DNA from: a virus
Lineage: Duplodnaviria; Caudoviricetes
Reading direction: 5' to 3' (one strand)
Length of the DNA stretch: 64,000 nucleotides
Virus record (IMG/VR): IMGVR_UViG_3300006145_000004
Location: 1 to 64,000 of that record
Part shown: in pieces, positions 1-64,000 of the stretch
Position numbering within the stretch: position 1 is the first letter of the stretch
Layout: each line of letters opens with the position of its first letter
The notes under the pieces: model-generated
The model's input: the letters and a program-made list of their open reading frames with translations, nothing else
Database searches by the model: none
What the model was told of the DNA's origin: nothing
Translations under genes and position numbers: made by a program

Positions 1-164
1 TCCCCATACTGTCTACACTGACTAAGAAAATTATATCATATTATGTTGAAGATTGCTATAGGATTTATCTTTTGTTTATAGGTAGACAGATTCGCCATAT
101 TAGAGAATAGTAAAAGCTAAAATGTAGAATTTACGAAAATAAATTATAAGAGGGCTGAAAAAAA

Positions 165-1049
165 TCAGTCCTCTTTTTGAGTAAATGGTATAGGAATTGT
201 ACTTAAACTTTGTTGCATTTTATTAGCTAGGTGTATTGCTTTTTGAAACTCAGGACTAGAAACTGTTTGCTGCAATTTTTGGAATTCAGGACTAGAGATA
301 GTTTGTTTAAAATTTTCAAGTTCAGGTATATTGATGCTCTCTATTAATTTTTCAAGAGCAGCCCCAGTTAAAATTGGATCAATATTTTTATTTTCTGTGT
401 AGTCACTGTTTGCCTTTTTATTATTTTCTGATATAAAAGCAAATTTAAGTTCTTCAGCCTTTATATCATCAGGAGCTTCTTCATGAAGAGAACTTAATAC
501 TTTTAACCATAATGGAATTAACTGTTCAGTAGAATATCTTTGATCTATAAGTTCCGAATTATCATCTGCTTGTATGAATAAAATAATAGTAGCAAATTTT
601 TTACTATTTTTATATTGATGGTAACTATATAGAGATATATAACCATTTTTTATACATGTGTAAAAAGATGTTTCTTGGCCAAGGAGAAATTTATAATATC
701 CTTTTCCGTTTTTGCCATCAAACATATCTTTAGCATAGTTATTATTGAATTGTTTTGGAATACTATTTTTATTATTATAATTATTCCATCTCAATATTCC
801 ATCAGAAGTTTGTGAAATAAGCAGATTAATAAATTCATCATCAGAAGATGTTTTATATCTCGCTAATTCATCTAATGAAATCTTAAAATAGTTGGCTATA
901 TCAATAATTTTACTAAGTGATGGATCAGATTTACTCCAACGACTTATTAATCCTTGACTCATATGAAGTTCTTCTTCCAATTTAGTTATGGTTATATCAT
1001 GTTCTTTACAGAGTGTTTTTATAGAATTAACAATTTGCTCATTGTCCAT
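165..1049 (-). CDS. XRE-family HTH transcriptional regulator with long C-terminal domain
   Basis: IKTLCKEHDITITKLEEELHMSQGLISRW HTH; likely start MDNEQ at 1049 behind GGAGGT RBS. Confidence 0.75.
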   Translation of the reverse strand: MDNEQIVNSIKTLCKEHDITITKLEEELHMSQGLISRWSKSDPSLSKIIDIANYFKISLDELARYKTSSDDEFINLLISQTSDGILRWNNYNNKNSIPKQFNNNYAKDMFDGKNGKGYYKFLLGQETSFYTCIKNGYISLYSYHQYKNSKKFATIILFIQADDNSELIDQRYSTEQLIPLWLKVLSSLHEEAPDDIKAEELKFAFISENNKKANSDYTENKNIDPILTGAALEKLIESINIPELENFKQTISSPEFQKLQQTVSSPEFQKAIHLANKMQQSLSTIPIPFTQKED

Positions 1050-1188
1050 ATATGAACCTCCATTCATATTTGAAAAATAATTCATATTTTGTTGACATAT
1101 ATCATTTTTAGGTATATAATAATCAAAGTTCATAATACGAATTAAATTTATTATAAAATATTTTGATTCGTATGTCAATGAATAAAAA

Positions 1189-1224
1189 AGACGGCTCTCC
1201 ACCGACCAAAGTTTAGAACCGTCT
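1189..1224 (-). terminator. Hairpin with U-tract on minus strand upstream of XRE gene
   Basis: AGACGGCTCT...AGAACCGTCT stem next to an A-run. Confidence 0.4.
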
Positions 1225-1556
1225 ACAACACAACTTGGAATGATCCAAAGTCGAGTATATTTTATCGTACTTTCTGGACTATTTCAAGTCAAACTTTCCT
1301 TAAAATTGTACATTGGCAACCGAATATTGCATTTCTACCCATACCCCTATGTGAGGTATGACAATAAGGCTTTAGACAATGACAATTCACGAAAATATGA
1401 GAAGTTTATCTTGAAAATAAAGGGTATACATCTATTTTTGAAATAATAAATTTAGAAAAAATTTTTTATTTTGATTATATTTCTTCTATAATAGTATAGG
1501 AAAAGCTATAAGAAACTCAGAATAAGAAAAGCCTTACACCCCTTGGGAGTATAGGC

Positions 1557-1787
1557 TTATTTTTGATGTGATTCATTTTCTACTGTATCGGGTACATATT
1601 CCATGATATCGCCAGGTTGACAATTTAATAATTTACAAAGTGCATTTATAGTATCTGAATTTATACGCTCGTTTTTACTTAGTTTATTTACTGTAGCAGA
1701 ATGAATTCCATTTTGACGTAACCAATAGTTAGAACTGTGTCCACGTTCTTTTAAAATTTGAAAAAGTTTGTCATATTTTAATGACAT
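1557..1787 (-). CDS. Cro/C1-type HTH protein (HTH_26/YozG-like)
   Basis: LCKLLNCQPGDIMEY signature; AGGAGG RBS. Confidence 0.85.
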   Translation of the reverse strand: MSLKYDKLFQILKERGHSSNYWLRQNGIHSATVNKLSKNERINSDTINALCKLLNCQPGDIMEYVPDTVENESHQK

Positions 1788-1830
1788 CTTAACTCCTCCT
1801 TATATTTTTTAATAATATATTGTAGTATAC

Positions 1831-1933
1831 TATGTCTATGATAATGTACATAGTGCATAAATAAATATATACATTTTCGTGCATGATTCCGATATTTACA
1901 ATATGTCTACGATAGTGTACAATGAGTGCATAA
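1831..1933. repeat. Imperfect ~30-bp direct repeat, probable operators
   Basis: TATGTCTATGATAATGTACATAGTGCATAA and TATGTCTACGATAGTGTACAATGAGTGCATAA between divergent genes. Confidence 0.55.
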
Positions 1934-2082
1934 GATAAAGCAAGGATAACAGCCTAACAAACATTAACCCTTGCCTATCTTAATGAAATTGCACGTTGAC
2001 AACTAAATATTATTCAGTGTGTCGGCTGTGCAATTCCATTATAGCATAAGCCGACCAAAAAAGAAAGGACGGTTTTTAAATT

Positions 2083-2487
2083 ATGGTGAAAAACAACGTC
2101 ACAACTACAATCGGAACAATCAACTTGAATGATATTGAATTTTGTGAAAATATGCTTGATGTATTTATCGGCATTGAATCAGTATCGGAAGCTATGCAGA
2201 GCAAAATCAATGAAGCTATGGAAATTGCAAAAGCTGATCATTTACAAAGGATTAAGGAGCATTTTACAAACAAAAATTTATACTGGACGGATGCAGGCGT
2301 TAAAACAAATTTATCATTACATATCATTATAAAGGATAAGAAGTTTTCGTATCGGATTGAAATTGATATTGAGGATAAGGGCGATGACAGAATCTGGGCA
2401 AGTGCAAGTATTGAGGTTGATTTGTCTGAGTACCAGAATGAGCTTAAGAAGGCAATTATAAAAACATTAGTTGACAAGTTCTTTTAA
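2083..2487 (+). CDS. Hypothetical phage protein
   Basis: 134 aa ORF with AAAGGA RBS. Confidence 0.6.
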   Translation: MVKNNVTTTIGTINLNDIEFCENMLDVFIGIESVSEAMQSKINEAMEIAKADHLQRIKEHFTNKNLYWTDAGVKTNLSLHIIIKDKKFSYRIEIDIEDKGDDRIWASASIEVDLSEYQNELKKAIIKTLVDKFF

Positions 2488-2588
2488 CTGTAATGGGGGG
2501 GTGTATGTATATGGCGATAAATAAAGCTAAAATGTTGAGGAGATATATACACCACTACGGAAAGTAAATTATTTAGAAAAATAAGACA

Positions 2589-2643
2589 GTGACGTGCTCC
2601 CACCACTTAAGAAGTGGGGGACTTCTTGCTGAAAAGGGTTAAA
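2589..2643 (-). mobile_element. IS200/IS605-like right-end remnant
   Basis: minus strand CAAGAAGTCCCCCACTTCTTAAGTGGTGGGAGCACGTCAC: subterminal hairpin ending TCAC, no tnpB. Confidence 0.5.
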
Positions 2644-2823
2644 GTATGATAGTCATTTCTTTTCCAGGTAATTTCTTAAAAATCTTTTTAGAATTATTTA
2701 TTGCATATTGAAAAATTTTATATAGAATGTTACAAGTGGATTTTTTTGAAATAGTGAAGGGAAATTTAAAGAAGTAGTTAGTGGAACTATTATTTAGAAC
2801 TTTTCACAGAAAGGAAATGAAAT

Positions 2824-3727
2824 ATGTTAGAAACACAATTTATTAATGACCGGACACTGAGAGATTTTTATATTGAGCATTATGAAGTTCTTGAAAAAGT
2901 AAAAAAAATTATTATTACTTCCAGGAACAGAATTTGCAACAATTAAGCAAGTGGCAAAGTTTTATGAAGTGAGTGAAGAAACTATACAAACTGTTTATAA
3001 AAGAAATAAAGAGGAATTAGATTTAGATGGGGTTTCTATAAAAAAATATTCAGAACTTTCAATTGTTCAATATGAACAATTGAAAAGTTCCAAAGGAAAA
3101 TATACATATATTTTTAAAAACGGTGAAATATTAGAAGTTCCCACAAGAGGACTAAGACTATTTCCTCGTAGAGCTATTTTAAGAGTTGGCATGTTGCTTA
3201 AAGATTCAAAAGTAAGCTCTGAGATTCAAACACAGTTGCTTAATATAGAAGAAAAGGCTTCTGATGAAACCAAAACACTTGATATTGATGAAGAACAGAG
3301 TCTTATGTTATCGGTTGGAATGGCAGTTGCTAGTGGCGATGCGACAGCAGTTGCAATAGCATCTGCAAAATTGATAGATTTTAAAAATAGACATATTAAA
3401 CAGTTAGAAAATGATAACAAGGCTTTAGCAGAGGGTATTCTTGAATGGAAAGACAGAAATAAACTAAATGCTGGTATTAGAAAGCTTGCCTCTGTTACAG
3501 GAATACGTTTTAGTAAAATGTGGAATGAATTATATAAAAATCTTCAGTATAAGTATGGAATTTGTGTAAAACAAAGGGGAGGAACACCTTACATACAATG
3601 GATTAATGAGTTTGAGTGGAATGATGTGATGAAAACATTCTGTGCTATGTGTGAAGCATATAAACAATCACCAACAGACATGCTACAACAAATTACGCCT
3701 ATTAGGAATTTAGCAAAAGTAAATTGA
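2824..3727 (+). pseudogene. Phage antirepressor-like DNA-binding protein, +1 frameshift in A8 run (2901-2908)
   Basis: MLETQF...EKVK joins KLLLLPGTEFATIKQVAKFYEV only if one A is removed. Confidence 0.6.
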
Positions 3728-3777
3728 TATAGACATATTGATTTTTGTGAAAATATTTCTAATAGAAAAGGCGATAC

Positions 3778-4047
3778 TTATTGGGGTGTATCGCCCTTCT
3801 CATTTAATGAAATTAATTTTGTTGCATACATTAGTAAGCGTTGAACTGTAGGATCTTCAGATATAAGGATATCATTTGGAGTACAATTTAATTCTCTACA
3901 AATGGATTCAAGTATGTCAAATTTTATTGAAGTAGAGTATCCTTTATAAATATTGTCAATAGTAGGATAAGTTACTCCAATTCGTTTAGCTAATTCATAC
4001 CGAGACATAGATTGTTCTTTTAATTTATTTTGTATAGATAATTTCAT
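3778..4047 (-). CDS. Cro/C1-type HTH regulator
   Basis: SRYELAKRIGVTYPTI...ICRELNCTPNDIL. Confidence 0.85.
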   Translation of the reverse strand: MKLSIQNKLKEQSMSRYELAKRIGVTYPTIDNIYKGYSTSIKFDILESICRELNCTPNDILISEDPTVQRLLMYATKLISLNEKGDTPQ

Positions 4048-4125
4048 TTATATGCACCTCACTTTATATATATATTTTATCATATACATATATATAATTC
4101 TATATAAAAAATATTTTATATATAC

Positions 4126-4154
4126 TTGACTATATATATTGTGAAGTGTATAAT
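4126..4154 (+). promoter_or_regulatory. sigmaA promoter for pemK
   Basis: TTGACT-17 nt-TATAAT. Confidence 0.7.
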
Positions 4155-4208
4155 ATAAAGCATAGTAAATTGTAGGGTGTACATACCAAAGAGAAAGGAG
4201 GATAGCAT

Positions 4209-4643
4209 ATGATGATAAGCATGTTTGATATTTACTATGCAGATTTATCTAAAGGTACAATAAAATCTGAACAAGGTGGTATTCGTCCAGTTATCATCAT
4301 ACAAAATGATACCGGCAATAGATACAGCCCTACGGTAATTATTCTTCCTATTACATCGGAGATTAAAAAACCGAATATGCCAACACATTGTATTCTACAC
4401 AAAACTAATCAAAACGGTTTAAATGTAGATTCTATGATATTGGCAGAACAGATCCGAGTTATAGATAAAAGTAGATTATTAGAACGGATCGGATATTTAG
4501 ACAATATTAAGGAGCAAAACGATGTGATCAATGCATATATGGCAAATATTACAGGCAAAAAGAGATACAATACTGTTTGGGCTAAACTTATGAATATGTT
4601 CTTTAAATTAGTTAGGGAGGGCGACTATGGAGACGCAGCGTAA
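4209..4643 (+). CDS. PemK/MazF-family endoribonuclease
   Basis: DIYYADL...SEQGGIRPVIIIQND.GNRYSPTVIILPITS, EQIRVIDKSRL. Confidence 0.9.
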   Translation: MMISMFDIYYADLSKGTIKSEQGGIRPVIIIQNDTGNRYSPTVIILPITSEIKKPNMPTHCILHKTNQNGLNVDSMILAEQIRVIDKSRLLERIGYLDNIKEQNDVINAYMANITGKKRYNTVWAKLMNMFFKLVREGDYGDAA

Positions 4644-4920
4644 ATTTGTTAGCAAAGAAGAAGCTCACAGATTAATTGAAGATGCTCCTGGTAATAAAGT
4701 TATGTTAATACAATATAATGGAATACTTGGCATATCTGATTGTGGGAAATATATAAAGAAGAAAAAAGGAAAGAAATTTGTCGATAAATCATCAGTTGTA
4801 GTCTTAATACAGAATAATCCAATAATGACTTTAAATCTTCATCAAAAAATTTTTAGTGATTTTTGCAATTATGATAGAGAAGATATAGTTAGAAAGATAC
4901 TATTACCCAAATTAGAATAA
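4627..4920 (+). CDS. Hypothetical protein overlapping pemK end
   Basis: 97 aa, GGGAGG RBS. Confidence 0.6.
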   Translation: METQRKFVSKEEAHRLIEDAPGNKVMLIQYNGILGISDCGKYIKKKKGKKFVDKSSVVVLIQNNPIMTLNLHQKIFSDFCNYDREDIVRKILLPKLE

Positions 4921-4952
4921 ATTTGTAAAATTGTATATTTGGTAAAATAAGG

Positions 4953-4981
4953 TTGACAAAATAGAACTTATGTTCTATACT
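4953..4981 (+). promoter_or_regulatory. sigmaA promoter with LexA/DinR-type SOS box in the spacer
   Basis: TTGACA-17-TATACT; GAAC-TTAT-GTTC at 4964-4975. Confidence 0.75.
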
Positions 4982-5158
4982 CTGTGAATAAACAATTATT
5001 CTACAAATGATAAAGACCTATCTCAAATCATACAATTGGTGCTAATAACACCTTTGATTCTGGATAGGTCTTTATGTATGTATATGTAAACATTTTTATT
5101 GGCTATCAATATTTTTGTAATTCTATTTTGTATTTTGAAGAAGAATTAAATATAGCTT

Positions 5159-5230
5159 GGATTTATAACTCTATTGGAGAGTAATCAGTTTTAAGATAAC
5201 AGATTTTGGGTTCAAGTCCCAATAAATCTT
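5159..5230 (+). tRNA. tRNA-like element/pseudo-tRNA with broken anticodon stem
   Basis: acceptor GGATTTA/TAAATCT, D-stem ACTC/GAGT, T-arm TTGGG-TTCAAGT-CCCAA at canonical spacing; anticodon stem ATCAG/ATAAC pairs 2 of 5. Confidence 0.7.
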
Positions 5231-5294
5231 TTAAATAGTGTTTTCACAAACGCTTATTTTTTGTACCTATTTTTAAGAAAAGGAGATTCAAATT

Positions 5295-5945
5295 ATGTTC
5301 ATTTTAACAGATGGCAAGAATTATGTTATGGAGAATCCAATGAAGCAAGGAGCTTATATTAGTACAACTTCTCCAGTTCAGGCGAAAAGATTTACCTTTA
5401 AACAGGCACGTTCTCTTTTACAAAATAAGAAAAAAGCTTTGTCGTGGATAAGGTCATATCATATGGTAAATCAAGAAACAGGAAGTATAGAGAAAGATAT
5501 TCCTAAATACAGTGATGAAGGTATCTTTTGCAGAGAAAGGGAATTTGAATTTGATGAATCTATTATAGATGCGATCAAACAGGAAGTAAACTCAGTTATG
5601 GGACTAGCCAGTTGGGATATCGGTCAGCTTAATACATACAAGGCAATGTTAAATCAAGGACTGCAATACTATGATTTGGTAATTTCTGATATAGAACATG
5701 CACGAATGGACAAAAGACCACCTGCACATATAATGACTAAGATAGATAAACTTAGAAATTCTATGGAAGAAAAGAGAAGAGATATTAAACAAACTAGATA
5801 TTATATAGATACGTTAATTAAAGCAATAAATGAACAGTGGCCAATCAGCAAAACAAAAATAGAATTGAATGAAGCAACATATAAACCCTATAAAGGGCGA
5901 ACTAAATATTTTAGTATTGCTAAAGATTTACTTAAAAATTATTGA
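5295..5945 (+). CDS. Hypothetical phage protein
   Basis: 216 aa, AAGGAG RBS. Confidence 0.65.
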   Translation: MFILTDGKNYVMENPMKQGAYISTTSPVQAKRFTFKQARSLLQNKKKALSWIRSYHMVNQETGSIEKDIPKYSDEGIFCREREFEFDESIIDAIKQEVNSVMGLASWDIGQLNTYKAMLNQGLQYYDLVISDIEHARMDKRPPAHIMTKIDKLRNSMEEKRRDIKQTRYYIDTLIKAINEQWPISKTKIELNEATYKPYKGRTKYFSIAKDLLKNY

Positions 5946-5947
5946 AA

Positions 5948-5993
5948 GAGTGGCTACTACAATTCCACTGGCTTTAAAAAATGGGTAGTTTAC
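5948..5993 (+). mobile_element. IS200/IS605-like right-end remnant
   Basis: GGCTACTAC...GGGTAGTTTAC, similar to 23210-23250. Confidence 0.4.
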
Positions 5994-5995
5994 GT

Positions 5996-6051
5996 ATTTC
6001 TGTTTATACACCTTATGTATTTTTACTCACACACTATATGTGAGGTGTGAC
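5996..6051 (-). CRISPR. Solitary degenerate type I-like CRISPR repeat plus adjacent partial copy
   Basis: 6019-6051 minus strand GTCACACCTCACATATAGTGTGTGAGTAAAAAT; 5996-6018 is a degenerate partial copy; no array. Confidence 0.35.
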
Positions 6052-6312
6052 TTTTCTATTCTATATTGGAATTTATATTTTTAACTTAGCTCTGGTAATA
6101 ACATATAAGATAGTTATATAGGATAAGGAAAAATTTGGCGATAGCGTTAATGTAAGATGATATAATCATATGCATAATATTAACAAGTAGGAGATAGAAA
6201 ATATGGAATACAGGGAAAAGATTATTGAGATGGTGGGAAAAATCAATAATGAGGAAATATTAAAATTATTATTTGAATTTGTAAAAGCTGGATTAAAAGA
6301 AGCAAGGGCGAA

Positions 6313-6711
6313 TTAATCGCCCTTTTTGAGTATAAAAGTTTCCATAAAATTGCAAAACGCTTCTTTTTTATCAATAGGCATTTTGTAATATTCAACTACA
6401 ATTCTTTGGAATCTCTTATCATTTATACCGATTTTTATACTGACATTGGCATATTCTGAATCTGGGGTTTCATAATTATTATCATTAATTAAATCGGACT
6501 TTAATATTCCAAAATAATCAGCAATAGCTTGTACTTTTCCCATTTTAGGCATTATCTTTCCCATACACCATGTATTAAAAGTGGTTGGGGAGAATCCTAA
6601 ATCTTTTGCGACTTCTTTTTGCTGTTTTCCATTCAAATAGATATAATGGTTTAAATTCTTAGCAAATATTTTTCGTTGTTCTTCTTCCGATAGTTGTATA
6701 TCTTCTTGCAT
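6313..6711 (-). CDS. CI-like repressor (XRE HTH)
   Basis: QKEVAKDLGFSPTTFNTWCMGKIMPKMGKVQAIADYFGI; divergent from cro. Confidence 0.85.
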   Translation of the reverse strand: MQEDIQLSEEEQRKIFAKNLNHYIYLNGKQQKEVAKDLGFSPTTFNTWCMGKIMPKMGKVQAIADYFGILKSDLINDNNYETPDSEYANVSIKIGINDKRFQRIVVEYYKMPIDKKEAFCNFMETFILKKGD

Positions 6712-6744
6712 AATAACCTCCTTTCGCTATTGATGTTATCATAA

Positions 6745-6818
6745 AATCCTAAAAAATTCAATGAAAATCCTAAAAAAATATATTTTGTATTGACAATCCT
6801 AAAAAATAGGATTATACT
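6745..6818 (+). promoter_or_regulatory. cI/cro switch: promoter and operators
   Basis: TTGACA(6790)-17-TATACT with AATCCTA-N5-TAGGATT (6795-6813) in the spacer; half-sites at 6745 and 6766. Confidence 0.8.
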
Positions 6819-6849
6819 ATGCATAGATTAAAAAAGAAAGGAAAATGTT

Positions 6850-7074
6850 ATGATTAATTTTAGTATGTCTAGTGTACCTAAAATTTCAATAGCAGCTTGT
6901 CGAATTAATGCAAAATTAAGTCAACGTGAGTTTGCTAATAAAATTGGGGTTTCCTTAGCAACTGTAACAAACTGGGAGCATGGAAAGACAGAACCAGATT
7001 CCAGTCAACTTAGAAATATTAGTAAACTTTCAGGTATTCCAATGGATTTTATTTTTATTGAAAGACAATCCTAA
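6850..7074 (+). CDS. Cro-like repressor
   Basis: SIAACRINAKLSQREFANKIGVSLATVTNWEHGKTEP. Confidence 0.85.
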   Translation: MINFSMSSVPKISIAACRINAKLSQREFANKIGVSLATVTNWEHGKTEPDSSQLRNISKLSGIPMDFIFIERQS

Positions 7075-7085
7075 AAAATAGGATT
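7067..7085. promoter_or_regulatory. Second full operator copy at the cro stop codon
   Basis: AATCCTAAAAAATAGGATT identical to 6795-6813. Confidence 0.75.
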
Positions 7086-7235
7086 TAAAGAGGCGCAAAA
7101 ATTAATAAATCAAACAGAATAGAAATGGCAACGATTATCGCCCTCATAATTTGTCAGATATTTGAATGGATTCCGTTTATTAAATATAGTAGCCGGATAG
7201 AAAGAGGAACAACATTTATGCTCATTTTCCTATGT

Positions 7236-7784
7236 TTAAATGAACTTTTTAAATAGTATAATGATTAGTTCCTTGATTTCTGCCTCAAACATTCCAAGTA
7301 GATAAGCAATAATCCATCCAATAGTTCCAATTAAAAATGATAGGTGATTTCTTGGTCTCATTCCGAACCATGAAAGAATAACTACCGGAAATGTCACAAA
7401 AGTCTTGAATCCCAAAACTGGACTAAATGACGCTTTAAATCGGTGTATCTGCTTATCACGTTCTGACTGCATGATGTTGTACATAGGAACAGCTTTATAA
7501 TAGAGAGTAAAATTGTCATTATCATAACTAAGCGTATGTGAATGAATACCTAAGTATCTTGAAATTATTGGAAAATAATTTAATAGCAGTTTTCGCTTCC
7601 ACTTGAGTTTATGACTTTGATTATAAGCATTGATAAATCCTTTTAATCTGATTATTCCTTTCCATATTTGTAATAGCCGGAAAAGATTTATAGCAATATT
7701 GTAACCATATGCAAATAAGAGTGCAAAAAGCAAAATTTGAAATATGATTCCATGTCCGCTAATGAATTGTTGTATTTGTTCCAT
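7236..7784 (-). CDS. Membrane protein (moron-like)
   Basis: hydrophobic segments at both ends; AAAGGA RBS. Confidence 0.6.
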   Translation of the reverse strand: MEQIQQFISGHGIIFQILLFALLFAYGYNIAINLFRLLQIWKGIIRLKGFINAYNQSHKLKWKRKLLLNYFPIISRYLGIHSHTLSYDNDNFTLYYKAVPMYNIMQSERDKQIHRFKASFSPVLGFKTFVTFPVVILSWFGMRPRNHLSFLIGTIGWIIAYLLGMFEAEIKELIIILFKKFI

Positions 7785-8046
7785 GGCTTTTGTCCTTTCA
7801 GTTCACTAGATGAGTGGATTATATCACATTTATAAGGGTGGTGGCAAAAATTTCACAATCAAATAATTACAATCATTTTACAGGAAAGAAAAGATTTCAG
7901 ACACCCAAGCATAAGAAAAAGGGTAAGCAAAAGAAAATACATGTCAACAAATATGAGAACCAGTAATTTATAAACAATAAGGGGGTGAAAACACGGACGA
8001 ATTAGTATATTTAAAAAATGACGAATCTGTATGTGATACCTCATCA

Positions 8047-8646
8047 ATGCAAAGAATGATAGATTATTCTACAGCTATAGCTTTATTTTTGATGCTTACT
8101 GAAGATGAGTACAATGTAGAACTTGCATCAAAAATATCAGAATTTCCTTATGGAGAACCAATAAAGAATTTTATAAATTTTAATGAAGCAAGTCTAGTAC
8201 TATATTGTTTAGGTAATATAAAACTTGCTCAAGTAAGTAGAGATATAGCAGTATTAGAAAAAACTCGTATTGATGGAATAAAAACAAGATATATAGATTA
8301 TGCTTTTTCTGAATCAGGAGTTAGATTTTACAAAGAGAGATTTATTGATAAAGAAGATGAATCTGACGGAAAAGAAAAATATATTTATATATTAGAATTT
8401 GATAATAATTCAGTAAAAATAGGAATCACAAAAAATCAGAAAAAAAGAATGAATCAAATAGTATCACAAAGCGGTCTTTCTATTACAAGAAGCTATTTCA
8501 CAGAAAAAACTAAAAATGCAATAAAAATTGAATCAGAATTACACAAACATTTTAAAGAGAAAAGATTAAATGGAGAATTTTTCTCTATTAGTTATGAAGA
8601 AGCTATTTCAGAACTAAAAAAAAGAATAAATAAAATTGATAAATAG
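8047..8646 (+). CDS. GIY-YIG/T5orf172-domain protein
   Basis: YIYILE...VKIGITKN..KRM...IESELHKHF..KRLNGEFF. Confidence 0.7.
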   Translation: MQRMIDYSTAIALFLMLTEDEYNVELASKISEFPYGEPIKNFINFNEASLVLYCLGNIKLAQVSRDIAVLEKTRIDGIKTRYIDYAFSESGVRFYKERFIDKEDESDGKEKYIYILEFDNNSVKIGITKNQKKRMNQIVSQSGLSITRSYFTEKTKNAIKIESELHKHFKEKRLNGEFFSISYEEAISELKKRINKIDK

Positions 8647-8971
8647 ACAGATGGCAGATATTGGGTTAATAGTTGCGGATATAGGATTTAAACAACGGAA
8701 AGAAATCCTAAAATCGCACTATAGCAAGAAATTTCTGAGTTACTCGTAAAAAGATAAAAATGAGGAAACGTATATGAGAGAGATGAAAGAAATTCTTTCA
8801 GATTGCAATAGCTTGGTTGATGATTTAAGCGAAATTGAGAACGCATTTTTAGAGCTGTGCGGAAGAGATGACAAGATATGTTATCAGGAAGCAAAAGAGT
8901 CTTTAAGCAAGATGAAAGATGTAAGAGATTTTGTAAAGTCTTGTACTTAATAATTAAGGAGGTGAGAAAAA

Positions 8972-9289
8972 ATGAGTCGATTAAGTAAGCAAGTAACAGG
9001 AGAATTTATGAAACCGCTAAAACCATTTATTGAAATTGAAAACTATGGACATATAACTCATGTAAAGGTTCTTGGAATTGATTTTTCAAAAGGAATTTTG
9101 AGAGCTGACTACAAAGGAAGAAAAGCACTTGCAAGACAGAATAAGTCACGGATACTTATTGAAATTGAAACATCTACACTCCTTGAAACTTTGGCAACTC
9201 TTTCTGACGAACAAATTTGTGAAGCATGGCAACGCCTAGAGCCTTATTTAAAGCTTCGCAAAAGAGAAAATCCTGCGACAAGTGAATAA
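8972..9289 (+). CDS. Hypothetical protein
   Basis: AAGGAGGTGA RBS, 105 aa. Confidence 0.6.
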   Translation: MSRLSKQVTGEFMKPLKPFIEIENYGHITHVKVLGIDFSKGILRADYKGRKALARQNKSRILIEIETSTLLETLATLSDEQICEAWQRLEPYLKLRKRENPATSE

Positions 9290-9514
9290 TTAAATAGTCA
9301 GTAAGTTAACATATTTGGGCTAAACAACAAGGGGTATTCGATAGACCGACCATATGGGTAGGTAAAATAGAAGGAAGTAGGTACATATAAGATTAAGCAA
9401 GTGGTACAAGTAGTAGCGGACTAACTCTGCAATCCCTCAAGGCAGAATACATGATAACTTAGAAGCATCATCAGCAACTAACAAAAGAAAGAATTTGAAT
9501 AAAAGGTGAAAAAG

Positions 9515-9673
9515 ATGATTTGTTCTAAATGTGGTGTGACTATGAATCCAGGGACAAGCTATGAGTATAAAAATAAAAAGTTTATATCTCAAAGATATCA
9601 TAAGTGTCCAGAATGTCATTATAAAAAATATAGTAAATGTAATTTTCACGGACTTATAATGAAAAAAATATAA
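9515..9673 (+). CDS. Small zinc-ribbon protein (52 aa, below ORF-track cutoff)
   Basis: MICSKCG...KCPECH; AGGTG RBS. Confidence 0.5.
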   Translation: MICSKCGVTMNPGTSYEYKNKKFISQRYHKCPECHYKKYSKCNFHGLIMKKI

Positions 9674-9720
9674 AGTAAAAAGGTTTCTTTTACATATTAA
9701 ATCAGATTGGGTGTATTCAT

Positions 9721-11841
9721 ATGGAAGAAATATTAAACTCATATTATGAGAATAATGCTGCAAAACTTCACAAAATGGTAAACCAAATATTTTATAGAAA
9801 ATTTGGTGGTATTACAGATAGAGATATGGACGAATTTTATTCTGTAGCTAATGATGTATTTGCAGATATATGGAAATATAAGAGGTATGATTCATCTAAA
9901 GGCGATTTTGAGGGATTTTTATATAGAGCCTTAAATTTGGCTTTTGTAGATGAACTCAAAAGACAAAATAGAGATAAAAGAAGAACAAAAATTGATGTAT
10001 TAGATGAAAACGGCAATAAGGTGTTAGATAAGAATGGAAAACCGAAAAAAATATCAATACCTGATGTCTATATGGATGCTCCTATCAATGAAGGTGAGAA
10101 TTTAACAATTGGAGATACATTACAATCTGATTTTAATATGGATACAATATTATTGGAAAAGAATAAAAATTATTATAGTGACAAAATAGAAAAATTTCTC
10201 GATAGCCTTTCATTAACGCAAAGACATATTGCTCAGCTAATTATGAAAGGATATGATACAAAAAAAATTAAGTCCATTATGGATATAACAGACAAGCAAT
10301 ATAGAGATTCTTGGAATGTAATTTGTTCATATGATAAAAAAAGAGCTTTATATGAAGAAAGTAATGACATGGAGGAAGGAAAAATGAACAATTTAGCTGT
10401 AGAAGAAAATGTAGAAGAAAAATATAAAAATACCAGTTATAGCATTGAATCAATAAGTAGACAGCTAAAGAAAAAACGAATCCGAGATGATCATATTTTG
10501 CAGAGACATAGTGGACAATGGAAGAACTTTGAAAAGAGTGAGTTAATTTCTGATATATTGAGAGGAAAATCTTTAACTCAAATTGTTATTTGTGAAGAAA
10601 TTAAAAATGGTATTAAGATGCAGTGGCTTATTGACGGGAAGCAAAGATGCACTACTTTAGATGACTTTTTACATGATGGATTTGCAATTTCCAAAAATAT
10701 AAAAAATTATAATATTCGTTTCCAGGCCCCCAAATTAGATGAAAACGGTAAAGAGGTCTTAAATGCAGACGGGTTTACAGATATGGAGTGGAAAACATTT
10801 GATATTCGTGGTAAAAAATATTCTCAGTTACCTGAAGAATTACAAGATATCTTTCGCGATAGACAGATACCTGTTTTATACAATATGAATTGTACTAAAA
10901 AGGATATTGCAGAAGACATTGCTAGATTTAATAGAAATAGACCAATGAATAAAGCCCAAAATGGATGGCTTGGTTTAGATGAAAGATTTGCAGAATTTGT
11001 TGAAAATATAGCAAAAATGGATTTCTTTCAACCAGAATTTTTAGGTACTGGATATACAAAAGTAAATAATACTGCTGGTAGTATAAGAAGAATTATAGTA
11101 GAAGGAATTATGGTAGCCGATTTTAGCGATAATTTTTCTAAGTTTGAAAAAATGTGTGAATTTTTATCAGAAGAGGCTAGTGATTCAAATTTTACAGAAT
11201 TTTATTCTTTAATTGAAAGATTAACTGTAATTTGTAAGACAAAGGCAAGTGCTGCCTTATTTAATACTAAGGATTCTTTATTGTGGTTCGGGTTGTTTTC
11301 CAGGTTTTCAAAGTTAGGTTTGAATGATAAAAAATTTGGAGAATTTATGAATGAATTTGAAACTCTGCGTAAAATGAAAATTGAAGGACAATCATTTGAT
11401 GATATATTGGCGAGTAGTAAATCTACAAAAGATAAGAGTATTGTAATGAAAAAGATTAATCACTTAGAAAAACTAATGAATATTTACTTGAATATTCATG
11501 AGAACAAAAATCAAGATAATGAAATTGTAGATACTCTTGAATTTATAAGAGAAAATGTAACTCCTAATATAACTGATGAAGATGTTGAGCAGTATAAGGA
11601 AGTTCTGGATTCATTAACATTAAATGTAGATAATTCGTCTAAGTTGTTAGATGACATAAACCAGGTATCACTTGTGGCTATTGTGGCATATTCATTTGAG
11701 AATGATATTGATTTAGACAAATGGATTGTAGACTTCTTTGAAAGAAATAAAACATATAAGCAAAATCAAAAAGAGAATTATTTACATATGAAATCAGATA
11801 TACAAAAATTTATCAATTATAATAGTAAAAAGAATACATAG
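9721..11841 (+). CDS. Sigma70-like N-terminus fused to DUF262 (GmrS/ParB-like) domain
   Basis: region-2-like RYDSSKGDFEGFLY, region-4-like FLDSLSLTQRHIAQLIMKGY; DUF262 motifs LQR, IDGKQRCTTL, ARFN. Confidence 0.65.
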   Translation: MEEILNSYYENNAAKLHKMVNQIFYRKFGGITDRDMDEFYSVANDVFADIWKYKRYDSSKGDFEGFLYRALNLAFVDELKRQNRDKRRTKIDVLDENGNKVLDKNGKPKKISIPDVYMDAPINEGENLTIGDTLQSDFNMDTILLEKNKNYYSDKIEKFLDSLSLTQRHIAQLIMKGYDTKKIKSIMDITDKQYRDSWNVICSYDKKRALYEESNDMEEGKMNNLAVEENVEEKYKNTSYSIESISRQLKKKRIRDDHILQRHSGQWKNFEKSELISDILRGKSLTQIVICEEIKNGIKMQWLIDGKQRCTTLDDFLHDGFAISKNIKNYNIRFQAPKLDENGKEVLNADGFTDMEWKTFDIRGKKYSQLPEELQDIFRDRQIPVLYNMNCTKKDIAEDIARFNRNRPMNKAQNGWLGLDERFAEFVENIAKMDFFQPEFLGTGYTKVNNTAGSIRRIIVEGIMVADFSDNFSKFEKMCEFLSEEASDSNFTEFYSLIERLTVICKTKASAALFNTKDSLLWFGLFSRFSKLGLNDKKFGEFMNEFETLRKMKIEGQSFDDILASSKSTKDKSIVMKKINHLEKLMNIYLNIHENKNQDNEIVDTLEFIRENVTPNITDEDVEQYKEVLDSLTLNVDNSSKLLDDINQVSLVAIVAYSFENDIDLDKWIVDFFERNKTYKQNQKENYLHMKSDIQKFINYNSKKNT

Positions 11842-11993
11842 AGGTATGTTTTTTAATTGTTAATAACATAAATATTACATTTGCGAGATCTGGAGAAGAT
11901 TAAATTCAAAGAACTTCCAAAAGTGAAGATGATTGAGATTGGTATAAAGTAATGAAAGCCAACTGCGGTAGGTGCAGGAATTAAAAGAATATT

Positions 11994-12266
11994 ATGGATA
12001 ATAGATATTATGTTGCAAAAGCAAATGTAGGATATGTTATATATGAACAAGGTCATGTAATGCCGCTTCCGTTTACGTGGATATCACGGAACGATGCCTA
12101 TATAACATGTGAGATATTTAACGAGGGCGGATATAGGGCACTAGCTGATTACTATTATGTTCATAAGGTTGCCGGTAGAAGGAATATAAGTTATATGCTT
12201 GAAAAGGGTATAAATCCCTATGAGGAATGGATGAACAAAAACGGAGATATGTTTAAACGTGATTGA
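11994..12266 (+). CDS. Hypothetical protein
   Basis: 90 aa ORF, weak RBS. Confidence 0.4.
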   Translation: MDNRYYVAKANVGYVIYEQGHVMPLPFTWISRNDAYITCEIFNEGGYRALADYYYVHKVAGRRNISYMLEKGINPYEEWMNKNGDMFKRD

Positions 12267-12471
12267 AATAAAATGTAGATGTAAAAAAGGATGCAATTTC
12301 AAAGAAATTAAAAGCAGAACATTTGATTTTTAGGGATTGCGGAGAGGGAGCGGACTGAGAAAATTATTGTTGTAGGTGATATTTTTGACAATTCGGAATT
12401 GCAGAATAATGAAAAATTTTTGAAACTTTAGATAAACCATAGAAATACATAAATAGAACGGAGAAAACGAA

Positions 12472-13248
12472 ATGAATGAACTGAAAGTTATATGTATAAG
12501 TGATGTTGACTGCTACGAAAATGACGGAACAGTCTATCTGAAGCTGGAAAATGTGGCGAGAGGGTTAGGTTTTACAGAAATTGCAAAAAGCGGGAATGAG
12601 TGCATTAGATGGAGAACAGTACGGAAATATCTTGAAGATTTTGGCATCGCAGCAAGTTGCGACGGAGAGAAATTGCCCGATTTTATCCCAGAAAATATCT
12701 TCTACCGCCTTGCTATGAAAGCAAAAAACGAAACCGCAGAGAAATTTCAAGCTCTGGTAGCTGATGAAATTATTCCTGCTATCCGCAAGCATGGCTCATA
12801 CGTGACGGCGGACATACTGGAAAAGGCTTTATTTTCTCCCGATTTCCTTATACAGCTTGCTACAAAATTAAAAGAGGAAAAAGAGCGTAATGCCGCATTA
12901 CTGGAAGATGTGAGTCGCATGAAGCCAAAAGAAATTTTTGCAGATGCTGTTAGTGTTTCTAATACATCCATTCTCATTGGGGAACTAGCAAAAATTTTAA
13001 AACAGAATGGAATCGAAACCGGTGAAAAGCGTTTGTTTAAACAATTAAGGAAAGAAAAATATCTTATTAGCAGAAAAGGCAGTGATTATAATATGCCAAC
13101 ACAAAAAAGCATGGAGCTAGGATTATTTGACATTAACGAAAGAACTATTACACATTCAGATGGTCATATTACTATAAGTAAGACTACAAAAGTTACAGGT
13201 AAAGGTCAACAGTATTTTATTAATAAATTTCTAAGAAAAGTGGTATAA
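12472..13248 (+). CDS. Phage antirepressor (BRO-N-like + KilAC)
   Basis: AEKFQALVADEIIPAIRKHG; KPKEIFADAV...IGELAKIL...TKVTGKGQQYFINKF. Confidence 0.9.
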   Translation: MNELKVICISDVDCYENDGTVYLKLENVARGLGFTEIAKSGNECIRWRTVRKYLEDFGIAASCDGEKLPDFIPENIFYRLAMKAKNETAEKFQALVADEIIPAIRKHGSYVTADILEKALFSPDFLIQLATKLKEEKERNAALLEDVSRMKPKEIFADAVSVSNTSILIGELAKILKQNGIETGEKRLFKQLRKEKYLISRKGSDYNMPTQKSMELGLFDINERTITHSDGHITISKTTKVTGKGQQYFINKFLRKVV

Positions 13249-13831
13249 ATTATTAGCTGTGCTACAGAAATTGACTGACAAAATTAAATAGTTGGATTCT
13301 GTGACATAGCTCAAATTTCCAGTTATATGTAGAAAGTGAAAATAGATTATAAAGAAAGGACTATAAAATGGAATTAAGCTTATTTGTGAGATTTTATACA
13401 AATGGTAGAGAAAAACAGAATATGTGGATTGATCAGGAAGGCAAAAACGGAATAAGATATGAAGTAAATAATATAGAAGATATAAAAATATCTTTTCAAG
13501 ATTATATTGATAAATTTCTGGCAGAGAATGATCAATATGTAACAAAATAAAAAACACCCACATGCTGATGAGTGTTTTTACCCATATTTTACCTAAATCC
13601 CGCTAATATAATAGCTACATTGTTTTAATTAGGTTAGTTGTGCAACATCACATATTAAAAGAAAATTTCTACAATTTGGGTTATGGTTCCCTTGAGCTTG
13701 CTGTAGATAATTAAGAATTTAGGTACAAGTCATAGAAACTGTAACATAACACCCTCTATCACCTCTATTATAATATGGCACTAATAGTATAGTACGAAAA
13801 ATATAAAAGGTCAACTATTTAAAATTATTTT

Positions 13832-14893
13832 TTGAGGAGTATAAAATGTATTATGTATAATAATAGTGTAAAAAGTGAAGTAATGAATAATATTATATTA
13901 CAGATGTCAGATTATATAGATAATAATACAATGGATATTCTTCAAAAGGTAATTGAAGAACAGTTGGTATTTGTAAATATGGAAGAAATCACAACTCTTC
14001 CAGCAACTATAAAAGTTTCTATAGAAGAACAAAATCAATATCTGATAAATTTGATGAAGTTCAAAAGAAAAAAGTTGTCTAAAGAAACAAAGCAACAATA
14101 TATTGATGCGATAAAAAGATTGATAACTGTAATTGAAAAACCATTAACTCAGGTAGATGAAATAGATATTGATTATTATTTACGTTGGTACGAGCAAAGA
14201 AATATAGCTTCTGGAAAGGGAAAAAATCAGGCAAGTACATGTAATAGTGAGAGAAGGTATTTATCAGCATTTTTTACTTGGTTGAGAAAAGAGAAGTTTA
14301 TTACATACAATCCAGTTGAATTAGTTGAGCCTTTAAAAGAAGTGAGAAAGCCTATTGATTATTTTAGTCTTTCTCAAATAGAAGATTTAAGAGAAGGATG
14401 TAAGACATTAAGAGATAGAGCTATTATAGAGGTTCTTCGTAGTACGGGAGCCAGAGTAGGAGAAATACCTCATATAAATAAAGATGATATCGACTGGAAA
14501 ACTGGAGATGTATCAATTTTAAGTGAAAAAAGCGGTAAATACAGAACTTTATACATAGATGAAGTAGCAATGCGTTATTTAAAAAAGTATTTGAATTCTA
14601 GGGAAGATAATAATGAAGCATTATTTGTTTGGGATAAAAAACCATATCAAAGATTAGAAAAGAGTGGAATACGTGCAGCTATGAAAAGTATTGCTAAAAG
14701 AGAAAATGTACAGTATAGAGTATATCCCCATAAAATGAGAAAAACTTTGGGGATGCAGCTAAAAAATAGAGGTGTAGATATTGGTTTAATACAAGAAGTG
14801 ATGGGTCATGCAAATCCAGTTGTAACAAGTAGATATTATGCTGAATCTACACCTGAAACTTTAAGACAGGTTAGAATGAGAGCAGCAACATAA
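13832..14893 (+). CDS. XerD-like tyrosine recombinase
   Basis: RDRAIIEVLRSTGARVGE; HKMRKT...MGHANPVVTSRYY. Confidence 0.9.
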   Translation: MRSIKCIMYNNSVKSEVMNNIILQMSDYIDNNTMDILQKVIEEQLVFVNMEEITTLPATIKVSIEEQNQYLINLMKFKRKKLSKETKQQYIDAIKRLITVIEKPLTQVDEIDIDYYLRWYEQRNIASGKGKNQASTCNSERRYLSAFFTWLRKEKFITYNPVELVEPLKEVRKPIDYFSLSQIEDLREGCKTLRDRAIIEVLRSTGARVGEIPHINKDDIDWKTGDVSILSEKSGKYRTLYIDEVAMRYLKKYLNSREDNNEALFVWDKKPYQRLEKSGIRAAMKSIAKRENVQYRVYPHKMRKTLGMQLKNRGVDIGLIQEVMGHANPVVTSRYYAESTPETLRQVRMRAAT

Positions 14894-14900
14894 ATTACAC

Positions 14901-14958
14901 AGAAGGGGATAAGGAGGCTTTTATATAAAGTAAATCATGAATTTCCTCCTAATTTTAT
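14901..14958 (+). promoter_or_regulatory. Twin-palindrome leader, copy 1
   Basis: AGGAGG...TATATA-7-TCATGA...CCTCCT-8-ATG. Confidence 0.7.
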
Positions 14959-15651
14959 ATGAATTTATATAATGATGATTGTTTTAAAGTAATGAAAATG
15001 TTAATCAACCAGAAATTAAAAGTGGATGCAATAATTTGCGATCCTCCATATATAATCAATTATACTGATTGGGATAAAGAGTTTGATATGCCTATGGTAG
15101 TAGACTTATCATATGAATTATTAAAAGATAATGGAAATTTAATATTATTTCAAGGATGGTCTAATGTTGCTAAAACAAAAGAGTTATTAGATAAAAAGTT
15201 TAATATTCAAAATTGGATAGTATGGGATCGTATTAAAGGACGTGGTGCAAAGAAAAATTTTGTATCAACAAGAGAAGATATTTTATGGTATTGTAAAGGT
15301 AATAATCCTACATATAATAAAATTTATTCTAATATACCTAAGAAAACTGGAGGAATGGGAAAGAAAAATGGGCAAGAATGTAGAGCATTAACTAATGTAT
15401 GGTATGATATTTCACCAATTGTTCCATGGAGTCCCGAAAGAAATGGTCATCCAACTCAAAAGCCATTACAGTTAATGGAAAGATGTATAACTATCTGGAC
15501 TAATGAAGGAGATATGATTTTAGATTTTACTATGGGGAGTGGAACAACTGGTGTTGCTGCATTAAAGCTTAGTAGAAACTTTATAGGAATTGAAAATGAT
15601 AAAGAATGGTTTGATATTTCTAAAAAGAGAATGGAAAGCTTATTTTATTGA
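14959..15651 (+). CDS. DNA N6A/N4C methyltransferase (beta class)
   Basis: DPPY near N-terminus, HPTQKP, LDFTMGSGTTG. Confidence 0.92.
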   Translation: MNLYNDDCFKVMKMLINQKLKVDAIICDPPYIINYTDWDKEFDMPMVVDLSYELLKDNGNLILFQGWSNVAKTKELLDKKFNIQNWIVWDRIKGRGAKKNFVSTREDILWYCKGNNPTYNKIYSNIPKKTGGMGKKNGQECRALTNVWYDISPIVPWSPERNGHPTQKPLQLMERCITIWTNEGDMILDFTMGSGTTGVAALKLSRNFIGIENDKEWFDISKKRMESLFY

Positions 15652-15753
15652 AGTATGAAATTGCAATATAAGATAGATAAATAAAAGATTTAACTGATTC
15701 AATAGTAAAGAATCAAAGGCTTGAATTAAAAAATTTAAAAGGGGAAAAACTAG

Positions 15754-16197
15754 ATGAAATTTAAAGGGGATATTATTATTACAGATCCTTGCTACATAAT
15801 TAGAGCAGCACATCATGGAACAAAACCAATTACGAAAGATGATTGGAAAGCGTGTAATTATGGAAAAAATATGGACGTGTTAGGCATCTATAATTATATT
15901 TGTAGAAGTACAATATATGGCGATTGGTCATGTACAACATATAATTCTGATACAAATGAGAAAATTGGAGAATTTTGTGCTGATGCTGGATTAGTAGGAG
16001 TATTTGAGTTAAATGAGGTTTTAAAGTATAATCCAGATTTTAATTATCATATCTGTAGGCCATGGACAACAACTTGGATCAAAAATTTTGATGGAGAAGT
16101 AAACATTAAAGTTGTTAATGATGAATATGGAGAATCAGAAGTACAAGTAATCGGTAAAGGAAATATTAATTTTCTGGGCAGACAAACAGATTTTTGA
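15754..16197 (+). CDS. Hypothetical phage protein
   Basis: 147 aa; ITDPCY, FCADAGLVGVF. Confidence 0.6.
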   Translation: MKFKGDIIITDPCYIIRAAHHGTKPITKDDWKACNYGKNMDVLGIYNYICRSTIYGDWSCTTYNSDTNEKIGEFCADAGLVGVFELNEVLKYNPDFNYHICRPWTTTWIKNFDGEVNIKVVNDEYGESEVQVIGKGNINFLGRQTDF

Positions 16198-16281
16198 AAA
16201 AATGAATAAAACTTCTATTTTATTGGGCAGATTGTGATTTGAAAATATGGAATATAAAAGGGCTATATTTAGCCCTAATGT

Positions 16282-16500
16282 TTAGGAAGTTTTTCGCTTA
16301 CCTTTTACTGTTTTGAATTTAGCTTTCTCCATTTCTTTGAAAGTATGTTTAACAGCTAACTTAGCAGCATCAGATGCAGTTTTTTCCATAAAAGCATCCC
16401 AACCTCCATTTTCAGAGATATAGTGAAGTTGAGCAGCGGTTCCAGATAATGTTTTTCCACTATCAGATAATACTTTAAGAGAACATTTCTTTTTACCCAT
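16282..16500 (-). CDS. Small hypothetical protein
   Basis: GGAGGT RBS. Confidence 0.5.
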   Translation of the reverse strand: MGKKKCSLKVLSDSGKTLSGTAAQLHYISENGGWDAFMEKTASDAAKLAVKHTFKEMEKAKFKTVKGKRKTS

Positions 16501-16617
16501 ATGAGTTTACCTCCATTATTGAAATCAAAATACCTGAGTATTATTAATTATAATTCAAATGCGTAACAAAGTAAAGTCAAAAATAGTTTATAAAAATTTT
16601 AGAAAGGAAAATTTAAA

Positions 16618-17775
16618 ATGGTAGAAAGAGCATTAGCACATATTGAGAAAATTGAATGGGTAAAATCGATTGAAGGGGCAGACAATATTGAACTTATTGG
16701 AGTTTTAGGATGGGTTTGTATTGCCAAGAAAGAAGAATTTAAGCCAGGGGATTTGGCTGTGTATATTGAAATTGATAGCAAGTGTCCTGAATCTGATGAG
16801 AGATTTGCTTTTCTTGCAACAAAGCATTATAAAGTGAAAACTATGAAACTGAGTAAATTTAAGGTTATCAGTCAAGGACTTGTACTTCCGATTTCATTAT
16901 TCCCTGAACTGAGTAATAAATCTGTTGGAGCTGATGTAACTGAAAATCTTAAAATTACTTATTCCTGTGAAGAAGATATTAAGAGAAAATTTAATAATAT
17001 AGATCCTGATGAAAAATATAAGTCTATGGCTCAGAGATACAAGAAACTATTTAGTATACCTCTTATGCGAAAGATTATGAAATATAAAATTGGCAAAAAA
17101 GTTATGTTTTTGCTTTTTGGTAAGAAGAAGGATAATCCAAGAGAGTTTCCTAAATGGATTGTTAAGACAAACGAAACACGAATTGAGAATGTGCCATTTT
17201 ATCTTAAAAATACAGATAAATGGATTAAGACAGAGAAATTGGATGGTACGAGTTGTACATTCGCTATAGATAAAATCAAGAAGAATAAATTTGAATTTAT
17301 TGTTTGTAGCAGAAATATGAGACAGGCTGACAGAAATCAGAAAACTTATCATGAGTCAAATATCTACTGGGAATTAGCAAACAAGTATGATATTGAAATA
17401 ATTTTGACTAAGTTTGCTACAGAGAATGGATATAACAGAGTTATTTTACAGGGAGAGGGAGTCGGATTAGTTCAAGGGAATCCATATAAAATGAAAGAGA
17501 ATGAATTATTTATATTCAATCTGATTGTTGATGGTGTTCGTCTTGGAACTGTAGATATGGCTCAATTCTGTGCCCAGAATAGATTGAAGCATGTACCAAT
17601 TATTGATACAGAATATGTGTTGCCTAAGACTATGGAAGAAATGAAGCTGGAAGCTGATGGATATAGTGAGATCAATCCAAAGGTAAAAAGAGAAGGATTT
17701 GTATACCGAAGCGTTGACGGACAACAGAGTTTCAAGAATGTATCAAGAGAGTATTTGCTAAATCATAATGGATAG
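16618..17775 (+). CDS. RNA ligase, DRB0094/Rnl2-like
   Basis: N-terminal IEGADNIE...YIEIDS; motif I TEKLDGTS; REGFVYR, SFKNVS. Confidence 0.85.
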   Translation: MVERALAHIEKIEWVKSIEGADNIELIGVLGWVCIAKKEEFKPGDLAVYIEIDSKCPESDERFAFLATKHYKVKTMKLSKFKVISQGLVLPISLFPELSNKSVGADVTENLKITYSCEEDIKRKFNNIDPDEKYKSMAQRYKKLFSIPLMRKIMKYKIGKKVMFLLFGKKKDNPREFPKWIVKTNETRIENVPFYLKNTDKWIKTEKLDGTSCTFAIDKIKKNKFEFIVCSRNMRQADRNQKTYHESNIYWELANKYDIEIILTKFATENGYNRVILQGEGVGLVQGNPYKMKENELFIFNLIVDGVRLGTVDMAQFCAQNRLKHVPIIDTEYVLPKTMEEMKLEADGYSEINPKVKREGFVYRSVDGQQSFKNVSREYLLNHNG

Positions 17776-17891
17776 AGGGCAATAAAATCAAGATTTTAAC
17801 TGTATTTTTGAGGTCAATATAGTAGACCTTATTAAATTTTACAGCTTATTGTTATAATTATTCTATAACATTTATAATAATTAGAAAGAGG

Positions 17892-18656
17892 ATGATATAT
17901 ATTAAAGAAGTTCTAAACAGAATAATACTTTTGTTTAGTGCCATTATAATATGGGAATTGTGCTCAAGAAATGTTAATCCATTATTTATTCCTGAGCCTA
18001 AAATAGTATTTAATAGTTTAGTTGAATTGATAAAAAGTGGACAGTTGTTTATTGCAATTATGTATTCCTTTTTGAGAATTTCCATAGCCACATTTTTGTC
18101 AGGAATAGTTGCATTTCTTATAGGCTTATTGGCGTATAATTCAAAAATTGCAAACAATATTATAAGTCCAATAATTAGTATCATGAGATATATACCCATC
18201 ACTGCCTTTTATCCATTATTGATTATGTGGTTTGGCATTGATGAATTTATGAAAATTGTATTTTTATTTATTGCAACTTTTGTCTATATGATGCCGTCTG
18301 TAATTTTGTGTTTAGAAGAAATCAACTTAGATTTAATAGATACAGGACTTACAATAGGGATGAATAGGTTTCAGATAATTACAAAAATACAGATACCAGC
18401 TATTACTCCAAGTTTAATGAACAGCTTTATTATGATGTATGGAATTGGTTGGACTTATATTGCAGTTGCAGAAACAATAAATGCAAAATATGGACTTGGA
18501 TTTATTATTCAACAGTCATCTTCTAGGGGAAGAACAGACTTAGTATTCATGGCAATTATAGTAATTATGATTATAAGTGTATTATTTGATAATCTAACCA
18601 AGAAAATAGTAAAAAGAGTCTTTAGATGGAGGTATCTGAATGATAGTACTGAATAA
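17892..18656 (+). CDS. ABC transporter permease (SsuC/TauC-like)
   Basis: multiple TM segments, RYIPITAFYPLLIMWFGI, AETINAKYGLG. Confidence 0.9.
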   Translation: MIYIKEVLNRIILLFSAIIIWELCSRNVNPLFIPEPKIVFNSLVELIKSGQLFIAIMYSFLRISIATFLSGIVAFLIGLLAYNSKIANNIISPIISIMRYIPITAFYPLLIMWFGIDEFMKIVFLFIATFVYMMPSVILCLEEINLDLIDTGLTIGMNRFQIITKIQIPAITPSLMNSFIMMYGIGWTYIAVAETINAKYGLGFIIQQSSSRGRTDLVFMAIIVIMIISVLFDNLTKKIVKRVFRWRYLNDSTE

Positions 18657-19263
18657 TCTATATACTGGATACTCCAGAAATTCACCATTATTAACAGAAT
18701 TTAATTATCGATTTGATAATAAAATTTATGGAATCTTAGGTGAATCTGGTTGTGGTAAAACTACTCTTTTGAGAACAATCGCTGGATTAACTAAACCATT
18801 ATACGGAGAAGTAATTATTAATGGGATAAAGAATAATAGAACAGGTAAAAATGGAATTTATATGTTACATCAAAATTATACTTCTTTCGATTGGTTAACA
18901 TGCTTAGATAATGTGCTTATTGCTAAGAAAGTAAAAGGAAAGGTTACACAAGAAGATATACAAAATGCTTTTAAAATGCTAGAGGCAGTAAAACTTATTG
19001 AACATGTACATAAATATCCAAGACAATTATCTGGAGGTATGAGACAAAGATTAGCACTAGCAAGAACATTATTTGTACAACCACATATTATTTTAATGGA
19101 CGAGCCATTATCTGCATTAGATGGAGATACTAGAGCAGATATGCAAAAGCTTATTTTTAATTTACATAATAAGATTAAAAATACAATTATCATGGTTACT
19201 CATAGCAGAGATGAAGCGGCAAAACTCTGTGATGTAGTGATAAATCTAAATAACTTTAAATAA
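18640..19263 (+). CDS. ABC transporter ATPase
   Basis: GESGCGKTT, LSGGMRQR, LMDEP, VTH. Confidence 0.95.
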   Translation: MIVLNNLYTGYSRNSPLLTEFNYRFDNKIYGILGESGCGKTTLLRTIAGLTKPLYGEVIINGIKNNRTGKNGIYMLHQNYTSFDWLTCLDNVLIAKKVKGKVTQEDIQNAFKMLEAVKLIEHVHKYPRQLSGGMRQRLALARTLFVQPHIILMDEPLSALDGDTRADMQKLIFNLHNKIKNTIIMVTHSRDEAAKLCDVVINLNNFK

Positions 19264-19281
19264 AAAGGAGGGACAGAATAC

Positions 19282-19842
19282 ATGGGATTATTTGAAAAAC
19301 TTGGTCTTGTAGAAAAGATTCCTAATGAAAACACTTATTCAAATTATATTGATTGCCAGGAATCAAGTAAAATTGAAATGCAATGGGAAGATCAATCTAA
19401 AGCTGAAGTTAGTGAGGTAAATCAAGATACTCTTATTGAAGATATCTACTCCCAAAATGATTTATGTGATCGAACAAAGTCTATTTTTAAGGTTGAGGAT
19501 CTCATTAATTCTTTACCTAAAGAGATGGTAACAGAAACAAAGAGAAATTCTGTAACAGCTATACTTGAAAGTTTTCAATTTACTTCTATGGAAATAATTG
19601 ATGATGGGAAAAAAAGAATAAATGTTTTATCCTGTCTAATGAAGCAACTTGAGCAATCAACTCAGCAAGAAATAGAAACTAAAAATGCTCATATTGAAAG
19701 TCTAAAAGAGGAGATAGCATGTATGCAAGCTGAAATTGTAAAACAGCAAGAAGTAATAACTATTTCTACTAGAGTCATCACATCAGAAATAAATAGAATT
19801 CAGTCATTGGTAGATTTTGTTAATGGAGGTACAAATTTATGA
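19282..19842 (+). CDS. Coiled-coil hypothetical protein
   Basis: MGLFEKLGLVE amphipathic start, coiled-coil C-terminus. Confidence 0.65.
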   Translation: MGLFEKLGLVEKIPNENTYSNYIDCQESSKIEMQWEDQSKAEVSEVNQDTLIEDIYSQNDLCDRTKSIFKVEDLINSLPKEMVTETKRNSVTAILESFQFTSMEIIDDGKKRINVLSCLMKQLEQSTQQEIETKNAHIESLKEEIACMQAEIVKQQEVITISTRVITSEINRIQSLVDFVNGGTNL

Positions 19843-20576
19843 CATTATCAACATTGTTAGTTTATATTGTAGTGCTTTTAGTCCTATTAATATTTATATT
19901 GTTTCCAGAAGCAAGGAAACTTTTAAAAGGGTTTATAAGACTTTTCATAAAAGACATGGCTTCTACCCCTGAAGGAGCTGAGGCTATTTATTCTGAAAAG
20001 ATAAATGAAGCTCAGGAATCTTATAATAAAGCTGATGATGCTTATAAGAAGGCAGCAGGTAAATTGAGCAATGCTAGAAAAAACCTTAATATTTTAAAGA
20101 TAAAAATTAAGGAATGTGAAGAAAAATGTGAGAAGCTTGTACAAAAAGGAGATTTAGAATCAGCTCATTTGAAAGCTGAGGAAAGAGAAGAAATTCTTGC
20201 AGATATTGAGAGATGTACTACTCTTATTAAAGCTTATGAAGATGCTGAATTGACAGCACATGAGGCTTATGACTTATGTCAGAATAGATTGAAGAATCTA
20301 CAAAAAGAAAAGAGAGAGATTGTAGAGAACATGAAAGTTAAGGCTCAGTTAAAAGATATTTATGATGATACTGACGATCTGAAAGCTGCTACTACAACTG
20401 ATAAACTATTAGAATCTGTTCGAGAGAAAAATAGAAGCCTTGATGAGATAGTAGAAGGTTCTAAGGTGGTTCATAACAATAAAGCTTCGACAAAATTTCG
20501 ACGTGCTGACGAGAAAGCAAAAAAACTGCAAAGTAATGATTATCTGGAAAGTTTAAAAAAGAAGTACAATAAATAA
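19839..20576 (+). CDS. PspA/IM30-like coiled-coil protein with N-terminal TM
   Basis: TM, then TPEGAEAIYSEKINEAQ and long heptad repeats. Confidence 0.6.
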   Translation: MTLSTLLVYIVVLLVLLIFILFPEARKLLKGFIRLFIKDMASTPEGAEAIYSEKINEAQESYNKADDAYKKAAGKLSNARKNLNILKIKIKECEEKCEKLVQKGDLESAHLKAEEREEILADIERCTTLIKAYEDAELTAHEAYDLCQNRLKNLQKEKREIVENMKVKAQLKDIYDDTDDLKAATTTDKLLESVREKNRSLDEIVEGSKVVHNNKASTKFRRADEKAKKLQSNDYLESLKKKYNK

Positions 20577-20598
20577 AAATAATTTCAAGAAAGGAAAA

Positions 20599-22242
20599 GT
20601 GAGCATGAAAACAAGAAGGTTCAGATTAACAAAGACAGCGAAAATTTTGATTATGTTATTGTTGATTACTATGATTGGAGGTGGAGTTTATTATGGAATA
20701 AGCTCAGGCATTATTAGAACTGAAACAGAAAAAATTAATAGACTAGCTAGTAGTGAGTCTCAAAAAAATGCAGAAGTGACAAACCTAAATACAGCTACGA
20801 ATAATGCATCTATTCCAGATAAAGATGGAAATATCATCAATACTAATAAGTCTTCAACCTCAACTATCAATGTATCTCTTGATGAATGGATAGGTTGGAA
20901 GCCCATTATTGATGCAAATGGTGGATTATCAACAGAAAAGGGGTCTATTTATGATAAGTTAGGTATTACTGTAAATATCAGTGTAATAAATGATGCTACT
21001 CAATCTAGTAATGCACTTATTAGCGGAAAATTAGATGCCGCTGGTTATACCATAAATCGTGTAGCATTTTTGTCTAATAAATTTAAAGAGGCTGGAAATG
21101 ATGTAATTATGCCTTATATTACAAATTTTTCAAATGGCGGTGATGGTATTATTGCTAAATCTAATATTACAAAAATTACTGATTTAGTAGGTGCTAAGAT
21201 TGGAGTTCCTCAATTTTCAGAAGCCCATTCATTGATAGTATGGTTTGTTAATCAGTCTGATTTATCTAAAGATAAAAAACAGAATATTATTGATGAGCTT
21301 ATCTTCTTTGAAACTCCAGATGAAGCTGCTAAAGCATTTTTTACAGGAAGTGTAGATGTAGCTGCAACTTGGGAACCCTATTTGACTCAAGCTCAGAATA
21401 TGAGTGATGCACATATATTATTTAGCACAGCAAGTTCTACAAGTCTTATTATGGATGGTATTCTTTTTAATAAGTCTTTTGCAGAGAAGAATCCGGATCT
21501 TGTTACTAAATTTATTGATGGAGCATTACAGGCAAATGATATGTATGATACTGAACTTAGCACTATTAAAAAAGTTATGCCTATGTTCGCTACAGCTTCG
21601 GATGAAGATGTCAAAGATAATTGTTCAGGTGCTAGGCTAATGACTTATACCGATAATCTTTCAATGTTTAATGGTACAGCAAGAACTATATATGTTGGTA
21701 TGTGTGATGTATGGAGTTCTATTGGTGAAAGTGTTAATAGAGAATTAGTTAATACCTTGTATGATGATACTTATATTAAAGCTTTGGCAGATAAGTATTC
21801 TGACCAACCTATTACAAAAACAGAAGCTATGGTTACAGTAAATGAGAATAACAGGCAAAGTGTATTAGATGCAGAAGCTTTGCTTGAAAAATCTGCAACT
21901 GTGAATTTTGTAATCAATACAGCTAAATTTTCCGATAGTGTAGAAGCTACCCAGAAGTTGAATGAATTTATTGAGATTGCAAAAGTATTAGATGGAACTA
22001 TTATTGAGATTGAAGGAAACACTGATCCAAACCCAAACACAGATCCTGATGATAAAGCAAATAAAATGTTATCTCAACAACGTGCAGAAACAGTAAAGCA
22101 ATATTTCATTCTAAATGGCATTTCGGCTGACAGAATTATTTCTGTAGGTAATGGATCAAGTAATCCTATTGTAGAAAATGATACGGAAGAACATCGTGCA
22201 ATGAATAGAAGAACAGATGTATCTTTTAAAATCATTGAATAG
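20599..22242 (+). CDS. Substrate-binding protein (NMT1/THI5-like) with C-terminal OmpA peptidoglycan-binding domain
   Basis: SNGGDGII, VDVAATWEPYL; IEIEGNTD, LSQQRAETVKQY, NRRTD. Confidence 0.85.
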   Translation: MSMKTRRFRLTKTAKILIMLLLITMIGGGVYYGISSGIIRTETEKINRLASSESQKNAEVTNLNTATNNASIPDKDGNIINTNKSSTSTINVSLDEWIGWKPIIDANGGLSTEKGSIYDKLGITVNISVINDATQSSNALISGKLDAAGYTINRVAFLSNKFKEAGNDVIMPYITNFSNGGDGIIAKSNITKITDLVGAKIGVPQFSEAHSLIVWFVNQSDLSKDKKQNIIDELIFFETPDEAAKAFFTGSVDVAATWEPYLTQAQNMSDAHILFSTASSTSLIMDGILFNKSFAEKNPDLVTKFIDGALQANDMYDTELSTIKKVMPMFATASDEDVKDNCSGARLMTYTDNLSMFNGTARTIYVGMCDVWSSIGESVNRELVNTLYDDTYIKALADKYSDQPITKTEAMVTVNENNRQSVLDAEALLEKSATVNFVINTAKFSDSVEATQKLNEFIEIAKVLDGTIIEIEGNTDPNPNTDPDDKANKMLSQQRAETVKQYFILNGISADRIISVGNGSSNPIVENDTEEHRAMNRRTDVSFKIIE

Positions 22243-22251
22243 GAGAAGTAA

Positions 22252-22335
22252 ATGATTGTGTTAAATATCGGGATATTTATTATTTCCTTTGTAATTGCTT
22301 TCTTAGTAGGATACATAATAGGAAAATATAAATGA
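22252..22335 (+). CDS. Small membrane peptide
   Basis: MIVLNIGIFIISFVIAFLVGYIIGKYK with AGGAG RBS. Confidence 0.45.
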   Translation: MIVLNIGIFIISFVIAFLVGYIIGKYK

Positions 22336-22436
22336 AAGATTATGCTTTGTGTGGTGTCATAGCCACACAGGGTATTTCAAGACTATTTATAACCTGTAAA
22401 TTAGTTAATAAATAATCTATTTTAATATAAAAATAC

Positions 22437-22492
22437 AGAAAGGAAAAGGGTGTTGCAACCGTAAGATGATCATGCCTTTCTGGTAAAAATAT
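22437..22492 (+). promoter_or_regulatory. Twin-palindrome leader, copy 2
   Basis: AGAAAGG...TTGCAA-8-TGATCA...CCTTTCT...TTG. Confidence 0.7.
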
Positions 22493-23206
22493 TTGCAGTA
22501 TTTTGGAGGAAAATCAAAAGTATCAAGACAGATTGTAGATTATTTAGAATCTGTTAGAAAAGAAAATCAATTATATGTAGAACCATTTGTGGGAGGTGGA
22601 ATAATTTGTTCTAAAATGAGTGGTAATAGAAAAGCATATGATTTCAATGAATATTTGATTGAAATGTACAAAGCTGTACAAAAGGGTTATGAATTACCAA
22701 GTTGTATTAGTGAGCAAGAGTATAAATACATAAAAGCTCATAAAGATGAAAATAAAGCATTAACTGGATTTGTAGGGTTTGGATGCAGTTTTGCAGGTAA
22801 ATGGTTTGGTGGATATGCAAGAGATGGCAGAAAGAAATATGATTTTGCTTATACAGCAAAATTAGGATTACTAAAGAAAATGTCAACAATGATGGATGTT
22901 GACTTTGAGTATGCGAATTACAAAGATTTATCCTTTGAAGATTGTATTATTTATTGTGATCCACCTTATAATGGTAAAACACAGGCATATGGTACAGGAA
23001 ACTTTAATACAGAAGAATTTTGGAAAGTTATGCGTTTATGGTCAAAAAATAATGATGTTTATATTTCGGAATACGTAGCTCCAGATGACTTTAAATGTGT
23101 TCTTGAAATACCTACAAGAATTGATATTAGAAATAGAAATAATAAAATGGAAAAAAGAGTAGAAAAACTCTTTGCTTATAAGAGGGCATTGTATAAAAAA
23201 TTTTGA
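22493..23206 (+). CDS. D12-class (Dam-like) adenine methyltransferase
   Basis: YFGGKS, EPFVGGG, YCDPPY. Confidence 0.9.
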   Translation: MQYFGGKSKVSRQIVDYLESVRKENQLYVEPFVGGGIICSKMSGNRKAYDFNEYLIEMYKAVQKGYELPSCISEQEYKYIKAHKDENKALTGFVGFGCSFAGKWFGGYARDGRKKYDFAYTAKLGLLKKMSTMMDVDFEYANYKDLSFEDCIIYCDPPYNGKTQAYGTGNFNTEEFWKVMRLWSKNNDVYISEYVAPDDFKCVLEIPTRIDIRNRNNKMEKRVEKLFAYKRALYKKF

Positions 23207-23209
23207 AAT

Positions 23210-23250
23210 ACGGCTACTGCCCCCCTAACTTTAGACAATCGGTAGTTCAC
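23210..23250 (+). mobile_element. IS200/IS605-like right-end remnant
   Basis: CGGCTACTGCCCCCCTAACTTTAGACAATCGGTAGTTCAC. Confidence 0.45.
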
Positions 23251-23332
23251 AACTTTGTTTTAATTGATGTAATAGAACTAAATATAACAATTAAGCATAT
23301 GCAGAAATGAAATAATTCAAAATAAAAAATAC

Positions 23333-23388
23333 TAGGAGGAAATGAGGTTTGTGCGCACAAGAAATCATGATTTACTCCTAAGCAAAGA
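23333..23388 (+). promoter_or_regulatory. Twin-palindrome leader, copy 3
   Basis: TAGGAG...TTGTGCGCACAA-G-AAATCATGATTT-A-CTCCTA...TTG. Confidence 0.75.
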
Positions 23389-24225
23389 TTGAAAGAAAAA
23401 TATGTAAAAAGTTCACTTAACTATATTGGTGGTAAATATAAATTGCTTCCACAGATTTTGCCATTATTTCCAAATCATATAAGTGTATTTATAGACTTAT
23501 TTGGTGGGGGATTTAATGTTGGTGCAAATGTAAATGCAGAACATATAGTATATAACGATATATGTGAGCCAGTAGCAAAGTTATTAAACCATATAAAAGG
23601 TAGTGATATTGAGAAGTTATTATCTGAAATTGATGGGTATATAGAACAATATCAATTATCAAAAGAAAATAACGAAGGGTATTTACAGCTTAGAGAAAAT
23701 TATAATAAAGGGCTTAAAACACCAATGAAATTTTATACATTATTATGTTATGCATTTAATAATCAAATCAGATTTAATAAAAATGGGGAATATAATATGC
23801 CTTTTGGAAAGAATAGAAGTAGTTTTAACCCATCTTTAAGAAAAAAATTTATTGATTTTTATAAAAAAGTTAATGATATAGATTGTATATTTTTAAATAT
23901 TTCTTTCGATAAATTTGACTTTTCAGATTTAGATAATAATGATTTTGTGTATTGTGATCCTCCATATTATAATAGTATAGCTTCATATAATGAACAAGGT
24001 GGATGGACTGAAATCCATGAAAAAAAATTATTGTCTATATTAGATTTACTTAATGATAAAGGAATTAAATTTGCCTTGAGTAATAATTTAAAATACGATA
24101 ATCCACTTTTGGAAAAATGGAAAAATAAATATGATGTTCACTATTTGATTGGTAATTATAGTAATTGTAATTATCAAAAGAAAGACAAAAGTAAAGATGT
24201 AGAAGTATTAATTACAAATTATTAG
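23389..24225 (+). CDS. D12-class (Dam-like) adenine methyltransferase
   Basis: NYIGGKYKLL, DLFGGG, RFNKNGEYNMPFG, YCDPPY. Confidence 0.92.
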   Translation: MKEKYVKSSLNYIGGKYKLLPQILPLFPNHISVFIDLFGGGFNVGANVNAEHIVYNDICEPVAKLLNHIKGSDIEKLLSEIDGYIEQYQLSKENNEGYLQLRENYNKGLKTPMKFYTLLCYAFNNQIRFNKNGEYNMPFGKNRSSFNPSLRKKFIDFYKKVNDIDCIFLNISFDKFDFSDLDNNDFVYCDPPYYNSIASYNEQGGWTEIHEKKLLSILDLLNDKGIKFALSNNLKYDNPLLEKWKNKYDVHYLIGNYSNCNYQKKDKSKDVEVLITNY

Positions 24226-24289
24226 TTGCAAATTCATTTTAAAGTAAAAACTACAGCCTCTTATATATTATAAAAGGCTATGCAAAAAG

Positions 24290-24529
24290 TTATTCATTTA
24301 GGTGGTGGTTACATATAGTACAATAATCAACTCCAAATTCTGCATCGCACCATTTGCCATCGTGTTCACAATATACTCGAAGAAAGTCACCTTTTTCATA
24401 AGATTTTTCTTCATTAACACTAGAAGGGTTTACCCAACATTTTCTTGCAAATGGACAATTAGACAGGTCGTCCCAATCTGTAAGAACAGGAAAATTGAAA
24501 ATAGGGTTATTTCCATTCATAAACAACAA
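24290..24529 (-). CDS. Cys-rich small protein
   Basis: AAGGAGG RBS, several Cys. Confidence 0.5.
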   Translation of the reverse strand: MLFMNGNNPIFNFPVLTDWDDLSNCPFARKCWVNPSSVNEEKSYEKGDFLRVYCEHDGKWCDAEFGVDYCTICNHHLNE

Positions 24530-24604
24530 CCTCCTTAAAACTATAATACTATAATTATAATAACTATAAAAATGAATTGCAATGAGTTTAGTAAAGAAGT
24601 GTCA

Positions 24605-24745
24605 ATGATATACACAAGTTACTTCGTAAAGTTAAAAGAGTTAGAAAGACCTAATATTATCCCAATATCAATTTGCAGTAAAGTACCAGATTGGTATAAA
24701 GGATTACAGTACAAGAGGCTAGATCCGAAATATGAATTAATGTAG
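24605..24745 (+). pseudogene. Truncated DUF488-like gene
   Basis: MIYTSYF...PISICSKVPDWYKGLQYKRLDPK then stop. Confidence 0.45.
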
Positions 24746-24800
24746 AAAGGATAAATTAGTAGCTAGCTTTAAAGGTTGCAACCGCTTTAGGTACTAATTA
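24744..24800 (+). promoter_or_regulatory. Twin-palindrome leader, copy 4
   Basis: AGAAAGG-ATA-AATTAGTA-GCTAGC-8-TTGCAA...TACTAATT-A-TTG. Confidence 0.65.
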
Positions 24801-25614
24801 TTGAAAAACAATACTATATTACCTCCATGTTCATATCAGGGAGGTAAACAAAGAGTTTCAAAAGAAATTGTTGACTATATTTTAAGTACTACAACATTTA
24901 ATGATAGCACAAAATTTTTCGATTTATGTAGTGATTCAGGTGCTATTAGCCTTGAACTAATGAACAGAGGTATTAAGCCAGAAAATATTATTATAGATGA
25001 TTGGAGATGGTAGCTTTTTATATAAAAAGTTTTTAACATATGCAGATATAGTTCCAAGAGATAAAACAAAAATACAAAAATATATTAAAGAATTATCAAA
25101 AGAAAATGCAGATATAGATGAGTGTTATAAATATATTTTATTACAAGCAGCATCATTTGGTGGTAAACAAATTTGGAAGGAAAATAACGAATGGAAAAAT
25201 ACGTCATTTAGAAATTATTGGCAACCAACAGCTACAAGTAAAAGGAGAAGTCCTGTTAATCCAATGCAACCTATGATAGATATTTTATGTAAAAGAATAA
25301 AAGTTATTTCTGAAAAGTGTATTGGAATTCAGTGTATTTATGATGACATTTGGACTATATTGCAAATTATACCAACGGAAAATTGTATTATATACATAGA
25401 TCCACCATATTATAATAGTACAAAATATGGTTTTAATTTTAACTTGAATGATTTTTTAGGTGAATTATTTCAAAAAACATTAAGTCCTATATTTGTATCT
25501 GAAAAGGAAAAAATTTCGGAGGAGGCAATTAAACTAAATTTTAATGGAGATAAAGGAGGAATTAGCAGAAATAAGAAATGTAAAAATGAAGAATGGTTAA
25601 ATATATATCGATAG
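24801..25614 (+). pseudogene. Frameshifted D12-like adenine methyltransferase
   Basis: YQGGKQR and DLCSDSG in one frame, YIDPPY in another; break near 25000. Confidence 0.75.
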
Positions 25615-25710
25615 GAATTTATTTTATTAACTTTTAAAGTTAGATAATCAAATATTTAGTATAATGTTAGGAGTATGTTCTACGATAATATTATGATGAA
25701 AAATAAAATA

Positions 25711-25765
25711 TAGGAGGTAAAGAGGTTTGTCATGACAGAAAAGTGCACTTTACTTCTGAATTATA
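25711..25765 (+). promoter_or_regulatory. Twin-palindrome leader, copy 5
   Basis: TAGGAGG...TGTCATGACA-GA-AAAGTGCACTTT-ACTTCT...TTG. Confidence 0.75.
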
Positions 25766-26941
25766 TTGAAAATAGCAATTATAGATGCAGATTTAATAAG
25801 TAGGAGTAATCATAGATTCCCAAACTTAGTTTGTATGAAATTGTCAGGTTATTATAAAGAACTTGGTGCTAAAGTGGAACTGAAAATAGACTATAAAGAC
25901 TTACTAGGATATGACAAAGTATTTATTTCTAAAATATTTACTGATACACCAATAGATGAGAAAATTTTGGAATTTCCAAATGTAGAATATGGGGGTACAG
26001 GATTCTTTTATGATAAAGCTCCAAAGCTTCTTGATGAAGTAGAGCATCATATGCCAGATTATCATTTATATGATAAGTGGGTAAATGAAAAATTAAAAGA
26101 GGGTCATAAAAGGAAAGATTTTTCTTATTATCTTGATTGGTCAATAGGTTTTCTTTCAAGGGGTTGTATTAGACAATGTAGTTTCTGTGTAAATAAAAAT
26201 TACAAATCGTGTGAAGTACATAGTAATTTATCAGAATTTCTTGATAATGATAGACCTTATATATGCTTACTTGATGACAATGTATTAGCATGTAAAGATT
26301 GGAGAAGTATATTTGAGGAACTCATTGCAACTGGTAAGAAATTTCAGTTTAAACAAGGTTGTGATGAGAGACTTTTGACAGATGAAAAATGTGAAATACT
26401 GTTTAATAAGTCAAAATGGATTGGTGATAGAATATTTGCATTTGATAATATTAAAGATAGAGAGATAATAGAGAAAAAGCTTCATATGATAAGGAAATAT
26501 ACTAATAATCAAATTAAATTCTATACATTTTGTGGTTATAATCATGACAACATAGGAGTTTATGATGAGGAGTTCTGGGTAAAAGATATAGAAGATTTAT
26601 TTGAACGAATTAAGATTCTAATGACCTACGGGTGTCTACCATATGTAATGAGATTTAAAGATTATGTTCTAAGTCCATATAAAGGAATTTATATCAATGC
26701 TGCAAGTTGGTGTAATCAGCCCAGTTTATTCCGTAAAATGAGTTTTGCTGAATATAGTATGGCAAGGGGTATGAGTAATAAAAATTATAAGAAGTATAAA
26801 ATGGATTTTGATTCATACCTAGCAGATGGTAATAAAAAAGGTTCATCGTGGAGATATTATGAAAAGTTTTTGAGTAAATATCCTGAGATAGCAGAGAAGT
26901 ATTTTCATATGAAGTGGAATTATTCCAATAGGAACAGTTAA
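25766..26941 (+). CDS. Radical SAM enzyme
   Basis: SRGCIRQCSFC; N-terminal IAIIDAD...FPNL..MKLSGYYK; LLDDN. Confidence 0.8.
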   Translation: MKIAIIDADLISRSNHRFPNLVCMKLSGYYKELGAKVELKIDYKDLLGYDKVFISKIFTDTPIDEKILEFPNVEYGGTGFFYDKAPKLLDEVEHHMPDYHLYDKWVNEKLKEGHKRKDFSYYLDWSIGFLSRGCIRQCSFCVNKNYKSCEVHSNLSEFLDNDRPYICLLDDNVLACKDWRSIFEELIATGKKFQFKQGCDERLLTDEKCEILFNKSKWIGDRIFAFDNIKDREIIEKKLHMIRKYTNNQIKFYTFCGYNHDNIGVYDEEFWVKDIEDLFERIKILMTYGCLPYVMRFKDYVLSPYKGIYINAASWCNQPSLFRKMSFAEYSMARGMSNKNYKKYKMDFDSYLADGNKKGSSWRYYEKFLSKYPEIAEKYFHMKWNYSNRNS

Positions 26942-27132
26942 GAGGTACATAAAATTTTGGAGATTAAAAAGTATTATATATTGGAAATTGAAAACGATTT
27001 TGGAAGAATTTTTGTTAGAGAAAGCGACTTAAAGAATTATCCAATGATTGCAGTATAATAAATTCAGAATTGATATTTTAGAGAGGAAAATAAAGCGTAG
27101 ATATTTAATTGAAATACCTACTTTTACTGATA

Positions 27133-27702
27133 ATGAATAACAAAAAATATAATATTATTTATGCAGATCCTCCTTGGGATTATGGTAATACAAAAAATCT
27201 AAATGGAAAATTTTGGGGGATAGCAGACAAACATTATGATGTTATGAAGTTTAAAGACATTTGTAGTTTACCAATACAAAATATTGCAGCTAATGATTGC
27301 TATTTGTTTCTTTGGGTCACATCACCTTTTCTTGAAAAAGCTTTTGAAGTGATTAAATCTTGGGGATTTAAGTATGCAACTGTAGGATTTGTATGGATAA
27401 AAATGTTAAATGATATGTCTGCTATAAGAGAAGATGGATTAGGTAAATATACTATTTCTAATGCAGAATATTGTTTAATAGCTAGAAATGGTAAGTATTG
27501 GAGAGAGGCAAGAAATGTAAAACAAGTTATACAATATCCAAAGACAATACATAGTGCTAAACCTCCTGAAATCAGAGATAGAATCGTTTCATTATGTGGA
27601 GGTTTACCTAGAGTAGAGCTATTTGCTAGAGATATATGTAAAGGGTGGGATAGTATTGGTAATAAAATTGATGGTAATGATATCAGAAATATTATTAAAT
27701 AA
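27133..27702 (+). CDS. MT-A70-family adenine methyltransferase
   Basis: YADPPW, LFLWVT, WGFKY, HSAKP, ELFAR. Confidence 0.9.
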   Translation: MNNKKYNIIYADPPWDYGNTKNLNGKFWGIADKHYDVMKFKDICSLPIQNIAANDCYLFLWVTSPFLEKAFEVIKSWGFKYATVGFVWIKMLNDMSAIREDGLGKYTISNAEYCLIARNGKYWREARNVKQVIQYPKTIHSAKPPEIRDRIVSLCGGLPRVELFARDICKGWDSIGNKIDGNDIRNIIK

Positions 27703-27743
27703 GTAATAAAATTAGAGCTTTAAAAGAAGAATTATAAAGCGAA

Positions 27744-27787
27744 AAGAGCGATGGTAGCCTTAAAGATTAATCGCTCTTAGTAGTTTA
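27744..27787 (+). promoter_or_regulatory. Twin-palindrome leader, degenerate copy 6
   Basis: AAGAGCGAT-GGTAGC-7-ATTAAT-CGCTCTT...ATG. Confidence 0.5.
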
Positions 27788-28095
27788 ATGCACGAACCAG
27801 TAATTAAATAGAGTGAAAGTAAACTGAGTCAAGCAGAAAGTATTTTAAAATGTTTTCCTAAAGAAATAGATACATACTATGAATCGTTTTGTGGAGTGCT
27901 TCAGTTCTCAGAAGATTGTTAGATAGCGATATAAAAGTAAATCATTATATATGTAGTAACTTAAATAGTAATCTAATTGATTTATGGAATGAATTTATTA
28001 ATTGCCCCCACTCAGTTTATGTTTATTATAAAAGACTTTGGAATTGGTTAAGAAATTTGTGTTGTCCTTTGATGGCATTAGTGATGAAAAAATAA
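27788..28095 (+). pseudogene. Dam-like methyltransferase remnant
   Basis: MHEPVIK*SESK...FPKEIDTYYESFCG, then frameshift and truncation. Confidence 0.7.
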
Positions 28096-28277
28096 TACAT
28101 AGAATGTACCAAAGAACATTTATTCAAGGCATGAGCATTTATTAAATAGTAATAGTAATTTTAAAACAAATATTGGTAAATTAAAAGCTAGTATTGTCTA
28201 TGAAAGTATATATATAACATAGTTTAAAATCATTAGATTTATAATGGAAAAAATAAGTTTGCAAACAAAAATAAATT

Positions 28278-28562
28278 ATGAAAGGTAAGGATATGGAAAA
28301 TGATTTAGTTACTAAAGGTTCCGTTTTGAAACTGATTGAAGATATCAAACAGAATCCAGAGATACCAAAAAACTATGGAACCCTTTTAGATATCATGAGA
28401 GTAATCGGAAAAATGCCGACTGCTTATGATGTGGATAAAGTTATAGAAACTTTTGAAACATATAAATCCCAGCAATTTCAAAATGAGATGTTAAGTGATA
28501 ATGAAAAATGGTTAGTTCAGAGAGTAATTGATGAATGTACGAACATTGTGAAACCAAAATGA
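28278..28562 (+). CDS. Hypothetical phage protein
   Basis: MPTAYDVDKVIE segment. Confidence 0.55.
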   Translation: MKGKDMENDLVTKGSVLKLIEDIKQNPEIPKNYGTLLDIMRVIGKMPTAYDVDKVIETFETYKSQQFQNEMLSDNEKWLVQRVIDECTNIVKPK

Positions 28563-29200
28563 GTAAAGGAAAACTTTATAGAAAAAGGATTAGATTTTAA
28601 TATTAAATGTAAAAAACTATATTTGGAAGAGGAATTACTTGATTATAATGACATAACACCATTTTTGTATGCAAAAATAATATAGAATATATTAACAGAT
28701 CAAGTATTATCACATATTAAAAAATTCATGACACATTTTTATTAAAATAATTATTTAATATGTTATTAGAACGAGTAAATTTTAATGAAAATGTTTTAAA
28801 TAGAATTACTTTCATTTTGAATAATGATAAATTAGGGGCTATTTTCTGAAAATTACTTTAATGGAATTGAGATAGTCAAAACATTATACAGGAATTTAAA
28901 GAGGTGAGTTAGTGAATATACAAATAAGTAATAACAATAATTGTAGGAATTATAATAAAACAAATGTATGTAAATATCAAGAGAATGTTATTAAAGAAAT
29001 AGAAAAGATTATTAGTGATGTAGATAAATTGGAATTACCTTTATTAGTAAATATTAACTGTACAGAATATTCTGGCAAAGGGTTGAGCGTAATTAGATAG
29101 TTGGCTTATAACTATAGAGAGTAATGGAATAAAGAATAATTAAGTAAACAAAATCTAAATAAAAATCATAGAAAATTTCCACAATTACAATTTAACCGTT

Positions 29201-29307
29201 ATATCAGTTTTGGGTGGTAAACAGCATACCCTTGGTTAAAGTTTGCCATAAATCACTGTTTAATATAGAGTTAACTCCATGTTCCAGTCTGTGAGGACTG
29301 TTGATAT
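29201..29307 (+). ncRNA. Candidate structured leader RNA
   Basis: ATATCA/TGATAT closing stem, GGGTG/TACCC hairpin, GTGA tetraloop hairpin. Confidence 0.45.
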
Positions 29308-29360
29308 TATATAAAAAGAAAAAACTTTTAAATAATTTTATTTTACAGGAGGATATTAAA

Positions 29361-30320
29361 TTGAAAGAATTAATAAACAGAGTAATAGTAACAGGTAAAT
29401 TAGTAAAGAGTACTCTTGAAGAATTTCAAACTAAAAAAGGTGAAGATGCTATTGGTGGCAGTCTTGTGTTAAGAACAGACGACAATAGTGAACATGAGAT
29501 TAGATTTTTTGCTTACAAATTTAAAAAGGATGAGAATAAAAATTTCACAGCAGAAGAGAGTTATTTTTATCAGAAGTACATGGATGCAAGGAATCATTTG
29601 AAGGATATTGAGCATTGTTCAGAAGGCGAAAATCCAGATATTATTTCTATTACAGATGGTATGTTCACAGATAATGATTTTAAGGGAAATGATGGGAATA
29701 TAGTTTCTACAAATACTATTTCCGCAAGATTTATTAATAAGGTTGAGCCAAAAGATTATGATTCTACTGTATTAGAAGCAAAGTTTGAAGTAGAAGGAAT
29801 TATTGAAAAAATTGAAGAAGAGGTCATTAAAAATGTTCCTAGTGGGAATCTAATAGTAATTATGGATGCTATTGGACAAACTACGGATGGATTCGGCAAA
29901 GATGCAGTTTATTCAGCAGATAAGTTTATTCCTATAAAGATGGTAGTTGATAAGTCTATGGCTAACGCATTTAGACAGGCTGGATATTACGAAGGTGCTT
30001 TTACAAAATTTGTCGGTACTATAATTAATTCTGTTGAAATTACTAAGCAGGTAGAAAAAGCTACATTTGGTACAGACATTGAAAAGGAAGTAAAAAGTTA
30101 TATTCGTAAGAATGAAATCAAATCTGGTACAGCAGTTAGTACAATTTTTGAGTATGAACTTACTCAGGAAATTGTAGATGCATTAAAGACAAAACGGAAA
30201 GTTAAATTAGCAGAAATTAAAAGTGGAAATACAGGTGAAACAGAAACAGCGGCAGGATTTGAAAAAGATACAAGCAGACCAGCTCCACAGATTACATATA
30301 ATCCATTTGCACAGCACTAA
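29361..30320 (+). CDS. Putative ssDNA-binding/OB-fold protein
   Basis: NRVIVTGKLV start; AGGAGG RBS before TTG; first gene of replication module. Confidence 0.5.
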   Translation: MKELINRVIVTGKLVKSTLEEFQTKKGEDAIGGSLVLRTDDNSEHEIRFFAYKFKKDENKNFTAEESYFYQKYMDARNHLKDIEHCSEGENPDIISITDGMFTDNDFKGNDGNIVSTNTISARFINKVEPKDYDSTVLEAKFEVEGIIEKIEEEVIKNVPSGNLIVIMDAIGQTTDGFGKDAVYSADKFIPIKMVVDKSMANAFRQAGYYEGAFTKFVGTIINSVEITKQVEKATFGTDIEKEVKSYIRKNEIKSGTAVSTIFEYELTQEIVDALKTKRKVKLAEIKSGNTGETETAAGFEKDTSRPAPQITYNPFAQH

Positions 30321-30332
30321 TTATACACGAAG

Positions 30333-30356
30333 CCTATCTGAGGAATCTCAGATAGG
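30333..30356. other. Perfect 10-bp hairpin without U-tract
   Basis: CCTATCTGAG-GAAT-CTCAGATAGG. Confidence 0.5.
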
Positions 30357-30398
30357 TGATTAGCAAAGATTAATTATAGAGGAGATAATAAATAATTT

Positions 30399-31388
30399 AT
30401 GATTGGAAATTTGTTAGATTTAACACCCAATAAGGTATCTATAGATTTAACTCAGTATTCAACTGTTCTTATGGGAGATACAGGTGTCGGCAAAACAACT
30501 ACGCTTATGAAATTCTTGAAAGAGTTAATTCCTGATAAGGAACCGTTTTTCTTAGAATTTGAAGATAGATTTCAGAATATCCCAGGTATTATGGCAGTTA
30601 AGATTGATACAATGTCTGATTTTAAATCAGTTATTGGTCAGTTGAAAAATCCTGTATTAAAAGAAAAGTTTTCCTGTATCGTAATTGATACCTTGGATAA
30701 ATATGAGGAGTTCTGTGAGAGATATGTATTAGAAAATAGGGATGCTGAAATTCTTAAAGATGTTGGTGGTTACGGTGAAGGGGCATTACGTTTCAAAAGT
30801 GCTTTAAGAAATATTGGTGTAATTCAGAGTCTTGGCTATACTGTCCATTTTATTGCCCAGTCAAGTCATTCTAAAGATTTTGATACAAAGAAAGAGAGTG
30901 ATTCTCTAAAGTTAAATAAGAATACTTTTTCATACTGTAGAGAAGCAGCTTTCTTGGTAGGCTATATGTATACCGATGTGAAGGGAGAAAGGTTTATCAC
31001 TTTTAAAAAATCTGATAAGTATCCCGATCTTAAAGATACATTTGGTTTACCAGATAAAATCAATGTTAAAGATTTGAAATCTGTATGGACAAAGGCTGTT
31101 GAAGGTTTAGGTAAAGATTTTATAACAAAAGAAAAAACTATTGATAAGACAGCACCAGTTGAAGATTTTGAATCTATCAAATCAAGGGGAGTTGAATTAG
31201 GAGGTTTACTAGCATCCAATGGTCATTTAGCTGAAGCAACAGCAATATTGCAGAAAAACCTCGGACTTGACGAGAACGGAAATGTAAAGATGTTTGACAC
31301 CTTAAGAGATACACAGCTTGACCTAACAAAAGTAATTGTGATGGAACTTGAAGAACTTATTAAGAAGTTCAATATTAAGATAAATTGA
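30399..31388 (+). CDS. AAA_24/Sak4-like ATPase
   Basis: GDTGVGKTT, IVIDTLD, DVGGYGEG. Confidence 0.8.
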   Translation: MIGNLLDLTPNKVSIDLTQYSTVLMGDTGVGKTTTLMKFLKELIPDKEPFFLEFEDRFQNIPGIMAVKIDTMSDFKSVIGQLKNPVLKEKFSCIVIDTLDKYEEFCERYVLENRDAEILKDVGGYGEGALRFKSALRNIGVIQSLGYTVHFIAQSSHSKDFDTKKESDSLKLNKNTFSYCREAAFLVGYMYTDVKGERFITFKKSDKYPDLKDTFGLPDKINVKDLKSVWTKAVEGLGKDFITKEKTIDKTAPVEDFESIKSRGVELGGLLASNGHLAEATAILQKNLGLDENGNVKMFDTLRDTQLDLTKVIVMELEELIKKFNIKIN

Positions 31389-31394
31389 GAAGGT

Positions 31395-31418
31395 AAAGGG
31401 AGGTTTCCCCTCCCTTTT
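31395..31418 (+). terminator. Intrinsic terminator-like hairpin
   Basis: AAAGGGAGG-TTTCC-CCTCCCTTTT. Confidence 0.6.
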
Positions 31419-31429
31419 GCGTATAGTAG

Positions 31430-31933
31430 GTGCATATGGCAAGATTATCAATATGTAAAAATTGTGGTAGAAAATTACAACCAGAAGAAAGATATATTCA
31501 TGCTTCAAAAACATATTGCGAAGAATGTTATCAAAAGATTTTGCAAGAAAGTGATGAGTATAAACAGTTAATAGAATTTATATGTTTAAATTATGAAATT
31601 CAAAGACCTACAGGACTTATGCTGAAACAGATAAAGGATATGAAAACAGATTTTGGCTGGTCTTATGCTGCCATGACCTATACATTATGGTATTACAAAG
31701 AAATATTAGGAAAACAGCTAATTGAAAAATACGGAGTTGCTTTAGTGAAACATTTTTATGAAGAAGCAAGTGGCTATTACTCACAACAAGAACAGATTAA
31801 AAATCAAATGAAAAAGTTAAAAAATGTAGAACTAAAGACTAAAGTCGTTAAGCAAAATAACATAAATAGAATAACCACAAATTCGTTACTTGTTAATTTA
31901 GAAAATTTATTGGAAGGTAGTGACTCACATTAA
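31430..31933 (+). CDS. Zn-finger replication protein (possible helicase loader)
   Basis: CKNC...CEEC; directly upstream of helicase. Confidence 0.55.
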   Translation: MHMARLSICKNCGRKLQPEERYIHASKTYCEECYQKILQESDEYKQLIEFICLNYEIQRPTGLMLKQIKDMKTDFGWSYAAMTYTLWYYKEILGKQLIEKYGVALVKHFYEEASGYYSQQEQIKNQMKKLKNVELKTKVVKQNNINRITTNSLLVNLENLLEGSDSH

Positions 31934-33545
31934 TTTTGGTCAACAGGTAGATAAAAAAGCAATATTTTTATTATTCGGGTGTTATTGTATTAATCCACGA
32001 TTCGTTTTAGATGAAAAATTTGTAACAAATGCAAATGACTATCCAGAAAATTTTCATAAGATGATATGGGGAGCATTAGTAAACATTGTTAAAAAAGGGA
32101 ATATTGAAAAAATTTCTTCCCTTGATATAGAGAATGAGATAGCACAAATAGCGACAGCAACTTCTCTGTGGAAAAATAATAATGGTTGGGATTATATAGA
32201 AGAAGCAATCTCTATGGCTTCTGATAAGCTGATGAACATTGGTAAATATCATGACGATGTACGAAAGTATTCTATTATAAGAAACGCATTTGAAGAATTT
32301 AAAATGGATATTACCTTTATTTATGATGAGTCAGACGAAAGTAAGATTGAAAAATTTAACGAATTGACCAGTTCTGATGTATTAAATGCTTTCACAAATA
32401 GATTTTTAGATTTTAAATCTATGTGGAAAAATGTTTTTGGAGATAATTATGCATTTAAAGTTGGAGATGATATAAAAAACAGGTTAAAAGAACATAAAGA
32501 ACAAGAAAATACATATGGTTATCCGTTCCAATCAGGATATCTTACTACTGTATATAGAGGGATGAGACGTAAGAAGTTTATCATCAGAAGTTCTATAAGT
32601 GGTGGAGGTAAATCAAGAAGTTCTCTTGCTGATGGCTGCAATATGGTATCTGATAGAATCTATGATTGGAATAAGCACGAATGGATTTCTACTGGTGAAG
32701 CACAAAAAGTTTTATTTATATCTACAGAATTAGAGAAGGAAGAAATTCAGGATATTGTTCTTGCTCATGTTAGTGGGATAGATCAGGAAAGAATTGAAAC
32801 ATGGGATAGCATAACCAAAGAAGAAGAACAGGTTTTAGATAAATCGGCGGAATATATAGAAAGATATGAATATTACATTGAGTATATGCCGGATTTCACA
32901 ATAGATTTAATAACAGAAACTATTGAAAGATACATCATTAATTATGGCATTTATGCGTGTTTCTTTGATTATATCAACGATTCTCCATCTTTATATGAGT
33001 ATTATTACAATAAAACACACACTAGGTTAGCAACCCATCAAATTCTCTTTTTATTCAGTGCTTCATTAAAATCTATAGCAAATAAATTTAATATATATCT
33101 CGGCTCTGCAACACAGCTCAATGATACGTACAAAGACGAAAATAGTAAGGACGCTGGAGCCTTAAAAGGATCAAAGGCTATTATTGAAAAAGCAGATGGT
33201 GGAATTCTTGCATTACCTGTTACACAAAAAGACCTCAAAAAATTAAAACCAATATTAGAATCAGAAGGAAAGTTTGGAACATTGGTTCCTAATATGGCAT
33301 ATTATATCTTCAAAAATCGTGGTGGAAAATGGAAGGTGATTATAATATGGACAAAATTGAATCTGGGAACTATGAGAGAAAGTGATTGTTTTGTTACAGA
33401 TTATAATTATCAGTTGATTCCAGATATTGAGAAGACAATTATTAATTTCTCTTTTGAAGATGTTGGAGAGGTACATATTATTGAGGGTGATGAAGCAATA
33501 TCTGGATCAGAATTAGCAATGGAATTATCAAAGACTACAGTATAG
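31920..33545 (+). CDS. DnaB-like replicative helicase
   Basis: SGGGKSR, FISTEL, FFDYI, ATQLN, KGSKAIIEKAD, KNRGG. Confidence 0.85.
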   Translation: MTHINFGQQVDKKAIFLLFGCYCINPRFVLDEKFVTNANDYPENFHKMIWGALVNIVKKGNIEKISSLDIENEIAQIATATSLWKNNNGWDYIEEAISMASDKLMNIGKYHDDVRKYSIIRNAFEEFKMDITFIYDESDESKIEKFNELTSSDVLNAFTNRFLDFKSMWKNVFGDNYAFKVGDDIKNRLKEHKEQENTYGYPFQSGYLTTVYRGMRRKKFIIRSSISGGGKSRSSLADGCNMVSDRIYDWNKHEWISTGEAQKVLFISTELEKEEIQDIVLAHVSGIDQERIETWDSITKEEEQVLDKSAEYIERYEYYIEYMPDFTIDLITETIERYIINYGIYACFFDYINDSPSLYEYYYNKTHTRLATHQILFLFSASLKSIANKFNIYLGSATQLNDTYKDENSKDAGALKGSKAIIEKADGGILALPVTQKDLKKLKPILESEGKFGTLVPNMAYYIFKNRGGKWKVIIIWTKLNLGTMRESDCFVTDYNYQLIPDIEKTIINFSFEDVGEVHIIEGDEAISGSELAMELSKTTV

Positions 33546-33557
33546 GGAGGTATTTAT

Positions 33558-34643
33558 ATGACCGCCCAAGAATTAAAGGAGAAGTTATCTGAAGAAGATA
33601 TTAGAGAGTTGCTTACTGAAATGGGGGCAACTTTCTATTACGAAGATGATAATATGTGGATTACTAATACTATATGTCATCATGGGACAAAACCTAAATT
33701 GTATTATTATAAAGACTCGAAGAGTTTTCATTGTTATACGGAATGTGGACAAATGGATATTATTGGAGTTGTTATGGGATTTAAAGGTTATGAGCAGGAA
33801 GAATTTCAAAAAGCAATCAATTGGATATGTATAAAACTGAATATTGATAATTGTAAATATGGATTTGGAAAGCAAGAACAAATCTCAGATTGGGAGTTCA
33901 TCAGAAAGTATAAACGAATAAGCAAAAAAGAAATAGAAATAGAAGCTAAACCTTTGATTCCATATGATAAAAATATTTTACGAATATTTCAAAAGTTATA
34001 CACTCAGGATTGGATCAAAGATGGGATATCAATTGATACTATGGAGAAATACAATATTATGTATTCTACATGGCAGCAAAAAATTATTATTCCTCATTTT
34101 GATATAAATAATCAACTAATAGGGGTGAGGGGACGTTCTTTAGTAAATGAAGATATAGAATTATTTGGGAAATATACTCCGTTTAAAGTTGGTAGAAAAT
34201 TTTATAATCATTCTCTTGGCCAGAATCTATTTGGATTGAATCATAATATGAAAGCGATTCAGACAAAAAGAAAAATTATGTTAGTAGAAGCTGAAAAATC
34301 AGTATTCCAAACTGACACAATGTTTGGGGAAGACAATTTTACAGTTGCTTTATGTGGGAGTAATCTTACGGATTATCAACATAGATTAATTTTAAATCTT
34401 GGTGTAAGAGAAGTAATAATTGCATTAGATAAGCAATATCAAACATTGGACTCTGAAGAATGTAAGAAATGGGCTAAACACATAAAAGATAAAATTATTG
34501 ATAAATTATCTGCATATTTTTGTGTAAGTGTAATTTGGGATTCTAATGATTTATTAAATTATAAAGATTCTCCAACAGATAGAGGAAAGGACATTTTATT
34601 ACAGCTAATGAAACAAAAAATATATGTTCCTACAAATAATTAA
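33558..34643 (+). CDS. DNA primase (Zn finger + TOPRIM)
   Basis: ICHHG...FHCYTECG, IPHFD, LVEAEKS, IALDK. Confidence 0.85.
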   Translation: MTAQELKEKLSEEDIRELLTEMGATFYYEDDNMWITNTICHHGTKPKLYYYKDSKSFHCYTECGQMDIIGVVMGFKGYEQEEFQKAINWICIKLNIDNCKYGFGKQEQISDWEFIRKYKRISKKEIEIEAKPLIPYDKNILRIFQKLYTQDWIKDGISIDTMEKYNIMYSTWQQKIIIPHFDINNQLIGVRGRSLVNEDIELFGKYTPFKVGRKFYNHSLGQNLFGLNHNMKAIQTKRKIMLVEAEKSVFQTDTMFGEDNFTVALCGSNLTDYQHRLILNLGVREVIIALDKQYQTLDSEECKKWAKHIKDKIIDKLSAYFCVSVIWDSNDLLNYKDSPTDRGKDILLQLMKQKIYVPTNN

Positions 34644-34648
34644 ATGAG

Positions 34649-34738
34649 GTGAATAAAATAAAGGAAAAATGCAAAGTTTACAAACATGAAAATTTATTGA
34701 ATGGAAAAGTGTATATAGGAATAACATCAAAAACTTAA
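34649..34738 (+). pseudogene. GIY-YIG homing endonuclease N-terminal remnant
   Basis: KVYKHENLLNGKVYIGITSKT*. Confidence 0.55.
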
Positions 34739-34752
34739 AAAGGAGAGATTTA

Positions 34753-36510
34753 TTGAGTTTTAAAATTGATGTACTTGGAAAGATAAGATTCGGAAATGAA
34801 CTTGAAGATATTTTGAGATTGAAAGGAATAACAGATATTAACTCCTTTCTTCATCCAACTATAAAGAATACAGAAAGCGAGTTACTATTTGATAATATTG
34901 AAACAGCAAGAGATATTCTTACTAATCATATTTCAAATAACAATGTGATAGATTTACTGGTTGACTGTGACTGCGATGGTTATACGTCGGCAGCAAACAT
35001 TTATCAATATATAAAAAGAATCAAACCATCAATAGAAATAAGGTGTTTTATTCATAAAGGAAAGATACATGGTTTAAAAGATGTTGTAGATTTCATGCTT
35101 TTAGATAATGCAAAATTAGTAATTATTCCAGATGCCGGTTCTGGGGATGTGAAAGAGTGTAAAAAGTTAAAAGAAAGTGGTAAAGAAGTAATTATCCTAG
35201 ATCATCATAATATTAAAAATAAAGATAACTCTGTCCCTAATAATCCAGCAATTGTTGTAAATAATCAATATTCATCAAGAGTTACAGATAAAGCTATGAC
35301 AGGAGTTGGTATTACATATAAATTCACAAAACTGTTGGATAAATATTATGGTGTTGATTATGCAGACGATTATCTGGATTTAGTAGCGCTTGGAATGATT
35401 GGCGATAGAGCAGATACTTTAAATTTACAGACAAGATATTTGATTTTAAATGGATTAGATCAAATAAAGAATAAGACAAATAAGAATAAATTAATTTCTA
35501 TTTTTGTAGATGCTCAAATGTATTCAATGAATAATACGGTAACAATCAATGGAATAGGGTTTTACGTTTGTCCTTTAATAAACTCTATGATACGTTTGGG
35601 ACAATATCAAGATAAATGCTATATGTTTGAGGCATTATGTAATTCCGATAAACTGTTAGAAAGAAAAGTCAAAGGTAAAGGAATAGTTACTATGACCATT
35701 CAGGAATATATTTTAAAGGCTTGCCAATCTTCAAATAGAAAACAGAAAAAAATGACAGAAGAAAGTGCGGATATACTATCTGAAGAGATTGAAAAATATA
35801 AAATGGATAAATTACCGATTTTGATATGCAATGCTAGAGATGATGTTGATAGTAATTCTATTGGACTGATTGCAAATAGATTATCAGATCAGTATCAAAG
35901 ACCATGTTTATTAATGAGAAGAAAAGATGATATATGCAAGGGAAGTGGACGAGGCTATGACAAGTGTGAAATATTAGATTTTAATAAATGGTGTAAAGAT
36001 ACAGGCTTATTTAATATGGTAGATGGACATCCAGGAGCATTTGGATGTGAAATATCTTTTGAAAACACCAACAAGTTATTTCAACTATTATCAACTATGA
36101 ATCGAATTGATGAACCAACATATCATGTTTACAATATATATGATGCAGATAAATTACATGACCAGATTATTAAAAATGTTGCTAAGTATAATTATATATG
36201 GGGGACTACAGTACAAGAGCCTATTTTTTATATTAAAAATGTTCCATGTAATAAATACAATTTAAACTTAATAGGTTCAAAACAGAATAAAATAGAATTT
36301 ACATATCATAATATCAAGTTTACAAAACAAACAAAGGGAACTTCATTAGCTGCATTGTATAAAGAAATATTAAATGTAGGTGAAAATATCGAATTTGATA
36401 TAGTTGGTAGATTTTCTATTGATATGAAGTGTAATAAAACTGCACAGGTATTAGTTGATGATTGGATTTTTCATAAAGGTGATAGAATACAAGGCTTTGG
36501 ATTTTGTTAA
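34753..36510 (+). CDS. recJ: RecJ-like ssDNA exonuclease
   Basis: DCDCDG, PDAG, LDHH, GSGR, DGHPGAFG. Confidence 0.88.
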   Translation: MSFKIDVLGKIRFGNELEDILRLKGITDINSFLHPTIKNTESELLFDNIETARDILTNHISNNNVIDLLVDCDCDGYTSAANIYQYIKRIKPSIEIRCFIHKGKIHGLKDVVDFMLLDNAKLVIIPDAGSGDVKECKKLKESGKEVIILDHHNIKNKDNSVPNNPAIVVNNQYSSRVTDKAMTGVGITYKFTKLLDKYYGVDYADDYLDLVALGMIGDRADTLNLQTRYLILNGLDQIKNKTNKNKLISIFVDAQMYSMNNTVTINGIGFYVCPLINSMIRLGQYQDKCYMFEALCNSDKLLERKVKGKGIVTMTIQEYILKACQSSNRKQKKMTEESADILSEEIEKYKMDKLPILICNARDDVDSNSIGLIANRLSDQYQRPCLLMRRKDDICKGSGRGYDKCEILDFNKWCKDTGLFNMVDGHPGAFGCEISFENTNKLFQLLSTMNRIDEPTYHVYNIYDADKLHDQIIKNVAKYNYIWGTTVQEPIFYIKNVPCNKYNLNLIGSKQNKIEFTYHNIKFTKQTKGTSLAALYKEILNVGENIEFDIVGRFSIDMKCNKTAQVLVDDWIFHKGDRIQGFGFC

Positions 36511-36526
36511 AGGGGATGAGCAATGA

Positions 36527-39106
36527 TTGATAGATAAAAATAAAATTTGGGGATATGACTTTGAGGTGTACTCAAAAATTAATTGGTGGTGTGTTACCTT
36601 TATCAATTATTCATATAGAAATAATATCATCACCATTATTAATAATAGACAAAATCTTGTTAAATTTTATGAAAAACACAATAACGAGATTTTTGTTTCA
36701 TATAACGGTAGGCAATATGATACAGGTATATTTAAAGCTATTTTGGATGGAATGAATGTTGGATACATAAATGACAAGTTGATTAAGGAGGGTAAAAAAC
36801 CATTTCAAGTAGTTAGAAACTCAAGGAATTATCCTTTAAATGACTATGATGCAATTCTGAAAGATAAGTCGTTAAAACAGTTAGAAGCATTTATGGGAGA
36901 TGATATTAGAGAAACCGAAGTAGATTTTAATATTGATAGACCATTAACAGAAAAAGAAATTGAGCAAACAAAATTTTACAATATTCATGACGTTTTAGAG
37001 CTACTCAAGGTACTTGATGAATGTTGGGATGATTTTGAAGGTCAATTAGATATCATTGAACTTTATAATTTGGATATGTCTTACTTTACAAAGACAAAAG
37101 TACAATTGGCTGCAAAAATTCTCAATGCAGTTGATCAACACACAATGGATGATGAATTTGATATAAGGCTTCCAGAAACTATAAAATTATCGGATAAATA
37201 CAAATTTATTCCAGAATGGTATATCAATCCTAAAAATTGGAGATATAAAGAACATCTTTGTTCTGAGGACAATCAACATAACAATCAGTTGTGTTGTATT
37301 GTTGCAGGTATTCCTCATGTATTTGCTTGGGGAGGATGTCATGGAGCAGATGATAATGAATCTGTATTTGAAGGAATTATATTACACGCTGATGTATCAA
37401 GTATGTATCCGACTACTGATATTGAATATAACCTTTTAAGTAGGAAATTTAAAAATCCTGATGATTTTAGAAAGATGAGAGATTTCAGGTTGAATTTAAA
37501 AGCGAAGGGAAATTCAAAAAACAAATCCTTGAAACCTATGATAAATGGTATTTATGGAGCATCAAAAGATAGAAATGGAGCAATTTACGATCCATTAATG
37601 GCGAATCTTACGTGTATTTTTGGTCAGTTGTTTATATTAGATTTAATTGATAAGCTAGAACCTTATTGTAGATTATTGCAGACAAATACAGATGGTATAT
37701 TTGTTCTTTGTGAAAATGAACAAATGAAGAATAAAGTAATCGAAATCACAAATTCTGTAGGGAAGAGACTCCGAATGGAATTTGAAATTAAAGAATATAC
37801 AAAACTTATTCAGAAAGATGTAAATAACTACATAGCTGTTATGAAAAATGGAAAACTTGAATGTAAAGGAGCAATGGTTAAGAAAAATAAGCCTATTGAT
37901 AATGATTTGCCAATTCTAAATGATGCTGTTAGAGATTATCTTGCAAATGGAAAACCAATAGAACAGACTATAAATGAGTGTAATGAATTAATCAAATTTC
38001 AGAAAATTATTAAATTATCATCAAAATATAAGGAAGTTTGGTATGGAACTGGTGTATATAGCAAGGTTGCAGATGGTACTACAAAAGTTATAAGTATTGA
38101 GGGTGATTTATTAAAGGGTAAAGTACATAGAGTGTTTGCCAGCACGAAGGAAACAGATGGTTCTATTTATAAATTGAAAATAGAAAAAGGTGCCAGATCT
38201 TATGAAAAATTTGCCAATACGCCAGATAATTTGTTTATTGATAATGAAGACATTCATAATAAAGAAATACCAGAGTATTTGGATAGAGACTATTACATTA
38301 ATGAAGCAAAAAAAAGAGTTGAAATGTTTCTAACAAAAGATGAAGATAAGGTTGATGAGACTCCAAATATTTTATTCAAATGCATGTGTGAAAGTAATGA
38401 TTTTTATACATTCTTAGAGAAGTGTAAAGAGAGGGGAATTACAAAAAAAGTTTTGGAAGGATATTTGATTGCTGACTGCTGTAATAATTATGGAAAAACA
38501 GATAAATTGTTAAGATTCAGAGACTATTTTGAATTGTTATATGCAAAAGATAACATAACAATTACTACTTTAAATAAAAGGTTTCAAGATGAAAATGTGA
38601 AAAATATTATTATTAAAAATGCTGAATTGACAAAGAGTGGGAAGTCTTATAATAACCTTAACTCTAAGAAAACATTGTTTGAAATTTTTGATTATCTTGA
38701 AGATAGACATATCAATCCTTATTTAATAATGAAAACTCAGGTAAATAAATTTAATGAAGTAAGATTTAAAGATGAAGCACTAAAGGATAACAGATGGTTT
38801 GTATTAAATACTCGCAATGTTATTGCTCCAAATCTTATTTTATATAATATGAAAACTGGTGAAATCCAGTACAGAAAAATAAGAAAAGAAATATTCAAAA
38901 TTTTACCATTACAAGATGGTGACATTATTGATGTAATTAGTTCAGAAAAGGAATTTGCAAAGAAAATTATAGGTAAAGATGATAATGGAATTAATATTAT
39001 TGCTGCTGATATTAATAAAGAGCTTGATGTAATTACTCGATATGATTTGGTTTATAGGGATTACAGTAAAGGAAATTCATTAATAGAGAATTGTGAGGTG
39101 TGTTAG
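36527..39106 (+). CDS. Family B DNA polymerase with 3'-5' exonuclease and extra C-terminal region
   Basis: YDFE, YNGRQYD, YNIHD; DVSSMYP, KPMINGIYG, NTDGI. Confidence 0.85.
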   Translation: MIDKNKIWGYDFEVYSKINWWCVTFINYSYRNNIITIINNRQNLVKFYEKHNNEIFVSYNGRQYDTGIFKAILDGMNVGYINDKLIKEGKKPFQVVRNSRNYPLNDYDAILKDKSLKQLEAFMGDDIRETEVDFNIDRPLTEKEIEQTKFYNIHDVLELLKVLDECWDDFEGQLDIIELYNLDMSYFTKTKVQLAAKILNAVDQHTMDDEFDIRLPETIKLSDKYKFIPEWYINPKNWRYKEHLCSEDNQHNNQLCCIVAGIPHVFAWGGCHGADDNESVFEGIILHADVSSMYPTTDIEYNLLSRKFKNPDDFRKMRDFRLNLKAKGNSKNKSLKPMINGIYGASKDRNGAIYDPLMANLTCIFGQLFILDLIDKLEPYCRLLQTNTDGIFVLCENEQMKNKVIEITNSVGKRLRMEFEIKEYTKLIQKDVNNYIAVMKNGKLECKGAMVKKNKPIDNDLPILNDAVRDYLANGKPIEQTINECNELIKFQKIIKLSSKYKEVWYGTGVYSKVADGTTKVISIEGDLLKGKVHRVFASTKETDGSIYKLKIEKGARSYEKFANTPDNLFIDNEDIHNKEIPEYLDRDYYINEAKKRVEMFLTKDEDKVDETPNILFKCMCESNDFYTFLEKCKERGITKKVLEGYLIADCCNNYGKTDKLLRFRDYFELLYAKDNITITTLNKRFQDENVKNIIIKNAELTKSGKSYNNLNSKKTLFEIFDYLEDRHINPYLIMKTQVNKFNEVRFKDEALKDNRWFVLNTRNVIAPNLILYNMKTGEIQYRKIRKEIFKILPLQDGDIIDVISSEKEFAKKIIGKDDNGINIIAADINKELDVITRYDLVYRDYSKGNSLIENCEVC

Positions 39107-42100
39107 TGGAAGAAGAAAGGATTATAAAAATTGAAGGAACTTTAGATAGAATTTTTTATCCAAAGTATGTAAAAAAAGTTGATTCAGGAGAATTTGCAAT
39201 TTTTAGAGTTTTCATTACAAAAAGATTAGAAAATTGTGAGGATGAAATAGAAGATATAAAAATAAAAGGCAATGTGTGTACTTTAGAATATGGAACTACT
39301 TATAAAATATTTGCTAAATTGGTTGAGACACATGAGATTTATGGAAATACATATGATTTAGTTTATATAAGTAAATGTATAGACATATCCAGCAAGGATA
39401 AGCAGAAAGAATTTTTAAAAAATGTATTGAATGAAAATTTGGTAGAAAAATTGTTTGATGAATATGATGATGTTATCAAACTATTAGAGGAGAAAGATAT
39501 AAAATCCCTTATGAAAATCAAAGGAATTGGTAATCAGGTAGCATTAAAAATGATTGATGAATATGAGGAATCTAAAGATTACAGTGCAATTTATATGGAA
39601 TTGGGGCAACTTGGATTAACTCATACATTCATTAAAAAACTTGTAGACTTTTATCATTCACCAGATATAGTAATTGATGTTGTTAGAAATAATCCTTACG
39701 ATCTTGTCCGTGTGGATGGGGTTGGCTTTAAAAAGGCTGATGAAGTTGCTTGCAAAGTAGGTATCGGACAGTATGATATTTGCAGAATTAAGGGATTCCT
39801 CTTACATCATTTGAATGAGCAGGGAGAAGCAGGAAAAAGTTATCTGAATTATCAGGAACTAATGAAAGCATTATATGATACTTTAGGATTTGTTCCTGAA
39901 GAAATAATTAATACAACAGCAAAACAGATGATTGAAAATGGGGATGTAGTAGTTTTGGATAATGGATCTAAAATAGCATTAAAAAGATTTTATGATTTAG
40001 AGAAAAATATAATGACAGAATTGCTTAGATTACAGATAGGTAAAATAAAAATTATAGAAGAGAATAGTGAAAGTGATCAGGAATCAGAGTTACATAGTGA
40101 TTATATACCAAAGCCATTCAACATTGGTAATTGGAATACAGTAATTAAAAAAGTAGAAGAAAAGCAGGGTTTCACATTCACAGAAGAACAGCTAAGTGCT
40201 ATCAAATTAAGTTTGGATAATCATGTTATGGCATTAACCGGTTTGGCTGGGGCAGGCAAAACAAGTACAGCTAATGGGATATGTTCATTGTATGATAACT
40301 ATAATATTTTAGCATGTGCATTATCTGGAAAAGCAAGTGTCAGAATTACAGAAGCGACAGGATTACCAGCATGTACAATTCATAGAGCTTTGGGATATCA
40401 AAATGAAAAGTTTATATTCAATAAGGAAAACAAATTAGCAGTAGATATTGTTCTTATTGATGAAGCAACCATGATAAATGGAACACTGTTTTTATCTTTA
40501 TTAGAAGCTATTCCCACAGGAGCAAAAGTGATTATCATGGGGGATGTGCAACAGTTGACTCCGATTGGAAATTGTCAAGTGTTTGCTGATATTTTAGATA
40601 GTAATGTATTACCTGTGGTTAAACTGACAAAACCACATAGACAAGCCTTAATGAGTGGTATTATTCCTACTTCAATCAAAGTAGCAAATCAGGAACAAAT
40701 TTTTGCAAATAGTTTTGAGGGAAATAAAATTTTAGGTGAATTAAAAGACATGGAACTTGATGTTACAGGGAATAAGGAATCAAGAATAGATAGCATTATT
40801 TCACATTTCCAGACAGAAATGGATAAATACCATGATATTATAGAAGTCCAGATATGTGTTCCCATGAGATTAAAGGGAGAGTTATCTTGTTATAATTTGA
40901 ATACAAAAATACAAGATATTTATAATCCCAAATTTGTTGATGATAATGAAATCGAAATCCTTTTAGAGAAGAAAAATGAAGAGGTAAAAAAGTATCATAT
41001 TAGAGTAGGTGATAAAGTCTTAAATACGAAAAATAATTATAAATGTATCAATGCAGATGGAGATACAACACCTGTGTTTAATGGGAATATTGGTATTGTA
41101 AAAGAGATTGAAGATAATGGTTATTGTACGATAGATTTTGTTGGAATTGGAGAAGTGATATTTAGTAAGGCTGATGCTAAAAATCTTGAATTAGCTTATG
41201 CCTGTACAATTCATAAATGCATTACAGAAGATACATGGCTATATACATCAAATGGTTTAATGCAGTTAAAAGATTTCAACAATAATGCAGATGAATATGA
41301 AAGTAAAAAAATTAACACAGGTGTTAAAGTATTTAATGGAGAATACATGGAAATACCAGAAAATTTTTATAATGCTGGAATATCAAAATGTAAGAAAATA
41401 ACTACCCAAAGAGGTTATTCACTTACTGCGACAGAAGACCACAGATTAGATGTATTGTGTGAAAATGGTATGATTGAATGTAAACATGTATCTGAAATTT
41501 CAAATAAAGACTATGTTGTTGTTCAAAGAGGTTCTAATGTCTATGGGAATACAGTAAAATTGCCTTCAAAAATGTATGTAGATGAAAATAAACTTGATAT
41601 AAGGGTAATAAAATATAAAACTCCTAAATATTTAACAAATGAATTTGCCAGGTTTTTAGGATATATGGTTGCAGATGGGGTAATTTGCAAAAGTGGGTTA
41701 AAATATAAAAAAAACCATAAAAGTATAGTCATAGATTTTGAAAACACTGTGTATGAAGTATTTGGCTATAAATCAACTCGTGAGCCTCAAAATGTGTTAC
41801 TTGACAGAAGAATGGGAGGAATGTATTTATCTGAAATCAATTCAGTATTTATCAGAGAGTTTTGTAAGAAAGTTGATGGTATTCAACCAAACGATAAATA
41901 TGTTCCAAAATGTATCCTTTCAGCACCAAAACAATACCAAATTGAATTTTTGAGAGGTGTATTTGAAAATGGAACAGTATGTTTAAAGAGAGGTAAGTTT
42001 GACCATATCTCATTTACAGCTAAAGAAGAATTGTTAATAAACCAAATTCAAATGATGCTGTTGAATATAGGGATTATAACTACAAAATATCCCAGAGTAC

Positions 42101-42786
42101 AAAATGGTTTTTTGTCATTTACATTATACATATATGGCAAAAATTATGATAGGTTTATTAAAAATATAGGTTTTATAAGTAATGTAAAAGCAAAAAAATT
42201 TTTGAAATATTACGAGAAAGGATATTTAGACAATGATAGTTATACTATCCCATATATAACAAAAATTATAAGGAACATTATAAATGACAATCATTGGAAC
42301 ATTTCACATATTGATTCTAAATTATCTTCAATTTGTTCTAATGGACAAATTAGTTACATGATGTTGGGAAGATTTTTAAATTATTGTAAAATTAAAGGAT
42401 TTAATGACCAACGTATTGAATATTTGACTGACATTTATAATAACACAGATATTGAAAAAATAAATACTATAGAAGAGGTAACAAAACATACTTACTGTAT
42501 AGAAATGCCAATTTCCCATAAGTTTATACAAAATGGCATAAGAGGATGGAATTGTCAAGGTAGTGGTTTTACGTCTACTATTGTGGGAATGGACACAGGA
42601 AGTTACATAATGAATAATTCAGAGTTACTTTATACAGCAATAACCAGAGCGAAAAAATATTGTGTATTAGTTGGTAACAATTATGCTATTTCAAAGGCAA
42701 TTCAGACAAAAGAAGTAAAAACAAAGCAAACATTTTTAAGAGATATGTTGTTAGAAAATAGTTATAGATTGAAAGAAGTTGTATAG
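39100..42786 (+). CDS. RecD2-like SF1B helicase containing an intein
   Basis: GVGFKKAD, GLAGAGKT, IDEAT, GDVQQL, TIHK|CQG split, LYTAITRAK. Confidence 0.92.
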   Translation: MLVEEERIIKIEGTLDRIFYPKYVKKVDSGEFAIFRVFITKRLENCEDEIEDIKIKGNVCTLEYGTTYKIFAKLVETHEIYGNTYDLVYISKCIDISSKDKQKEFLKNVLNENLVEKLFDEYDDVIKLLEEKDIKSLMKIKGIGNQVALKMIDEYEESKDYSAIYMELGQLGLTHTFIKKLVDFYHSPDIVIDVVRNNPYDLVRVDGVGFKKADEVACKVGIGQYDICRIKGFLLHHLNEQGEAGKSYLNYQELMKALYDTLGFVPEEIINTTAKQMIENGDVVVLDNGSKIALKRFYDLEKNIMTELLRLQIGKIKIIEENSESDQESELHSDYIPKPFNIGNWNTVIKKVEEKQGFTFTEEQLSAIKLSLDNHVMALTGLAGAGKTSTANGICSLYDNYNILACALSGKASVRITEATGLPACTIHRALGYQNEKFIFNKENKLAVDIVLIDEATMINGTLFLSLLEAIPTGAKVIIMGDVQQLTPIGNCQVFADILDSNVLPVVKLTKPHRQALMSGIIPTSIKVANQEQIFANSFEGNKILGELKDMELDVTGNKESRIDSIISHFQTEMDKYHDIIEVQICVPMRLKGELSCYNLNTKIQDIYNPKFVDDNEIEILLEKKNEEVKKYHIRVGDKVLNTKNNYKCINADGDTTPVFNGNIGIVKEIEDNGYCTIDFVGIGEVIFSKADAKNLELAYACTIHKCITEDTWLYTSNGLMQLKDFNNNADEYESKKINTGVKVFNGEYMEIPENFYNAGISKCKKITTQRGYSLTATEDHRLDVLCENGMIECKHVSEISNKDYVVVQRGSNVYGNTVKLPSKMYVDENKLDIRVIKYKTPKYLTNEFARFLGYMVADGVICKSGLKYKKNHKSIVIDFENTVYEVFGYKSTREPQNVLLDRRMGGMYLSEINSVFIREFCKKVDGIQPNDKYVPKCILSAPKQYQIEFLRGVFENGTVCLKRGKFDHISFTAKEELLINQIQMMLLNIGIITTKYPRVQNGFLSFTLYIYGKNYDRFIKNIGFISNVKAKKFLKYYEKGYLDNDSYTIPYITKIIRNIINDNHWNISHIDSKLSSICSNGQISYMMLGRFLNYCKIKGFNDQRIEYLTDIYNNTDIEKINTIEEVTKHTYCIEMPISHKFIQNGIRGWNCQGSGFTSTIVGMDTGSYIMNNSELLYTAITRAKKYCVLVGNNYAISKAIQTKEVKTKQTFLRDMLLENSYRLKEVV
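41218..42552 (+). mobile_element. Intein (445 aa) with LAGLIDADG-type endonuclease
   Basis: starts CITEDT, TATEDH block B, FLGYMVADG, ends NGIRGWN before Cys. Confidence 0.9.
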
Positions 42787-42797
42787 GAGGATGATAA

Positions 42798-43322
42798 ATG
42801 GCAACCTTATATGAATTAACAGGAGAGTTTCTTTAACTTATGAATATGCTAGAGGACGAAGAGTGTGATGAGCAGTGTATCATGGATACATTGGAATCTG
42901 TAGAATATGAAATTGAGGATAAAGCAGATGGATATGCCAAGATTATCAAATCGTTAGAATCTAATGTGAATGGATTATCAAAAGAAGCTGATAGACTAAC
43001 AGCACGAAAGAAGATATATGAAAATAGAATTAAATGGTTGAAACAGAATCTTGAAATGTCCATGAGAGCTATTGGAAAGAGAAAATTCACAACAAATTTA
43101 TTTTCATTCAATATTCAAAAGAATGGTGGAAAAAGAAAACTTGTAGTTGATGTAGATGTAGAAAAAGTACCAGAACAATATAGAATTAAGCAGCCAGATG
43201 CTATTGATGGAGAAGCTATCAGAGAATATTTAAAAGAAAATGGTTTTGAGGGACATGACGGATCACTTAATTGTGAATTTGCACATTTAGAGCCATAGGG
43301 AGAGAGTTTAAGGATTAGATAG
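42798..43322 (+). pseudogene. Siphovirus Gp157-like gene with two in-frame stops
   Basis: MATLYELTGEFL*LMNML...IEDKADGY...HLEP*GESLRIR. Confidence 0.75.
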
Positions 43323-43335
43323 CATAAAAATAGTC

Positions 43336-43367
43336 TATATATAGCGGATTTAAAACCGCTATATATA
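43336..43367. terminator. Hairpin between convergent genes
   Basis: TATATATAGCGG-8-CCGCTATATATA. Confidence 0.65.
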
Positions 43368-43437
43368 AACGGATACAGTAATGAAATGGGACCCTTATCA
43401 ATAAGTTATAGTTACAAATATTTTAAATTTAAAGGTT

Positions 43438-43671
43438 TTAATAACGAAGATGTCTTGCCGCTTCATTAAGAGTTTTACCAACATTAGTAGCACAATGAGG
43501 AGCTAATTCTTGCATCGCTTGAGCAGCTTGTTGTATATTTTCTTGCTCCAATAAACGTAGGATATCAGCAGCAGCTCCTGGATGTGAAGCATAAGCGGCC
43601 CTTGCAGCTTTAATAGCTTCTGGAATAGCTTTTATACCAAGAAAAGAAATAACAGTGATAATAGGTAACAT
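43438..43671 (-). CDS. Small hypothetical protein
   Basis: AAAGGAG RBS. Confidence 0.5.
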   Translation of the reverse strand: MLPIITVISFLGIKAIPEAIKAARAAYASHPGAAADILRLLEQENIQQAAQAMQELAPHCATNVGKTLNEAARHLRY

Positions 43672-43865
43672 AAAGATTCTCCTTTCTTTAAAATAAATTA
43701 AGTTTATCGATTTTTACATATTGTAATCTATATCGGATAAATTAAAAATTACTTAAGAAAAAAAAGAAATAAGAATAATATAAATATTTTCAAATTTAAT
43801 ATAGTTTAGAAAAGTATAACAAAGAAACTACTTTTAATTGTAGAAAAGAAAAGGAGTCCAAACAC

Positions 43866-44273
43866 ATGAGTTTAATAGGATATGCATTAAGAATGGCAAA
43901 ACAATATTATGAGCCGAAGACATACGCTCATGCACTTAGAGTAGCTGCTCATATAGCAGATAATAGTATGATTCCAGATGATAAAATGGATTTATGTATC
44001 TCATTAGGGATAATGCATGATTTAATTAAGGATACTTTATATCCACAATTTAATAATATACCTGTTATGTTACAACAAGGGTTGAGAAATATTACAAAAT
44101 CCCAAGATGAAAATTATATTGATTACATAAAAAACATTGCAAAAAATAAAAATCAATGCCCTGAAGCATACTGGGTAAAATTAGCAGATATAAAAGATCA
44201 TCTTATTCAAACTAAAACATTAACAGATGAGTTAAAAGAAAAATATTTACTAGCATTACCATATTTATTGTAA
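43866..44273 (+). CDS. HD-domain protein, small alarmone hydrolase-like
   Basis: AHALRVA, MHDLIKDT, VKLADIKDHL. Confidence 0.7.
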   Translation: MSLIGYALRMAKQYYEPKTYAHALRVAAHIADNSMIPDDKMDLCISLGIMHDLIKDTLYPQFNNIPVMLQQGLRNITKSQDENYIDYIKNIAKNKNQCPEAYWVKLADIKDHLIQTKTLTDELKEKYLLALPYLL

Positions 44274-44427
44274 TACTTAAATCAATTCTTTTATTTGAGG
44301 AAAAATTAAGATGTATAATATTGTAATTACAAAATGTATGAAAATAAAGCATTAAAGAAGATATTAGAAATAGAGAATTTATATAAAAATGCTTCAACTA
44401 TTCTATAAAATAATTGAAGCACTATAA

Positions 44428-45207
44428 TTAAGGCGCTAACTGTTGAAATATATTATTAAATGTATCCAGTGAAGTATCAAGAATATCAGTTGTATTTGTT
44501 ACTTCAATAGTTATGAAATCTTCTGGTTTATGAGCTTCATATACACCAGCACTATTTTCAATAGAAGCATATATAGTCCAAGTACCACATTCTCCATAAA
44601 AATGATATAAATTATTTTCATCATCATTAGGAGTATATATCTTTCCAGAAGGAGATTTACCATAGATTTGAATATTAGTAATATCCTTATCATATGGAGT
44701 AACATAAACAAAGGCATAGGAATCTATAGATAGTTAGTGAACTGATATTGTATACCCAATAGGAGGTGATTTAACGATAATATTACATTCCGCAATTTCA
44801 GTACTGTTGTTTTTAGAAGCTTGAGCAATAATAGTTGCGTTTCCATCAGCTAATGCAGTAACTGTTCCATTTTGATCAACAGTAGCAACAGAATTATTAC
44901 TTGAACTCCAAAGTACATTACTATTTGTGGAATTATTAGAATACAATACTGTTGCAATTAAAGTATGTGTATCATTAATATGCATATTTAATATTTCTTC
45001 ACTAAGAGTTACTTTAGTTATTATAATAGATTTTTGTTTGTATATATAGAAACATACTACTAAAGTACAACATATACATGCAAAGGCTAGGATACATATA
45101 TTACAAAAAGTTTTATTTTTAAATTTATCAAGTAATTTTTTAATATCAATGCTGATACCAAATATAGAAAAAATATTTGCTATAATACCTATTATTGTTT
45201 CTATCAA
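44428..45207 (-). pseudogene. Membrane-anchored Ig-like (Big_2) protein with in-frame TAA at 44734-44736
   Basis: WSSSNNSVATVDQNGTVTA; frame stays open ~100 codons past the stop. Confidence 0.7.
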
Positions 45208-45280
45208 ATTATCACCACCTATTAAATTTAATTCTAACACATTATCAATAAACTGTAAATGGTTAAAAAGGAGAACATAG

Positions 45281-46576
45281 TTGAAAGAAGTAATTAAATT
45301 ATTTAGACAGATTCAGAAAACAAGTAGTTTAAATGATAAGAAGTTAATTATTATTCAGAATAAAGATAATGGACTATTCAAAAAATGCCTTCGTTTTTTA
45401 CTAGATAAAAATATTGTAACAGGGATTAGTAGTCCCAGACTTAATAGAATCAATAGGGATACACTAAAAGATAAAGCGACACAAAAGCTAAATTCTTTTG
45501 AAAAAGTAATAGATTATCTTGCGTATCATAATACTGGTAGAGATGAGGATATTGCAAATGTAAAAAGTTTTATTTATGACAATTATGATAACAATAATGA
45601 GTTTATATTTTACATTCTGATGATTACAAAAAAATATAGGCTTGGTGTAGATGCAAAATTTGTAAATAAATGTATTCCTGGATTAATTCCTACATGGGAA
45701 GTACAACAGGCATATCCATTATCTGATAAGAATGAACCCAAGGAAGGTGACTGGTTTGCACTATCTCAAAAATTGAATGGTAGCAATAATGGTATTTTAG
45801 ATGGAAAATGTATTAGTAGACAAGGCAAAGAATTTTCTGGATTAACACATATCCTTTCAGATATTAACAAGATATCACTCAAAAATATGTTTTTTAATGG
45901 GGAGCTGATTAGGAAAAATATAGATAATGTTTCAGATACTGAGAACTTTCAGATTGGAACAGGAATTATAAATTCAGATGATACAGATAAATCTTGTATT
46001 AAATTTGTGATTTATGAAATGTTTCCAAGAGAAGAATTCATTAAAGGTGAAAGTAAACTTACATATAAACAAAGAAGAGAAAAATATCTTAATCCATTAT
46101 CAAAAGAGATTTCTAAATTAGGTTTAGAGAATATAGAGGTAGTACCACTTGTATATGAAGGAACTGACAGATCTAAAATTCAAGAGTTTTTAACTAAGGC
46201 TGATTCAAATGGCTGGGAAGGGCTTATGCTCAATAAAGATACTAAATGGAAAAATAAAAGAAATAATGGAATTTTAAAAGTAAAATCTTTTAAACATGCA
46301 GATATTCTTTGTATAGATATTCTTGAAGGAAAAGGAAAGTACAAAGGCACTTTAGGCTTAATTAAATGTAATTATAAAGGATATGAATTAGGTGTTGGTT
46401 CTGGATTTACAGATGAACAAAGACATTATTATTGGAATCATAGACAAGATATCATTGGAAAAATTATTCAGATTAAATATAAAAGTGAAACAAAAAATAA
46501 ACAAGGAGGTATATCAGTACAATTTCCTATTTTTCAGACAGTTAGAAAGGATAAAACAGAACCAAGTTATAACTAA
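45281..46576 (+). CDS. ATP-dependent DNA ligase
   Basis: QKLNG, NGEL, WEGLML, LKVK, GSGFTDEQR, FPIF..VRKDK. Confidence 0.88.
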   Translation: MKEVIKLFRQIQKTSSLNDKKLIIIQNKDNGLFKKCLRFLLDKNIVTGISSPRLNRINRDTLKDKATQKLNSFEKVIDYLAYHNTGRDEDIANVKSFIYDNYDNNNEFIFYILMITKKYRLGVDAKFVNKCIPGLIPTWEVQQAYPLSDKNEPKEGDWFALSQKLNGSNNGILDGKCISRQGKEFSGLTHILSDINKISLKNMFFNGELIRKNIDNVSDTENFQIGTGIINSDDTDKSCIKFVIYEMFPREEFIKGESKLTYKQRREKYLNPLSKEISKLGLENIEVVPLVYEGTDRSKIQEFLTKADSNGWEGLMLNKDTKWKNKRNNGILKVKSFKHADILCIDILEGKGKYKGTLGLIKCNYKGYELGVGSGFTDEQRHYYWNHRQDIIGKIIQIKYKSETKNKQGGISVQFPIFQTVRKDKTEPSYN

Positions 46577-46651
46577 AGGAAAAAATAGAAATAAAAATTT
46601 TATAAAAAATGTTTAATATTTTAGAAAGGAATATTTCAATATATAGAAAAT

Positions 46652-47344
46652 ATGGGAAAGATTACTATTTTAGATGAAACGACAAAATATCCAATTACTT
46701 TAATTGGAAAGAGAGCAGGTATATGTTGGGGATCAGATATTACAGATGATAAGAAAAATTATAAACGTGGAATAAATTGTATTACATCTAATCATGGAAG
46801 AACTCTTGAATATGTAAATGTAGAAATGATTATTGATGGATATTCTGCTAGAGTTATTCGTGAATGGTATACTCATCTTGGTGGTTCACCTACACGCTTA
46901 CAGGCAAGCACAAGATATATAGATTATGAGCATGGCTTTAATTATGTCGTTCCTGAAAGTATTAGAAATAATGAAAAAAGATATGAAATTTATACAGAAG
47001 CAATTCATCAAATTAATAAAGCTCTTGTAAAGTTAGAAGATATTGGGACACCTAGAGAAGATTCAGCATTATTACTTCCATTAGGAATGAGTACTAAAAT
47101 TGTTGATAAAAGGAATCTTCGTAATCTTGTGGACATGTCACATCAACGTATGTGCAGTAGGGCATATCATGAATATAGAAGATTATTTATAGATATTTGT
47201 AGCGAATTATATAAAGTTTCGCAAGAGTGGGAATGGATTGTAGATAATTTGTTTTCACCAGCATGTGGTCAACTGGGGTATTGCCCAGAGAAAAAGTCTT
47301 GTGGGAGAGCTTTGAAAAACTTTTTTAAATACATGGAGGAATAA
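46652..47344 (+). CDS. thyX: Flavin-dependent thymidylate synthase
   Basis: HGRTLEY, QASTRY, REDSALLLP, RMCSRA. Confidence 0.8.
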   Translation: MGKITILDETTKYPITLIGKRAGICWGSDITDDKKNYKRGINCITSNHGRTLEYVNVEMIIDGYSARVIREWYTHLGGSPTRLQASTRYIDYEHGFNYVVPESIRNNEKRYEIYTEAIHQINKALVKLEDIGTPREDSALLLPLGMSTKIVDKRNLRNLVDMSHQRMCSRAYHEYRRLFIDICSELYKVSQEWEWIVDNLFSPACGQLGYCPEKKSCGRALKNFFKYMEE

Positions 47345-47347
47345 ATA

Positions 47348-47893
47348 TTGATCTGTTTAGTGGGTAAAATATGTAGTGGTAAGAATACATTACAAAAACA
47401 ACTTATTAAAATGGGCATGAATTCAGTTGTAAGTTATACAACTAGACCACCAAGGACAGGAGAAGAACAAGATATAGCATATCATTTCATTACAAAAGAG
47501 GATTTCTTTAAAAAAGAACAACAAGGATTTTTTGCTGAAACAACTTCTTATAATGTAGCTACAGGAGATGTATGGTATTACGGAAGTGCAGCAGAAGATT
47601 TAACAGATGATAAAGTAATTATAGTAAATCCAGAAGGATTAAAGAAACTTAAAAAAATTGATTCTTTAAATCCAATTGCATTTTACTTAATGGCAGATGA
47701 AGAAACTATTTGGAATAGATTAAGAAAACGTGGAGATAACTCATGTGAGGCAAGAAGACGTTTAAACGCAGATGATGAAGATTTTGTTGGAATTGATAAA
47801 TATATCGATTATGCTATTAGAAATGACTATGGAACTTCATCAGAGGTACTTGCAGAAATAATTTTAAATATTTATAGAAAAGTTAAGAGGTGA
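47348..47893 (+). CDS. gmk: Guanylate kinase-like
   Basis: GKICSGK, YTTRPPR.GE, YHFI, WYYG. Confidence 0.85.
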   Translation: MICLVGKICSGKNTLQKQLIKMGMNSVVSYTTRPPRTGEEQDIAYHFITKEDFFKKEQQGFFAETTSYNVATGDVWYYGSAAEDLTDDKVIIVNPEGLKKLKKIDSLNPIAFYLMADEETIWNRLRKRGDNSCEARRRLNADDEDFVGIDKYIDYAIRNDYGTSSEVLAEIILNIYRKVKR

Positions 47894-47974
47894 TACTAAT
47901 GTTTAACTTTATATTTGGTCTTTTAACTGGATCAATCATAGGAATATTTATCATATCTCTTTGTCAAGCAAATA

Positions 47975-48442
47975 ATGACAATATTAAAGGAGATGATACA
48001 GATCAATAAAAAATTTTACCTTTGTGGTGGTATGGCTTTATTTGGAAAAGAAAACTTTTCAGAAGGAAATGAATGGCGAGTTGACATAAAGAGTCAGATT
48101 GAAGATATTAGTAATGGAAAAGTAAGCTGTTATAATCCAAATGACCATTTTAATTTTTTAGATAATACTGGATATACAAGTCAGCATGAAATACTGGAAT
48201 ATGATTTATACAGGATACGTAATTCTGATTTAATTGTTGTTAATTTTAATGATCCTAAAAGTATAGGTTCTGCTTGTGAGATAGCTATTGCCTATGATAG
48301 AAGAATTCCAATTATAGCATTGTGTGAACATGGTGAAGAAAATATCCTTCATCCATGGTTAAAAGAATTTTGTAATCGTATTTTTACAAATAGAGAAGAA
48401 CTAATTATCTATATAACTCAACACTATATAAATCAAGATTAA
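47975..48442 (+). CDS. Nucleoside 2-deoxyribosyltransferase-like
   Basis: YLCGGM, YNP, DL..IRNSD, SIGSACEIAIA. Confidence 0.75.
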   Translation: MTILKEMIQINKKFYLCGGMALFGKENFSEGNEWRVDIKSQIEDISNGKVSCYNPNDHFNFLDNTGYTSQHEILEYDLYRIRNSDLIVVNFNDPKSIGSACEIAIAYDRRIPIIALCEHGEENILHPWLKEFCNRIFTNREELIIYITQHYINQD

Positions 48443-48466
48443 AATTAAAAAGGAGATATTAAATCT

Positions 48467-48907
48467 ATGAGAGAGAAGAACTATATTGTAAATCCTGAAA
48501 AAAAGATTGTTGTAGCAATATTAAAAGCTAATACTGATAGTGTAGATGATATGAAAGGTATTGCAGATGAAGTTATTAGGGAGTGTTCAAGAACTACGAT
48601 TTATGCAATACTTGAGTTAATAGAAAAAGCTGGTGATTTTCATATGTCGAATTTAGATATTCCATATGAAGTATTATACAAAGGAATTGCAAAATGTGAT
48701 GAGCATGATGAATTTACTGAAGAAATTGGGAAAAAGATTGCCGGAAATAAAGCAGAAATGAAATATCATATTGCTATGGCAAAAAAATATAAAGTACTTG
48801 TATCGCTTATTGAAAAGGCTTATGAGGAATTATATGTCTTAGAATGTAAACATGCAAATAAGGCTTTAAAAATTAACAACAATATTAAAAAATATACTGA
48901 AAGATAA
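48467..48907 (+). CDS. Hypothetical phage protein
   Basis: GIAKCDEHDEFTEEIGKKIA. Confidence 0.6.
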   Translation: MREKNYIVNPEKKIVVAILKANTDSVDDMKGIADEVIRECSRTTIYAILELIEKAGDFHMSNLDIPYEVLYKGIAKCDEHDEFTEEIGKKIAGNKAEMKYHIAMAKKYKVLVSLIEKAYEELYVLECKHANKALKINNNIKKYTER

Positions 48908-48982
48908 TTGTAATATATGTAAGTATTACTGAAGTAAATACTAAAATCTCATTTTTAACAGTAAAGTAAAAATACATAATGA

Positions 48983-49035
48983 AAGGGGAACAGAACTCTG
49001 GCCAGAGTGATGACATGTCAGTTCTCTCTTAAAAG
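48983..49035 (+). promoter_or_regulatory. Twin-palindrome leader, copy 7
   Basis: AAGGGG...ACTCTGGCCAGAGT-GA-TGACATGTCA-GTTCTCTCTT...ATG. Confidence 0.75.
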
Positions 49036-49803
49036 ATGGAGTCAATTAAAAACTATGATGTTTATATAAATGGAATGAGAAAATCTTTAAAAGATAAATT
49101 ATTTTTTATGAATATGACTGAAGCTGTTGATACCCTGATAGATTTTGGATGTGCGGATGGGGAATTATTAAAAGAAGTACATCAAAAATTTCCACAGTAT
49201 AGATTGATTGGAATAGATTCTGATCGAGTTATGTTGGAAAGAGCAACAAATAAGGTTTCAAACCTTTTAATAATAAAACAAAGAGGATTACCAAAACTTT
49301 CGATAGAATTAGCTCAAAATGCTATTTTAAATATGAGTAGTATAATTCATGAAATTTATACATATTCCAATAAATACGAAATTTCAGATTTCTGGCATAA
49401 TGTATTTAATACTGGATATAAATATATTTCAATTCGTGATTTGATGATGGGCAAAAAGTCCTATAGATTTGCTCAACAATTAGAAATTGAAGCTATTAAA
49501 CAGAAAATAGATAAAATCCAATTAGAAGATTTTATAAAGCAGTGGGGTGATATAAAAACTGAAAGTTCTCTTATTCATCTTCTTTTAAAATATAGATATA
49601 AAGAAAATTGGGAAAGAGAAGTGAAAGAGAATTATTTTCCAATTACTGTTGAGGAGTTTTTGAGTATCATTCCAACCAATCAATATAAAATTATCTATTT
49701 TGATCATTATATGCTACCATTTAATAAAGAACAAATATGGAAAGATTTCGGAATTAAATTAAAGGATAATACACATATGAAAATTTTACTTGAAAGAATA
49801 TAG
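49036..49803 (+). CDS. Class I SAM-dependent methyltransferase
   Basis: LIDFGCADG, LIGID, SSIIHEIY. Confidence 0.8.
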   Translation: MESIKNYDVYINGMRKSLKDKLFFMNMTEAVDTLIDFGCADGELLKEVHQKFPQYRLIGIDSDRVMLERATNKVSNLLIIKQRGLPKLSIELAQNAILNMSSIIHEIYTYSNKYEISDFWHNVFNTGYKYISIRDLMMGKKSYRFAQQLEIEAIKQKIDKIQLEDFIKQWGDIKTESSLIHLLLKYRYKENWEREVKENYFPITVEEFLSIIPTNQYKIIYFDHYMLPFNKEQIWKDFGIKLKDNTHMKILLERI

Positions 49804-49860
49804 ACAAAAAAGTTTCTATTTTGACATAATTCAAAATAACAAAATGGAGAATATTAAAGT

Positions 49861-50091
49861 ATGAAGATACAATTAAATACAATAGCTAACGCAAATAATT
49901 TTGTATCAATATGCAGTAAATATTATAATGCTGATATTGATGTAAAACAGGGAAAACAAATAACAAGTGGTAAAAGTATACTTGGTATATATAGTTTAGA
50001 TTTATTAAATGCCATATTTGTTACAATATGTACAGATAATATGAAAATGGTAAGAGAATTCTATTCTAAAATTCATGAGTGGGAAGTATGA
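49861..50091 (+). CDS. HPr-like protein
   Basis: FVSICSKY..DIDV...SGKSILGIYSL; no His15 equivalent. Confidence 0.65.
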   Translation: MKIQLNTIANANNFVSICSKYYNADIDVKQGKQITSGKSILGIYSLDLLNAIFVTICTDNMKMVREFYSKIHEWEV

Positions 50092-50252
50092 CTATTACAT
50101 AAAATGCCTGTTTCATTGGGGTAAAAGTAGGTGGTAAAGAGTGAAAATTAGTTTATTTGATGGATATTTTGAGTTTGATTGGAAAGCACTTATAGGTATT
50201 GGACTTATAGTTTTAGGATATGCAATTATTAATATGTAAGGAGGAATAATTA

Positions 50253-52469
50253 TTGAAAGTACAAAAAAGAGATGGAAGAGAAGTTAAATTTGATAAAAGT
50301 AAAATTAAAATAGCAGTTTTAAAAGCATTTATTGATACAGATGATGGAATGACTCCATATGCAAAAGAAAAAGCAAGTGATATTGCAAATTATATAGAAT
50401 CTCTGAATAAAAATATGACAGTAGAAGAAATCCAGGATCTTGTAGAAGAAAAGTTAATGGTAAGTAATCGAAAAGATGTAGCAAGAAAATATATTATATA
50501 TAGAAATGATAGAAATAGAATTAGAGAAAAAAATAGTAGGGTTATCCAAAAAGTTATGGAAAGAGTAAATGCTTCTAATGTAGAAAACGCTAACGCTAAT
50601 ATAGATGAGCGCTCATTTTCTGGAAGGGAAAAGGAAGCATCTGCTGATATTGGAAAGAGTATTGCATTAGAATATGGAGGACTTAGTGAGGAAGTTGCTA
50701 ATGCCCATAAAGAAATGCTGGTATATCAACATGACTTAGAAAAAGCAATTTATGGTGTGCATAATTGTCTAAATCTTGATTTTGGAGAGATTTTCACATA
50801 TGGATTTAAAACAAGAAATGGTGATGTAAGACCACCAGCCTCATTTAGTACTGCCTGCCAATTAGTAGCAGTTGCATTTCAGTGCCAAAGTCAAGTTCAA
50901 TTTGGCGGTGTTGGTTCAATCCATTTAGATTATGATTTAGCCCCATTTGTAAAAATGAGTTTTGCTAAACACTTTAAAAATGGATTAAAATGGCTTTCTA
51001 ATGAGTCAGAAGAATATATTAATTCAATTTCTAAAAAATTAGATATTGATAATAAAGAAGCACAGAAGCATCATAAAGCATACCAATATGCTATAGAAAT
51101 GCTTGAATCTGAAGGAAAACAAGCAGCACAAGGACTTTACCATAATTTGAATACTCTTGAAAGTAGACAAGGTTCACAGGTTCCATTTACTTCAATCAAT
51201 TTAGGGAGAGACATATCTACGGAGGGAAGACTTGTTACAAAATGGATTATGGAAGCAAGTATTGATGGTATTGGAGAACACCATTTAACAAGTATTTTCC
51301 CAATTAGTATTTTTCAGTATAAAAGTGGTATAAATGCAAAGCCCACAGATCCTAACTATGATTTAAAACAATTAGCATTAAAGTCAATGTCTAAAAGAAT
51401 TTATCCGAATTGGGTTAATGGTAATTGGTCACAAGCACATGAAACAGATGGAGAGCCTGATACATATTTAAGTACGATGGGATGTCGCACGTTGATAGGA
51501 TATGATCGTCATGGTTTAGGTTATATTAGGCAAGGAAGAGGAAACAATGTACCAAATACAATTATCCTTCCTAAGCTTGGAATTGAATATGGAATTTGTT
51601 TGAAAAAGAGAAATAAAGCAGATTTGAAAGGATTTTGGTATGGATTAGATAATGCTCTTAGTATTTGCGAAAAAGGGTTATTAGAAAGATATGAAATTAT
51701 CAAGTCACAATCACCAAAATCTGCGCCATTTATGTATCAAAATAATACAATTAAGGATGCACGAAAATGTAATGAAAGTGTAGAAAATGCTGTAAAACAT
51801 GGAACTTTAGGATTTGGTCTTATTGGTATGGCAGAAATGTGTGTTGCTTTATTTGGTAAAAATCATGCAGAAGATGAAAAAGTTCATAAATTTGCATTAT
51901 CTGTTGTAAAGCATATTTACAATTATGCAAAAAAAGCAAGTGAAAGAAATGATTTGAATTTTGGAACATATTTTACTCCAGCAGAAGGACTTTGTAGAAC
52001 TGCTTTAAAAGTATTGCGCAACCAGTATGGAATCATTGATAATGTAACCAGCCATGAATTTTTAACTAATAGTATTCATGTTCCTGTTTGGCAAAAAATT
52101 TCTATTTACGATAAACTACGAATAGAAGCCCCATTTACAAAATATGCTACATCAGGCTGTATAACATACATTGAACTTGAATCAACTTTTGTAAAGAATA
52201 CAAAAGCAGTAGAGGATATTATCGATTATGCTTTTAATGAATTAGATATTCCATATCTTGCTTTCAATTTTCCTATTGATAGTTGTCTTGATTGTGGCTA
52301 TCAAGGAGAATTTAATGATAGTTGCCCAGAATGTGGCAGTAAAAATATTCAACAATTAAGGCGTGTAACTGGATATCTTACTACAGACTATAGAAATTTT
52401 AATGATGGTAAGCAAGCAGAAGTTCAAGAACGTGTAAAACATAGTGCTTATACTGATTTTGGAGCATAA
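50253..52469 (+). CDS. nrdD: Anaerobic ribonucleoside-triphosphate reductase
   Basis: ATP cone VQKRDG, TMGCR, TPAEG, CLDCG..CPECG, RRVTGYL. Confidence 0.95.
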   Translation: MKVQKRDGREVKFDKSKIKIAVLKAFIDTDDGMTPYAKEKASDIANYIESLNKNMTVEEIQDLVEEKLMVSNRKDVARKYIIYRNDRNRIREKNSRVIQKVMERVNASNVENANANIDERSFSGREKEASADIGKSIALEYGGLSEEVANAHKEMLVYQHDLEKAIYGVHNCLNLDFGEIFTYGFKTRNGDVRPPASFSTACQLVAVAFQCQSQVQFGGVGSIHLDYDLAPFVKMSFAKHFKNGLKWLSNESEEYINSISKKLDIDNKEAQKHHKAYQYAIEMLESEGKQAAQGLYHNLNTLESRQGSQVPFTSINLGRDISTEGRLVTKWIMEASIDGIGEHHLTSIFPISIFQYKSGINAKPTDPNYDLKQLALKSMSKRIYPNWVNGNWSQAHETDGEPDTYLSTMGCRTLIGYDRHGLGYIRQGRGNNVPNTIILPKLGIEYGICLKKRNKADLKGFWYGLDNALSICEKGLLERYEIIKSQSPKSAPFMYQNNTIKDARKCNESVENAVKHGTLGFGLIGMAEMCVALFGKNHAEDEKVHKFALSVVKHIYNYAKKASERNDLNFGTYFTPAEGLCRTALKVLRNQYGIIDNVTSHEFLTNSIHVPVWQKISIYDKLRIEAPFTKYATSGCITYIELESTFVKNTKAVEDIIDYAFNELDIPYLAFNFPIDSCLDCGYQGEFNDSCPECGSKNIQQLRRVTGYLTTDYRNFNDGKQAEVQERVKHSAYTDFGA

Positions 52470-52472
52470 TGA

Positions 52473-52949
52473 ATGTTACATATAGCAGGTATCAATTATG
52501 AATCTACGGCTGACGCTGAAGGAGTGGCTTGCACCATTTTCTTCAGTGGATGTAAACATTTTTGTAATGGATGTTACTCTAGGGATACATGGGATTTTAA
52601 TTATGGAAAAGAAATATCTAATGCACTAATTGACATTATTAACTCAGAGATTGATAAAAGGCCCTTTTTATCAGCTTTGGTACTTAGTGGTGGTGATCCA
52701 ATGTATTCAGCAGCAGAAGTTAATCGTTTTATATCAAAACTTCACATTCCTAATAATAATATTTGGTGTTATTCAGGATTTTTAATGGAACAAATAATAA
52801 AAAATTATCAAATGAAAAAATTGCTAGATTTATGTAATGTTTTGATAGACGGAAAATTTGAAATAGAAAAAAGAGATATAACATTATCATTTCGTGGAAG
52901 TAGTAATCAAAGAATTTGGAGAAAACAAAATGGAAAGTGGCATTTATAA
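52473..52949 (+). CDS. nrdG: NrdD activase
   Basis: SGCKHFCNGC, LSGGDP, FRGSSNQR. Confidence 0.93.
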   Translation: MLHIAGINYESTADAEGVACTIFFSGCKHFCNGCYSRDTWDFNYGKEISNALIDIINSEIDKRPFLSALVLSGGDPMYSAAEVNRFISKLHIPNNNIWCYSGFLMEQIIKNYQMKKLLDLCNVLIDGKFEIEKRDITLSFRGSSNQRIWRKQNGKWHL

Positions 52950-53268
52950 GAGACAGTCTACTAAATAAATATATTCGTATTAAGAGGAAAGAATAAATAT
53001 ATTAAAAGGATACTTCAACTAAACATATAGAATAGATATATTTAAGTATTTATTACATGTAAACATAGTATAATAAGGAGAATTAATTTTATGGATAACA
53101 TGATAATTGTTGGAAAAGATTGCAAATCATGTATTCATTGCTCTATAAATGAAGCAATTAAATCAAAAATAATTGTAAAATGTTCTGTTCGTGATAAAAC
53201 ATATATATGGGGACAGTGTATACCATGTGAAGATAGAAAAATAAAATAGAAAGATTAAGGGATAAAAA

Positions 53269-53619
53269 ATGATTTGTAAGCTTGAATTACAAAAAAATAT
53301 ATCTAAACAAAAACTTTTAAAAGCAGGGTTTAAAAAATATACAAATGATAGATATGTGATTAATAAAGTACTCTATAATTCATTGATATATTTAAGGATA
53401 GAAATTGACATAGAAAATGAAGAGATTGTATGGGATGTTATTGACAAAAACACTCAATCAACATATTGTCCCTTTTGGAATAATATTAATGGAGAAAACG
53501 ATTTAGTTGCAACTGAAGTAATTGAAAATTTTGAGAACTATATAAAAGAATTACAAAATACAGGAATTTTAAGGAGACATATAAAACATGGGAAAAGGAA
53601 GAAAAGATATAAGAATTAG
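53269..53619 (+). CDS. Hypothetical protein
   Basis: 116 aa ORF in operon. Confidence 0.55.
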
Positions 53620-54031
53620 ATATTTTAATCAAGATTTAGAACGGGTTAGAATTAATACAATCGGAGACTGGATTGATTTAAGAGCATCGAAAAATATACA
53701 TATAAAAGCTAATGAATTCCATTTAATTCCTCTTGGTATAGCAATGGAATTACCTGATGGATATGAAGCTCTTATAGCACCAAGAAGTTCTACATTTAAA
53801 AATTTTGGAATTATTCAAACAAATCATATTGGTGTAATTGATGAAACCTATTGCGGTGATGACGATCAATGGTATTTTCCAGCGTATGCATTAAGAGATA
53901 CTGAAATTAAATTGAATGATCGAATCTGTCAATTTCGCATTATAAAACATCAACCAGATATTAATTTTATTGAAGTATCATCTTTAAAAAACAGTAATAG
54001 AGGAGGATTTGGAAGTACAGGAGTAAACTAA
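53588..54031 (+). CDS. dut: dUTPase (trimeric)
   Basis: [31 protein letters not shown]. Confidence 0.93.
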
Positions 54032-54139
54032 ATAAAAATAATAAAATAATCTTTTATGGTTGCAAACATAAAAGTTAAGATAAAGTTATAAATTGGATAC
54101 CGGTATCCTTCTGAAATAAAAAATCAGAAGGAGTATTTT

Positions 54140-54823
54140 ATGAATAAATTTTTAGCTATTCTGATTGGAACAGTCATTAATACCAGTTTTACTTATCCTG
54201 TCTTTGGACAGGATATCATTATAAAAACCATTGAAAATGATATAAGTTATAACACAAGGGAATTTGATTTTTATAATGAATCACGAATATTTTATTCGAT
54301 TACTAATAATGTAAATATTAGAAGGTTTCCAAATACCGATAGTGAGATTCTTGGATTCCTTTTATGTAATGAAAAGGTAGAGGTGTTTGCGCAATATGAG
54401 GAATGGTATTGTATAAAAATTAATGAAAATATTGCGTTTGTATATACAGATTATTTAAGCGATTCTGAAATCCCTAAAATGATGTATACACAGGAAGAAT
54501 TATATATCTTAGCTCATATATTAGCAGGGGAGTGTCAAGCTCTTTCAGATATGGAACAATTAAGAGTCGGGTCAGTTGTATTGAATAGAATAAAAGATAG
54601 TAGATATCCCAATACAATGCAAGAGGTTGTGTTTCAGAAAAATCAGTATGCATGTGTAAAAGATGGTAATTATTATCGAGAACCTACTGAAAGAAATTGG
54701 GAAAATGCTAAATGGTTACTTGAATATGGAAGCGTGTTGCCAGAGTATGTAATATATCAATCAAAAACAAAACAGGGAAGTAATGTTTATTTGAAAACGA
54801 AATATCATTATTATTGCTATTAA
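54140..54823 (+). CDS. SH3b + Hydrolase_2 (SleB-like) cell wall hydrolase
   Basis: signal peptide, VNIRRFPNTDS, LAGEC, VGSVVLNR...YPNTMQEVVFQKNQY. Confidence 0.85.
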   Translation: MNKFLAILIGTVINTSFTYPVFGQDIIIKTIENDISYNTREFDFYNESRIFYSITNNVNIRRFPNTDSEILGFLLCNEKVEVFAQYEEWYCIKINENIAFVYTDYLSDSEIPKMMYTQEELYILAHILAGECQALSDMEQLRVGSVVLNRIKDSRYPNTMQEVVFQKNQYACVKDGNYYREPTERNWENAKWLLEYGSVLPEYVIYQSKTKQGSNVYLKTKYHYYCY

Positions 54824-54938
54824 AATTGAAACAGCGATTACTAAAATGTTTAAATATTGTATAGTTTTCTATAGATTTTTAAACATTTTAGTATAATGGA
54901 AAGGGGATTTAATTATAAAAGAAAATCCAAAAGAAATA

Positions 54939-56165
54939 TTGTTGCAATATGCGATAGATGAGGGTATAATTGATATTACATATGTGCAAGAAAAAATAGA
55001 AATGAGTAGAAAAACAGCATTATTAATGAAACATCCATATAAAATATGGAAAGGAAAAGATGAAAAATGGTATACTTATATACCTGATATTGAAAAAGGA
55101 AGAATATTAAAAAAACGTAATAGCAGAGAAGCAATTGAGGAATTAATAATAAAAACCTATGATACCGAATCTAAGAAACAAGAGATAAACAAAAATAAGT
55201 TTAATGTAATTTTTAAAAATTGGAGGCGAAAACAGGAATTATATGGTGTATCCTCTAATACTCTAGCAAAGTATGACTCGGATTACAATAGATTCTTTTT
55301 AGGTACTGATTTTGAAAAAATGGATATTAGAAAAATAACAGAAGAAGATATAACTATATTCATTGTTTCAAGAATTAATGAATTGAATCTAAAAGAAAAG
55401 GCAGGAAAGGCACTATGGGGATATATCTCAGGGGTATTTCGTAGTGCAAGGATTAATAAAATAATTAGTGATGATCCATGTCAATATGTAGATACAAAAT
55501 CTTTTTTTAAGTTTTATAATAGATCTACAAAGGCAAAAGAAAGCAGGGTTATAAATGATAAAGAATTAAAATTGCTTTTAAATCAATTACAATCTGATCA
55601 TCAAGAAAAACCTAATTATATGCCTTCATATGCCATTGAATTTTCAATTTATACAGGAATGAGAGCTGGAGAATTAGCAGGATTAAAGTGGGAAGATATT
55701 TTATTAGATAAGAAGGTTATAATAATATCAAGATCTGAAAAATATGATAGAATTAATAAAGAATATTTTATATCATCTACAAAGACATATAAAACCAGAA
55801 CATTTCCAATTTCAGATAACATATTGCTATTTCTTGAAGGAATCCGTTCTTTGCAAAGCCAATATGGTTGTTATAATGGATTTATATTTTCGACTGCTTC
55901 TGGAAAAGCTCATGTAAAAACTATTTCTGAATGTATGAGAAATAAATGTATACAGATAGGTATTGAAGTGAGAGGGGTTCATTCTATTCGCCGGACATTT
56001 AATTCTAAATTACGGTGTGAAGGAATATCATCTACTGTAGCTGCTGCTCTATTAGGACACACAGAAGAAGTTAATGAATTAAACTATACGTATGATATTA
56101 CAAACATGGGATATAAAAGACAAATTGTTGAAAAAATCAATAAGGAAATGGTAGAAATATTTTGA
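54939..56165 (+). CDS. int: Phage tyrosine integrase
   Basis: TGMRAGELAGLKW, HSIRRT, LLGHT...NYTY. Confidence 0.92.
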   Translation: MLQYAIDEGIIDITYVQEKIEMSRKTALLMKHPYKIWKGKDEKWYTYIPDIEKGRILKKRNSREAIEELIIKTYDTESKKQEINKNKFNVIFKNWRRKQELYGVSSNTLAKYDSDYNRFFLGTDFEKMDIRKITEEDITIFIVSRINELNLKEKAGKALWGYISGVFRSARINKIISDDPCQYVDTKSFFKFYNRSTKAKESRVINDKELKLLLNQLQSDHQEKPNYMPSYAIEFSIYTGMRAGELAGLKWEDILLDKKVIIISRSEKYDRINKEYFISSTKTYKTRTFPISDNILLFLEGIRSLQSQYGCYNGFIFSTASGKAHVKTISECMRNKCIQIGIEVRGVHSIRRTFNSKLRCEGISSTVAAALLGHTEEVNELNYTYDITNMGYKRQIVEKINKEMVEIF

Positions 56166-56345
56166 TTACCTATTTGATTACCTTTTGATTTAGAGTCTTA
56201 AAAAGTGTTGATTTTACAGTGATTTTTTAGCGAACAAGTGGGTTCAAGTCCCGCGGCCGGCACTCCTTGGCAGGGGCGAAATCGCTGAAAATTCCGTGTT
56301 TTTCGGGTATCAGCGGTTTTTTTCTTTTGATTACCTTTGATTACC
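56161..56345 (+). other. attP-like site: tRNA 3' fragment flanked by arm-type repeats
   Basis: core GTGGGTTCAAGTCCCGCGGCCGGCA from 56238; TTTGATTACC at 56161, 56173, 56326, 56336. Confidence 0.8.
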
Positions 56346-57009
56346 TCATTAAAAACAATGCAGGAAAGGAGTTTCTTGCACATATGTACAAGCTAATATA
56401 CTGGTAAATAATTGCTATTATAGTGAATATAATGCTTATTATCAAAATGATGTCCAATATTGGATATATTTTTGCCTTCTTTAAATACTGAAGTTAAAAT
56501 ATATGAACCGAAATATAGAGTTGAATTAAGTTTGTGTTTGTATTATAATTAAAGGTATACTAAATATTTCTAATATAGAGATGTTATATCTAATCAATGA
56601 AAGGGGACAGAATGATGATACCAGGTAGTGATGTGACTTATCAATCAAGAGAAGCAATGATGCTTATGGGAGAAACATATAAATGCCCAGCAGTAAAGAT
56701 TCCACCAAATGTACATTACATATCAAACAAAGAAGCAAAAATGCATTATGAAATTATTAAAATGTATATGGCAGTTTTTTATGAAAATCCCAATGTTGAA
56801 ATAGCACTAGACATTATGCAATAAGGTAATTATCCATTATTATTTAAACAGAATTTATCTTATAATATCTTAAATCTAATTTTCAACAAATCTAATTTCA
56901 AAAATAATTTTCCTTTGACTTTTAGTATCCAAAACTGTTAATTATAAAAATAGTTCATAAAATTTCATAATACAATAAAAGATTATAGTACAAATAATTT
57001 TATTTATAA

Positions 57010-57062
57010 ATATAACCGTCTTGGTATACATCTATAATACTGTATTTTCAAGACGGTTATAT
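57010..57062. terminator. 14-bp inverted repeat between convergent genes
   Basis: ATATAACCGTCTTG...CAAGACGGTTATAT. Confidence 0.55.
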
Positions 57063-57076
57063 TATTAAACTTTTAA

Positions 57077-57367
57077 TTATTGCCCAGTAAGCATTTGTAG
57101 AATTTCTTCTGCGCTTTTTCCAGATTCTTCAATCGCTTTAAGTAATTTCGCCTTATTTTCTTTCATGGCACGCTTAGCAGCAGCAGCAGATTCCCTTTTT
57201 TCTTTTGCAAGAGCAGCCTTTTCAGCCTTTAATTGTGCTTTATAAGCAATTTTTAACTCTTCTTTTGCTGCTTTTAAATCTGCCTCTAATTTTTGAATCC
57301 GGTCATTTAATTTTGCAGCCTTACCAGTGTAAGTAATGTCCTTTTTTACTCCTCTTGGCACAATCAC
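57077..57367 (-). CDS. Lys/Ala-rich coiled-coil protein
   Basis: AAGGAGG RBS; MPRGVKK-like start. Confidence 0.6.
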   Translation of the reverse strand: MIVPRGVKKDITYTGKAAKLNDRIQKLEADLKAAKEELKIAYKAQLKAEKAALAKEKRESAAAAKRAMKENKAKLLKAIEESGKSAEEILQMLTGQ

Positions 57368-57711
57368 GCCCTCCTTATCAAAGTTTGAAATACTTTAGAG
57401 TTTTAATGGTTTTATTGAATACTTTCAGACTTATAATACACAAAACAGTTATATTTGTAAATAGAAAACTCCCTAAATAATGAAAATATAATTGATTTAA
57501 ACCTTTAAATAATAAAAATATAATCATTTTTCATAAAAATAGCTTGATTAAAATGTAATTTTGAAATAGGATAGAGATAAACAATAACTACTAAATATAA
57601 AAAATAGATATCATATATCTTTAAATTGATAATTTATATATTTTCATAGGAATAAATATATCGTTTTGTTTAAAATATTATTGACCATAAATGAATCCTT
57701 TAAACAGCTAA

Positions 57712-58408
57712 ATAAAAAATTATGATGAATTAGTAGATCATTTCCGAAAGGAACTTAATATTTTCAATAGGCAAGTTTTTAAAGATAAAGATGTGTCAGA
57801 TACAGAATTTCATCGTATTATGATTCAATTAACAGGTAAGACAGTTTATCAGTGTGCCAAGCAACTTAGAGATAAAATGATTTTGGATCGAGATGATGGA
57901 AGTCAAATTTTTATTGAATTTATGAGTAAATTTCCAGAAAATAACCATTATCAAGTTACAAATCAAGTAACTATTATTGGTAAGTATAAAAATAGATACG
58001 ATATTACAATTCTTTGTAATGGTTTACCAATCAAGAAAATCAACAGCAGGTCTATATGGTCCGTTTAATTGTTATAAAATAGAAAATGAAGGTATTGTAT
58101 CCCCGTTGTATAGTTATTTAAAGCCGAAATATCCAGAATATATAGATTTTCTTTTATGGTACTTTCAGTCATCACAATGGTATCCATATATTTATAAAAA
58201 TGGAGCACAAGGAGGAGCAAGACATGATAGAGTTGGAATGATCAATAAATTAATGGAAGGTATTCCAATTGGATTACCATGCGTTGAAGAACAACAAAAA
58301 ATAGCAAATTGTCTGACAGTATACGATGAAGTTATTCAGATTAAGAAAGAAAAATTGGAACTTTGGAAGAACATTAAAAAGGGATTATTACAGCAGATGT
58401 TTGTATAA
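57712..58408 (+). pseudogene. Type I RM remnant: hsdR N-terminal fragment joined to hsdS C-terminal fragment
   Basis: YQVTNQV...NRYDITILCNGLP; LPCVEEQQKIANCL...KKGLLQQMFV. Confidence 0.8.
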
Positions 58409-58608
58409 AAATAATTTAAAAATTGAGTTCCAAAATGCTATAAAGTCAGGTAATAGATAGAAGAGAATATTATTTCATGCAATTTCAAAAATTTTTTTAA
58501 AATACAAGTAAGTATATAAAAATAGTAAAAACTATATTTTTATTAATATTCAGAAAAATAAAAAACTGTAAAGTTAAAAATAAATCTTAACGGAGGAAGA
58601 AAATACTT

Positions 58609-59409
58609 ATGGAAACATCAACAAAAAATGCTCTTATAACTGGTGCATTTTCAATAATTACTGCTCTTATTGGAACGATAAGTTTTTCTTTTGGAAAGGA
58701 AGTTCAAAATAATAGAGTTGAAAAGATTATTAACCAAAGAGGTATAATTACAGTTAATGAGAATGAGGAGACAGCAGATAGTTTAAATCGTTTATTAGAT
58801 GAATATATTGCTTTAAAAAATGATTTTAATATTGTTTCTAATGAATATAATGATTTATTAGAGAAAGTGAACAATTTTGAAGGTGAAAAATCTATAGTTT
58901 TAAATGATAATACAACAACCGATAATTTAAACAAAATAAATAATAGTTCCATTTATTTGAACGAATTACCTATATTTAATTGTCAATACTATTACGATGG
59001 CACTTGGAGGCCAGAAGAATTGTATGAGTGGACAATTACAGATAAGGCTGCTGATGGAAATACATATAAAAATGCAACATGGATGTCAATCGGAGGACAT
59101 GCAGGATTTGCACAAACATTTATAGTAGATTACTTATTGAATTATAAATATAAAGTGTTTAATGGAAATTTTATGTTAGATGAAATAAGTAAATCAACTA
59201 CAACAATTGCTACCTTAAATATTTATGGAGACGAAAATTTACTATATACATTTGATAATATAACAGGAGGTATTATTCCACAAAACACTGGCGATATTTC
59301 GATACAAAATGTAAATAAATTACGATTTGAATTTATCAGCAAACAAGGAGAACTAGGAAATTGGAATGAGCACTTTGGGATAGTTTTTTATGATTCAATT
59401 CTTCGCTGA
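58609..59409 (+). CDS. Secreted/membrane protein with NPCBM/NEW2-like domain
   Basis: N-terminal TM, coiled coil, YLLNYKYKVFNG...IYGDENLLY...NVNKLRF. Confidence 0.65.
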   Translation: METSTKNALITGAFSIITALIGTISFSFGKEVQNNRVEKIINQRGIITVNENEETADSLNRLLDEYIALKNDFNIVSNEYNDLLEKVNNFEGEKSIVLNDNTTTDNLNKINNSSIYLNELPIFNCQYYYDGTWRPEELYEWTITDKAADGNTYKNATWMSIGGHAGFAQTFIVDYLLNYKYKVFNGNFMLDEISKSTTTIATLNIYGDENLLYTFDNITGGIIPQNTGDISIQNVNKLRFEFISKQGELGNWNEHFGIVFYDSILR

Positions 59410-59541
59410 ATTAGATTTTATATTCTCTGATATAACTATAATAATTATTTTGTGTAAAATACTAAGATATATCTATGAAATTGGCCATTTATGCGTCTAT
59501 CCTGGCTGAGCAATAGAAAAAATATTAAAGAGGTGGAGATT

Positions 59542-59712
59542 ATGGCTGTTAAATTTGCAAACGATATTGTAAAAGAAATTCGAGAAAGAGGAAATATCGA
59601 AGTACCTGAAGGATATGTTACTGGAGAAGCGTTTGAAGAATGGTTGCATAAAGAAAAGATTTTCACCAAGATGCTGGCCAGCACAGACATAAGCAAAGAA
59701 GAGACAATATAA
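59542..59712 (+). CDS. Small hypothetical protein
   Basis: GAGGTGGAG RBS before MAVKF. Confidence 0.45.
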   Translation: MAVKFANDIVKEIRERGNIEVPEGYVTGEAFEEWLHKEKIFTKMLASTDISKEETI

Positions 59713-59961
59713 GGTAACAAGGAGGTTAGAGGTGAACAAAGATAGAAGTTTAAAGTTTTTAAAGAGTTGCATTTTGACAATTTAGACAATTACGAGATTG
59801 AAAAATTAAAATATATTTACAAGGGAAAAATGAAAAAAAGCTCTGAGAAAACAAATTTTGAACTGTTATTACCAGATAACTCTTAATACTTATGTTTGGA
59901 AAGATGTTTCTCTGCTTATACTCTCATTGAAAAGAATGAATGTAATTATAAAGTAGATTAA

Positions 59962-60891
59962 TTTGTTTCACTAAATGGCAGAATACAAACAGGAAATAAT
60001 GTTCAAGTATGGGCAAATGATAATCAGGATTCAACCTATCTACAACTTTTGAAAAGAAATGACAGTACAGTACAAACTGCATTGCATTTATCTCACGTCA
60101 AATCAGATAATTCATATCGAATAAATAATATTACTAATGGAAAATGGGATAACGAACGTCTAATTATTACTGACAGAGAAATGCAAGTAAATTTAAACAT
60201 ACCAGACGGAGCTGATATGAACGATTTCAATAAATTTGGATTTTTTTCTGGTGAGAATTTAAAAAACGCTCCTGCAACAGGTTGGTTTCAATTTATAGTA
60301 TTTCCATTGAATAATAATGCTAATTATGCGATTCAATTTGGATTTACATTAGCAACAGGAGGTCATTATTATATGCGGTCAAAATATGATGAATCCTGGG
60401 CAGGTGTTTCCTGGAAAGAGTTTAATATCTCGTTCAAGGAATAATTAGTAAATCTAATCTTCAGGCGCATATACTTCAACAGCTTTCGTTTCTTTATTGA
60501 CAACTAATTGAACACCTATTTTATCGGAATCCATAAATAGGAAACCATATTTTTTGTCACTCCACTTTTGTACTTGAAGTTGAGACATATTATAAAATTG
60601 AACATTGTCACTATTAAGTAATTTCTTCCATTTAGCCCAAGTAGCATCAACTTTTTGGCGAACAAATAATGTATCAATCGCTTGGGCTGCACAAACTTGT
60701 ATACCATATCTACTATTAGCATACGATATTACAATTCCGTCACCAGAAACAGTTATACCATCTGTTTTAGGAGTATTAAGGGTATCCATGTTATATTTCA
60801 TAACCTGCACAATACTATTAGATGCAACATTTAGGTCATCAGAAATACCTGTGTATTTAATATCACCGATTCTGCCATTTAGTGAAACAAA
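59962..60891. mobile_element. Invertible segment with two convergent tail-fibre-like C-terminal cassettes
   Basis: perfect 23-bp IR TTTGTTTCACTAAATGGCAGAAT, in frame (FVSLNGRI) with ORFs ending 60444 (+) and 60454 (-). Confidence 0.75.
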
Positions 60892-61085
60892 GTTTTTTAA
60901 AATTATTAAAATTTATACTTAATTTTTTTCTTATTGAGTCGATAAACAAGTTACAAAATGAAATTATCAAACATTAAGGAGATAATCTTAGATGAATTAA
61001 TATTTTTATAATATATTTTACCATTTAGTGTACTCTCAAATAAAAGCCTGTTTTGTTAGATATTATTTGATAGCTATATTTAAAT

Positions 61086-61640
61086 TTGCTCTTTTATATT
61101 GAAGAATTTTACTTAATAGGAAAAAATGGAGGATTTATGAAGTTCGACTTGAATGATAAGAAAAATATTGAAACCCCTGTTCTGAGAGTTAATGGTAATT
61201 ATTTAGAATTACCAAATATAATAATTCAATTAAGTAATATTTCAGTGCTTAGTACAACAAATATTACCCCCGAGAAATTTCCCATTTTTAGTATTTTTCT
61301 AATTATAATTGGACTTACTTTTATGGAAAGTTTTACAGCGTTTAGTTTTATTGCACTACTAAGTGGTATATTATGGATTTTTTACTGGTATATATCTGTA
61401 GAAAAGGTAAAAGATTTAAAACGCTTAACGATTATTACTAATTCAGGAAATATATTCCCTATTGTATTTAATGATGAAGAATTTTTGAACAAAGTTGTGG
61501 TTGTCATAACACATATTATTTCTCATCCTCCTAATGTAAAAATCCAGGATATAATAATTAATACTAAAAAATGTACTTTTTCCGTTAAAGAATGTACTTT
61601 TTCAGATGAATCTTCTGTCATAAAAAATATGTATGAATAA
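61086..61640 (+). CDS. Membrane protein, DUF6232-like
   Basis: IIQLSNIS, two TM helices, LTIITNSG. Confidence 0.55.
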   Translation: MLFYIEEFYLIGKNGGFMKFDLNDKKNIETPVLRVNGNYLELPNIIIQLSNISVLSTTNITPEKFPIFSIFLIIIGLTFMESFTAFSFIALLSGILWIFYWYISVEKVKDLKRLTIITNSGNIFPIVFNDEEFLNKVVVVITHIISHPPNVKIQDIIINTKKCTFSVKECTFSDESSVIKNMYE

Positions 61641-61953
61641 GGAGAGGAAAAAAATGGCAAAAATAAAAATAAGTAAAAATGAATTTAAGGATTATTCCCA
61701 AGCTATTGGTAATTATTACGAAGCTCCGAAAAACATTGACTTTTCACGAATTGAAAAAGAATTGTATGCTATTAGGGTTATTTTAGATAAAGGAACTCAA
61801 GAATATATGATGGTTAAAGAATTAGAACAAAATAGCAAACTACATAATTGGGACGCCATTTGCTCTACCATCAAGGAATTTTCACTTCAATTTTCGAGTG
61901 CAACTTTAGCTAATTTGGTAGGTAACTACTTGAGTACGCTATTAAGATTATGA
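61633..61953 (+). CDS. Hypothetical protein
   Basis: coupled to upstream gene; AGGAGAGG RBS. Confidence 0.55.
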   Translation: MNKERKKMAKIKISKNEFKDYSQAIGNYYEAPKNIDFSRIEKELYAIRVILDKGTQEYMMVKELEQNSKLHNWDAICSTIKEFSLQFSSATLANLVGNYLSTLLRL

Positions 61954-62261
61954 TTTTATTCAAAGATATAGCCTTTTCTTTGGAACTCAATGTTAAATTT
62001 CGGCAGGTGGTTTATAAATAGTGGAAATTTTTAGCTAGAACTTACTATTTGTACTTATTTTTATAGAATATATAATTAATTGGGATACCTTTAAATCCTG
62101 ACATTATTTATATGAATTTATTAATTCCACCTGCCTAAAGTGATGAAAATAGATTAGAAGATAATAATATAAAATTAAAAATATTATCTTCCTACGATAA
62201 TTTGAGATATTATTTTTTAATTTGTAATATTTTAAAATCGATTTTTATTTATACTTTTGAA

Positions 62262-64000
62262 TTAGTGATATCTAAATTCTCTATCAATTTTAGTCAATGT
62301 TTTATTAACTACTTTCTGGGAAACTCCTTCAATTTGTTTTAAAAAGTGGTTTGTATCATTGATATCACCATTAACAGTGATAAGACTATCATAATGCATT
62401 GTCAAATTAGGTCTATCATTTCTCATCAGCTTTGATATATTGATTTCTGGACTTAAGTTTGGAATCATCCATTTATTCATATCATGTAAATCTTCCAACA
62501 CTGGTGCAAAATCCTTTAAGGCTTGTACCTGTTCTGGTGTTAGAACTCCTTCATTTGACTTTAATGCTACTATTTTATCCTCACCAATAGCCTCTGCTAA
62601 TTTATCTAAAGGAGAATGATTATCTTTTGTAATAATACCTCCTCTTGCATATCCTTTAAGTTTATATTTCGATCCGTATTTATCTACTAGATTTTTAGCT
62701 TGATTTTTAGTAATTTCCGCAGGTGTATTTTTTACAGTTGTTTTTGTAGTAGTTGTAACAGTTTTTGGGACAGGTAATGTAGGGGTTGAGCCTGGTGTGA
62801 TAGGTCTTAGATAGTTGTTACTATTGGTGTCAATCTGTCCAAACGGAGTATTTCCATCTTTATCAATTAATGAATCTGGAATATAAAGTTTTTGAAGAGC
62901 ATTATCAGGTGTTTTATATAGTGTAAATTGGGGGCCATTTGAAGTGTTGGAAGGCACAGTTGATACTTCTTTTACTGTAGTCCCAGATATTTTCTGACCA
63001 TCAGATATGCCAGCACTATTAGAATTTTCTATACTACTACTATGAGTAGATTGAATACTACTCACATTATTTAGATTTTCTAGTGCTTCTATAGCTTCAT
63101 TTACTGCTTCTGTTACAGTATTAGTACCTGATACAATTTCCTCTAATGCACCTGTAATAGTGCTGATATTATAACCTCTTTCCAAAGTATTAATAAGACT
63201 GTCTTGTAGTGTATTTGTCATTGTATTGACATTATCTAAACTATTATAAGAAGATAATAATTCATTGATAAGATTATCTGCATTAGTATTAAACATATCT
63301 ACTAATACATTCTGTAAGCCATAAGATTCTTGAATTAAATCATTTTCAGCATTATAGGCATTATTTAGTTCATGGATAAGCTGATCTGCTTGGACTCCAA
63401 ACATACTTGATAAAGTCTCCTGAACACGATAGGATTGTAAGATTAATTCATTTTCTTTGATAAATGTACCATCTAATTCATTAATAAGTCGGTCTGCTTG
63501 GGTTGCGAACATAGTTGCTAAAGCTTGAGAACTTTCATTAGCTTGGGTCTGGAGGGCATAGATACCACCTTCTATATAGGATAGTTGTTCTACAAATCCA
63601 GAGGAATTTGTTGTTAATGTTTGTCCATAAGTAGCAATAGCATTTTCTCCTGTTTTCCAGGCAGTAATTAGTGTGTCAGATATAGTAATTCCATGTTCTT
63701 TAGCAATCTCAGTAATTTCATTTGCAATAACTTCTGTATTTGCTTTTATATTTTGAAATGACTGATTGATTATATTTTCTCTATTTTCAAGAGAAGCTTT
63801 TAATGCTTCAATCTCTTCATTTTTAGAAGCTTCATAATCTTCATACTGTTGATTTAGTGCGTCTTTTTGAGATTGAATAGAATGTTCATATTCTGCTTCT
63901 TCTAATGTTTTTTTTGCTTCTGCAAGTTGTTCTTCTAGCTTTTTCTTCTTCGCAACTGTAGCTGCGGAGTTATCATTCTGCATGGCGGCAATCTGGTGTT
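62262..64000 (-). CDS. Tail tape measure protein, C-terminal part (truncated by window)
   Basis: long helical repeats; GYARGG, EGVLTPEQ, YDSLITVNG. Confidence 0.7.
   Translation of the reverse strand, partial: HQIAAMQNDNSAATVAKKKKLEEQLAEAKKTLEEAEYEHSIQSQKDALNQQYEDYEASKNEEIEALKASLENRENIINQSFQNIKANTEVIANEITEIAKEHGITISDTLITAWKTGENAIATYGQTLTTNSSGFVEQLSYIEGGIYALQTQANESSQALATMFATQADRLINELDGTFIKENELILQSYRVQETLSSMFGVQADQLIHELNNAYNAENDLIQESYGLQNVLVDMFNTNADNLINELLSSYNSLDNVNTMTNTLQDSLINTLERGYNISTITGALEEIVSGTNTVTEAVNEAIEALENLNNVSSIQSTHSSSIENSNSAGISDGQKISGTTVKEVSTVPSNTSNGPQFTLYKTPDNALQKLYIPDSLIDKDGNTPFGQIDTNSNNYLRPITPGSTPTLPVPKTVTTTTKTTVKNTPAEITKNQAKNLVDKYGSKYKLKGYARGGIITKDNHSPLDKLAEAIGEDKIVALKSNEGVLTPEQVQALKDFAPVLEDLHDMNKWMIPNLSPEINISKLMRNDRPNLTMHYDSLITVNGDINDTNHFLKQIEGVSQKVVNKTLTKIDREFRYH

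Follow-up and report, generated by a model that had tools for sequence, protein, structure and literature searches.

In phage T4, genes 25 and 38 carry split ribosome-binding sites, in which an intervening hairpin brings a distant Shine-Dalgarno sequence (SD) and the start codon together. T4-type phages also contain promoter-stem-loop "mobile regulatory cassettes", short, conserved elements that flank variable accessory genes, are found in settings that are otherwise unlike and are believed to promote the shuffling of genes. The D12-methyl motif, reportedly described in a 2017 survey as a candidate cis-regulatory RNA, is said to take its name from its location upstream of D12-class DNA methyltransferase (MTase) genes. 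Other systems depend on pairing between loops. In HIV-1 DIS and MoMuLV SL1-SL2, the loops through which RNA copies pair are self-complementary and vary among strains, always remaining palindromic, and the MoMuLV dimerisation sites are two tandem hairpins (PMC7357161). Guanidine-II (mini-ykkC) is described as two small tandem hairpins by the SD, whose tetraloops pair via a palindromic dinucleotide; functional RNA homodimers are characterised by the same source as rare in nature (PMC7357161). Fremin et al. (2023) listed 8,495 phage candidate structured RNAs from IMG/VR, four of them given as upstream of DNA N-6-adenine-methyltransferase (PMC10690425).

The window studied here, the whole stretch of 64,000 nt analysed from one Caudoviricetes record of IMG/VR, contains seven leaders, w1 to w7 (Table 1), that can be compared with each of these systems. 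Like the retroviral DIS, the leaders keep self-complementarity while their sequence changes. However, DIS belongs to viral genomic RNA, serves packaging and presents loops of 4-9 nt with flanking purines, whereas the leader is self-complementary over a whole 12-mer and lies in phage mRNA, and its dimers are predicted only. The loops of Guanidine-II share a fixed motif, pair mutually and bind a ligand; in contrast, the two cores of the leader differ, vary freely and cannot pair together, and the leader has no Rfam match. The T4 split ribosome-binding site resembles w4 and its relatives L012, L086 and L025, where the insert is flanked immediately by the SD on its 5' side and by the start on its 3' side. 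It differs from the leaders termed type A, whose SD sits inside the closing helix, and its insert is a simple hairpin rather than a junction with two self-complementary elements. The T4-type cassettes combine an early promoter with a terminator-like stem-loop, whereas the leader contains an SD and stands directly before the start codon. The D12-methyl motif shares with w2 and w3 a place upstream of D12-class genes (PF02086), but its model does not match and the leader family also precedes other gene families. As far as their brief descriptions go, the four MTase-linked candidates of Fremin et al. resemble the leaders in genomic position, come from the same collection and may overlap with them.

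All seven leaders reported in the first-pass annotation are present in the sequence, the sixth (w6) being degenerate, with the imperfect first site already ascribed to it. At each of the seven sites there is a closing stem of 5-9 pairs, whose 5' strand is an SD-like purine tract or lies directly 3' of one (7/7) and whose 3' strand stops 1-11 nt upstream of the start codon. Two palindromes with centres 13-14 nt apart lie inside this stem. They had been described as hexamers; the palindromes are indeed there, but their actual length is 8-14 nt at w2, w3, w4, w5 and w7. The absence of an SD at normal spacing from leader-bearing genes, and its presence at neighbouring genes, was borne out. While the layout is common to all seven, they do not form one kind: three are type A, two are type-B-like, and w2 and w7 have no relatives found. 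In predicted folds, the SD-like tract is mostly paired.

Table 1. Leaders w1 to w7 and their downstream genes, with positions in the window.
Feature	Position	Strand	Description	Remark
w1, type A	14902..14952	+	SD-like tract paired with CUCCU-like strand; encloses two self-complementary elements	
w1 gene	14959-15651		N6_N4 DNA MTase	Pfam PF01555
w2	22436..22482	+	8-bp closing stem including SD-like tract; two 8-nt palindromes inside	
w2 gene	22493-23206		D12 MTase (PF02086)	TTG start
w3, type A	23332..23381	+	two perfect 12-nt palindromes	
w3 gene	23389-24225		D12 MTase (PF02086)	TTG start
w4, type B	24745..24799	+	8-bp closing stem; 8-nt and 10-nt palindromes inside	
w4 gene	24801-25013 and 24997-25614		split DNA MTase	phrog_56
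w5, type A	25710..25759	+	10-nt and 12-nt palindromes	
w5 gene	25766-26941		radical SAM domain protein, TTG start	phrog_9298, E 2e-49
w6, degenerate type-B-like copy	27744..27778	+	9-bp closing stem, imperfect first element	
w7	48983..49030	+	closing stem around 14-nt and 10-nt palindromes	
w7 gene	49036-49803		class I SAM MTase	weak match

Individual leaders differ in how well they can be placed. With the covariance model R1, in which the loops were set as unpaired, the seed members w3 and w5 scored 65.5 and 73.5 bits, and w1, absent from the seed, scored 30.3 bits (E 4e-6). The R1 search gave no match to w2 or w7, and the homologues of their genes (n=3 for w2; n=11, at ~45% identity, for w7) have an ordinary SD and no leader; the fold of w2 has a z of -2.63. 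At w4, an SD-like tract lies 3 nt 5' of the closing stem and a TTG start 1 nt 3' of it. At w6, the second palindrome overlaps the closing stem and an intact gene is absent downstream, with stop codons throughout 27788-28600; the Dam pseudogene proposed there found no support from tblastn, Pfam or BLASTP. Contigs from a metatranscriptome run span 23023-23437, across w3, a weak indication given that DNA carry-over is possible.

Searches with R1 located type A relatives in further phages and prophages of Clostridia from gut and rumen. Two sets of 100 sources yielded 15 and 39 elements, respectively; 12 of 49 phage or bacterial records had matches, at 19 places, as did 9 of 151 genomes in a sample drawn without seeding. 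A same-strand ORF of at least 50 aa begins no more than 30 nt downstream of 39 of the 40 distinct matches, and all seven good matches in the unseeded sample likewise have a same-strand ORF start within 30 nt. These homologues keep the palindromic layout, a point set beforehand as a test. The stem pairs covary, the observed score being reached by 0 of 500 shuffles; however, covariation supports the closing helix weakly, because the type A helix barely varies (one pair changed on both sides; 88.7% of cells paired). A conserved purine motif lies where this helix meets the first 12-mer. Type A has no large invariant unpaired pocket, and the paired cores are its variable part.

The self-complementary 12-mers provide the central evidence. 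Thirty-five distinct leaders yielded 29 distinct 12-mers, which share ancestry, so that the pairs counted in them cannot be treated as independent. Over the six pair positions of each 12-mer, there are 160 Watson-Crick pairs, 11 G.U, 0 A.C and 3 of other kinds. At the very centre the pair is Watson-Crick in 26 and G.U in 3, the adjoining pair Watson-Crick in 27 and G.U in 2; the central four bases are thus complementary, in one way or the other, in 29/29, and five G.U pairs fall in the four "loop" positions. Furthermore, in one large clade the variants containing G.T are more common than any other form. When an exact pattern was scanned with the four core bases left free, every core of a true leader was self-complementary, whereas chance matches had random cores. 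As the first-pass annotation had proposed, the sequence varies while self-complementarity stays: type A cores include 11 of the 16 possible self-complementary tetranucleotides, and the first element has 7 core types, the second 12. In 35/35 leaders the two cores are different, and they cannot pair with each other. Each 12-mer amounts to about one helical turn. Perfect palindromes could also be maintained by templated (quasipalindrome) mutation, with no selection acting on the centre. Predicted homodimers of w3, w4, w5 and w7 have a ddG of -15 to -21 kcal/mol, whereas shuffles give about -7 ± 3, and 0 of 100 shuffles were as good for w3 (-16.1) or w7 (-20.7); the predicted dimers of w1, w2 and w6 do not surpass those of shuffles.

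Counts of palindromes do not by themselves single out the leaders. Neither the window nor the 122-kb phage record has more twin palindromes at this spacing than expected by chance. The window contains 54 twin hexamer palindromes at 13/14 nt, where 100 shuffles gave 71.7 ± 9.2; twin 10-mers number 4 in the whole record, against a shuffle mean of 3.44; and long palindromes containing G/C number 27, against 22.4. A stricter statistic, chosen post hoc, gave 3 against 0.47, a value of 3 being reached by 5 of 300 shuffles. Three of the record's four twin 10-mers nevertheless lie directly upstream of MTase or radical SAM starts. With this placement at gene starts, and with relatives that keep the layout, the signal is positional and comparative rather than one of excess.

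The explanation that fits best, which we hold tentatively and from sequence comparison, is that these elements constitute a new translational leader, and that pairing of its 12-mers probably joins one transcript to another. In Clostridia phages and prophages from gut and rumen, the ordinary ribosome-binding site of accessory genes, most of which encode DNA-modification enzymes, would be replaced by a structured portion of the mRNA that is conserved and strand-specific. In type A (w1, w3, w5), an SD-like AGGAG would pair with a CUCCU located at the usual SD place, 6-12 nt before the start. Since the SD-like tract is paired, the ribosome-binding site may be held in a helix and translation throttled or gated. 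In type B (w4 and the decayed w6), the folded insert may instead bring the flanking SD and the start together. Full self-complementarity with G.U, and never A.C, points to pairing in the sense RNA that goes beyond a lone hairpin. Because a hairpin cannot pair its own two central bases, the likeliest partner is the same element on a second transcript, and the 12-mers may join transcripts into an RNA-RNA homodimer or chain, as their conservation suggests. Dimerisation through self-complementary loops was among the possibilities raised at first pass, and its pairing part is the best fit to the complementary centres and to the bias towards G.U. The notion that dimerisation frees the SD, in contrast, is unsupported, the predicted probability of an unpaired SD across 28 leaders being 0.34 in the free monomer and 0.36 with both 12-mers blocked.

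A further step, which we regard as rather unlikely, would make the leader a switch: the 12-mers would pair across transcript copies so that translation, stability or localisation of the mRNA follows transcript concentration. If so, stray prophage transcripts of DNA-modification and other accessory genes would be kept silent, and these genes would be turned on as the numbers of genome copies and transcripts rise. The hypervariable cores would then act as a self-recognition code against cross-pairing between leaders.

Pairing between transcripts has to be weighed first against a monomer. A three-way-junction leader read singly by a protein or RNase, as a translational activator or repressor or as a processing or stabilising site, is an alternative of the same modest, rather unlikely standing as the concentration switch; perfect palindromy would then be a by-product of templated mutation at hairpins in the DNA. 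The DNA-modification genes of phage Mu are under translational control of this protein-recognised kind and offer a precedent. Predicted folds keep the SD sequestered in the closing helix with the 12-mers either free or engaged, the purine motif at the junction of that helix with the first 12-mer is conserved, and the leader is a conserved island between unrelated flanks, as expected of a module recognised by a protein. However, a hairpin does not need the complementarity of the central two bases seen in 29 of 29 12-mers, and the fact that non-Watson-Crick pairs other than the three mismatches are all G.U, even in the "loop", suggests selection on pairing. The cores are also so variable that a sequence-specific protein is unlikely to read them.

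An improbable alternative is that the palindromes act in double-stranded DNA, as sites of an MTase, a restriction enzyme or a dimeric regulator, with the methylation state setting expression. Palindromic cores of 4 bp are of the kind recognised by Type II systems. Every core in the leaders is such a palindrome, most downstream genes are DNA MTases, from four families, and the window shows an approximately twofold depletion of GATC, CTAG and GGCC. Nevertheless, the sense strand has 11 G.T against 0 A.C, though either would break duplex symmetry equally, and the element always lies on the gene strand and includes the SD and its complement. Moreover, leaders that are identical or nearly so stand upstream of an N6_N4 MTase and a C5 MTase in one set (L312/L313) and of a C5 MTase, a sigma factor and a PAPS reductase in another (L311/L314/L315), so the cores do not track the enzyme. 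This sharing and the asymmetry between G.U and A.C both disfavour the methylation sites suggested at first pass.

Slightly less probable again is a reading of the ~50-nt element as mainly a recombination linker or mobile regulatory cassette for swaps of accessory genes, its structure mattering little for expression. Six pairs of loci share 82-100% identity across the leader, against a background level of 46-67% in the 200-nt flanks to either side; a control pair from the same phage shows 100% identity across leader and flanks. The same leader variant precedes unrelated genes in different genomes, and one variant occurs twice in a single genome (L310/L318). To judge from these comparisons, the leader behaves as a portable expression module of ~50 nt, with 92-100% identity between loci that have unrelated flanks, and it stands before unrelated genes. 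A linker, however, has no need of self-complementarity, G.U-tolerant pairing, a fixed distance to the start codon or a helix of SD and anti-SD. A linker role can also coexist with a translational leader that pairs between transcripts.

No leader matches any Rfam 15 family at gathering score, and the description of the element as undescribed therefore stands. The cmscan searches covered the window, 14000-50000, 22400-25800 and 25690-25780; on the last of these, a stretch of 91 nt, no family appeared even at E≤10, the SAM, SAH and other riboswitch classes included. The D12-methyl model (RF02950), which had no positive control here, was absent from all four scans, matched nowhere in the 122-kb record at E≤10 and exceeded its cut-off (gathering score 57 bits) in none of 48 related records. 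The main text of PMC5737381 contains no mention of that motif. A SAM- or SAH-sensing riboswitch, another of the first-pass options, is hardly credible: all identifiable window genes downstream are SAM-dependent and the SD is sequestered as in translational riboswitches, but no riboswitch model matches, the variable parts are paired cores rather than an invariant pocket, and PAPS reductase, sigma-factor, zinc-ribbon and excisionase-like genes also lie downstream.

The claim that leaders precede only SAM enzymes accordingly holds for the window, in 6/6 leaders with an identifiable gene, and fails across the family. Type A leaders precede PAPS_reduct genes (L176, L177, L315), a Sigma70_r2 gene (L314), double zinc ribbon genes (L232, L239) and a Tn916-Xis/HTH_17 gene (L208). 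Conversely, one MTase gene of the window, MT-A70 at 27109, has no leader.

To our knowledge, and after a limited literature search, no RNA homodimer is known to control a bacterial or phage mRNA, and the leader offers a compact, sequence-diverse natural system for the hypothesis of RNA-RNA pairing. Even without dimerisation, it would be an uncatalogued, widespread expression module for phage DNA MTases, a radical SAM enzyme and PAPS-reductase-like genes. The genes under its control shape phage escape from host restriction. The leader also marks boundaries of gene exchange between phages and can aid the annotation of gut phage genomes. Leaders near-identical to w4 precede radical SAM genes in L012 and L086, and leaders homologous to w5 precede the same gene as w5 does in L001, L008, L009, L011, L018, L081, L084, L090 and L093.

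The twin-palindrome leader is a real and conserved element. The layout recognised in the first-pass annotation, with an SD-like tract, two palindromes and a closing strand ahead of the start codon, is present at all seven sites (w1 to w7), although w6 is degenerate. In every one, the two palindromic tracts are enclosed in the predicted fold by a closing helix of 5-9 pairs. These palindromes exceed the hexamers first marked: both are perfect 12-mers in w3 and both 8-mers in w2, and the two measure 8 and 10 nt in w4, 10 and 12 nt in w5, and 14 and 10 nt in w7. The six genes behind intact leaders indeed have no SD at normal spacing, whereas neighbouring genes do, and the identity of the "Dam pseudogene" placed after w6 was not confirmed.

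The virus record totals 122,368 bp, the window being its first 64 kb, with a G+C content of 29% and long ORFs nearly all on the + strand; mouse-gut metagenomes from 11 studies contain near-identical DNA. A run of DNA MTase genes, together with a radical SAM gene and an MT-A70 gene, occupies 14.9-27.7 kb. Since the integrase gene ends just ahead of w1, it is directly followed by the N6_N4 MTase gene with its leader.

Leaders and neighbouring features in the window
Feature	Position	Strand	Remark
tRNA model match (Rfam)	5159-5230	+	41.8 bits (gathering score 29)
Tyrosine integrase gene	13832-14893	+	3' end ~10 nt before leader w1
Leader w1	14902-14952	+	type A; N6_N4 MTase
547-aa phage protein	20599-22242	+	NMT1/THI5-like (periplasmic binding) and OmpA domains; just upstream of MTase island
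Leader w2	22436-22482	+	singleton; D12 MTase
Leader w3	23332-23381	+	type A; D12 MTase
D12 protein	23389-24225		no viral relative found by search with this protein
Leader w4	24745-24799	+	type B; split MTase
Split MTase gene	24801-25614	+	two overlapping ORFs, 24801-25013 and 24997-25614
Leader w5	25710-25759	+	type A; radical SAM protein
MT-A70-family MTase gene	27109-27702	+	after radical SAM gene; without twin-palindrome leader
Leader w6	27744-27778	+	type B, decayed
Leader w7	48983-49030	+	singleton; class I MTase (weak match)

Conservation was examined at 160 loci encoding homologues of the radical SAM protein, drawn from viral contigs and bacterial genomes, the bacterial hosts being for the most part Clostridia MAGs, including many Lachnospiraceae. 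Many of these loci have an ordinary SD, and several have leaders clearly homologous to w5, w3 or w4. These leaders keep their palindromes, with different sequences. Leaders of the w4 and w3 types, which precede MTase genes in the window, stand before the radical SAM gene in other phages (loci L012, L086 and L024). A covariance model of eight aligned leaders (R1), in which each element's four central bases (the core) were set unpaired, matched its seed members w5 and w3 and, in addition, w1 (30.3 bits, E 4e-6); it gave no match to w2, w4, w6 or w7 in the window, the next best being a trivial hairpin at 16 bits. These results and the alignments therefore sort the seven sites three ways: w1, w3 and w5 are type A; w4 and w6, the latter decayed, are type B and share a second consensus with L012, L086, L025, L016, L020 and L058; and w2 and w7 are singletons, whose genes have homologues with ordinary SDs instead of any leader. 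Type B is described from alignments only; MAFFT alignment A6 is structurally inconsistent, its closing strands being shifted three columns between subgroups. The inner stems have clear covariation support; the type A closing helix is weakly supported because it hardly varies. Megablast of 16 kb against named phages gave no match. Among the radical SAM loci, L016, L017 and L020 show a third hairpin with a palindromic loop in the stretch of ~40 nt that separates the type B leader from the start of the radical SAM gene, and the start codon of several homologues is apparently ATT or ATA.

The central bases of the elements carry the argument on function. Both elements were located in 36 of 40 distinct R1 matches, three with an element equal to that of locus L216 and the doubtful L233 being left out, which yielded 35 distinct leaders, with element centres spaced 12-14 nt, and 29 distinct 12-mers. 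Self-complementarity runs through the centre of the 12-mers, with 160 Watson-Crick pairs, 11 G.U, no A.C and 3 others in total.

Pairing within the 29 distinct 12-mers, by position from the centre
Pair	Watson-Crick	G.U	Other
1 (centre)	26	3	0
2	27	2	0
3	28	1	0
4	28	0	1
5	27	2	0
6 (outermost)	24	3	2

The first element shows seven core forms and the second 12, every one self-complementary with G.U allowed; they use 11 of the 16 palindromic tetranucleotides, or 14 once w2, w6 and w7 are included. This property was not built in, because the R1 cores were unpaired and, in an exact-pattern scan of viral contigs that left the first core free, true leaders were all self-complementary there and chance matches were random. 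Tolerance of G.U but not of A.C shows that the pairing is read on the sense strand, and this strand specificity means that it takes effect in RNA or in single-stranded DNA of that strand and not in the DNA duplex.

Moreover, the constraint on the two central bases makes an intramolecular hairpin insufficient as an explanation; the simplest partner for each 12-mer would be a second copy of the same element. The comparative data thus favour the proposal of an mRNA leader that dimerises through self-complementary loops. Precedents for such pairing are the retroviral dimerisation sites and the guanidine-II hairpins, in which, according to passages of PMC7357161, tandem hairpins interact via palindromic bases in their loops. 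Relative to two monomers, the predicted homodimers of w3, w4, w5 and w7 gain 15-21 kcal/mol in stability, against about 7 +/- 3 kcal/mol for shuffles, 0-3 of 100 of which reach as low; those of w1, w2 and w6 are nothing special compared with shuffles.

The leader is portable. Leaders 92-100% identical between loci are embedded in 200-nt flanks that, on both sides, are 46-67% identical, which equals background; such pairs include two copies within one genome, and in one further pair the identity is 82%. Two loci of the same phage, compared as a control, show 100% identity over leader and flanks. Identical leaders precede an N6_N4 MTase gene in one genome and a C5 MTase gene in another, and in three genomes one variant is followed by genes for a C5 MTase, a sigma factor and a PAPS reductase, respectively. 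Hence the target of the neighbouring enzyme is not encoded in the cores. Together with the 11 G.U pairs against no A.C, this disfavours the suggestion that the palindromes are DNA sites sensing methylation. In these comparisons the leader behaves as a movable expression module; it is perhaps also a crossover point for gene exchange.

One set of 100 sources yielded 15 elements with R1 and a second set of 100 yielded 39; on whole records the model matched 19 places in 12 of 49, with 0-2 per bacterial genome of 1.6-6.7 Mb. An unseeded sample, in which no gene was used as seed, comprised 151 Clostridia genomes from the order of the isolate behind locus L093; nine of them held matches. The full layout is present at seven of the nine new places, the two false matches (E 5e-4 to 7e-4) lying inside an aconitase gene and at a place without an ORF. 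Across the 40 distinct matches, 39 are followed within 30 nt by the start of a same-strand ORF of at least 50 aa, the exception being the weakest match. SAM-dependent products encoded behind type A leaders include the radical SAM protein and D12, N6_N4 (one fused to an SNF2 helicase), C5 and phrog_757 MTases. Exclusivity for SAM enzymes, as initially claimed, is too narrow, since type A leaders also precede genes for PAPS-reductase-like proteins (three loci), a sigma-70-type factor, an excisionase-like HTH protein and, in two lineages, a ~205-aa double-zinc-ribbon protein whose gene lies within a replication module. DNA MTases account for five of the seven downstream genes in the unseeded sample. 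The leader is associated with phage accessory genes, chiefly DNA-modification genes, and not with SAM as such. A SAM- or SAH-responsive switch is accordingly disfavoured, given these non-SAM genes and the lack of an Rfam match.

That the leaders are chance palindromes was weighed against simple counts. Twin hexamer palindromes at 13/14 nt number 54 in the window against 71.7 +/- 9.2 expected, twin 10-mers with G.U allowed 4 against 3.44 in the whole record, and G/C-containing palindromes of 10 nt or longer 27 against 22.4; a stricter statistic, chosen post hoc, gives 3 against 0.47. Plain twin-palindrome counts are thus at chance level, and the window taken by itself shows an outcome that the first-pass annotation had named as refuting its proposal. 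The finding is retained because of position and homologues only: of the four twin 10-mers found over 122 kb, three lie no more than 60 nt ahead of the start codon of an MTase or radical SAM gene.

The leader is absent from curated RNA families. No Rfam 15 family matched the leaders in the window at gathering score, nor at E<=10 over 36 kb, 3.4 kb and 91 nt, nor at 16 related loci; snoRNA, miRNA and thermometer model matches (E 0.9-8) were rejected as noise. The D12-methyl motif, RF02950, has no match in the 122-kb record and none over cut-off in 48 related records or the 151 Clostridia genomes; a positive example was looked for in these records and genomes and not found, and the comparison of the leader with RF02950 is one of model scores. 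The literature on D12-methyl and phage MTase riboswitch candidates, taken without the supplements of PMC5737381 and PMC10690425, yielded no description of the motif. The 2023 IMG/VR catalogue (PMC10690425) mentions four candidates, without names, that lie ahead of genes for N6-adenine MTases, and at the level of that description overlap with the leader is possible.

The two main types differ in how they would meet the ribosome. In type A, the AGGAG tract pairs with a CUCCU located 6-12 nt before the start, the usual SD place, and folding predicts it to be mostly paired. In many type A leaders, the 3' arm of the second 12-mer is a further possible partner for the bases 3' of AGGAG, and pairing with it lengthens the closing helix at the cost of pairs in the second element. 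Opening of the SD by dimerisation found no support in folding of 28 leaders: the mean unpaired probability of the SD was 0.36 with both 12-mers blocked, against 0.34 in the free monomer. In type B, the closing helix begins 3 nt after the SD and ends 1-3 nt before the start codon, so the predicted fold would bring SD and start together. T4 genes 25 and 38 have split ribosome-binding sites, to which type B may be likened. Gating of translation by the leader RNA and pairing of 12-mers on different transcripts are both inferences, as would be any biological trigger. An upstream ORF or leader peptide coupled to the gene suits w3 by eye and was dropped because w5 and relatives do not fit. A promoter and terminator scan was uninformative (93 promoter-like sites versus 103 expected), and the RNA-run data, being assembled contigs, are silent on transcript ends, strand and level. 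In a clade of phages of ~58 kb (L216 2440-2497; L197-L268 group), the upstream gene encodes a G39P-like helicase loader and its stop codon falls within the 5' strand of the closing helix, so that terminating ribosomes could open that helix. A TAG directly precedes the SD-like tract in many type A leaders.

Several minor observations concern the surrounding genes. The nearest SD-like tract of the MT-A70 gene is ~19 nt before the listed TTG start, so the true start may differ. In another phage, the D12-type gene behind a type A leader (L179 ~1557-1620) is apparently frameshifted near its start, in a G run; this and the split MTase behind w4 could reflect sequencing errors, decay or phase variation. 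ARAGORN found no tRNA anywhere in the window, and the tRNA-model match is possibly an aberrant or degenerate phage tRNA. Over the whole window, GATC (75 versus ~165 expected), CTAG (59 versus ~112) and GGCC (13 versus ~27) are roughly twofold depleted, and CATG and TGCA are near expectation.

Follow-up and report, generated by a model that had tools for sequence, protein, structure and literature searches.

A family of phage 5′ mRNA leaders whose diversifying palindrome pairs hint at self-pairing

Temperate phages of Bacillota carry cis-acting elements in the 5′ parts of their mRNAs that form a large family without annotation so far, in which a stem with an SD-like strand surrounds two palindromes that differ from leader to leader. 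Comparative evidence together with modelled thermodynamics supports RNA-level selection for self-complementarity, most simply for pairing in trans, and the sequences hint that these phage mRNAs pair with their own copies to set their expression. Taken as a whole, the data would be best explained by self-pairing cis elements in which dimers set an SD:anti-SD clamp, a reading to which we give slightly less than an even chance.

The window analysed here, a stretch of 64,000 nucleotides, is part of the 122-kb record of a mouse-gut phage and holds six leaders, five counted earlier and a sixth copy added here at 48992-49025. The genes behind them are mostly DNA methyltransferase genes. Each element measures 45-50 nt. 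In its outer stem, P1, a purine-rich, SD-like 5′ arm pairs with a pyrimidine 3′ arm (c4 is the exception, with a stem that is not SD-like); the arms are complementary over 6-12 nt in all six leaders, and the stem encloses two perfect palindromes, P2 and P3. The start codon follows 1-11 nt past the stem in the window, the spacer being 8 nt in most members of the wider family, and has no SD of its own. The SD-like tract lies 40-50 nt before the start and the spacer is free of SDs, so that the masked SD is not at the usual 5-10 nt. The P1 stem and the SD-less start codons were absent from the initial annotation. The features are as follows.

14909-14961, +, leader c1, before an N6_N4 DNA methyltransferase gene (14959-15651; start ATG 14959)
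14909-14917 and 14945-14953, +, c1 P1 arms, ATAAGGAGG paired with CCTCCTAAT
14920-14929, +, c1 palindrome 1, TTTATATAAA
14932-14944, +, c1 palindrome 2, AAATCATGAATTT, a TCATGA core plus one extra A
22436-22495, +, leader c2, before a D12 methyltransferase gene (22493-23206; start TTG 22493)
22436-22443 and 22475-22482, +, c2 P1 arms, CAGAAAGG and CCTTTCTG
22452-22459, +, c2 palindrome 1, GTTGCAAC
22466-22473, +, c2 palindrome 2, ATGATCAT
23333-23391, +, leader c3, before a D12 methyltransferase gene (23389-24225; start TTG 23389)
23333-23338 and 23375-23380, +, c3 P1 arms, TAGGAG and CTCCTA
23344-23347, +, c3 second SD-like tract, GAGG
23349-23360, +, c3 palindrome 1 (P2), TTGTGCGCACAA
23362-23373, +, c3 palindrome 2 (P3), AAATCATGATTT
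24754-24803, +, leader c4, before a methyltransferase-like gene (start TTG 24801, 1 nt past the stem)
24801-25013 and 24997-25614, +, gene downstream of c4, split in two frames
24754-24765 and 24788-24799, +, c4 P1 arms, AATTAGTAGCTA and TAGGTACTAATT
5′ of the c4 stem, +, SD-like GAAAGGA
24774-24783, +, c4 palindrome, GGTTGCAACC
24761-24768, +, c4 second palindrome, AGCTAGCT, absent from the relative L013
25712-25768, +, leader c5, before a radical-SAM-domain gene (25766-26941; start TTG 25766)
25713-25722 and 25748-25757, +, c5 P1 arms, GGAGGTAAAG paired with CTTTACTTCT, with two G·U pairs
from 25712, and 25722-25725, +, c5 SD-like AGGAGG and GAGG
25728-25737, +, c5 palindrome 1 (P2), TGTCATGACA
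25740-25751, +, c5 palindrome 2 (P3), AAAGTGCACTTT, its 3′ half overlapping the P1 3′ arm
48992-49038, +, leader c6, before a class-I methyltransferase-like gene (49036-49803; start ATG 49036)
48992-48997 and 49020-49025, +, c6 P1 arms, AGAACT and AGTTCT
48995-49008, +, c6 palindrome 1, ACTCTGGCCAGAGT
49011-49020, +, c6 palindrome 2, TGACATGTCA

Copies 3 (23333-23380) and 5 (25711-25757) carry the letters quoted in the initial annotation and align without gaps as it stated; they share the scaffold TAGGAGG-N4-GAGGTTTG ... TTTACT(C/T)CT, and the covariance model scores c3 at 68 bits and c5 at 59.4 bits. Copy 1 (14904-14952), which had been placed in the same frame, does fit it, with one inserted base, and a covariance model built without it recognises it at 28.2 bits (E 1e-5). 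Copies 2 (22436-22482) and 4 (24754-24799) have different scaffolds and the same architecture. The hexamer TCATGA is indeed common to three leaders (at 14935, 23365 and 25730), and the leader-leader heteroduplexes behind any putative cross-talk would, as read off the sequence, reach only 6-9 bp. The c1 leader lies 11 nt past an integrase gene.

Single elements of the pattern are not enriched: the scaffold word GAGGYTTK alone gave 5 matches against 5.75 expected, and 4 palindrome pairs of at least 10 bp were observed genome-wide against 2-20 in 30 Markov-2 simulations, three of the four being leaders. The comparative evidence, by contrast, lies far beyond chance. Scanning the surroundings of the leaders for promoters and terminators gave promoter-like sites in lower numbers than shuffled sequences did, and no start site that could be used. 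In one metatranscriptome run, contigs extend over 23023-23437, the c3 leader included; DNA carry-over is possible, such contigs cannot give transcript ends, strand or level, and they are not used as evidence.

In hundreds of contigs of phages and prophages from Lachnospiraceae, Anaerotignum and Enterococcus, the same scaffold stands ahead of genes that are not homologous to one another. Counted among the matches listed from viral and metagenome contigs, and therefore as minima, the wider set comprises at least 353 instances with 136 distinct cores, 85 of them parsed. In bacteria represented by one genome per species, 98 stretches match the scaffold pattern, chance matches in other phyla included, and the leaders among them come mainly from Lachnospiraceae, Anaerotignum and Enterococcus. 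As in the window, the downstream genes across the family are mostly those of DNA methyltransferases, which are of non-homologous types (C5, N6, N4/N6 and D12); others encode radical SAM proteins, a sigma factor, a zinc-ribbon protein, a D5-like regulator and a PAPS-reductase-like protein. The whole cassette is shuffled among non-homologous genes, mainly those for DNA modification: in L013 a c4-type leader precedes a radical-SAM homolog, and in L085 a c2-type leader precedes a homolog of the c1 gene. By eye, 14 of 80 loci with radical-SAM homologs have a leader and the others have none; homologs of the c2 gene (0/3) and of the c6 gene (0/11) have ordinary SDs instead, and a related-locus search for the c3 gene found no relative.

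Rfam 15 at the gathering score returned only tRNA over the whole window, and at E values up to 10 it gave no relevant family for 22380-25820 and three canonical leader loci. There is an RNA motif named 'D12-methyl'; our search of open-access papers found none joining 'D12-methyl' with 'RNA motif', and none with a 27-nt leader string. PMC5737381 mentions no such motif in its main text, and the 224 motifs of its supplement could include a related one.

The initial annotation had proposed that the flanks are kept while the palindromes are replaced in register, under selection for self-complementarity and not for a fixed binding sequence, and had pointed to covariation across homologs as the check. 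Both proposals are supported: the register is shared by the palindromes of orthologous leaders although their sequences are unrelated, and all tested pairs covary. P1 covaries between scaffold types (AGGAGT/ACTCCT, AGGAGC/GCTCCT, CAGAAAGG/CCTTTCTG, AATTAGTA/TACTAATT, AGAACT/AGTTCT). Across 34 gap-free leaders, 97.1% of cells are paired against 67.6% in shuffles, and the covariation score is 0.775 against 0.165, a value reached by none of 500 shuffles; GAGGTTT and TTTACTCCT, both words of the scaffold, do not vary because the searches were built on them. Variation extends to the very centre of the palindromes, where the two adjacent pairs of these 34 leaders are CG 21, AU 6, GC 4, UA 2 and UG 1, and AU 10, GC 10, CG 7, UA 4 and UG 3. 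Self-complementarity is thus kept while the sequence varies, centre included, as in a dimerisation site.

The way in which symmetry is departed from is informative. At the two central pairs of the 85 distinct leaders, 144 of 160 cells are Watson-Crick, 13 are G·U on the sense strand, 3 are other combinations and none is A·C; once three non-leader or decayed rows are removed, 11 G·U and 2 other departures remain, with A·C still at 0. Variants with G·U recur (at 27, 10, 2, 2 and 2 loci), and the 2 other mismatches, transversions at central pair 2, are singletons. At pair 3 there is one A·C, likewise a singleton. The less stable 5′-GU-3′ order occurs in one of six central wobbles. A single flank context shows stepwise paths, for example CCGG, CTGG, CTAG; the palindromes turn over by changes in both halves through G·U intermediates, with the scaffold kept. 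Strand-biased mutation as the source of G·U-only departures is ruled out by the neutral spectrum of the adjacent genes, with 108 changes that would create G·U, 105 that would create A·C and 44 transversions (~42%, ~41% and ~17%).

The predicted energetics concern what the palindromes could pair with. As 12-mers they have a mean hairpin MFE of -0.8 kcal/mol for P2 and 0.0 for P3, and a mean self-duplex MFE of -18.4 and -12.0 kcal/mol, respectively; the central hexamers are GC-rich (67% in P2, 55% in P3) in a context of 37%. Homodimerisation of c3 to c6 is predicted at -14 to -20 kcal/mol (shuffle means -5.7 to -7.7), while c1 (-5.4) and c2 (-5.8 kcal/mol), whose palindromes are weak, being AT-rich or 8 nt long, do no better than shuffles. 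The flanking stems are 3-4 A-U rich pairs and not the stable stem that would carry a kissing loop. Since these stems are short and A-U rich and the 12-mer hairpins have an MFE of 0 to -0.8 kcal/mol, an extended duplex would be the only plausible form of dimer.

The central pairs could not form in a hairpin and yet evolve as RNA pairs, which argues that the modules were selected to pair with a second copy. The intermolecular pairing favoured in the initial annotation thus gains indirect support, from these pairs behaving as RNA pairs with no mutational strand bias and from the two hexamers of one leader, which are identical in 0 of 67; its interpretation as a whole is partly supported. Under the self-pairing reading, each module would form an RNA duplex of 10-16 bp between two leader molecules. 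The U-tract at the 3′ side of P3 would belong both to P3 and to the inner part of P1, so that dimer formation would re-set the SD:anti-SD clamp. Translation or stability of the mRNAs could then become non-linear in their own concentration; a gene might, for example, be silent from a single prophage copy and change its output in lytic replication. In its fullest form, which we put forward as tentative and doubtful, phage mRNAs would sense their own concentration by homodimerisation, two orthogonal, rapidly diversifying modules pairing with a sister transcript and resetting the clamp, DNA-modification and early regulatory genes being switched as transcripts increase with genome copy number, and each leader keeping its own 'address' against cross-pairing. 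Two further points count against the self-pairing reading: at the mRNA levels of a cell, two RNA molecules may pair only slowly, and translation from a start 40-50 nt past the SD is left without explanation.

An ordinary intramolecular leader of three helices, with P1 masking the SD, P2 and P3 as small hairpins and the symmetry a by-product of hairpin origin (by template switching or by gene conversion between paralogous leaders), is in our view rather unlikely. RNAalifold does draw P2 and P3 as hairpins plus GAG/CUC pairing, 3 of 5 single leaders fold better than shuffles (z -2.3 to -2.9; c2, -2.93), leaders and genes have clearly recombined, and an odd-centred P3 class, AAACGC-A/T-GCGTTT, matches a triloop hairpin of 5 bp and would be mismatched in a duplex. 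However, such hairpins are unstable in the energy model, with the P3 mean at 0.0 and a consensus folding term of +0.67, and the GC-rich cores are left without explanation. Loop positions would be expected to drift, whereas G·U accounts for 11 of the 13 central departures and A·C for none, against ~42% G·U under neutrality; with L164 left out for its ambiguous register, 10 G·U among 12 departures give P ~0.004.

We consider it improbable that the palindromes are DNA-level elements, either sites for a methyltransferase, restriction enzyme or dimeric regulator, or recombination junctions that move gene cassettes. Their hexamers resemble type II sites (GTCGAC, GAATTC, GCGGCCGC, TGCGCA and others) and lie ahead of methyltransferase genes, cassettes are shuffled (L013, L085), and c1 lies next to an integrase gene. 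But one leader can precede different enzyme families, orthologous genes have different palindromes, the two sites of a leader always differ, and the hexamers are not avoided genome-wide (TCATGA, 30 observed against 34 expected; TGATCA, 26 against 24). The departures from symmetry are, moreover, strand-specific, with sense-strand G·U and no A·C, where double-stranded recognition predicts nothing of the kind. Restriction-site avoidance was rejected, leader hexamers not being depleted elsewhere in the genome.

Hardly credible, finally, is that an upstream ORF or a stem bridging SD and start drives translation, with the palindromes merely giving start codons (CATG) or spacing: the stop TGA of a c3 uORF overlaps the TTG start, stop and start overlap in 10 family members, the uORFs of c2 and L085 end 4-6 nt before the start, and c4 has its SD just 5′ and its start just 3′ of the stem, yet relative to the conserved TTG the stops fall in all three frames (43, 29 and 24 of 96) and at -27 in 19, -9 in 16, +1 in 10 and many other positions among 113 distinct leader-start combinations, most palindromes have no ATG, and the central covariation is not accounted for. 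A conserved upstream ORF with its stop near the main start is ruled out by this scatter of frames and positions. Stem-bridged ribosome binding sites are of the T4 gene 38 type; that arrangement is seen only in c4 and L013, the SD elsewhere lying inside the stem.

To our knowledge, RNA homodimers with a function are rare except in retroviruses and a small number of eukaryotic mRNAs, and we know of no bacterial or phage mRNA leader that is controlled by self-pairing; our search of the open-access literature found none. Gut phages and Enterococcus prophages carry the family in abundance, and it fronts the genes that set phage DNA methylation; it therefore bears on the timing of anti-restriction functions in phages. 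The elements are small and their natural variants form a ready-made mutant series, which makes the dimer hypothesis directly testable.

Among known systems, the MoMuLV leader combines palindromes with paired stem-loops. HIV-1 DIS-type dimer linkage uses self-complementary leader segments of 6-16 nt that remain palindromic across lineages with differing sequence (PMC7357161), and the likeness of the phage leaders to retroviral sites includes two side-by-side modules and alternative hairpin and extended-duplex forms (PMC7357161). Unlike those sites, the phage modules lie in mRNA, within an SD:anti-SD stem right before a start codon, have no packaging role, have no long stem or flanking unpaired purines for a kissing loop, and turn over far faster. 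In the oskar 3′ UTR, a GC-rich six-nucleotide palindrome mediates concentration-dependent self-pairing of the mRNA, which goes with its clustering (PMC7357161, PMC13549266). Pairing of an mRNA with its own copies through a palindrome is the common point, the phage dimers being predicted only; oskar is eukaryotic and uses one conserved sequence in a 3′ UTR for localisation, whereas the phages have two hypervariable modules in a 5′ leader. Intermolecular covariation backs self-association of the phage- or Bacillota-linked RNAs GOLLD, ROOL and OLE (PMC12286853). At hundreds of nucleotides those RNAs are large, and they are non-coding, in contrast to leaders of 45-50 nt within mRNAs. Methyltransferases are also known to regulate themselves through sites or operators near promoters (C-boxes, M.SsoII type). 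Palindromes ahead of methyltransferase genes are common to both, but those of the phages do not follow the enzyme, differ within a leader and have an RNA-type asymmetry. Compared with SD-sequestering leaders such as RNA thermometers and small translational riboswitches, the phage elements mask an SD at 40-50 nt, have no conserved core of the ligand type and match no Rfam family; they resemble them in an anti-SD that pairs with an SD-like strand near the start, with covariation, directly upstream of the start codons of non-homologous genes.

The phage record (122,368 bp, 29% GC, estimated completeness 65), whose initial 64 kb form the window, is that of a mouse-gut phage. Eleven studies of mouse-gut metagenomes contain DNA of the window. 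The sequences quoted by the initial annotation are present in the window as read, and it carries six leaders, all on the + strand, one of them (c6) newly found.

Leaders in the window, the gene that follows and the predicted ensemble homodimerisation (kcal/mol)
14909-14953, +: c1, N6_N4 methyltransferase gene, start ATG 14959; -5.4
22436-22482, +: c2, D12 methyltransferase gene, start TTG 22493; -5.8
23333-23380, +: c3, D12 methyltransferase gene, start TTG 23389; -16.7
24754-24799, +: c4, methyltransferase-like gene in two frames, start TTG 24801; -15.3
25711-25757, +: c5, radical-SAM-domain protein gene, start TTG 25766; -14.1
48992-49025, +: c6, class-I methyltransferase-like protein, start ATG 49036; -19.9

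In all six, an outer stem (P1) of 6-12 nt encloses ~22-31 nt, and in five of them a purine-rich, Shine-Dalgarno (SD)-like 5' arm faces a complementary pyrimidine 3' arm. The SD-like tracts are AAGGAGG, CAGAAAGG, TAGGAG and AGGAGGTAAAG, and in c6 AAAGGGG lies immediately 5' of the AGAACT arm. The stem encloses two perfect palindromes (P2 and P3) of 8-14 nt, only one in c4, and the leaders other than c4 have a second, unpaired GAGG at the top of P1. The start codon, TTG in four of the six, follows the 3' arm by 1-11 nt; in no window leader does an SD precede it at the customary spacing, and the open frames are not extendable into the leader. The c4 stem would place an upstream SD beside the start codon. 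The gene behind c4 occupies two overlapping frames (24801-25013 and 24997-25614) and could be a frameshifted pseudogene or use a programmed shift. Many radical-SAM homologs (L004-L007, L011, L026, L039 and L041) apparently start at weak codons (TTG, ATT or ATA), with a leader or not.

A covariance model trained on relatives together with c3 and c5, but not on c1, scores 68 bits for c3 and 59.4 bits for c5 and also matches c1 (28.2 bits, E 1e-5); across the whole genome it found nothing convincing besides these three, and the scaffolds of c2, c4 and c6 differ from its type. Related leaders were collected with a scaffold pattern (GAGGTTT, 16-26 nt, TTTACTCCT, with or without upstream GGAG), so that the invariance of the scaffold words follows from the search design. 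The family is large: in viral and in metagenome contigs the matches listed are a lower bound, and one-genome-per-species bacteria gave 98 stretches, many of them chance matches in unrelated phyla; the leaders among these come chiefly from Lachnospiraceae, Anaerotignum, Enterococcus, Roseburia, Eubacterium and Clostridium. Phages of Enterococcus faecalis carry one leader type. Most of the downstream genes encode DNA methyltransferases, whose folds are unrelated; the rest include genes for a sigma factor, a double-zinc-ribbon protein, a D5-like regulator, a PAPS-reductase-like protein and an SNF2-methyltransferase fusion. Among 80 viral loci fetched as homologs of the c5 gene, 14 bear a leader (by eye): six c5-type, one c3-type, one c4-type and six that belong to yet another type, whose palindromes are CATG-centred and GCTGCGCAGC. 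Since leader types are thus mixed, and a c2-type leader precedes a c1-gene homolog, leaders and genes have been shuffled.

The proposal of the initial annotation that homologous leaders swap palindromes in register is borne out by orthologs of the c3 gene, whose P2 and P3 cores are TGCGCA and TCATGA in the window, AAGCTT and TGTACA at locus L131, and ACCGGT and TGCGCA at L276. Likewise, a zinc-ribbon gene near-identical over its N-terminal 60 residues across the listed copies has TGTGCGCACA, TTGGTCGACCAA or TTGACCGGTCAA as P2, and an identical leader (GTCGAC plus GAATTC) stands upstream of at least seven different genes. Two leaders within one contig have different palindromes, and their P1 covaries (AGGAGT/ACTCCT versus AGGAGC/GCTCCT). 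In Enterococcus ureasiticus (L320) the leader is decayed, with base changes in P2 and a P3 one base short, and only a 60-codon frame follows.

Covariation across homologs, the check that the initial annotation had suggested, is strong. In a gap-free alignment of 34 distinct leaders of a single length the score is 0.775, compared with 0.165 in shuffles (0 of 500 as high) and 0.03-0.10 in slid controls. The structure is paired in 97.1% of 408 cells versus 67.6% in shuffles, a percentage that is partly by construction because the filter demanded pairing; pair-type diversity is unaffected. The filter passed 33 of 41 distinct 36-nt cores, dropping four of an odd-centre P3 class and four chance matches, and none for mismatch at the tested pairs. 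Every variable pair takes all four Watson-Crick types, including the adjacent central ones (columns 21-22: CG 21, AU 6, GC 4, UA 2, UG 1; columns 34-35: AU 10, GC 10, CG 7, UA 4, UG 3).

Departures from symmetry were analyzed in a wider set with neutral scoring (353 instances among the matches listed, 136 distinct cores, 85 parsed; of 51 rejected, six have the odd P3 centre and most of the remainder are chance hits from unrelated taxa). Of the 160 central-pair cells (two pairs in each of 47 P2 and 33 P3 variants), 144 are Watson-Crick, 13 are sense-strand G·U, none is A·C and three are other. After cleaning, which left out L577 and L447 (no leaders) and the decayed L320, there remain 11 G·U, one with an ambiguous register, two transversion mismatches and no A·C. 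The G·U forms occur at 27, 10, 2, 2 and 2 loci and the remainder at one each; both transversion forms are singletons, as is the one A·C at pair 3. Polarised same-strand changes in the adjacent downstream genes (C>T 40, A>G 68, G>A 49, T>C 56, transversions 44) revealed no mutational strand bias there and put G·U-making changes at 42% of the total. At that rate at least 10 G·U among 12 departures has P ~0.004; separately, 10 G·U versus 0 A·C has P ~0.001, the independence of the variants being judged by eye in both. Intermediates link perfect forms in a single flank context (CCGG, CTGG, CTAG), and TCCGGA to TCTGGA and CGTACG to CGTGCG are further such steps. Five of six central wobbles are ordered 5'-UG-3', the order predicted to be more stable in a self-duplex (-13.4 versus -11.0 kcal/mol, two test 12-mers); two more were seen by eye in other scaffold types (L085, CCAT|GTGG; L013, GCT|GGC).

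The simplest physical reading, as the initial annotation had inferred, is that each palindrome would pair with its own copy on another RNA molecule, because adjacent bases, which cannot pair within one hairpin, covary with sense-strand G·U tolerance. As isolated 12-mers, P2 and P3 have predicted mean minimum free energies of -0.8 and 0.0 kcal/mol as hairpins and of -18.4 and -12.0 kcal/mol as self-duplexes; their central hexamers are 67% and 55% GC (context 37%), and the folding term of the consensus fold is positive (+0.67). Shuffled leaders average -5.7 to -7.7 kcal/mol in homodimerisation (sd ~2-2.8). Against self-pairing, predicted dimerisation is weak for c1 and c2, one P3 class has an odd centre compatible with a triloop hairpin, a few non-G·U mismatches occur, and the start codons lack a nearby SD. 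A leader with hairpins only, its symmetry derived from a templated origin, would agree with the shuffling of leaders and genes, but G·U-only drift, GC-rich cores and unstable hairpins do not fit, and we consider it unlikely. That the palindromes are DNA-level sites, as their resemblance to type II sites could suggest, is improbable: the hexamers do not track the enzyme, differ inside one leader and are not avoided elsewhere in the genome, and their departures from symmetry are strand-asymmetric. Translation driven by upstream-ORF coupling, seen in c3, c2 and 10 family members but not conserved across the family, is very improbable.

Several palindromic hexamers are strongly avoided in the whole record (observed versus expected: ACTAGT 0 and 11.7, CTGCAG 0 and 18.0, CAGCTG 0 and 13.9, TTCGAA 0 and 10.1, TCTAGA 1 and 10.2, GTTAAC 4 and 17.7), which suggests pressure from host restriction systems. 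Outside the window, a stretch near the contig end (G000:C1:121627-121663) contains two copies of the 12-bp palindrome TCTTGTACAAGA, spaced 25 bp apart. Inside the radical-SAM gene (26321-26368) an 11-bp stem (CTCATTGCAAC/GTTGTGATGAG) surrounds the palindromes GAAATTTC and GTTTAAAC; the pair recurs in relative L011 with a weaker, 6-nt stem. The arrangement could be a chance product of the coding sequence. An ABC-transporter permease gene and a substrate-binding protein/OmpA-domain fusion gene (17892-22242) are flanked by methyltransferase genes, and 9721-11841 encodes a 706-aa protein matching the GmrSD N-terminal domain and, weakly, sigma-70 region 2.

Returning to pairing between two RNAs, the inner P1 (UAAA/UUUA) and P3 compete for one U-tract, so a P3 duplex should shorten the SD:anti-SD clamp. 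From this we infer a possible concentration-dependent switch of translation or stability, of either sign. Rfam 15 holds no family that matches the window leaders or the canonical leaders, and the sole Rfam match in the window is a tRNA gene at 5159-5230.

Follow-up and report, generated by a model that had tools for sequence, protein, structure and literature searches.

Leaders that sequester the Shine-Dalgarno (SD) sequence, among them translational operators, RNA thermometers and riboswitch platforms, pair the SD box with a complementary stretch near the start codon, act in cis and follow the orientation of their gene; in these respects they resemble the element that we describe here. Genes 38 and 25 of phage T4 have split ribosome-binding sites that are bridged by a hairpin. 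Two adjacent palindromes just 5' of a DNA-modification gene, a further attribute of our element, are also known from restriction-modification control: the C-boxes of C proteins, for which the copies within one system resemble each other and accompany a controller gene, and CfrBI-type control, which operates through a methylation-sensitive promoter.

Other relevant elements come from published surveys and from retroviruses. The PeSL cassettes of T4-type phages flank accessory genes, are points of modular shuffling and consist of a strong promoter plus a terminator stem-loop, as far as the available text describes them (Arbiol et al. 2010, PMC2839356). In the available account of retroviral dimer initiation sites, a self-complementary hairpin tip pairs the RNA with a second copy (PMC7357161). 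A catalogue of candidate phage RNAs has, in its available text, four candidates upstream of N6-adenine methyltransferase genes (PMC10690425), and the available text of a 224-motif survey names no methyltransferase-specific motif (PMC5737381). Our search of the literature found no specific description of a two-palindrome methyltransferase leader, and the leader analysed below is apparently an undescribed control element in phages of Gram-positive gut bacteria (Firmicutes).

The leader upstream of ORF 49036 and its counterparts

The source record is 122,368 bp long, 28.8% G+C and ~65% complete; its first 64 kb constitute the stretch of DNA that we analysed, hereafter the window. Mouse-gut DNA runs contain this phage record. 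The features at ORF 49036 are:

48982-49035, + strand: leader of the predicted class I methyltransferase gene (SD-like box, two palindromes, pyrimidine stretch)
48982-48988, + strand: ribosome-binding-like purine box AAAGGGG, the 5' strand of the outer closing helix
48995-49008, + strand: palindrome 1, ACTCTGGCCAGAGT, 14 bp, perfect, centre GGCC
49011-49020, + strand: palindrome 2, TGACATGTCA, 10 bp, perfect, centre CATG
49021-49030, + strand: pyrimidine 3' strand GTTCTCTCTT, complementary to the purine box
48979-49032, + strand: short 17-codon frame upstream of the gene and in phase with it, as read from the sequence
49036-49803, + strand: predicted class I SAM-dependent methyltransferase gene, 255 aa

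The original prediction had placed two palindromes and a complementary purine/pyrimidine pair before this gene, and every one of these parts is present in its predicted position. AAAGGGG is the sole ribosome-binding-like box within 60 nt of the ATG at 49036, and no SD-like word lies 4-16 nt upstream of that codon; it is the true start, as homologues align from residue 1-4. The palindromes ACTCTGGCCAGAGT and TGACATGTCA are separated by 2 nt, and GTTCTCTCTT is followed by AAAAG (5 bases) and then by the ATG. GTTCT can pair with AGAAC (48992-48996), and CTCTT with AAGGG, the latter with one G.U pair; in the composite test described below the closing helix is scored as GGGGAAC/GTTCTCT (7 pairs), and it is present in the minimum-energy fold. 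The locus has the layout of a distal SD-like box, tandem palindromes, a closing helix and a SAM-enzyme cargo.

The upstream frame has its stop one codon 5' of the ATG, is without a ribosome-binding site and is not kept in the other leaders; each leader has a short frame, but its start, length and phase are not conserved, and a reading based on this frame was rejected. The gene 5' of the leader is ORF 48467-48907, and the leader lies within the gap after the stop of this ORF. The original prediction was also right about the wider setting: the methyltransferase cluster is 21-26 kb upstream, and the neighbours are nucleotide-metabolism genes and a ligase (ligase at 45281, ThyX at 46652, guanylate-kinase-like at 47348, deoxyribosyltransferase-like at 47975, NrdD at 50253 and NrdG at 52473). 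As a side observation, short contigs of one metatranscriptome match 49554-49717 and elsewhere; they do not give strand or ends.

There are six leaders in the 122-kb phage, alike in layout, different in sequence, and each positioned before a SAM-dependent enzyme gene: one N6/N4 and three D12 DNA methyltransferases, a radical SAM enzyme and the class I methyltransferase. We define the family by an SD-like purine box 45-55 nt before the start, with none 4-16 nt before it; by two perfect palindromes of 8-14 bp in tandem, with 1-6 nt between them; and by a closing helix formed between the SD box and a pyrimidine stretch near the start. The other five members are:

14905-14958, + strand: leader of the N6/N4 DNA methyltransferase gene (14959-15651, start ATG), found through a whole-record search with Pfam PF01555; GGAGG at 14913-14917, TTTATATAAA at 14920-14929, TCATGA at 14935-14940, CCTCC at 14945-14949, then 9 nt to the ATG
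22436-22492, + strand: leader of D12 methyltransferase ORF 22493 (start TTG); CAGAAAGG at 22436-22443, GTTGCAAC at 22452-22459, ATGATCAT at 22466-22473, CCTTTCTG at 22475-22482
23333-23388, + strand: leader of D12 methyltransferase ORF 23389 (start TTG); TAGGAGG at 23333-23339, TTGTGCGCACAA at 23349-23360, AAATCATGATTT at 23362-23373, CTCCTA at 23375-23380
24744-24800, + strand: leader of a split D12-like methyltransferase (24801-25013 plus 24997-25614, start TTG); AGAAAGGA immediately after a TAG stop, AGCTAGCT at 24761-24768, GGTTGCAACC at 24774-24783, closing helix AATTAGTA/TACTAATT ending 1 nt 5' of the TTG
25711-25765, + strand: leader of radical SAM ORF 25766 (start TTG); TAGGAGGTAAAG at 25711-25722, TGTCATGACA at 25728-25737, AAAGTGCACTTT at 25740-25751, CTTTACTTCT at 25748-25757

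The start codon is TTG behind four of the six leaders. Tandem palindromes that contain G+C lie directly 5' of an ORF in five places (22452/22466, 23349/23362, 24761/24774, 25728/25740 and 48995/49011). Six of the eight SAM-dependent enzyme genes that we identified in the phage bear a leader, the two without being MT-A70 at 27109 and the NrdG activase at 52473; the whole 122-kb record was searched with four methyltransferase families, and further SAM enzymes may exist beyond 64 kb. The commonest sub-type of leader sequence (GAGGTTTG ... TTTACTCCT, with 9-10 nt to the start) is represented in this phage only by the leaders at 23333 and 25711, and is absent from that at 48982, which has 5 nt to the start. 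Indeed, the 49036 leader is without sequence similarity to any of the others, in line with the original description of a like layout with little primary similarity. The D12 gene at 23389 has no close relatives that we could find in IMG/VR.

Recurrence in the genome and in other phages

We examined how often such an arrangement arises in this genome with a composite test. An ORF passes it when the 75 nt upstream contain a closing helix of six or more pairs, provided that this helix includes a ribosome-binding-like word and encloses one or more 8-bp palindromes. The 122-kb record has 220 ORFs that encode 60 aa or more; five of them passed (14959, 22493, 23389, 25766 and 49036), compared to 2.0 +/- 1.4 in shuffles (n = 40). 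All five are SAM-dependent enzyme genes, and in none of them does the region 4-16 nt 5' of the start contain an SD-like word. With at least two palindromes demanded, three ORFs passed against 0.25 in shuffles (maximum 2). The 24801 leader is missed by this test because its closing helix adjoins the SD box instead of lying on it. The genome is also one in which palindromes are rarer than simulated (276 observed versus 441 +/- 16), as are tandem palindrome pairs (8 versus 14.1 +/- 4.0 in second-order Markov simulations).

These data bear on whether the resemblance at 49036, taken by itself, might be due to chance, an idea that we consider very improbable. In its favour are the absence of sequence similarity to the other leaders, homologous genes that are without the leader (see below), the rate of about two passes per genome among shuffled upstream regions, and an RNA fold that is not better than that of shuffles (z = +0.74 for 101 nt; z = +0.15 for 68 nt). 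Considered alone, the 49036 leader is a weak case, and by count alone the signal is modest. On the other hand, the genome avoids palindromes and yet has here a 14-bp and a 10-bp one, both containing G+C, with 2 nt between them; the start codon, which homologues confirm, has no SD of its own nearby; and the three leaders with two palindromes, where a quarter of one would be expected per genome, belong to a set of matches that are all on SAM-enzyme genes. Because every match falls on one functional class, and because the leader is conserved outside this phage, we conclude that the 49036 leader is a genuine member, in its layout though not in its sequence, of a family of control elements that precede modification genes.

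The conservation emerged from a pattern that was built from the common scaffold and scanned over IMG/VR, giving at least 120 loci. At least 66 matches have the SD box (the window and the radical-SAM loci included), and these represent at least 53 distinct sequences, of which 51 distinct leaders were kept; two were dropped as chance matches without any palindrome. One sub-type is represented in other phages by at least 50 distinct versions, and throughout it CTCC is 9-10 nt from the start, as read from the leader list. Among the matches listed, the cargo belongs to methyltransferase Pfam families in 16 of 20 representatives (8 C5, 3 D12, 2 N6_Mtase, 2 N6_N4 and 1 Methyltransf_11); PHROGs adds two methyltransferase cargoes, which brings the total, with L213, to 18 of 21 representative types among those matches. 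The non-methyltransferase cargo among the matches listed comprises one sigma factor and two zinc-ribbon proteins. One of the zinc-ribbon genes has an N6_N4 methyltransferase gene two genes downstream. A BLAST search with the zinc-ribbon-type leader against cultured phages and plasmids gave no match, and a scan of a genome collection yielded four true leaders among the 120 matches listed, the rest being mostly chance.

Twenty Enterococcus phage records, including phiFL1A/B/C, phiFL2, phiFL3, EFC-1 and phiEf11, carry the leader before genes annotated as methyltransferases; the leader itself is unannotated. It is single-copy in all five of the Enterococcus-type records that were inspected. Enterococcus prophage loci with otherwise unrelated flanks have only the 53-58-nt leader in common, at 98% identity, and in Enterococcus phages one and the same leader, with GTCGAC plus GAATTC, is found before genes of at least six methyltransferase families.

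Among 80 loci in IMG/VR with homologues of the radical SAM gene, the leader was recognised by eye in 14, and 7 passed the composite test. At these loci the scaffold is retained while the palindromes are swapped: L038 has CTGCGCAG plus AAATCATGATTT, and in L032 AAAGTATACTTT replaces AAAGTGCACTTT. Furthermore, L027 has a leader of the 24744 type, which in the window serves a D12 gene, before its radical SAM gene; one radical SAM family thus has two different leader sub-types. No Rfam 15 family matches the leaders at the gathering score, and at E up to 1 and up to 10 there are just chance matches to snoRNAs, introns and thermometers, far below threshold.

The class I enzyme and the radical SAM protein

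The 49036 product is predicted to be a class I SAM-dependent methyltransferase, in agreement with the original claim that its fold is that of a SAM enzyme different from the others: the AlphaFold2 model has a pLDDT of 94.7, and Foldseek relates it to many class I enzymes with a probability of 1.0 (TM ~0.5). The model has a seven-stranded Rossmann-like fold in which motif I is rich in glycine and strand 2 is followed by an acidic residue. Motif I is retained in the form D-x-G-C-A; D36, G38, C39, A40 and D61 are invariant in 44 sequences. The protein scores below the curated cut-offs of Pfam Methyltransf_25, _31, _12 and _23, and it matches no DNA methyltransferase family in Pfam or PHROGs. Its 517 relatives at E <= 1e-5 are nearly all unnamed, and the nearest solved folds are small-molecule and protein methyltransferases. 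The enzyme may act on a nucleotide or a DNA base, for which its neighbours and the common leader are the sole grounds.

The radical SAM protein encoded at 25766 has a C-x3-C-x2-C motif and resembles both the MiaB/RimO methylthiotransferases and the cobalamin-dependent radical SAM methylases (TM ~0.45). It too may act on DNA or its precursors, the sole argument being that it has its leader in common with DNA methyltransferases.

The expectation that homologous methyltransferases would have the leader as well did not survive: it is absent from 3/3 jumbo-phage homologues of the class I enzyme and from 11/11 IMG/VR loci with class I homologues, it was found at 0/75 metagenome loci by a count of tandem pairs, and it was found at 0/85 loci by the composite test. 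In most class I homologues an ordinary SD box is present 6-9 nt 5' of the start codon. Also, the class I homologue is absent from five relatives that have the radical SAM gene. That the homologues are without the leader points to its having been gained in this phage lineage, as a property of a phage regulon and not of a gene family.

Bearing this in mind, the original proposal that the link follows SAM use or modification function, in place of local duplication, stands in part. There is no sequence duplication, and six SAM-enzyme genes are involved; SAM use is the less apt label. Given that DNA methyltransferases of every class lie behind the leader, together with sigma-factor and zinc-ribbon cargo outside this phage, the link is better described as one to DNA modification.

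Candidate mechanisms and known systems

The orientation of the leader follows that of the gene, and the leader contains the SD box. The closing helices of the leaders at 14905, 25711 and 48982 include G.U pairs, which would be A.C mismatches on the opposite strand, and imperfect variants of the hairpins are of the G.U type in seven cases and the A.C type in one. This sense-strand bias is suggestive only, transcription-linked C-to-T mutation being another possible source of it. The positions -2/+2 that flank the searched core are Watson-Crick in 35 of 51 leaders (T-A 22, A-T 13, other 16); covariation within the 3' core of the sub-type cannot be judged, because the search pattern fixes that core. 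Folded singly, the sub-type leaders (n = 49) have a mean z of -1.85, with 23/49 below -2, and in nearly all of the 49 the minimum-energy fold is a long SD:anti-SD closing helix; three of the five window leaders have z values of -2.8, -2.4 and -2.3. RNAalifold, applied to a MAFFT alignment of the 51 leaders, gave no consensus structure, this alignment being one that is not structure-aware and that shifts the SD box and hairpin 1 between sub-types.

From these data we infer that the leader acts as RNA and that its pairing limits the access of ribosomes. We hypothesize that it is an mRNA element that gates translation by pairing the sole ribosome-binding box, and we hold this reading at roughly even confidence. 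The start codon is without a box of its own; the sole SD box, which is 45-55 nt 5' of it, would pair with an anti-SD stretch resembling CUCC, whose 3' end is 1-11 nt from the start (9-10 nt in the commonest sub-type); the two strands would enclose two short hairpins between them, and the anti-SD-like stretch would occupy the place of a normal ribosome-binding site. Such a fold could limit ribosome access so that translation of the modification enzymes would be low or conditional, as in one regulon. The start codons are weak, and the enzymes may be needed in small amounts. Because the leader adjoins the stop codon of the upstream gene, both in the Enterococcus phages and at 24744, a terminating ribosome could open the helix and continue to the start codon.

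This gating model has a difficulty: when the helix is opened, the SD box is still too far from the start, so that initiation is unexplained. Nor is the symmetry of the hairpins through their centres explained by gating or by any known mechanism. An RNA hairpin does not require a self-complementary loop, yet the four central bases are palindromic in 17/17 distinct first hairpins and in 12/20 second hairpins, and by our tally the hairpin centres use 13 of the 16 palindromic tetranucleotides. The computed gain upon homodimerisation is -15 to -21 kcal/mol for four of the five window leaders (shuffles, -7 +/- 3), and for the 49036 leader it is -20.7 kcal/mol, matched by 0/100 shuffles; these gains result from palindromy itself and are no proof for cells. 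A bolder and rather unlikely idea is that the leaders are mRNA self-dimerisation elements, in which two copies of the message zip into a long duplex via self-complementary hairpin tips. The dimer duplex would bury the ribosome-binding box or attract double-strand RNases, and translation of the modification enzyme would then fall as the message rises with the copy number of the phage genome. No mRNA leader of a bacterium or phage is known to us to function by palindromic-loop dimerisation. If true, this would be an RNA-only dosage governor, a new kind of gene control in bacteria and phages.

Perfect dyad symmetry through a centre is, on the other hand, the signature of double-stranded sites that are read by dimers, and some restriction-modification systems have a methyltransferase promoter that contains the enzyme's own site. 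The palindromes could accordingly be operators or methylation sites in DNA, for example those of phage or host methyltransferases, with the methylation state setting the transcription of the modification gene, although we judge this rather unlikely. The centres are 4-6-bp words of the kind that type II enzymes read; GATC, GGCC, GCGC and CTAG, all of which occur in the window leaders, are under-represented in the genome (observed/expected 0.42-0.53); and where variants have decayed, a C within CCGG has become T, the outcome expected if methylated cytosine is deaminated. However, the sites do not follow enzyme specificity, because the identical leader precedes at least six methyltransferase families, and in three Enterococcus-type genomes its GTCGAC and GAATTC are not avoided and occur more than once (2-5 and 11 copies each). 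Eleven different palindromes in the six leaders of one phage are too many for one regulator, no C5 methyltransferase for GGCC or GCGC was found in the 122 kb, the spacing of 15-20 nt from the hairpin-1 TTG to TTTACT is unlike that of a promoter, and the wobble pairs fit the sense strand alone.

We attach a similarly small likelihood to the leader being a portable junction module, that is, a recombination point for the swapping of modification genes; this would be compatible with a role in expression, and the association with methyltransferases would then stem from the kind of gene that occupies the slot. It would account for loci with unrelated flanks that have only the leader in common (98% identity), for a single copy with varied cargo in 5/5 genomes, for a radical SAM family with two sub-types (L027 having the D12-type leader), and for the frequent position of the leader at an upstream stop codon; the PeSL cassettes, as described in the available text, are a precedent (PMC2839356). 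But the six copies in this phage have no common sequence through which to recombine, no terminator-like or promoter-like signal is found at the leaders, and the SD/anti-SD pairing, the fixed distance to the start and the missing local SD are left unexplained. Far less credible still is a riboswitch that senses SAM or S-adenosylhomocysteine and so ties the synthesis of SAM enzymes to the supply of cofactor. SAM is used by all six cargoes here and, among the matches listed, by 18 of 21 cargo types elsewhere, and the SD box is paired, as it is in several classes of SAM riboswitch, within the expression platform. Against this, there is no Rfam match even at E up to 10; there is no plausible ligand pocket, since the hairpins are hypervariable and the junction bases differ between sub-types of one phage; and a sigma factor and a zinc-ribbon protein are also behind the leader.

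Several narrower ideas were tried and rejected. Restriction sites: the 6-mers of the window leaders are not rare, with the exception of GCTAGC (once). Promoters: consensus scans detected no promoter-like site at the leaders, and the TTG-TTTACT spacing is variable. An A-rich word 5' of four leaders is also common before other genes. Dispersed repeats of the REP or MITE kind: the six copies in 122 kb are all different and all before SAM-enzyme genes.

Phage methyltransferases decide survival of host restriction, and a single leader before the genes of a radical SAM enzyme, a class I enzyme and methyltransferases of the C5, N6 and N4 types would give a handle on how their expression is controlled. 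It would also serve as a sequence flag for new DNA-modification genes, the candidates here being 25766 and 49036. The Enterococcus phages phiFL1-3, EFC-1 and phiEf11 are cultured systems in which the leader can be studied, and the strict symmetry of the hairpins is a puzzle outside the standard models of RNA regulation.

How, then, does the leader relate to the systems with which we began? The four catalogued candidates upstream of N6-adenine methyltransferase genes may overlap the leader family; this comparison was made by the text, in the part available, where they have no structure, name or function. The retroviral dimer initiation sites, as far as described in the account available, have a palindromic tip like that of our hairpins, whereas dimerisation here is a computed property. 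The PeSL cassettes, within the same limits of the published description, are alike in that only the leader is common between unrelated flanks here; unlike them, the leaders have no promoter or terminator signal by consensus scans, contain an SD box and are tied to one class of cargo. With respect to the C-boxes, the palindromes here differ both within and between leaders, and identical leaders stand before different classes of enzyme.

The closest analogies are at the level of translation. In comparison with leaders that sequester the SD, the order is reversed here: the box is ~50 nt 5' of the start, and the normal ribosome-binding position is occupied by the anti-SD stretch, so melting of the helix yields no usable site. 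Moreover, two perfectly palindromic inserts are enclosed here, and there is no Rfam match. The split sites of T4 are alike in that the SD box and the start are separated by a structured insert and brought together by folding; the leader at 24744 is particularly T4-like, in that its box is just outside the closing helix and its start 1 nt after it. In contrast to the T4 sites, the box is within the helix in five of the six phage leaders, and the insert is a conserved two-hairpin module, common to a class of genes in many phages.

Genes at the methyltransferase cluster and elsewhere in the window

Five further features of the window are as follows:

5159-5230, tRNA gene (Rfam, 41.8 bits)
20599-22242, gene for a 547-aa protein with an NMT1/THI5-like periplasmic binding domain and a C-terminal OmpA domain
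24801-25614, third D12-like methyltransferase, split between two overlapping frames (24801-25013 and 24997-25614)
25766-26941, radical SAM protein, with C-x3-C-x2-C at residues 134-141
49861-50091, 76-aa ORF directly downstream of the class I methyltransferase gene

The two frames of the split D12-like methyltransferase match successive segments of a single PHROG profile (phrog_56, positions 57-113 and 172-262). Either a frameshift or programmed slippage could account for the split, as could an error in sequencing. The neighboring radical SAM protein has no match in Pfam. It carries a Rossmann-like domain at its N-terminus, its closest folds are the MiaB/RimO methylthiotransferases and the cobalamin-dependent radical SAM methylases, and it is common across phages, with 124 confirmed relatives in IMG/VR. 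On its upstream side, the cluster is adjoined by the NMT1/THI5-like and OmpA gene, whose product is out-of-the-ordinary cargo for a phage.

The tRNA gene is the sole Rfam match within the window. For the 76-aa ORF, similarity to the HPr phosphocarrier family is weak (E 5e-4) and falls under the cut-off.

Palindromes and repeats across the record

Palindromes of at least 8 bp are strongly avoided across the whole virus record, G000 (276 observed vs 441 +/- 16 simulated). GATC, GGCC, GCGC, CTAG, CCGG and CGCG are likewise avoided (observed/expected 0.27-0.54), and the entire record has zero copies of CTGCAG, CAGCTG, ACTAGT and TTCGAA, each vs 10-18 expected.

Two other sequence elements were noted:

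54095-54139, 14-bp palindrome GGATACCGGTATCC, then hairpin CCTTCTGA ... TCAGAAGG
G000:C1:121627-121693, outside the window and close to the record end, three copies of TCTTGTACAAGA or TTGTACAA inside 70 bp

The former precedes a cell-wall hydrolase gene (54140), whose ribosome-binding box is paired by the hairpin; with its parts in the usual order, this looks like a sequestering hairpin of the ordinary type. The latter repeats look like an operator array.

The two-palindrome leader at other genes

The two-palindrome leader is absent upstream of the MT-A70 gene at 27109 (window 27050-27108). This gene starts with TTG, its ribosome-binding box lies ~20 nt upstream, and a weak A/T hairpin (AAATA ... 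TATTT) sits between the two; this upstream region may be a reduced form of the leader.

Among other viruses, the leader precedes a 203-aa double-zinc-ribbon protein of unassigned function in one group, comprising IMG/VR locus L099 (4747-6305) and ~20 related loci, in which an N6_N4 methyltransferase lies two genes past the double-zinc-ribbon gene. Since an integrase and a Tn916-type excisionase are encoded in the vicinity, the leader may also be present on integrative elements.
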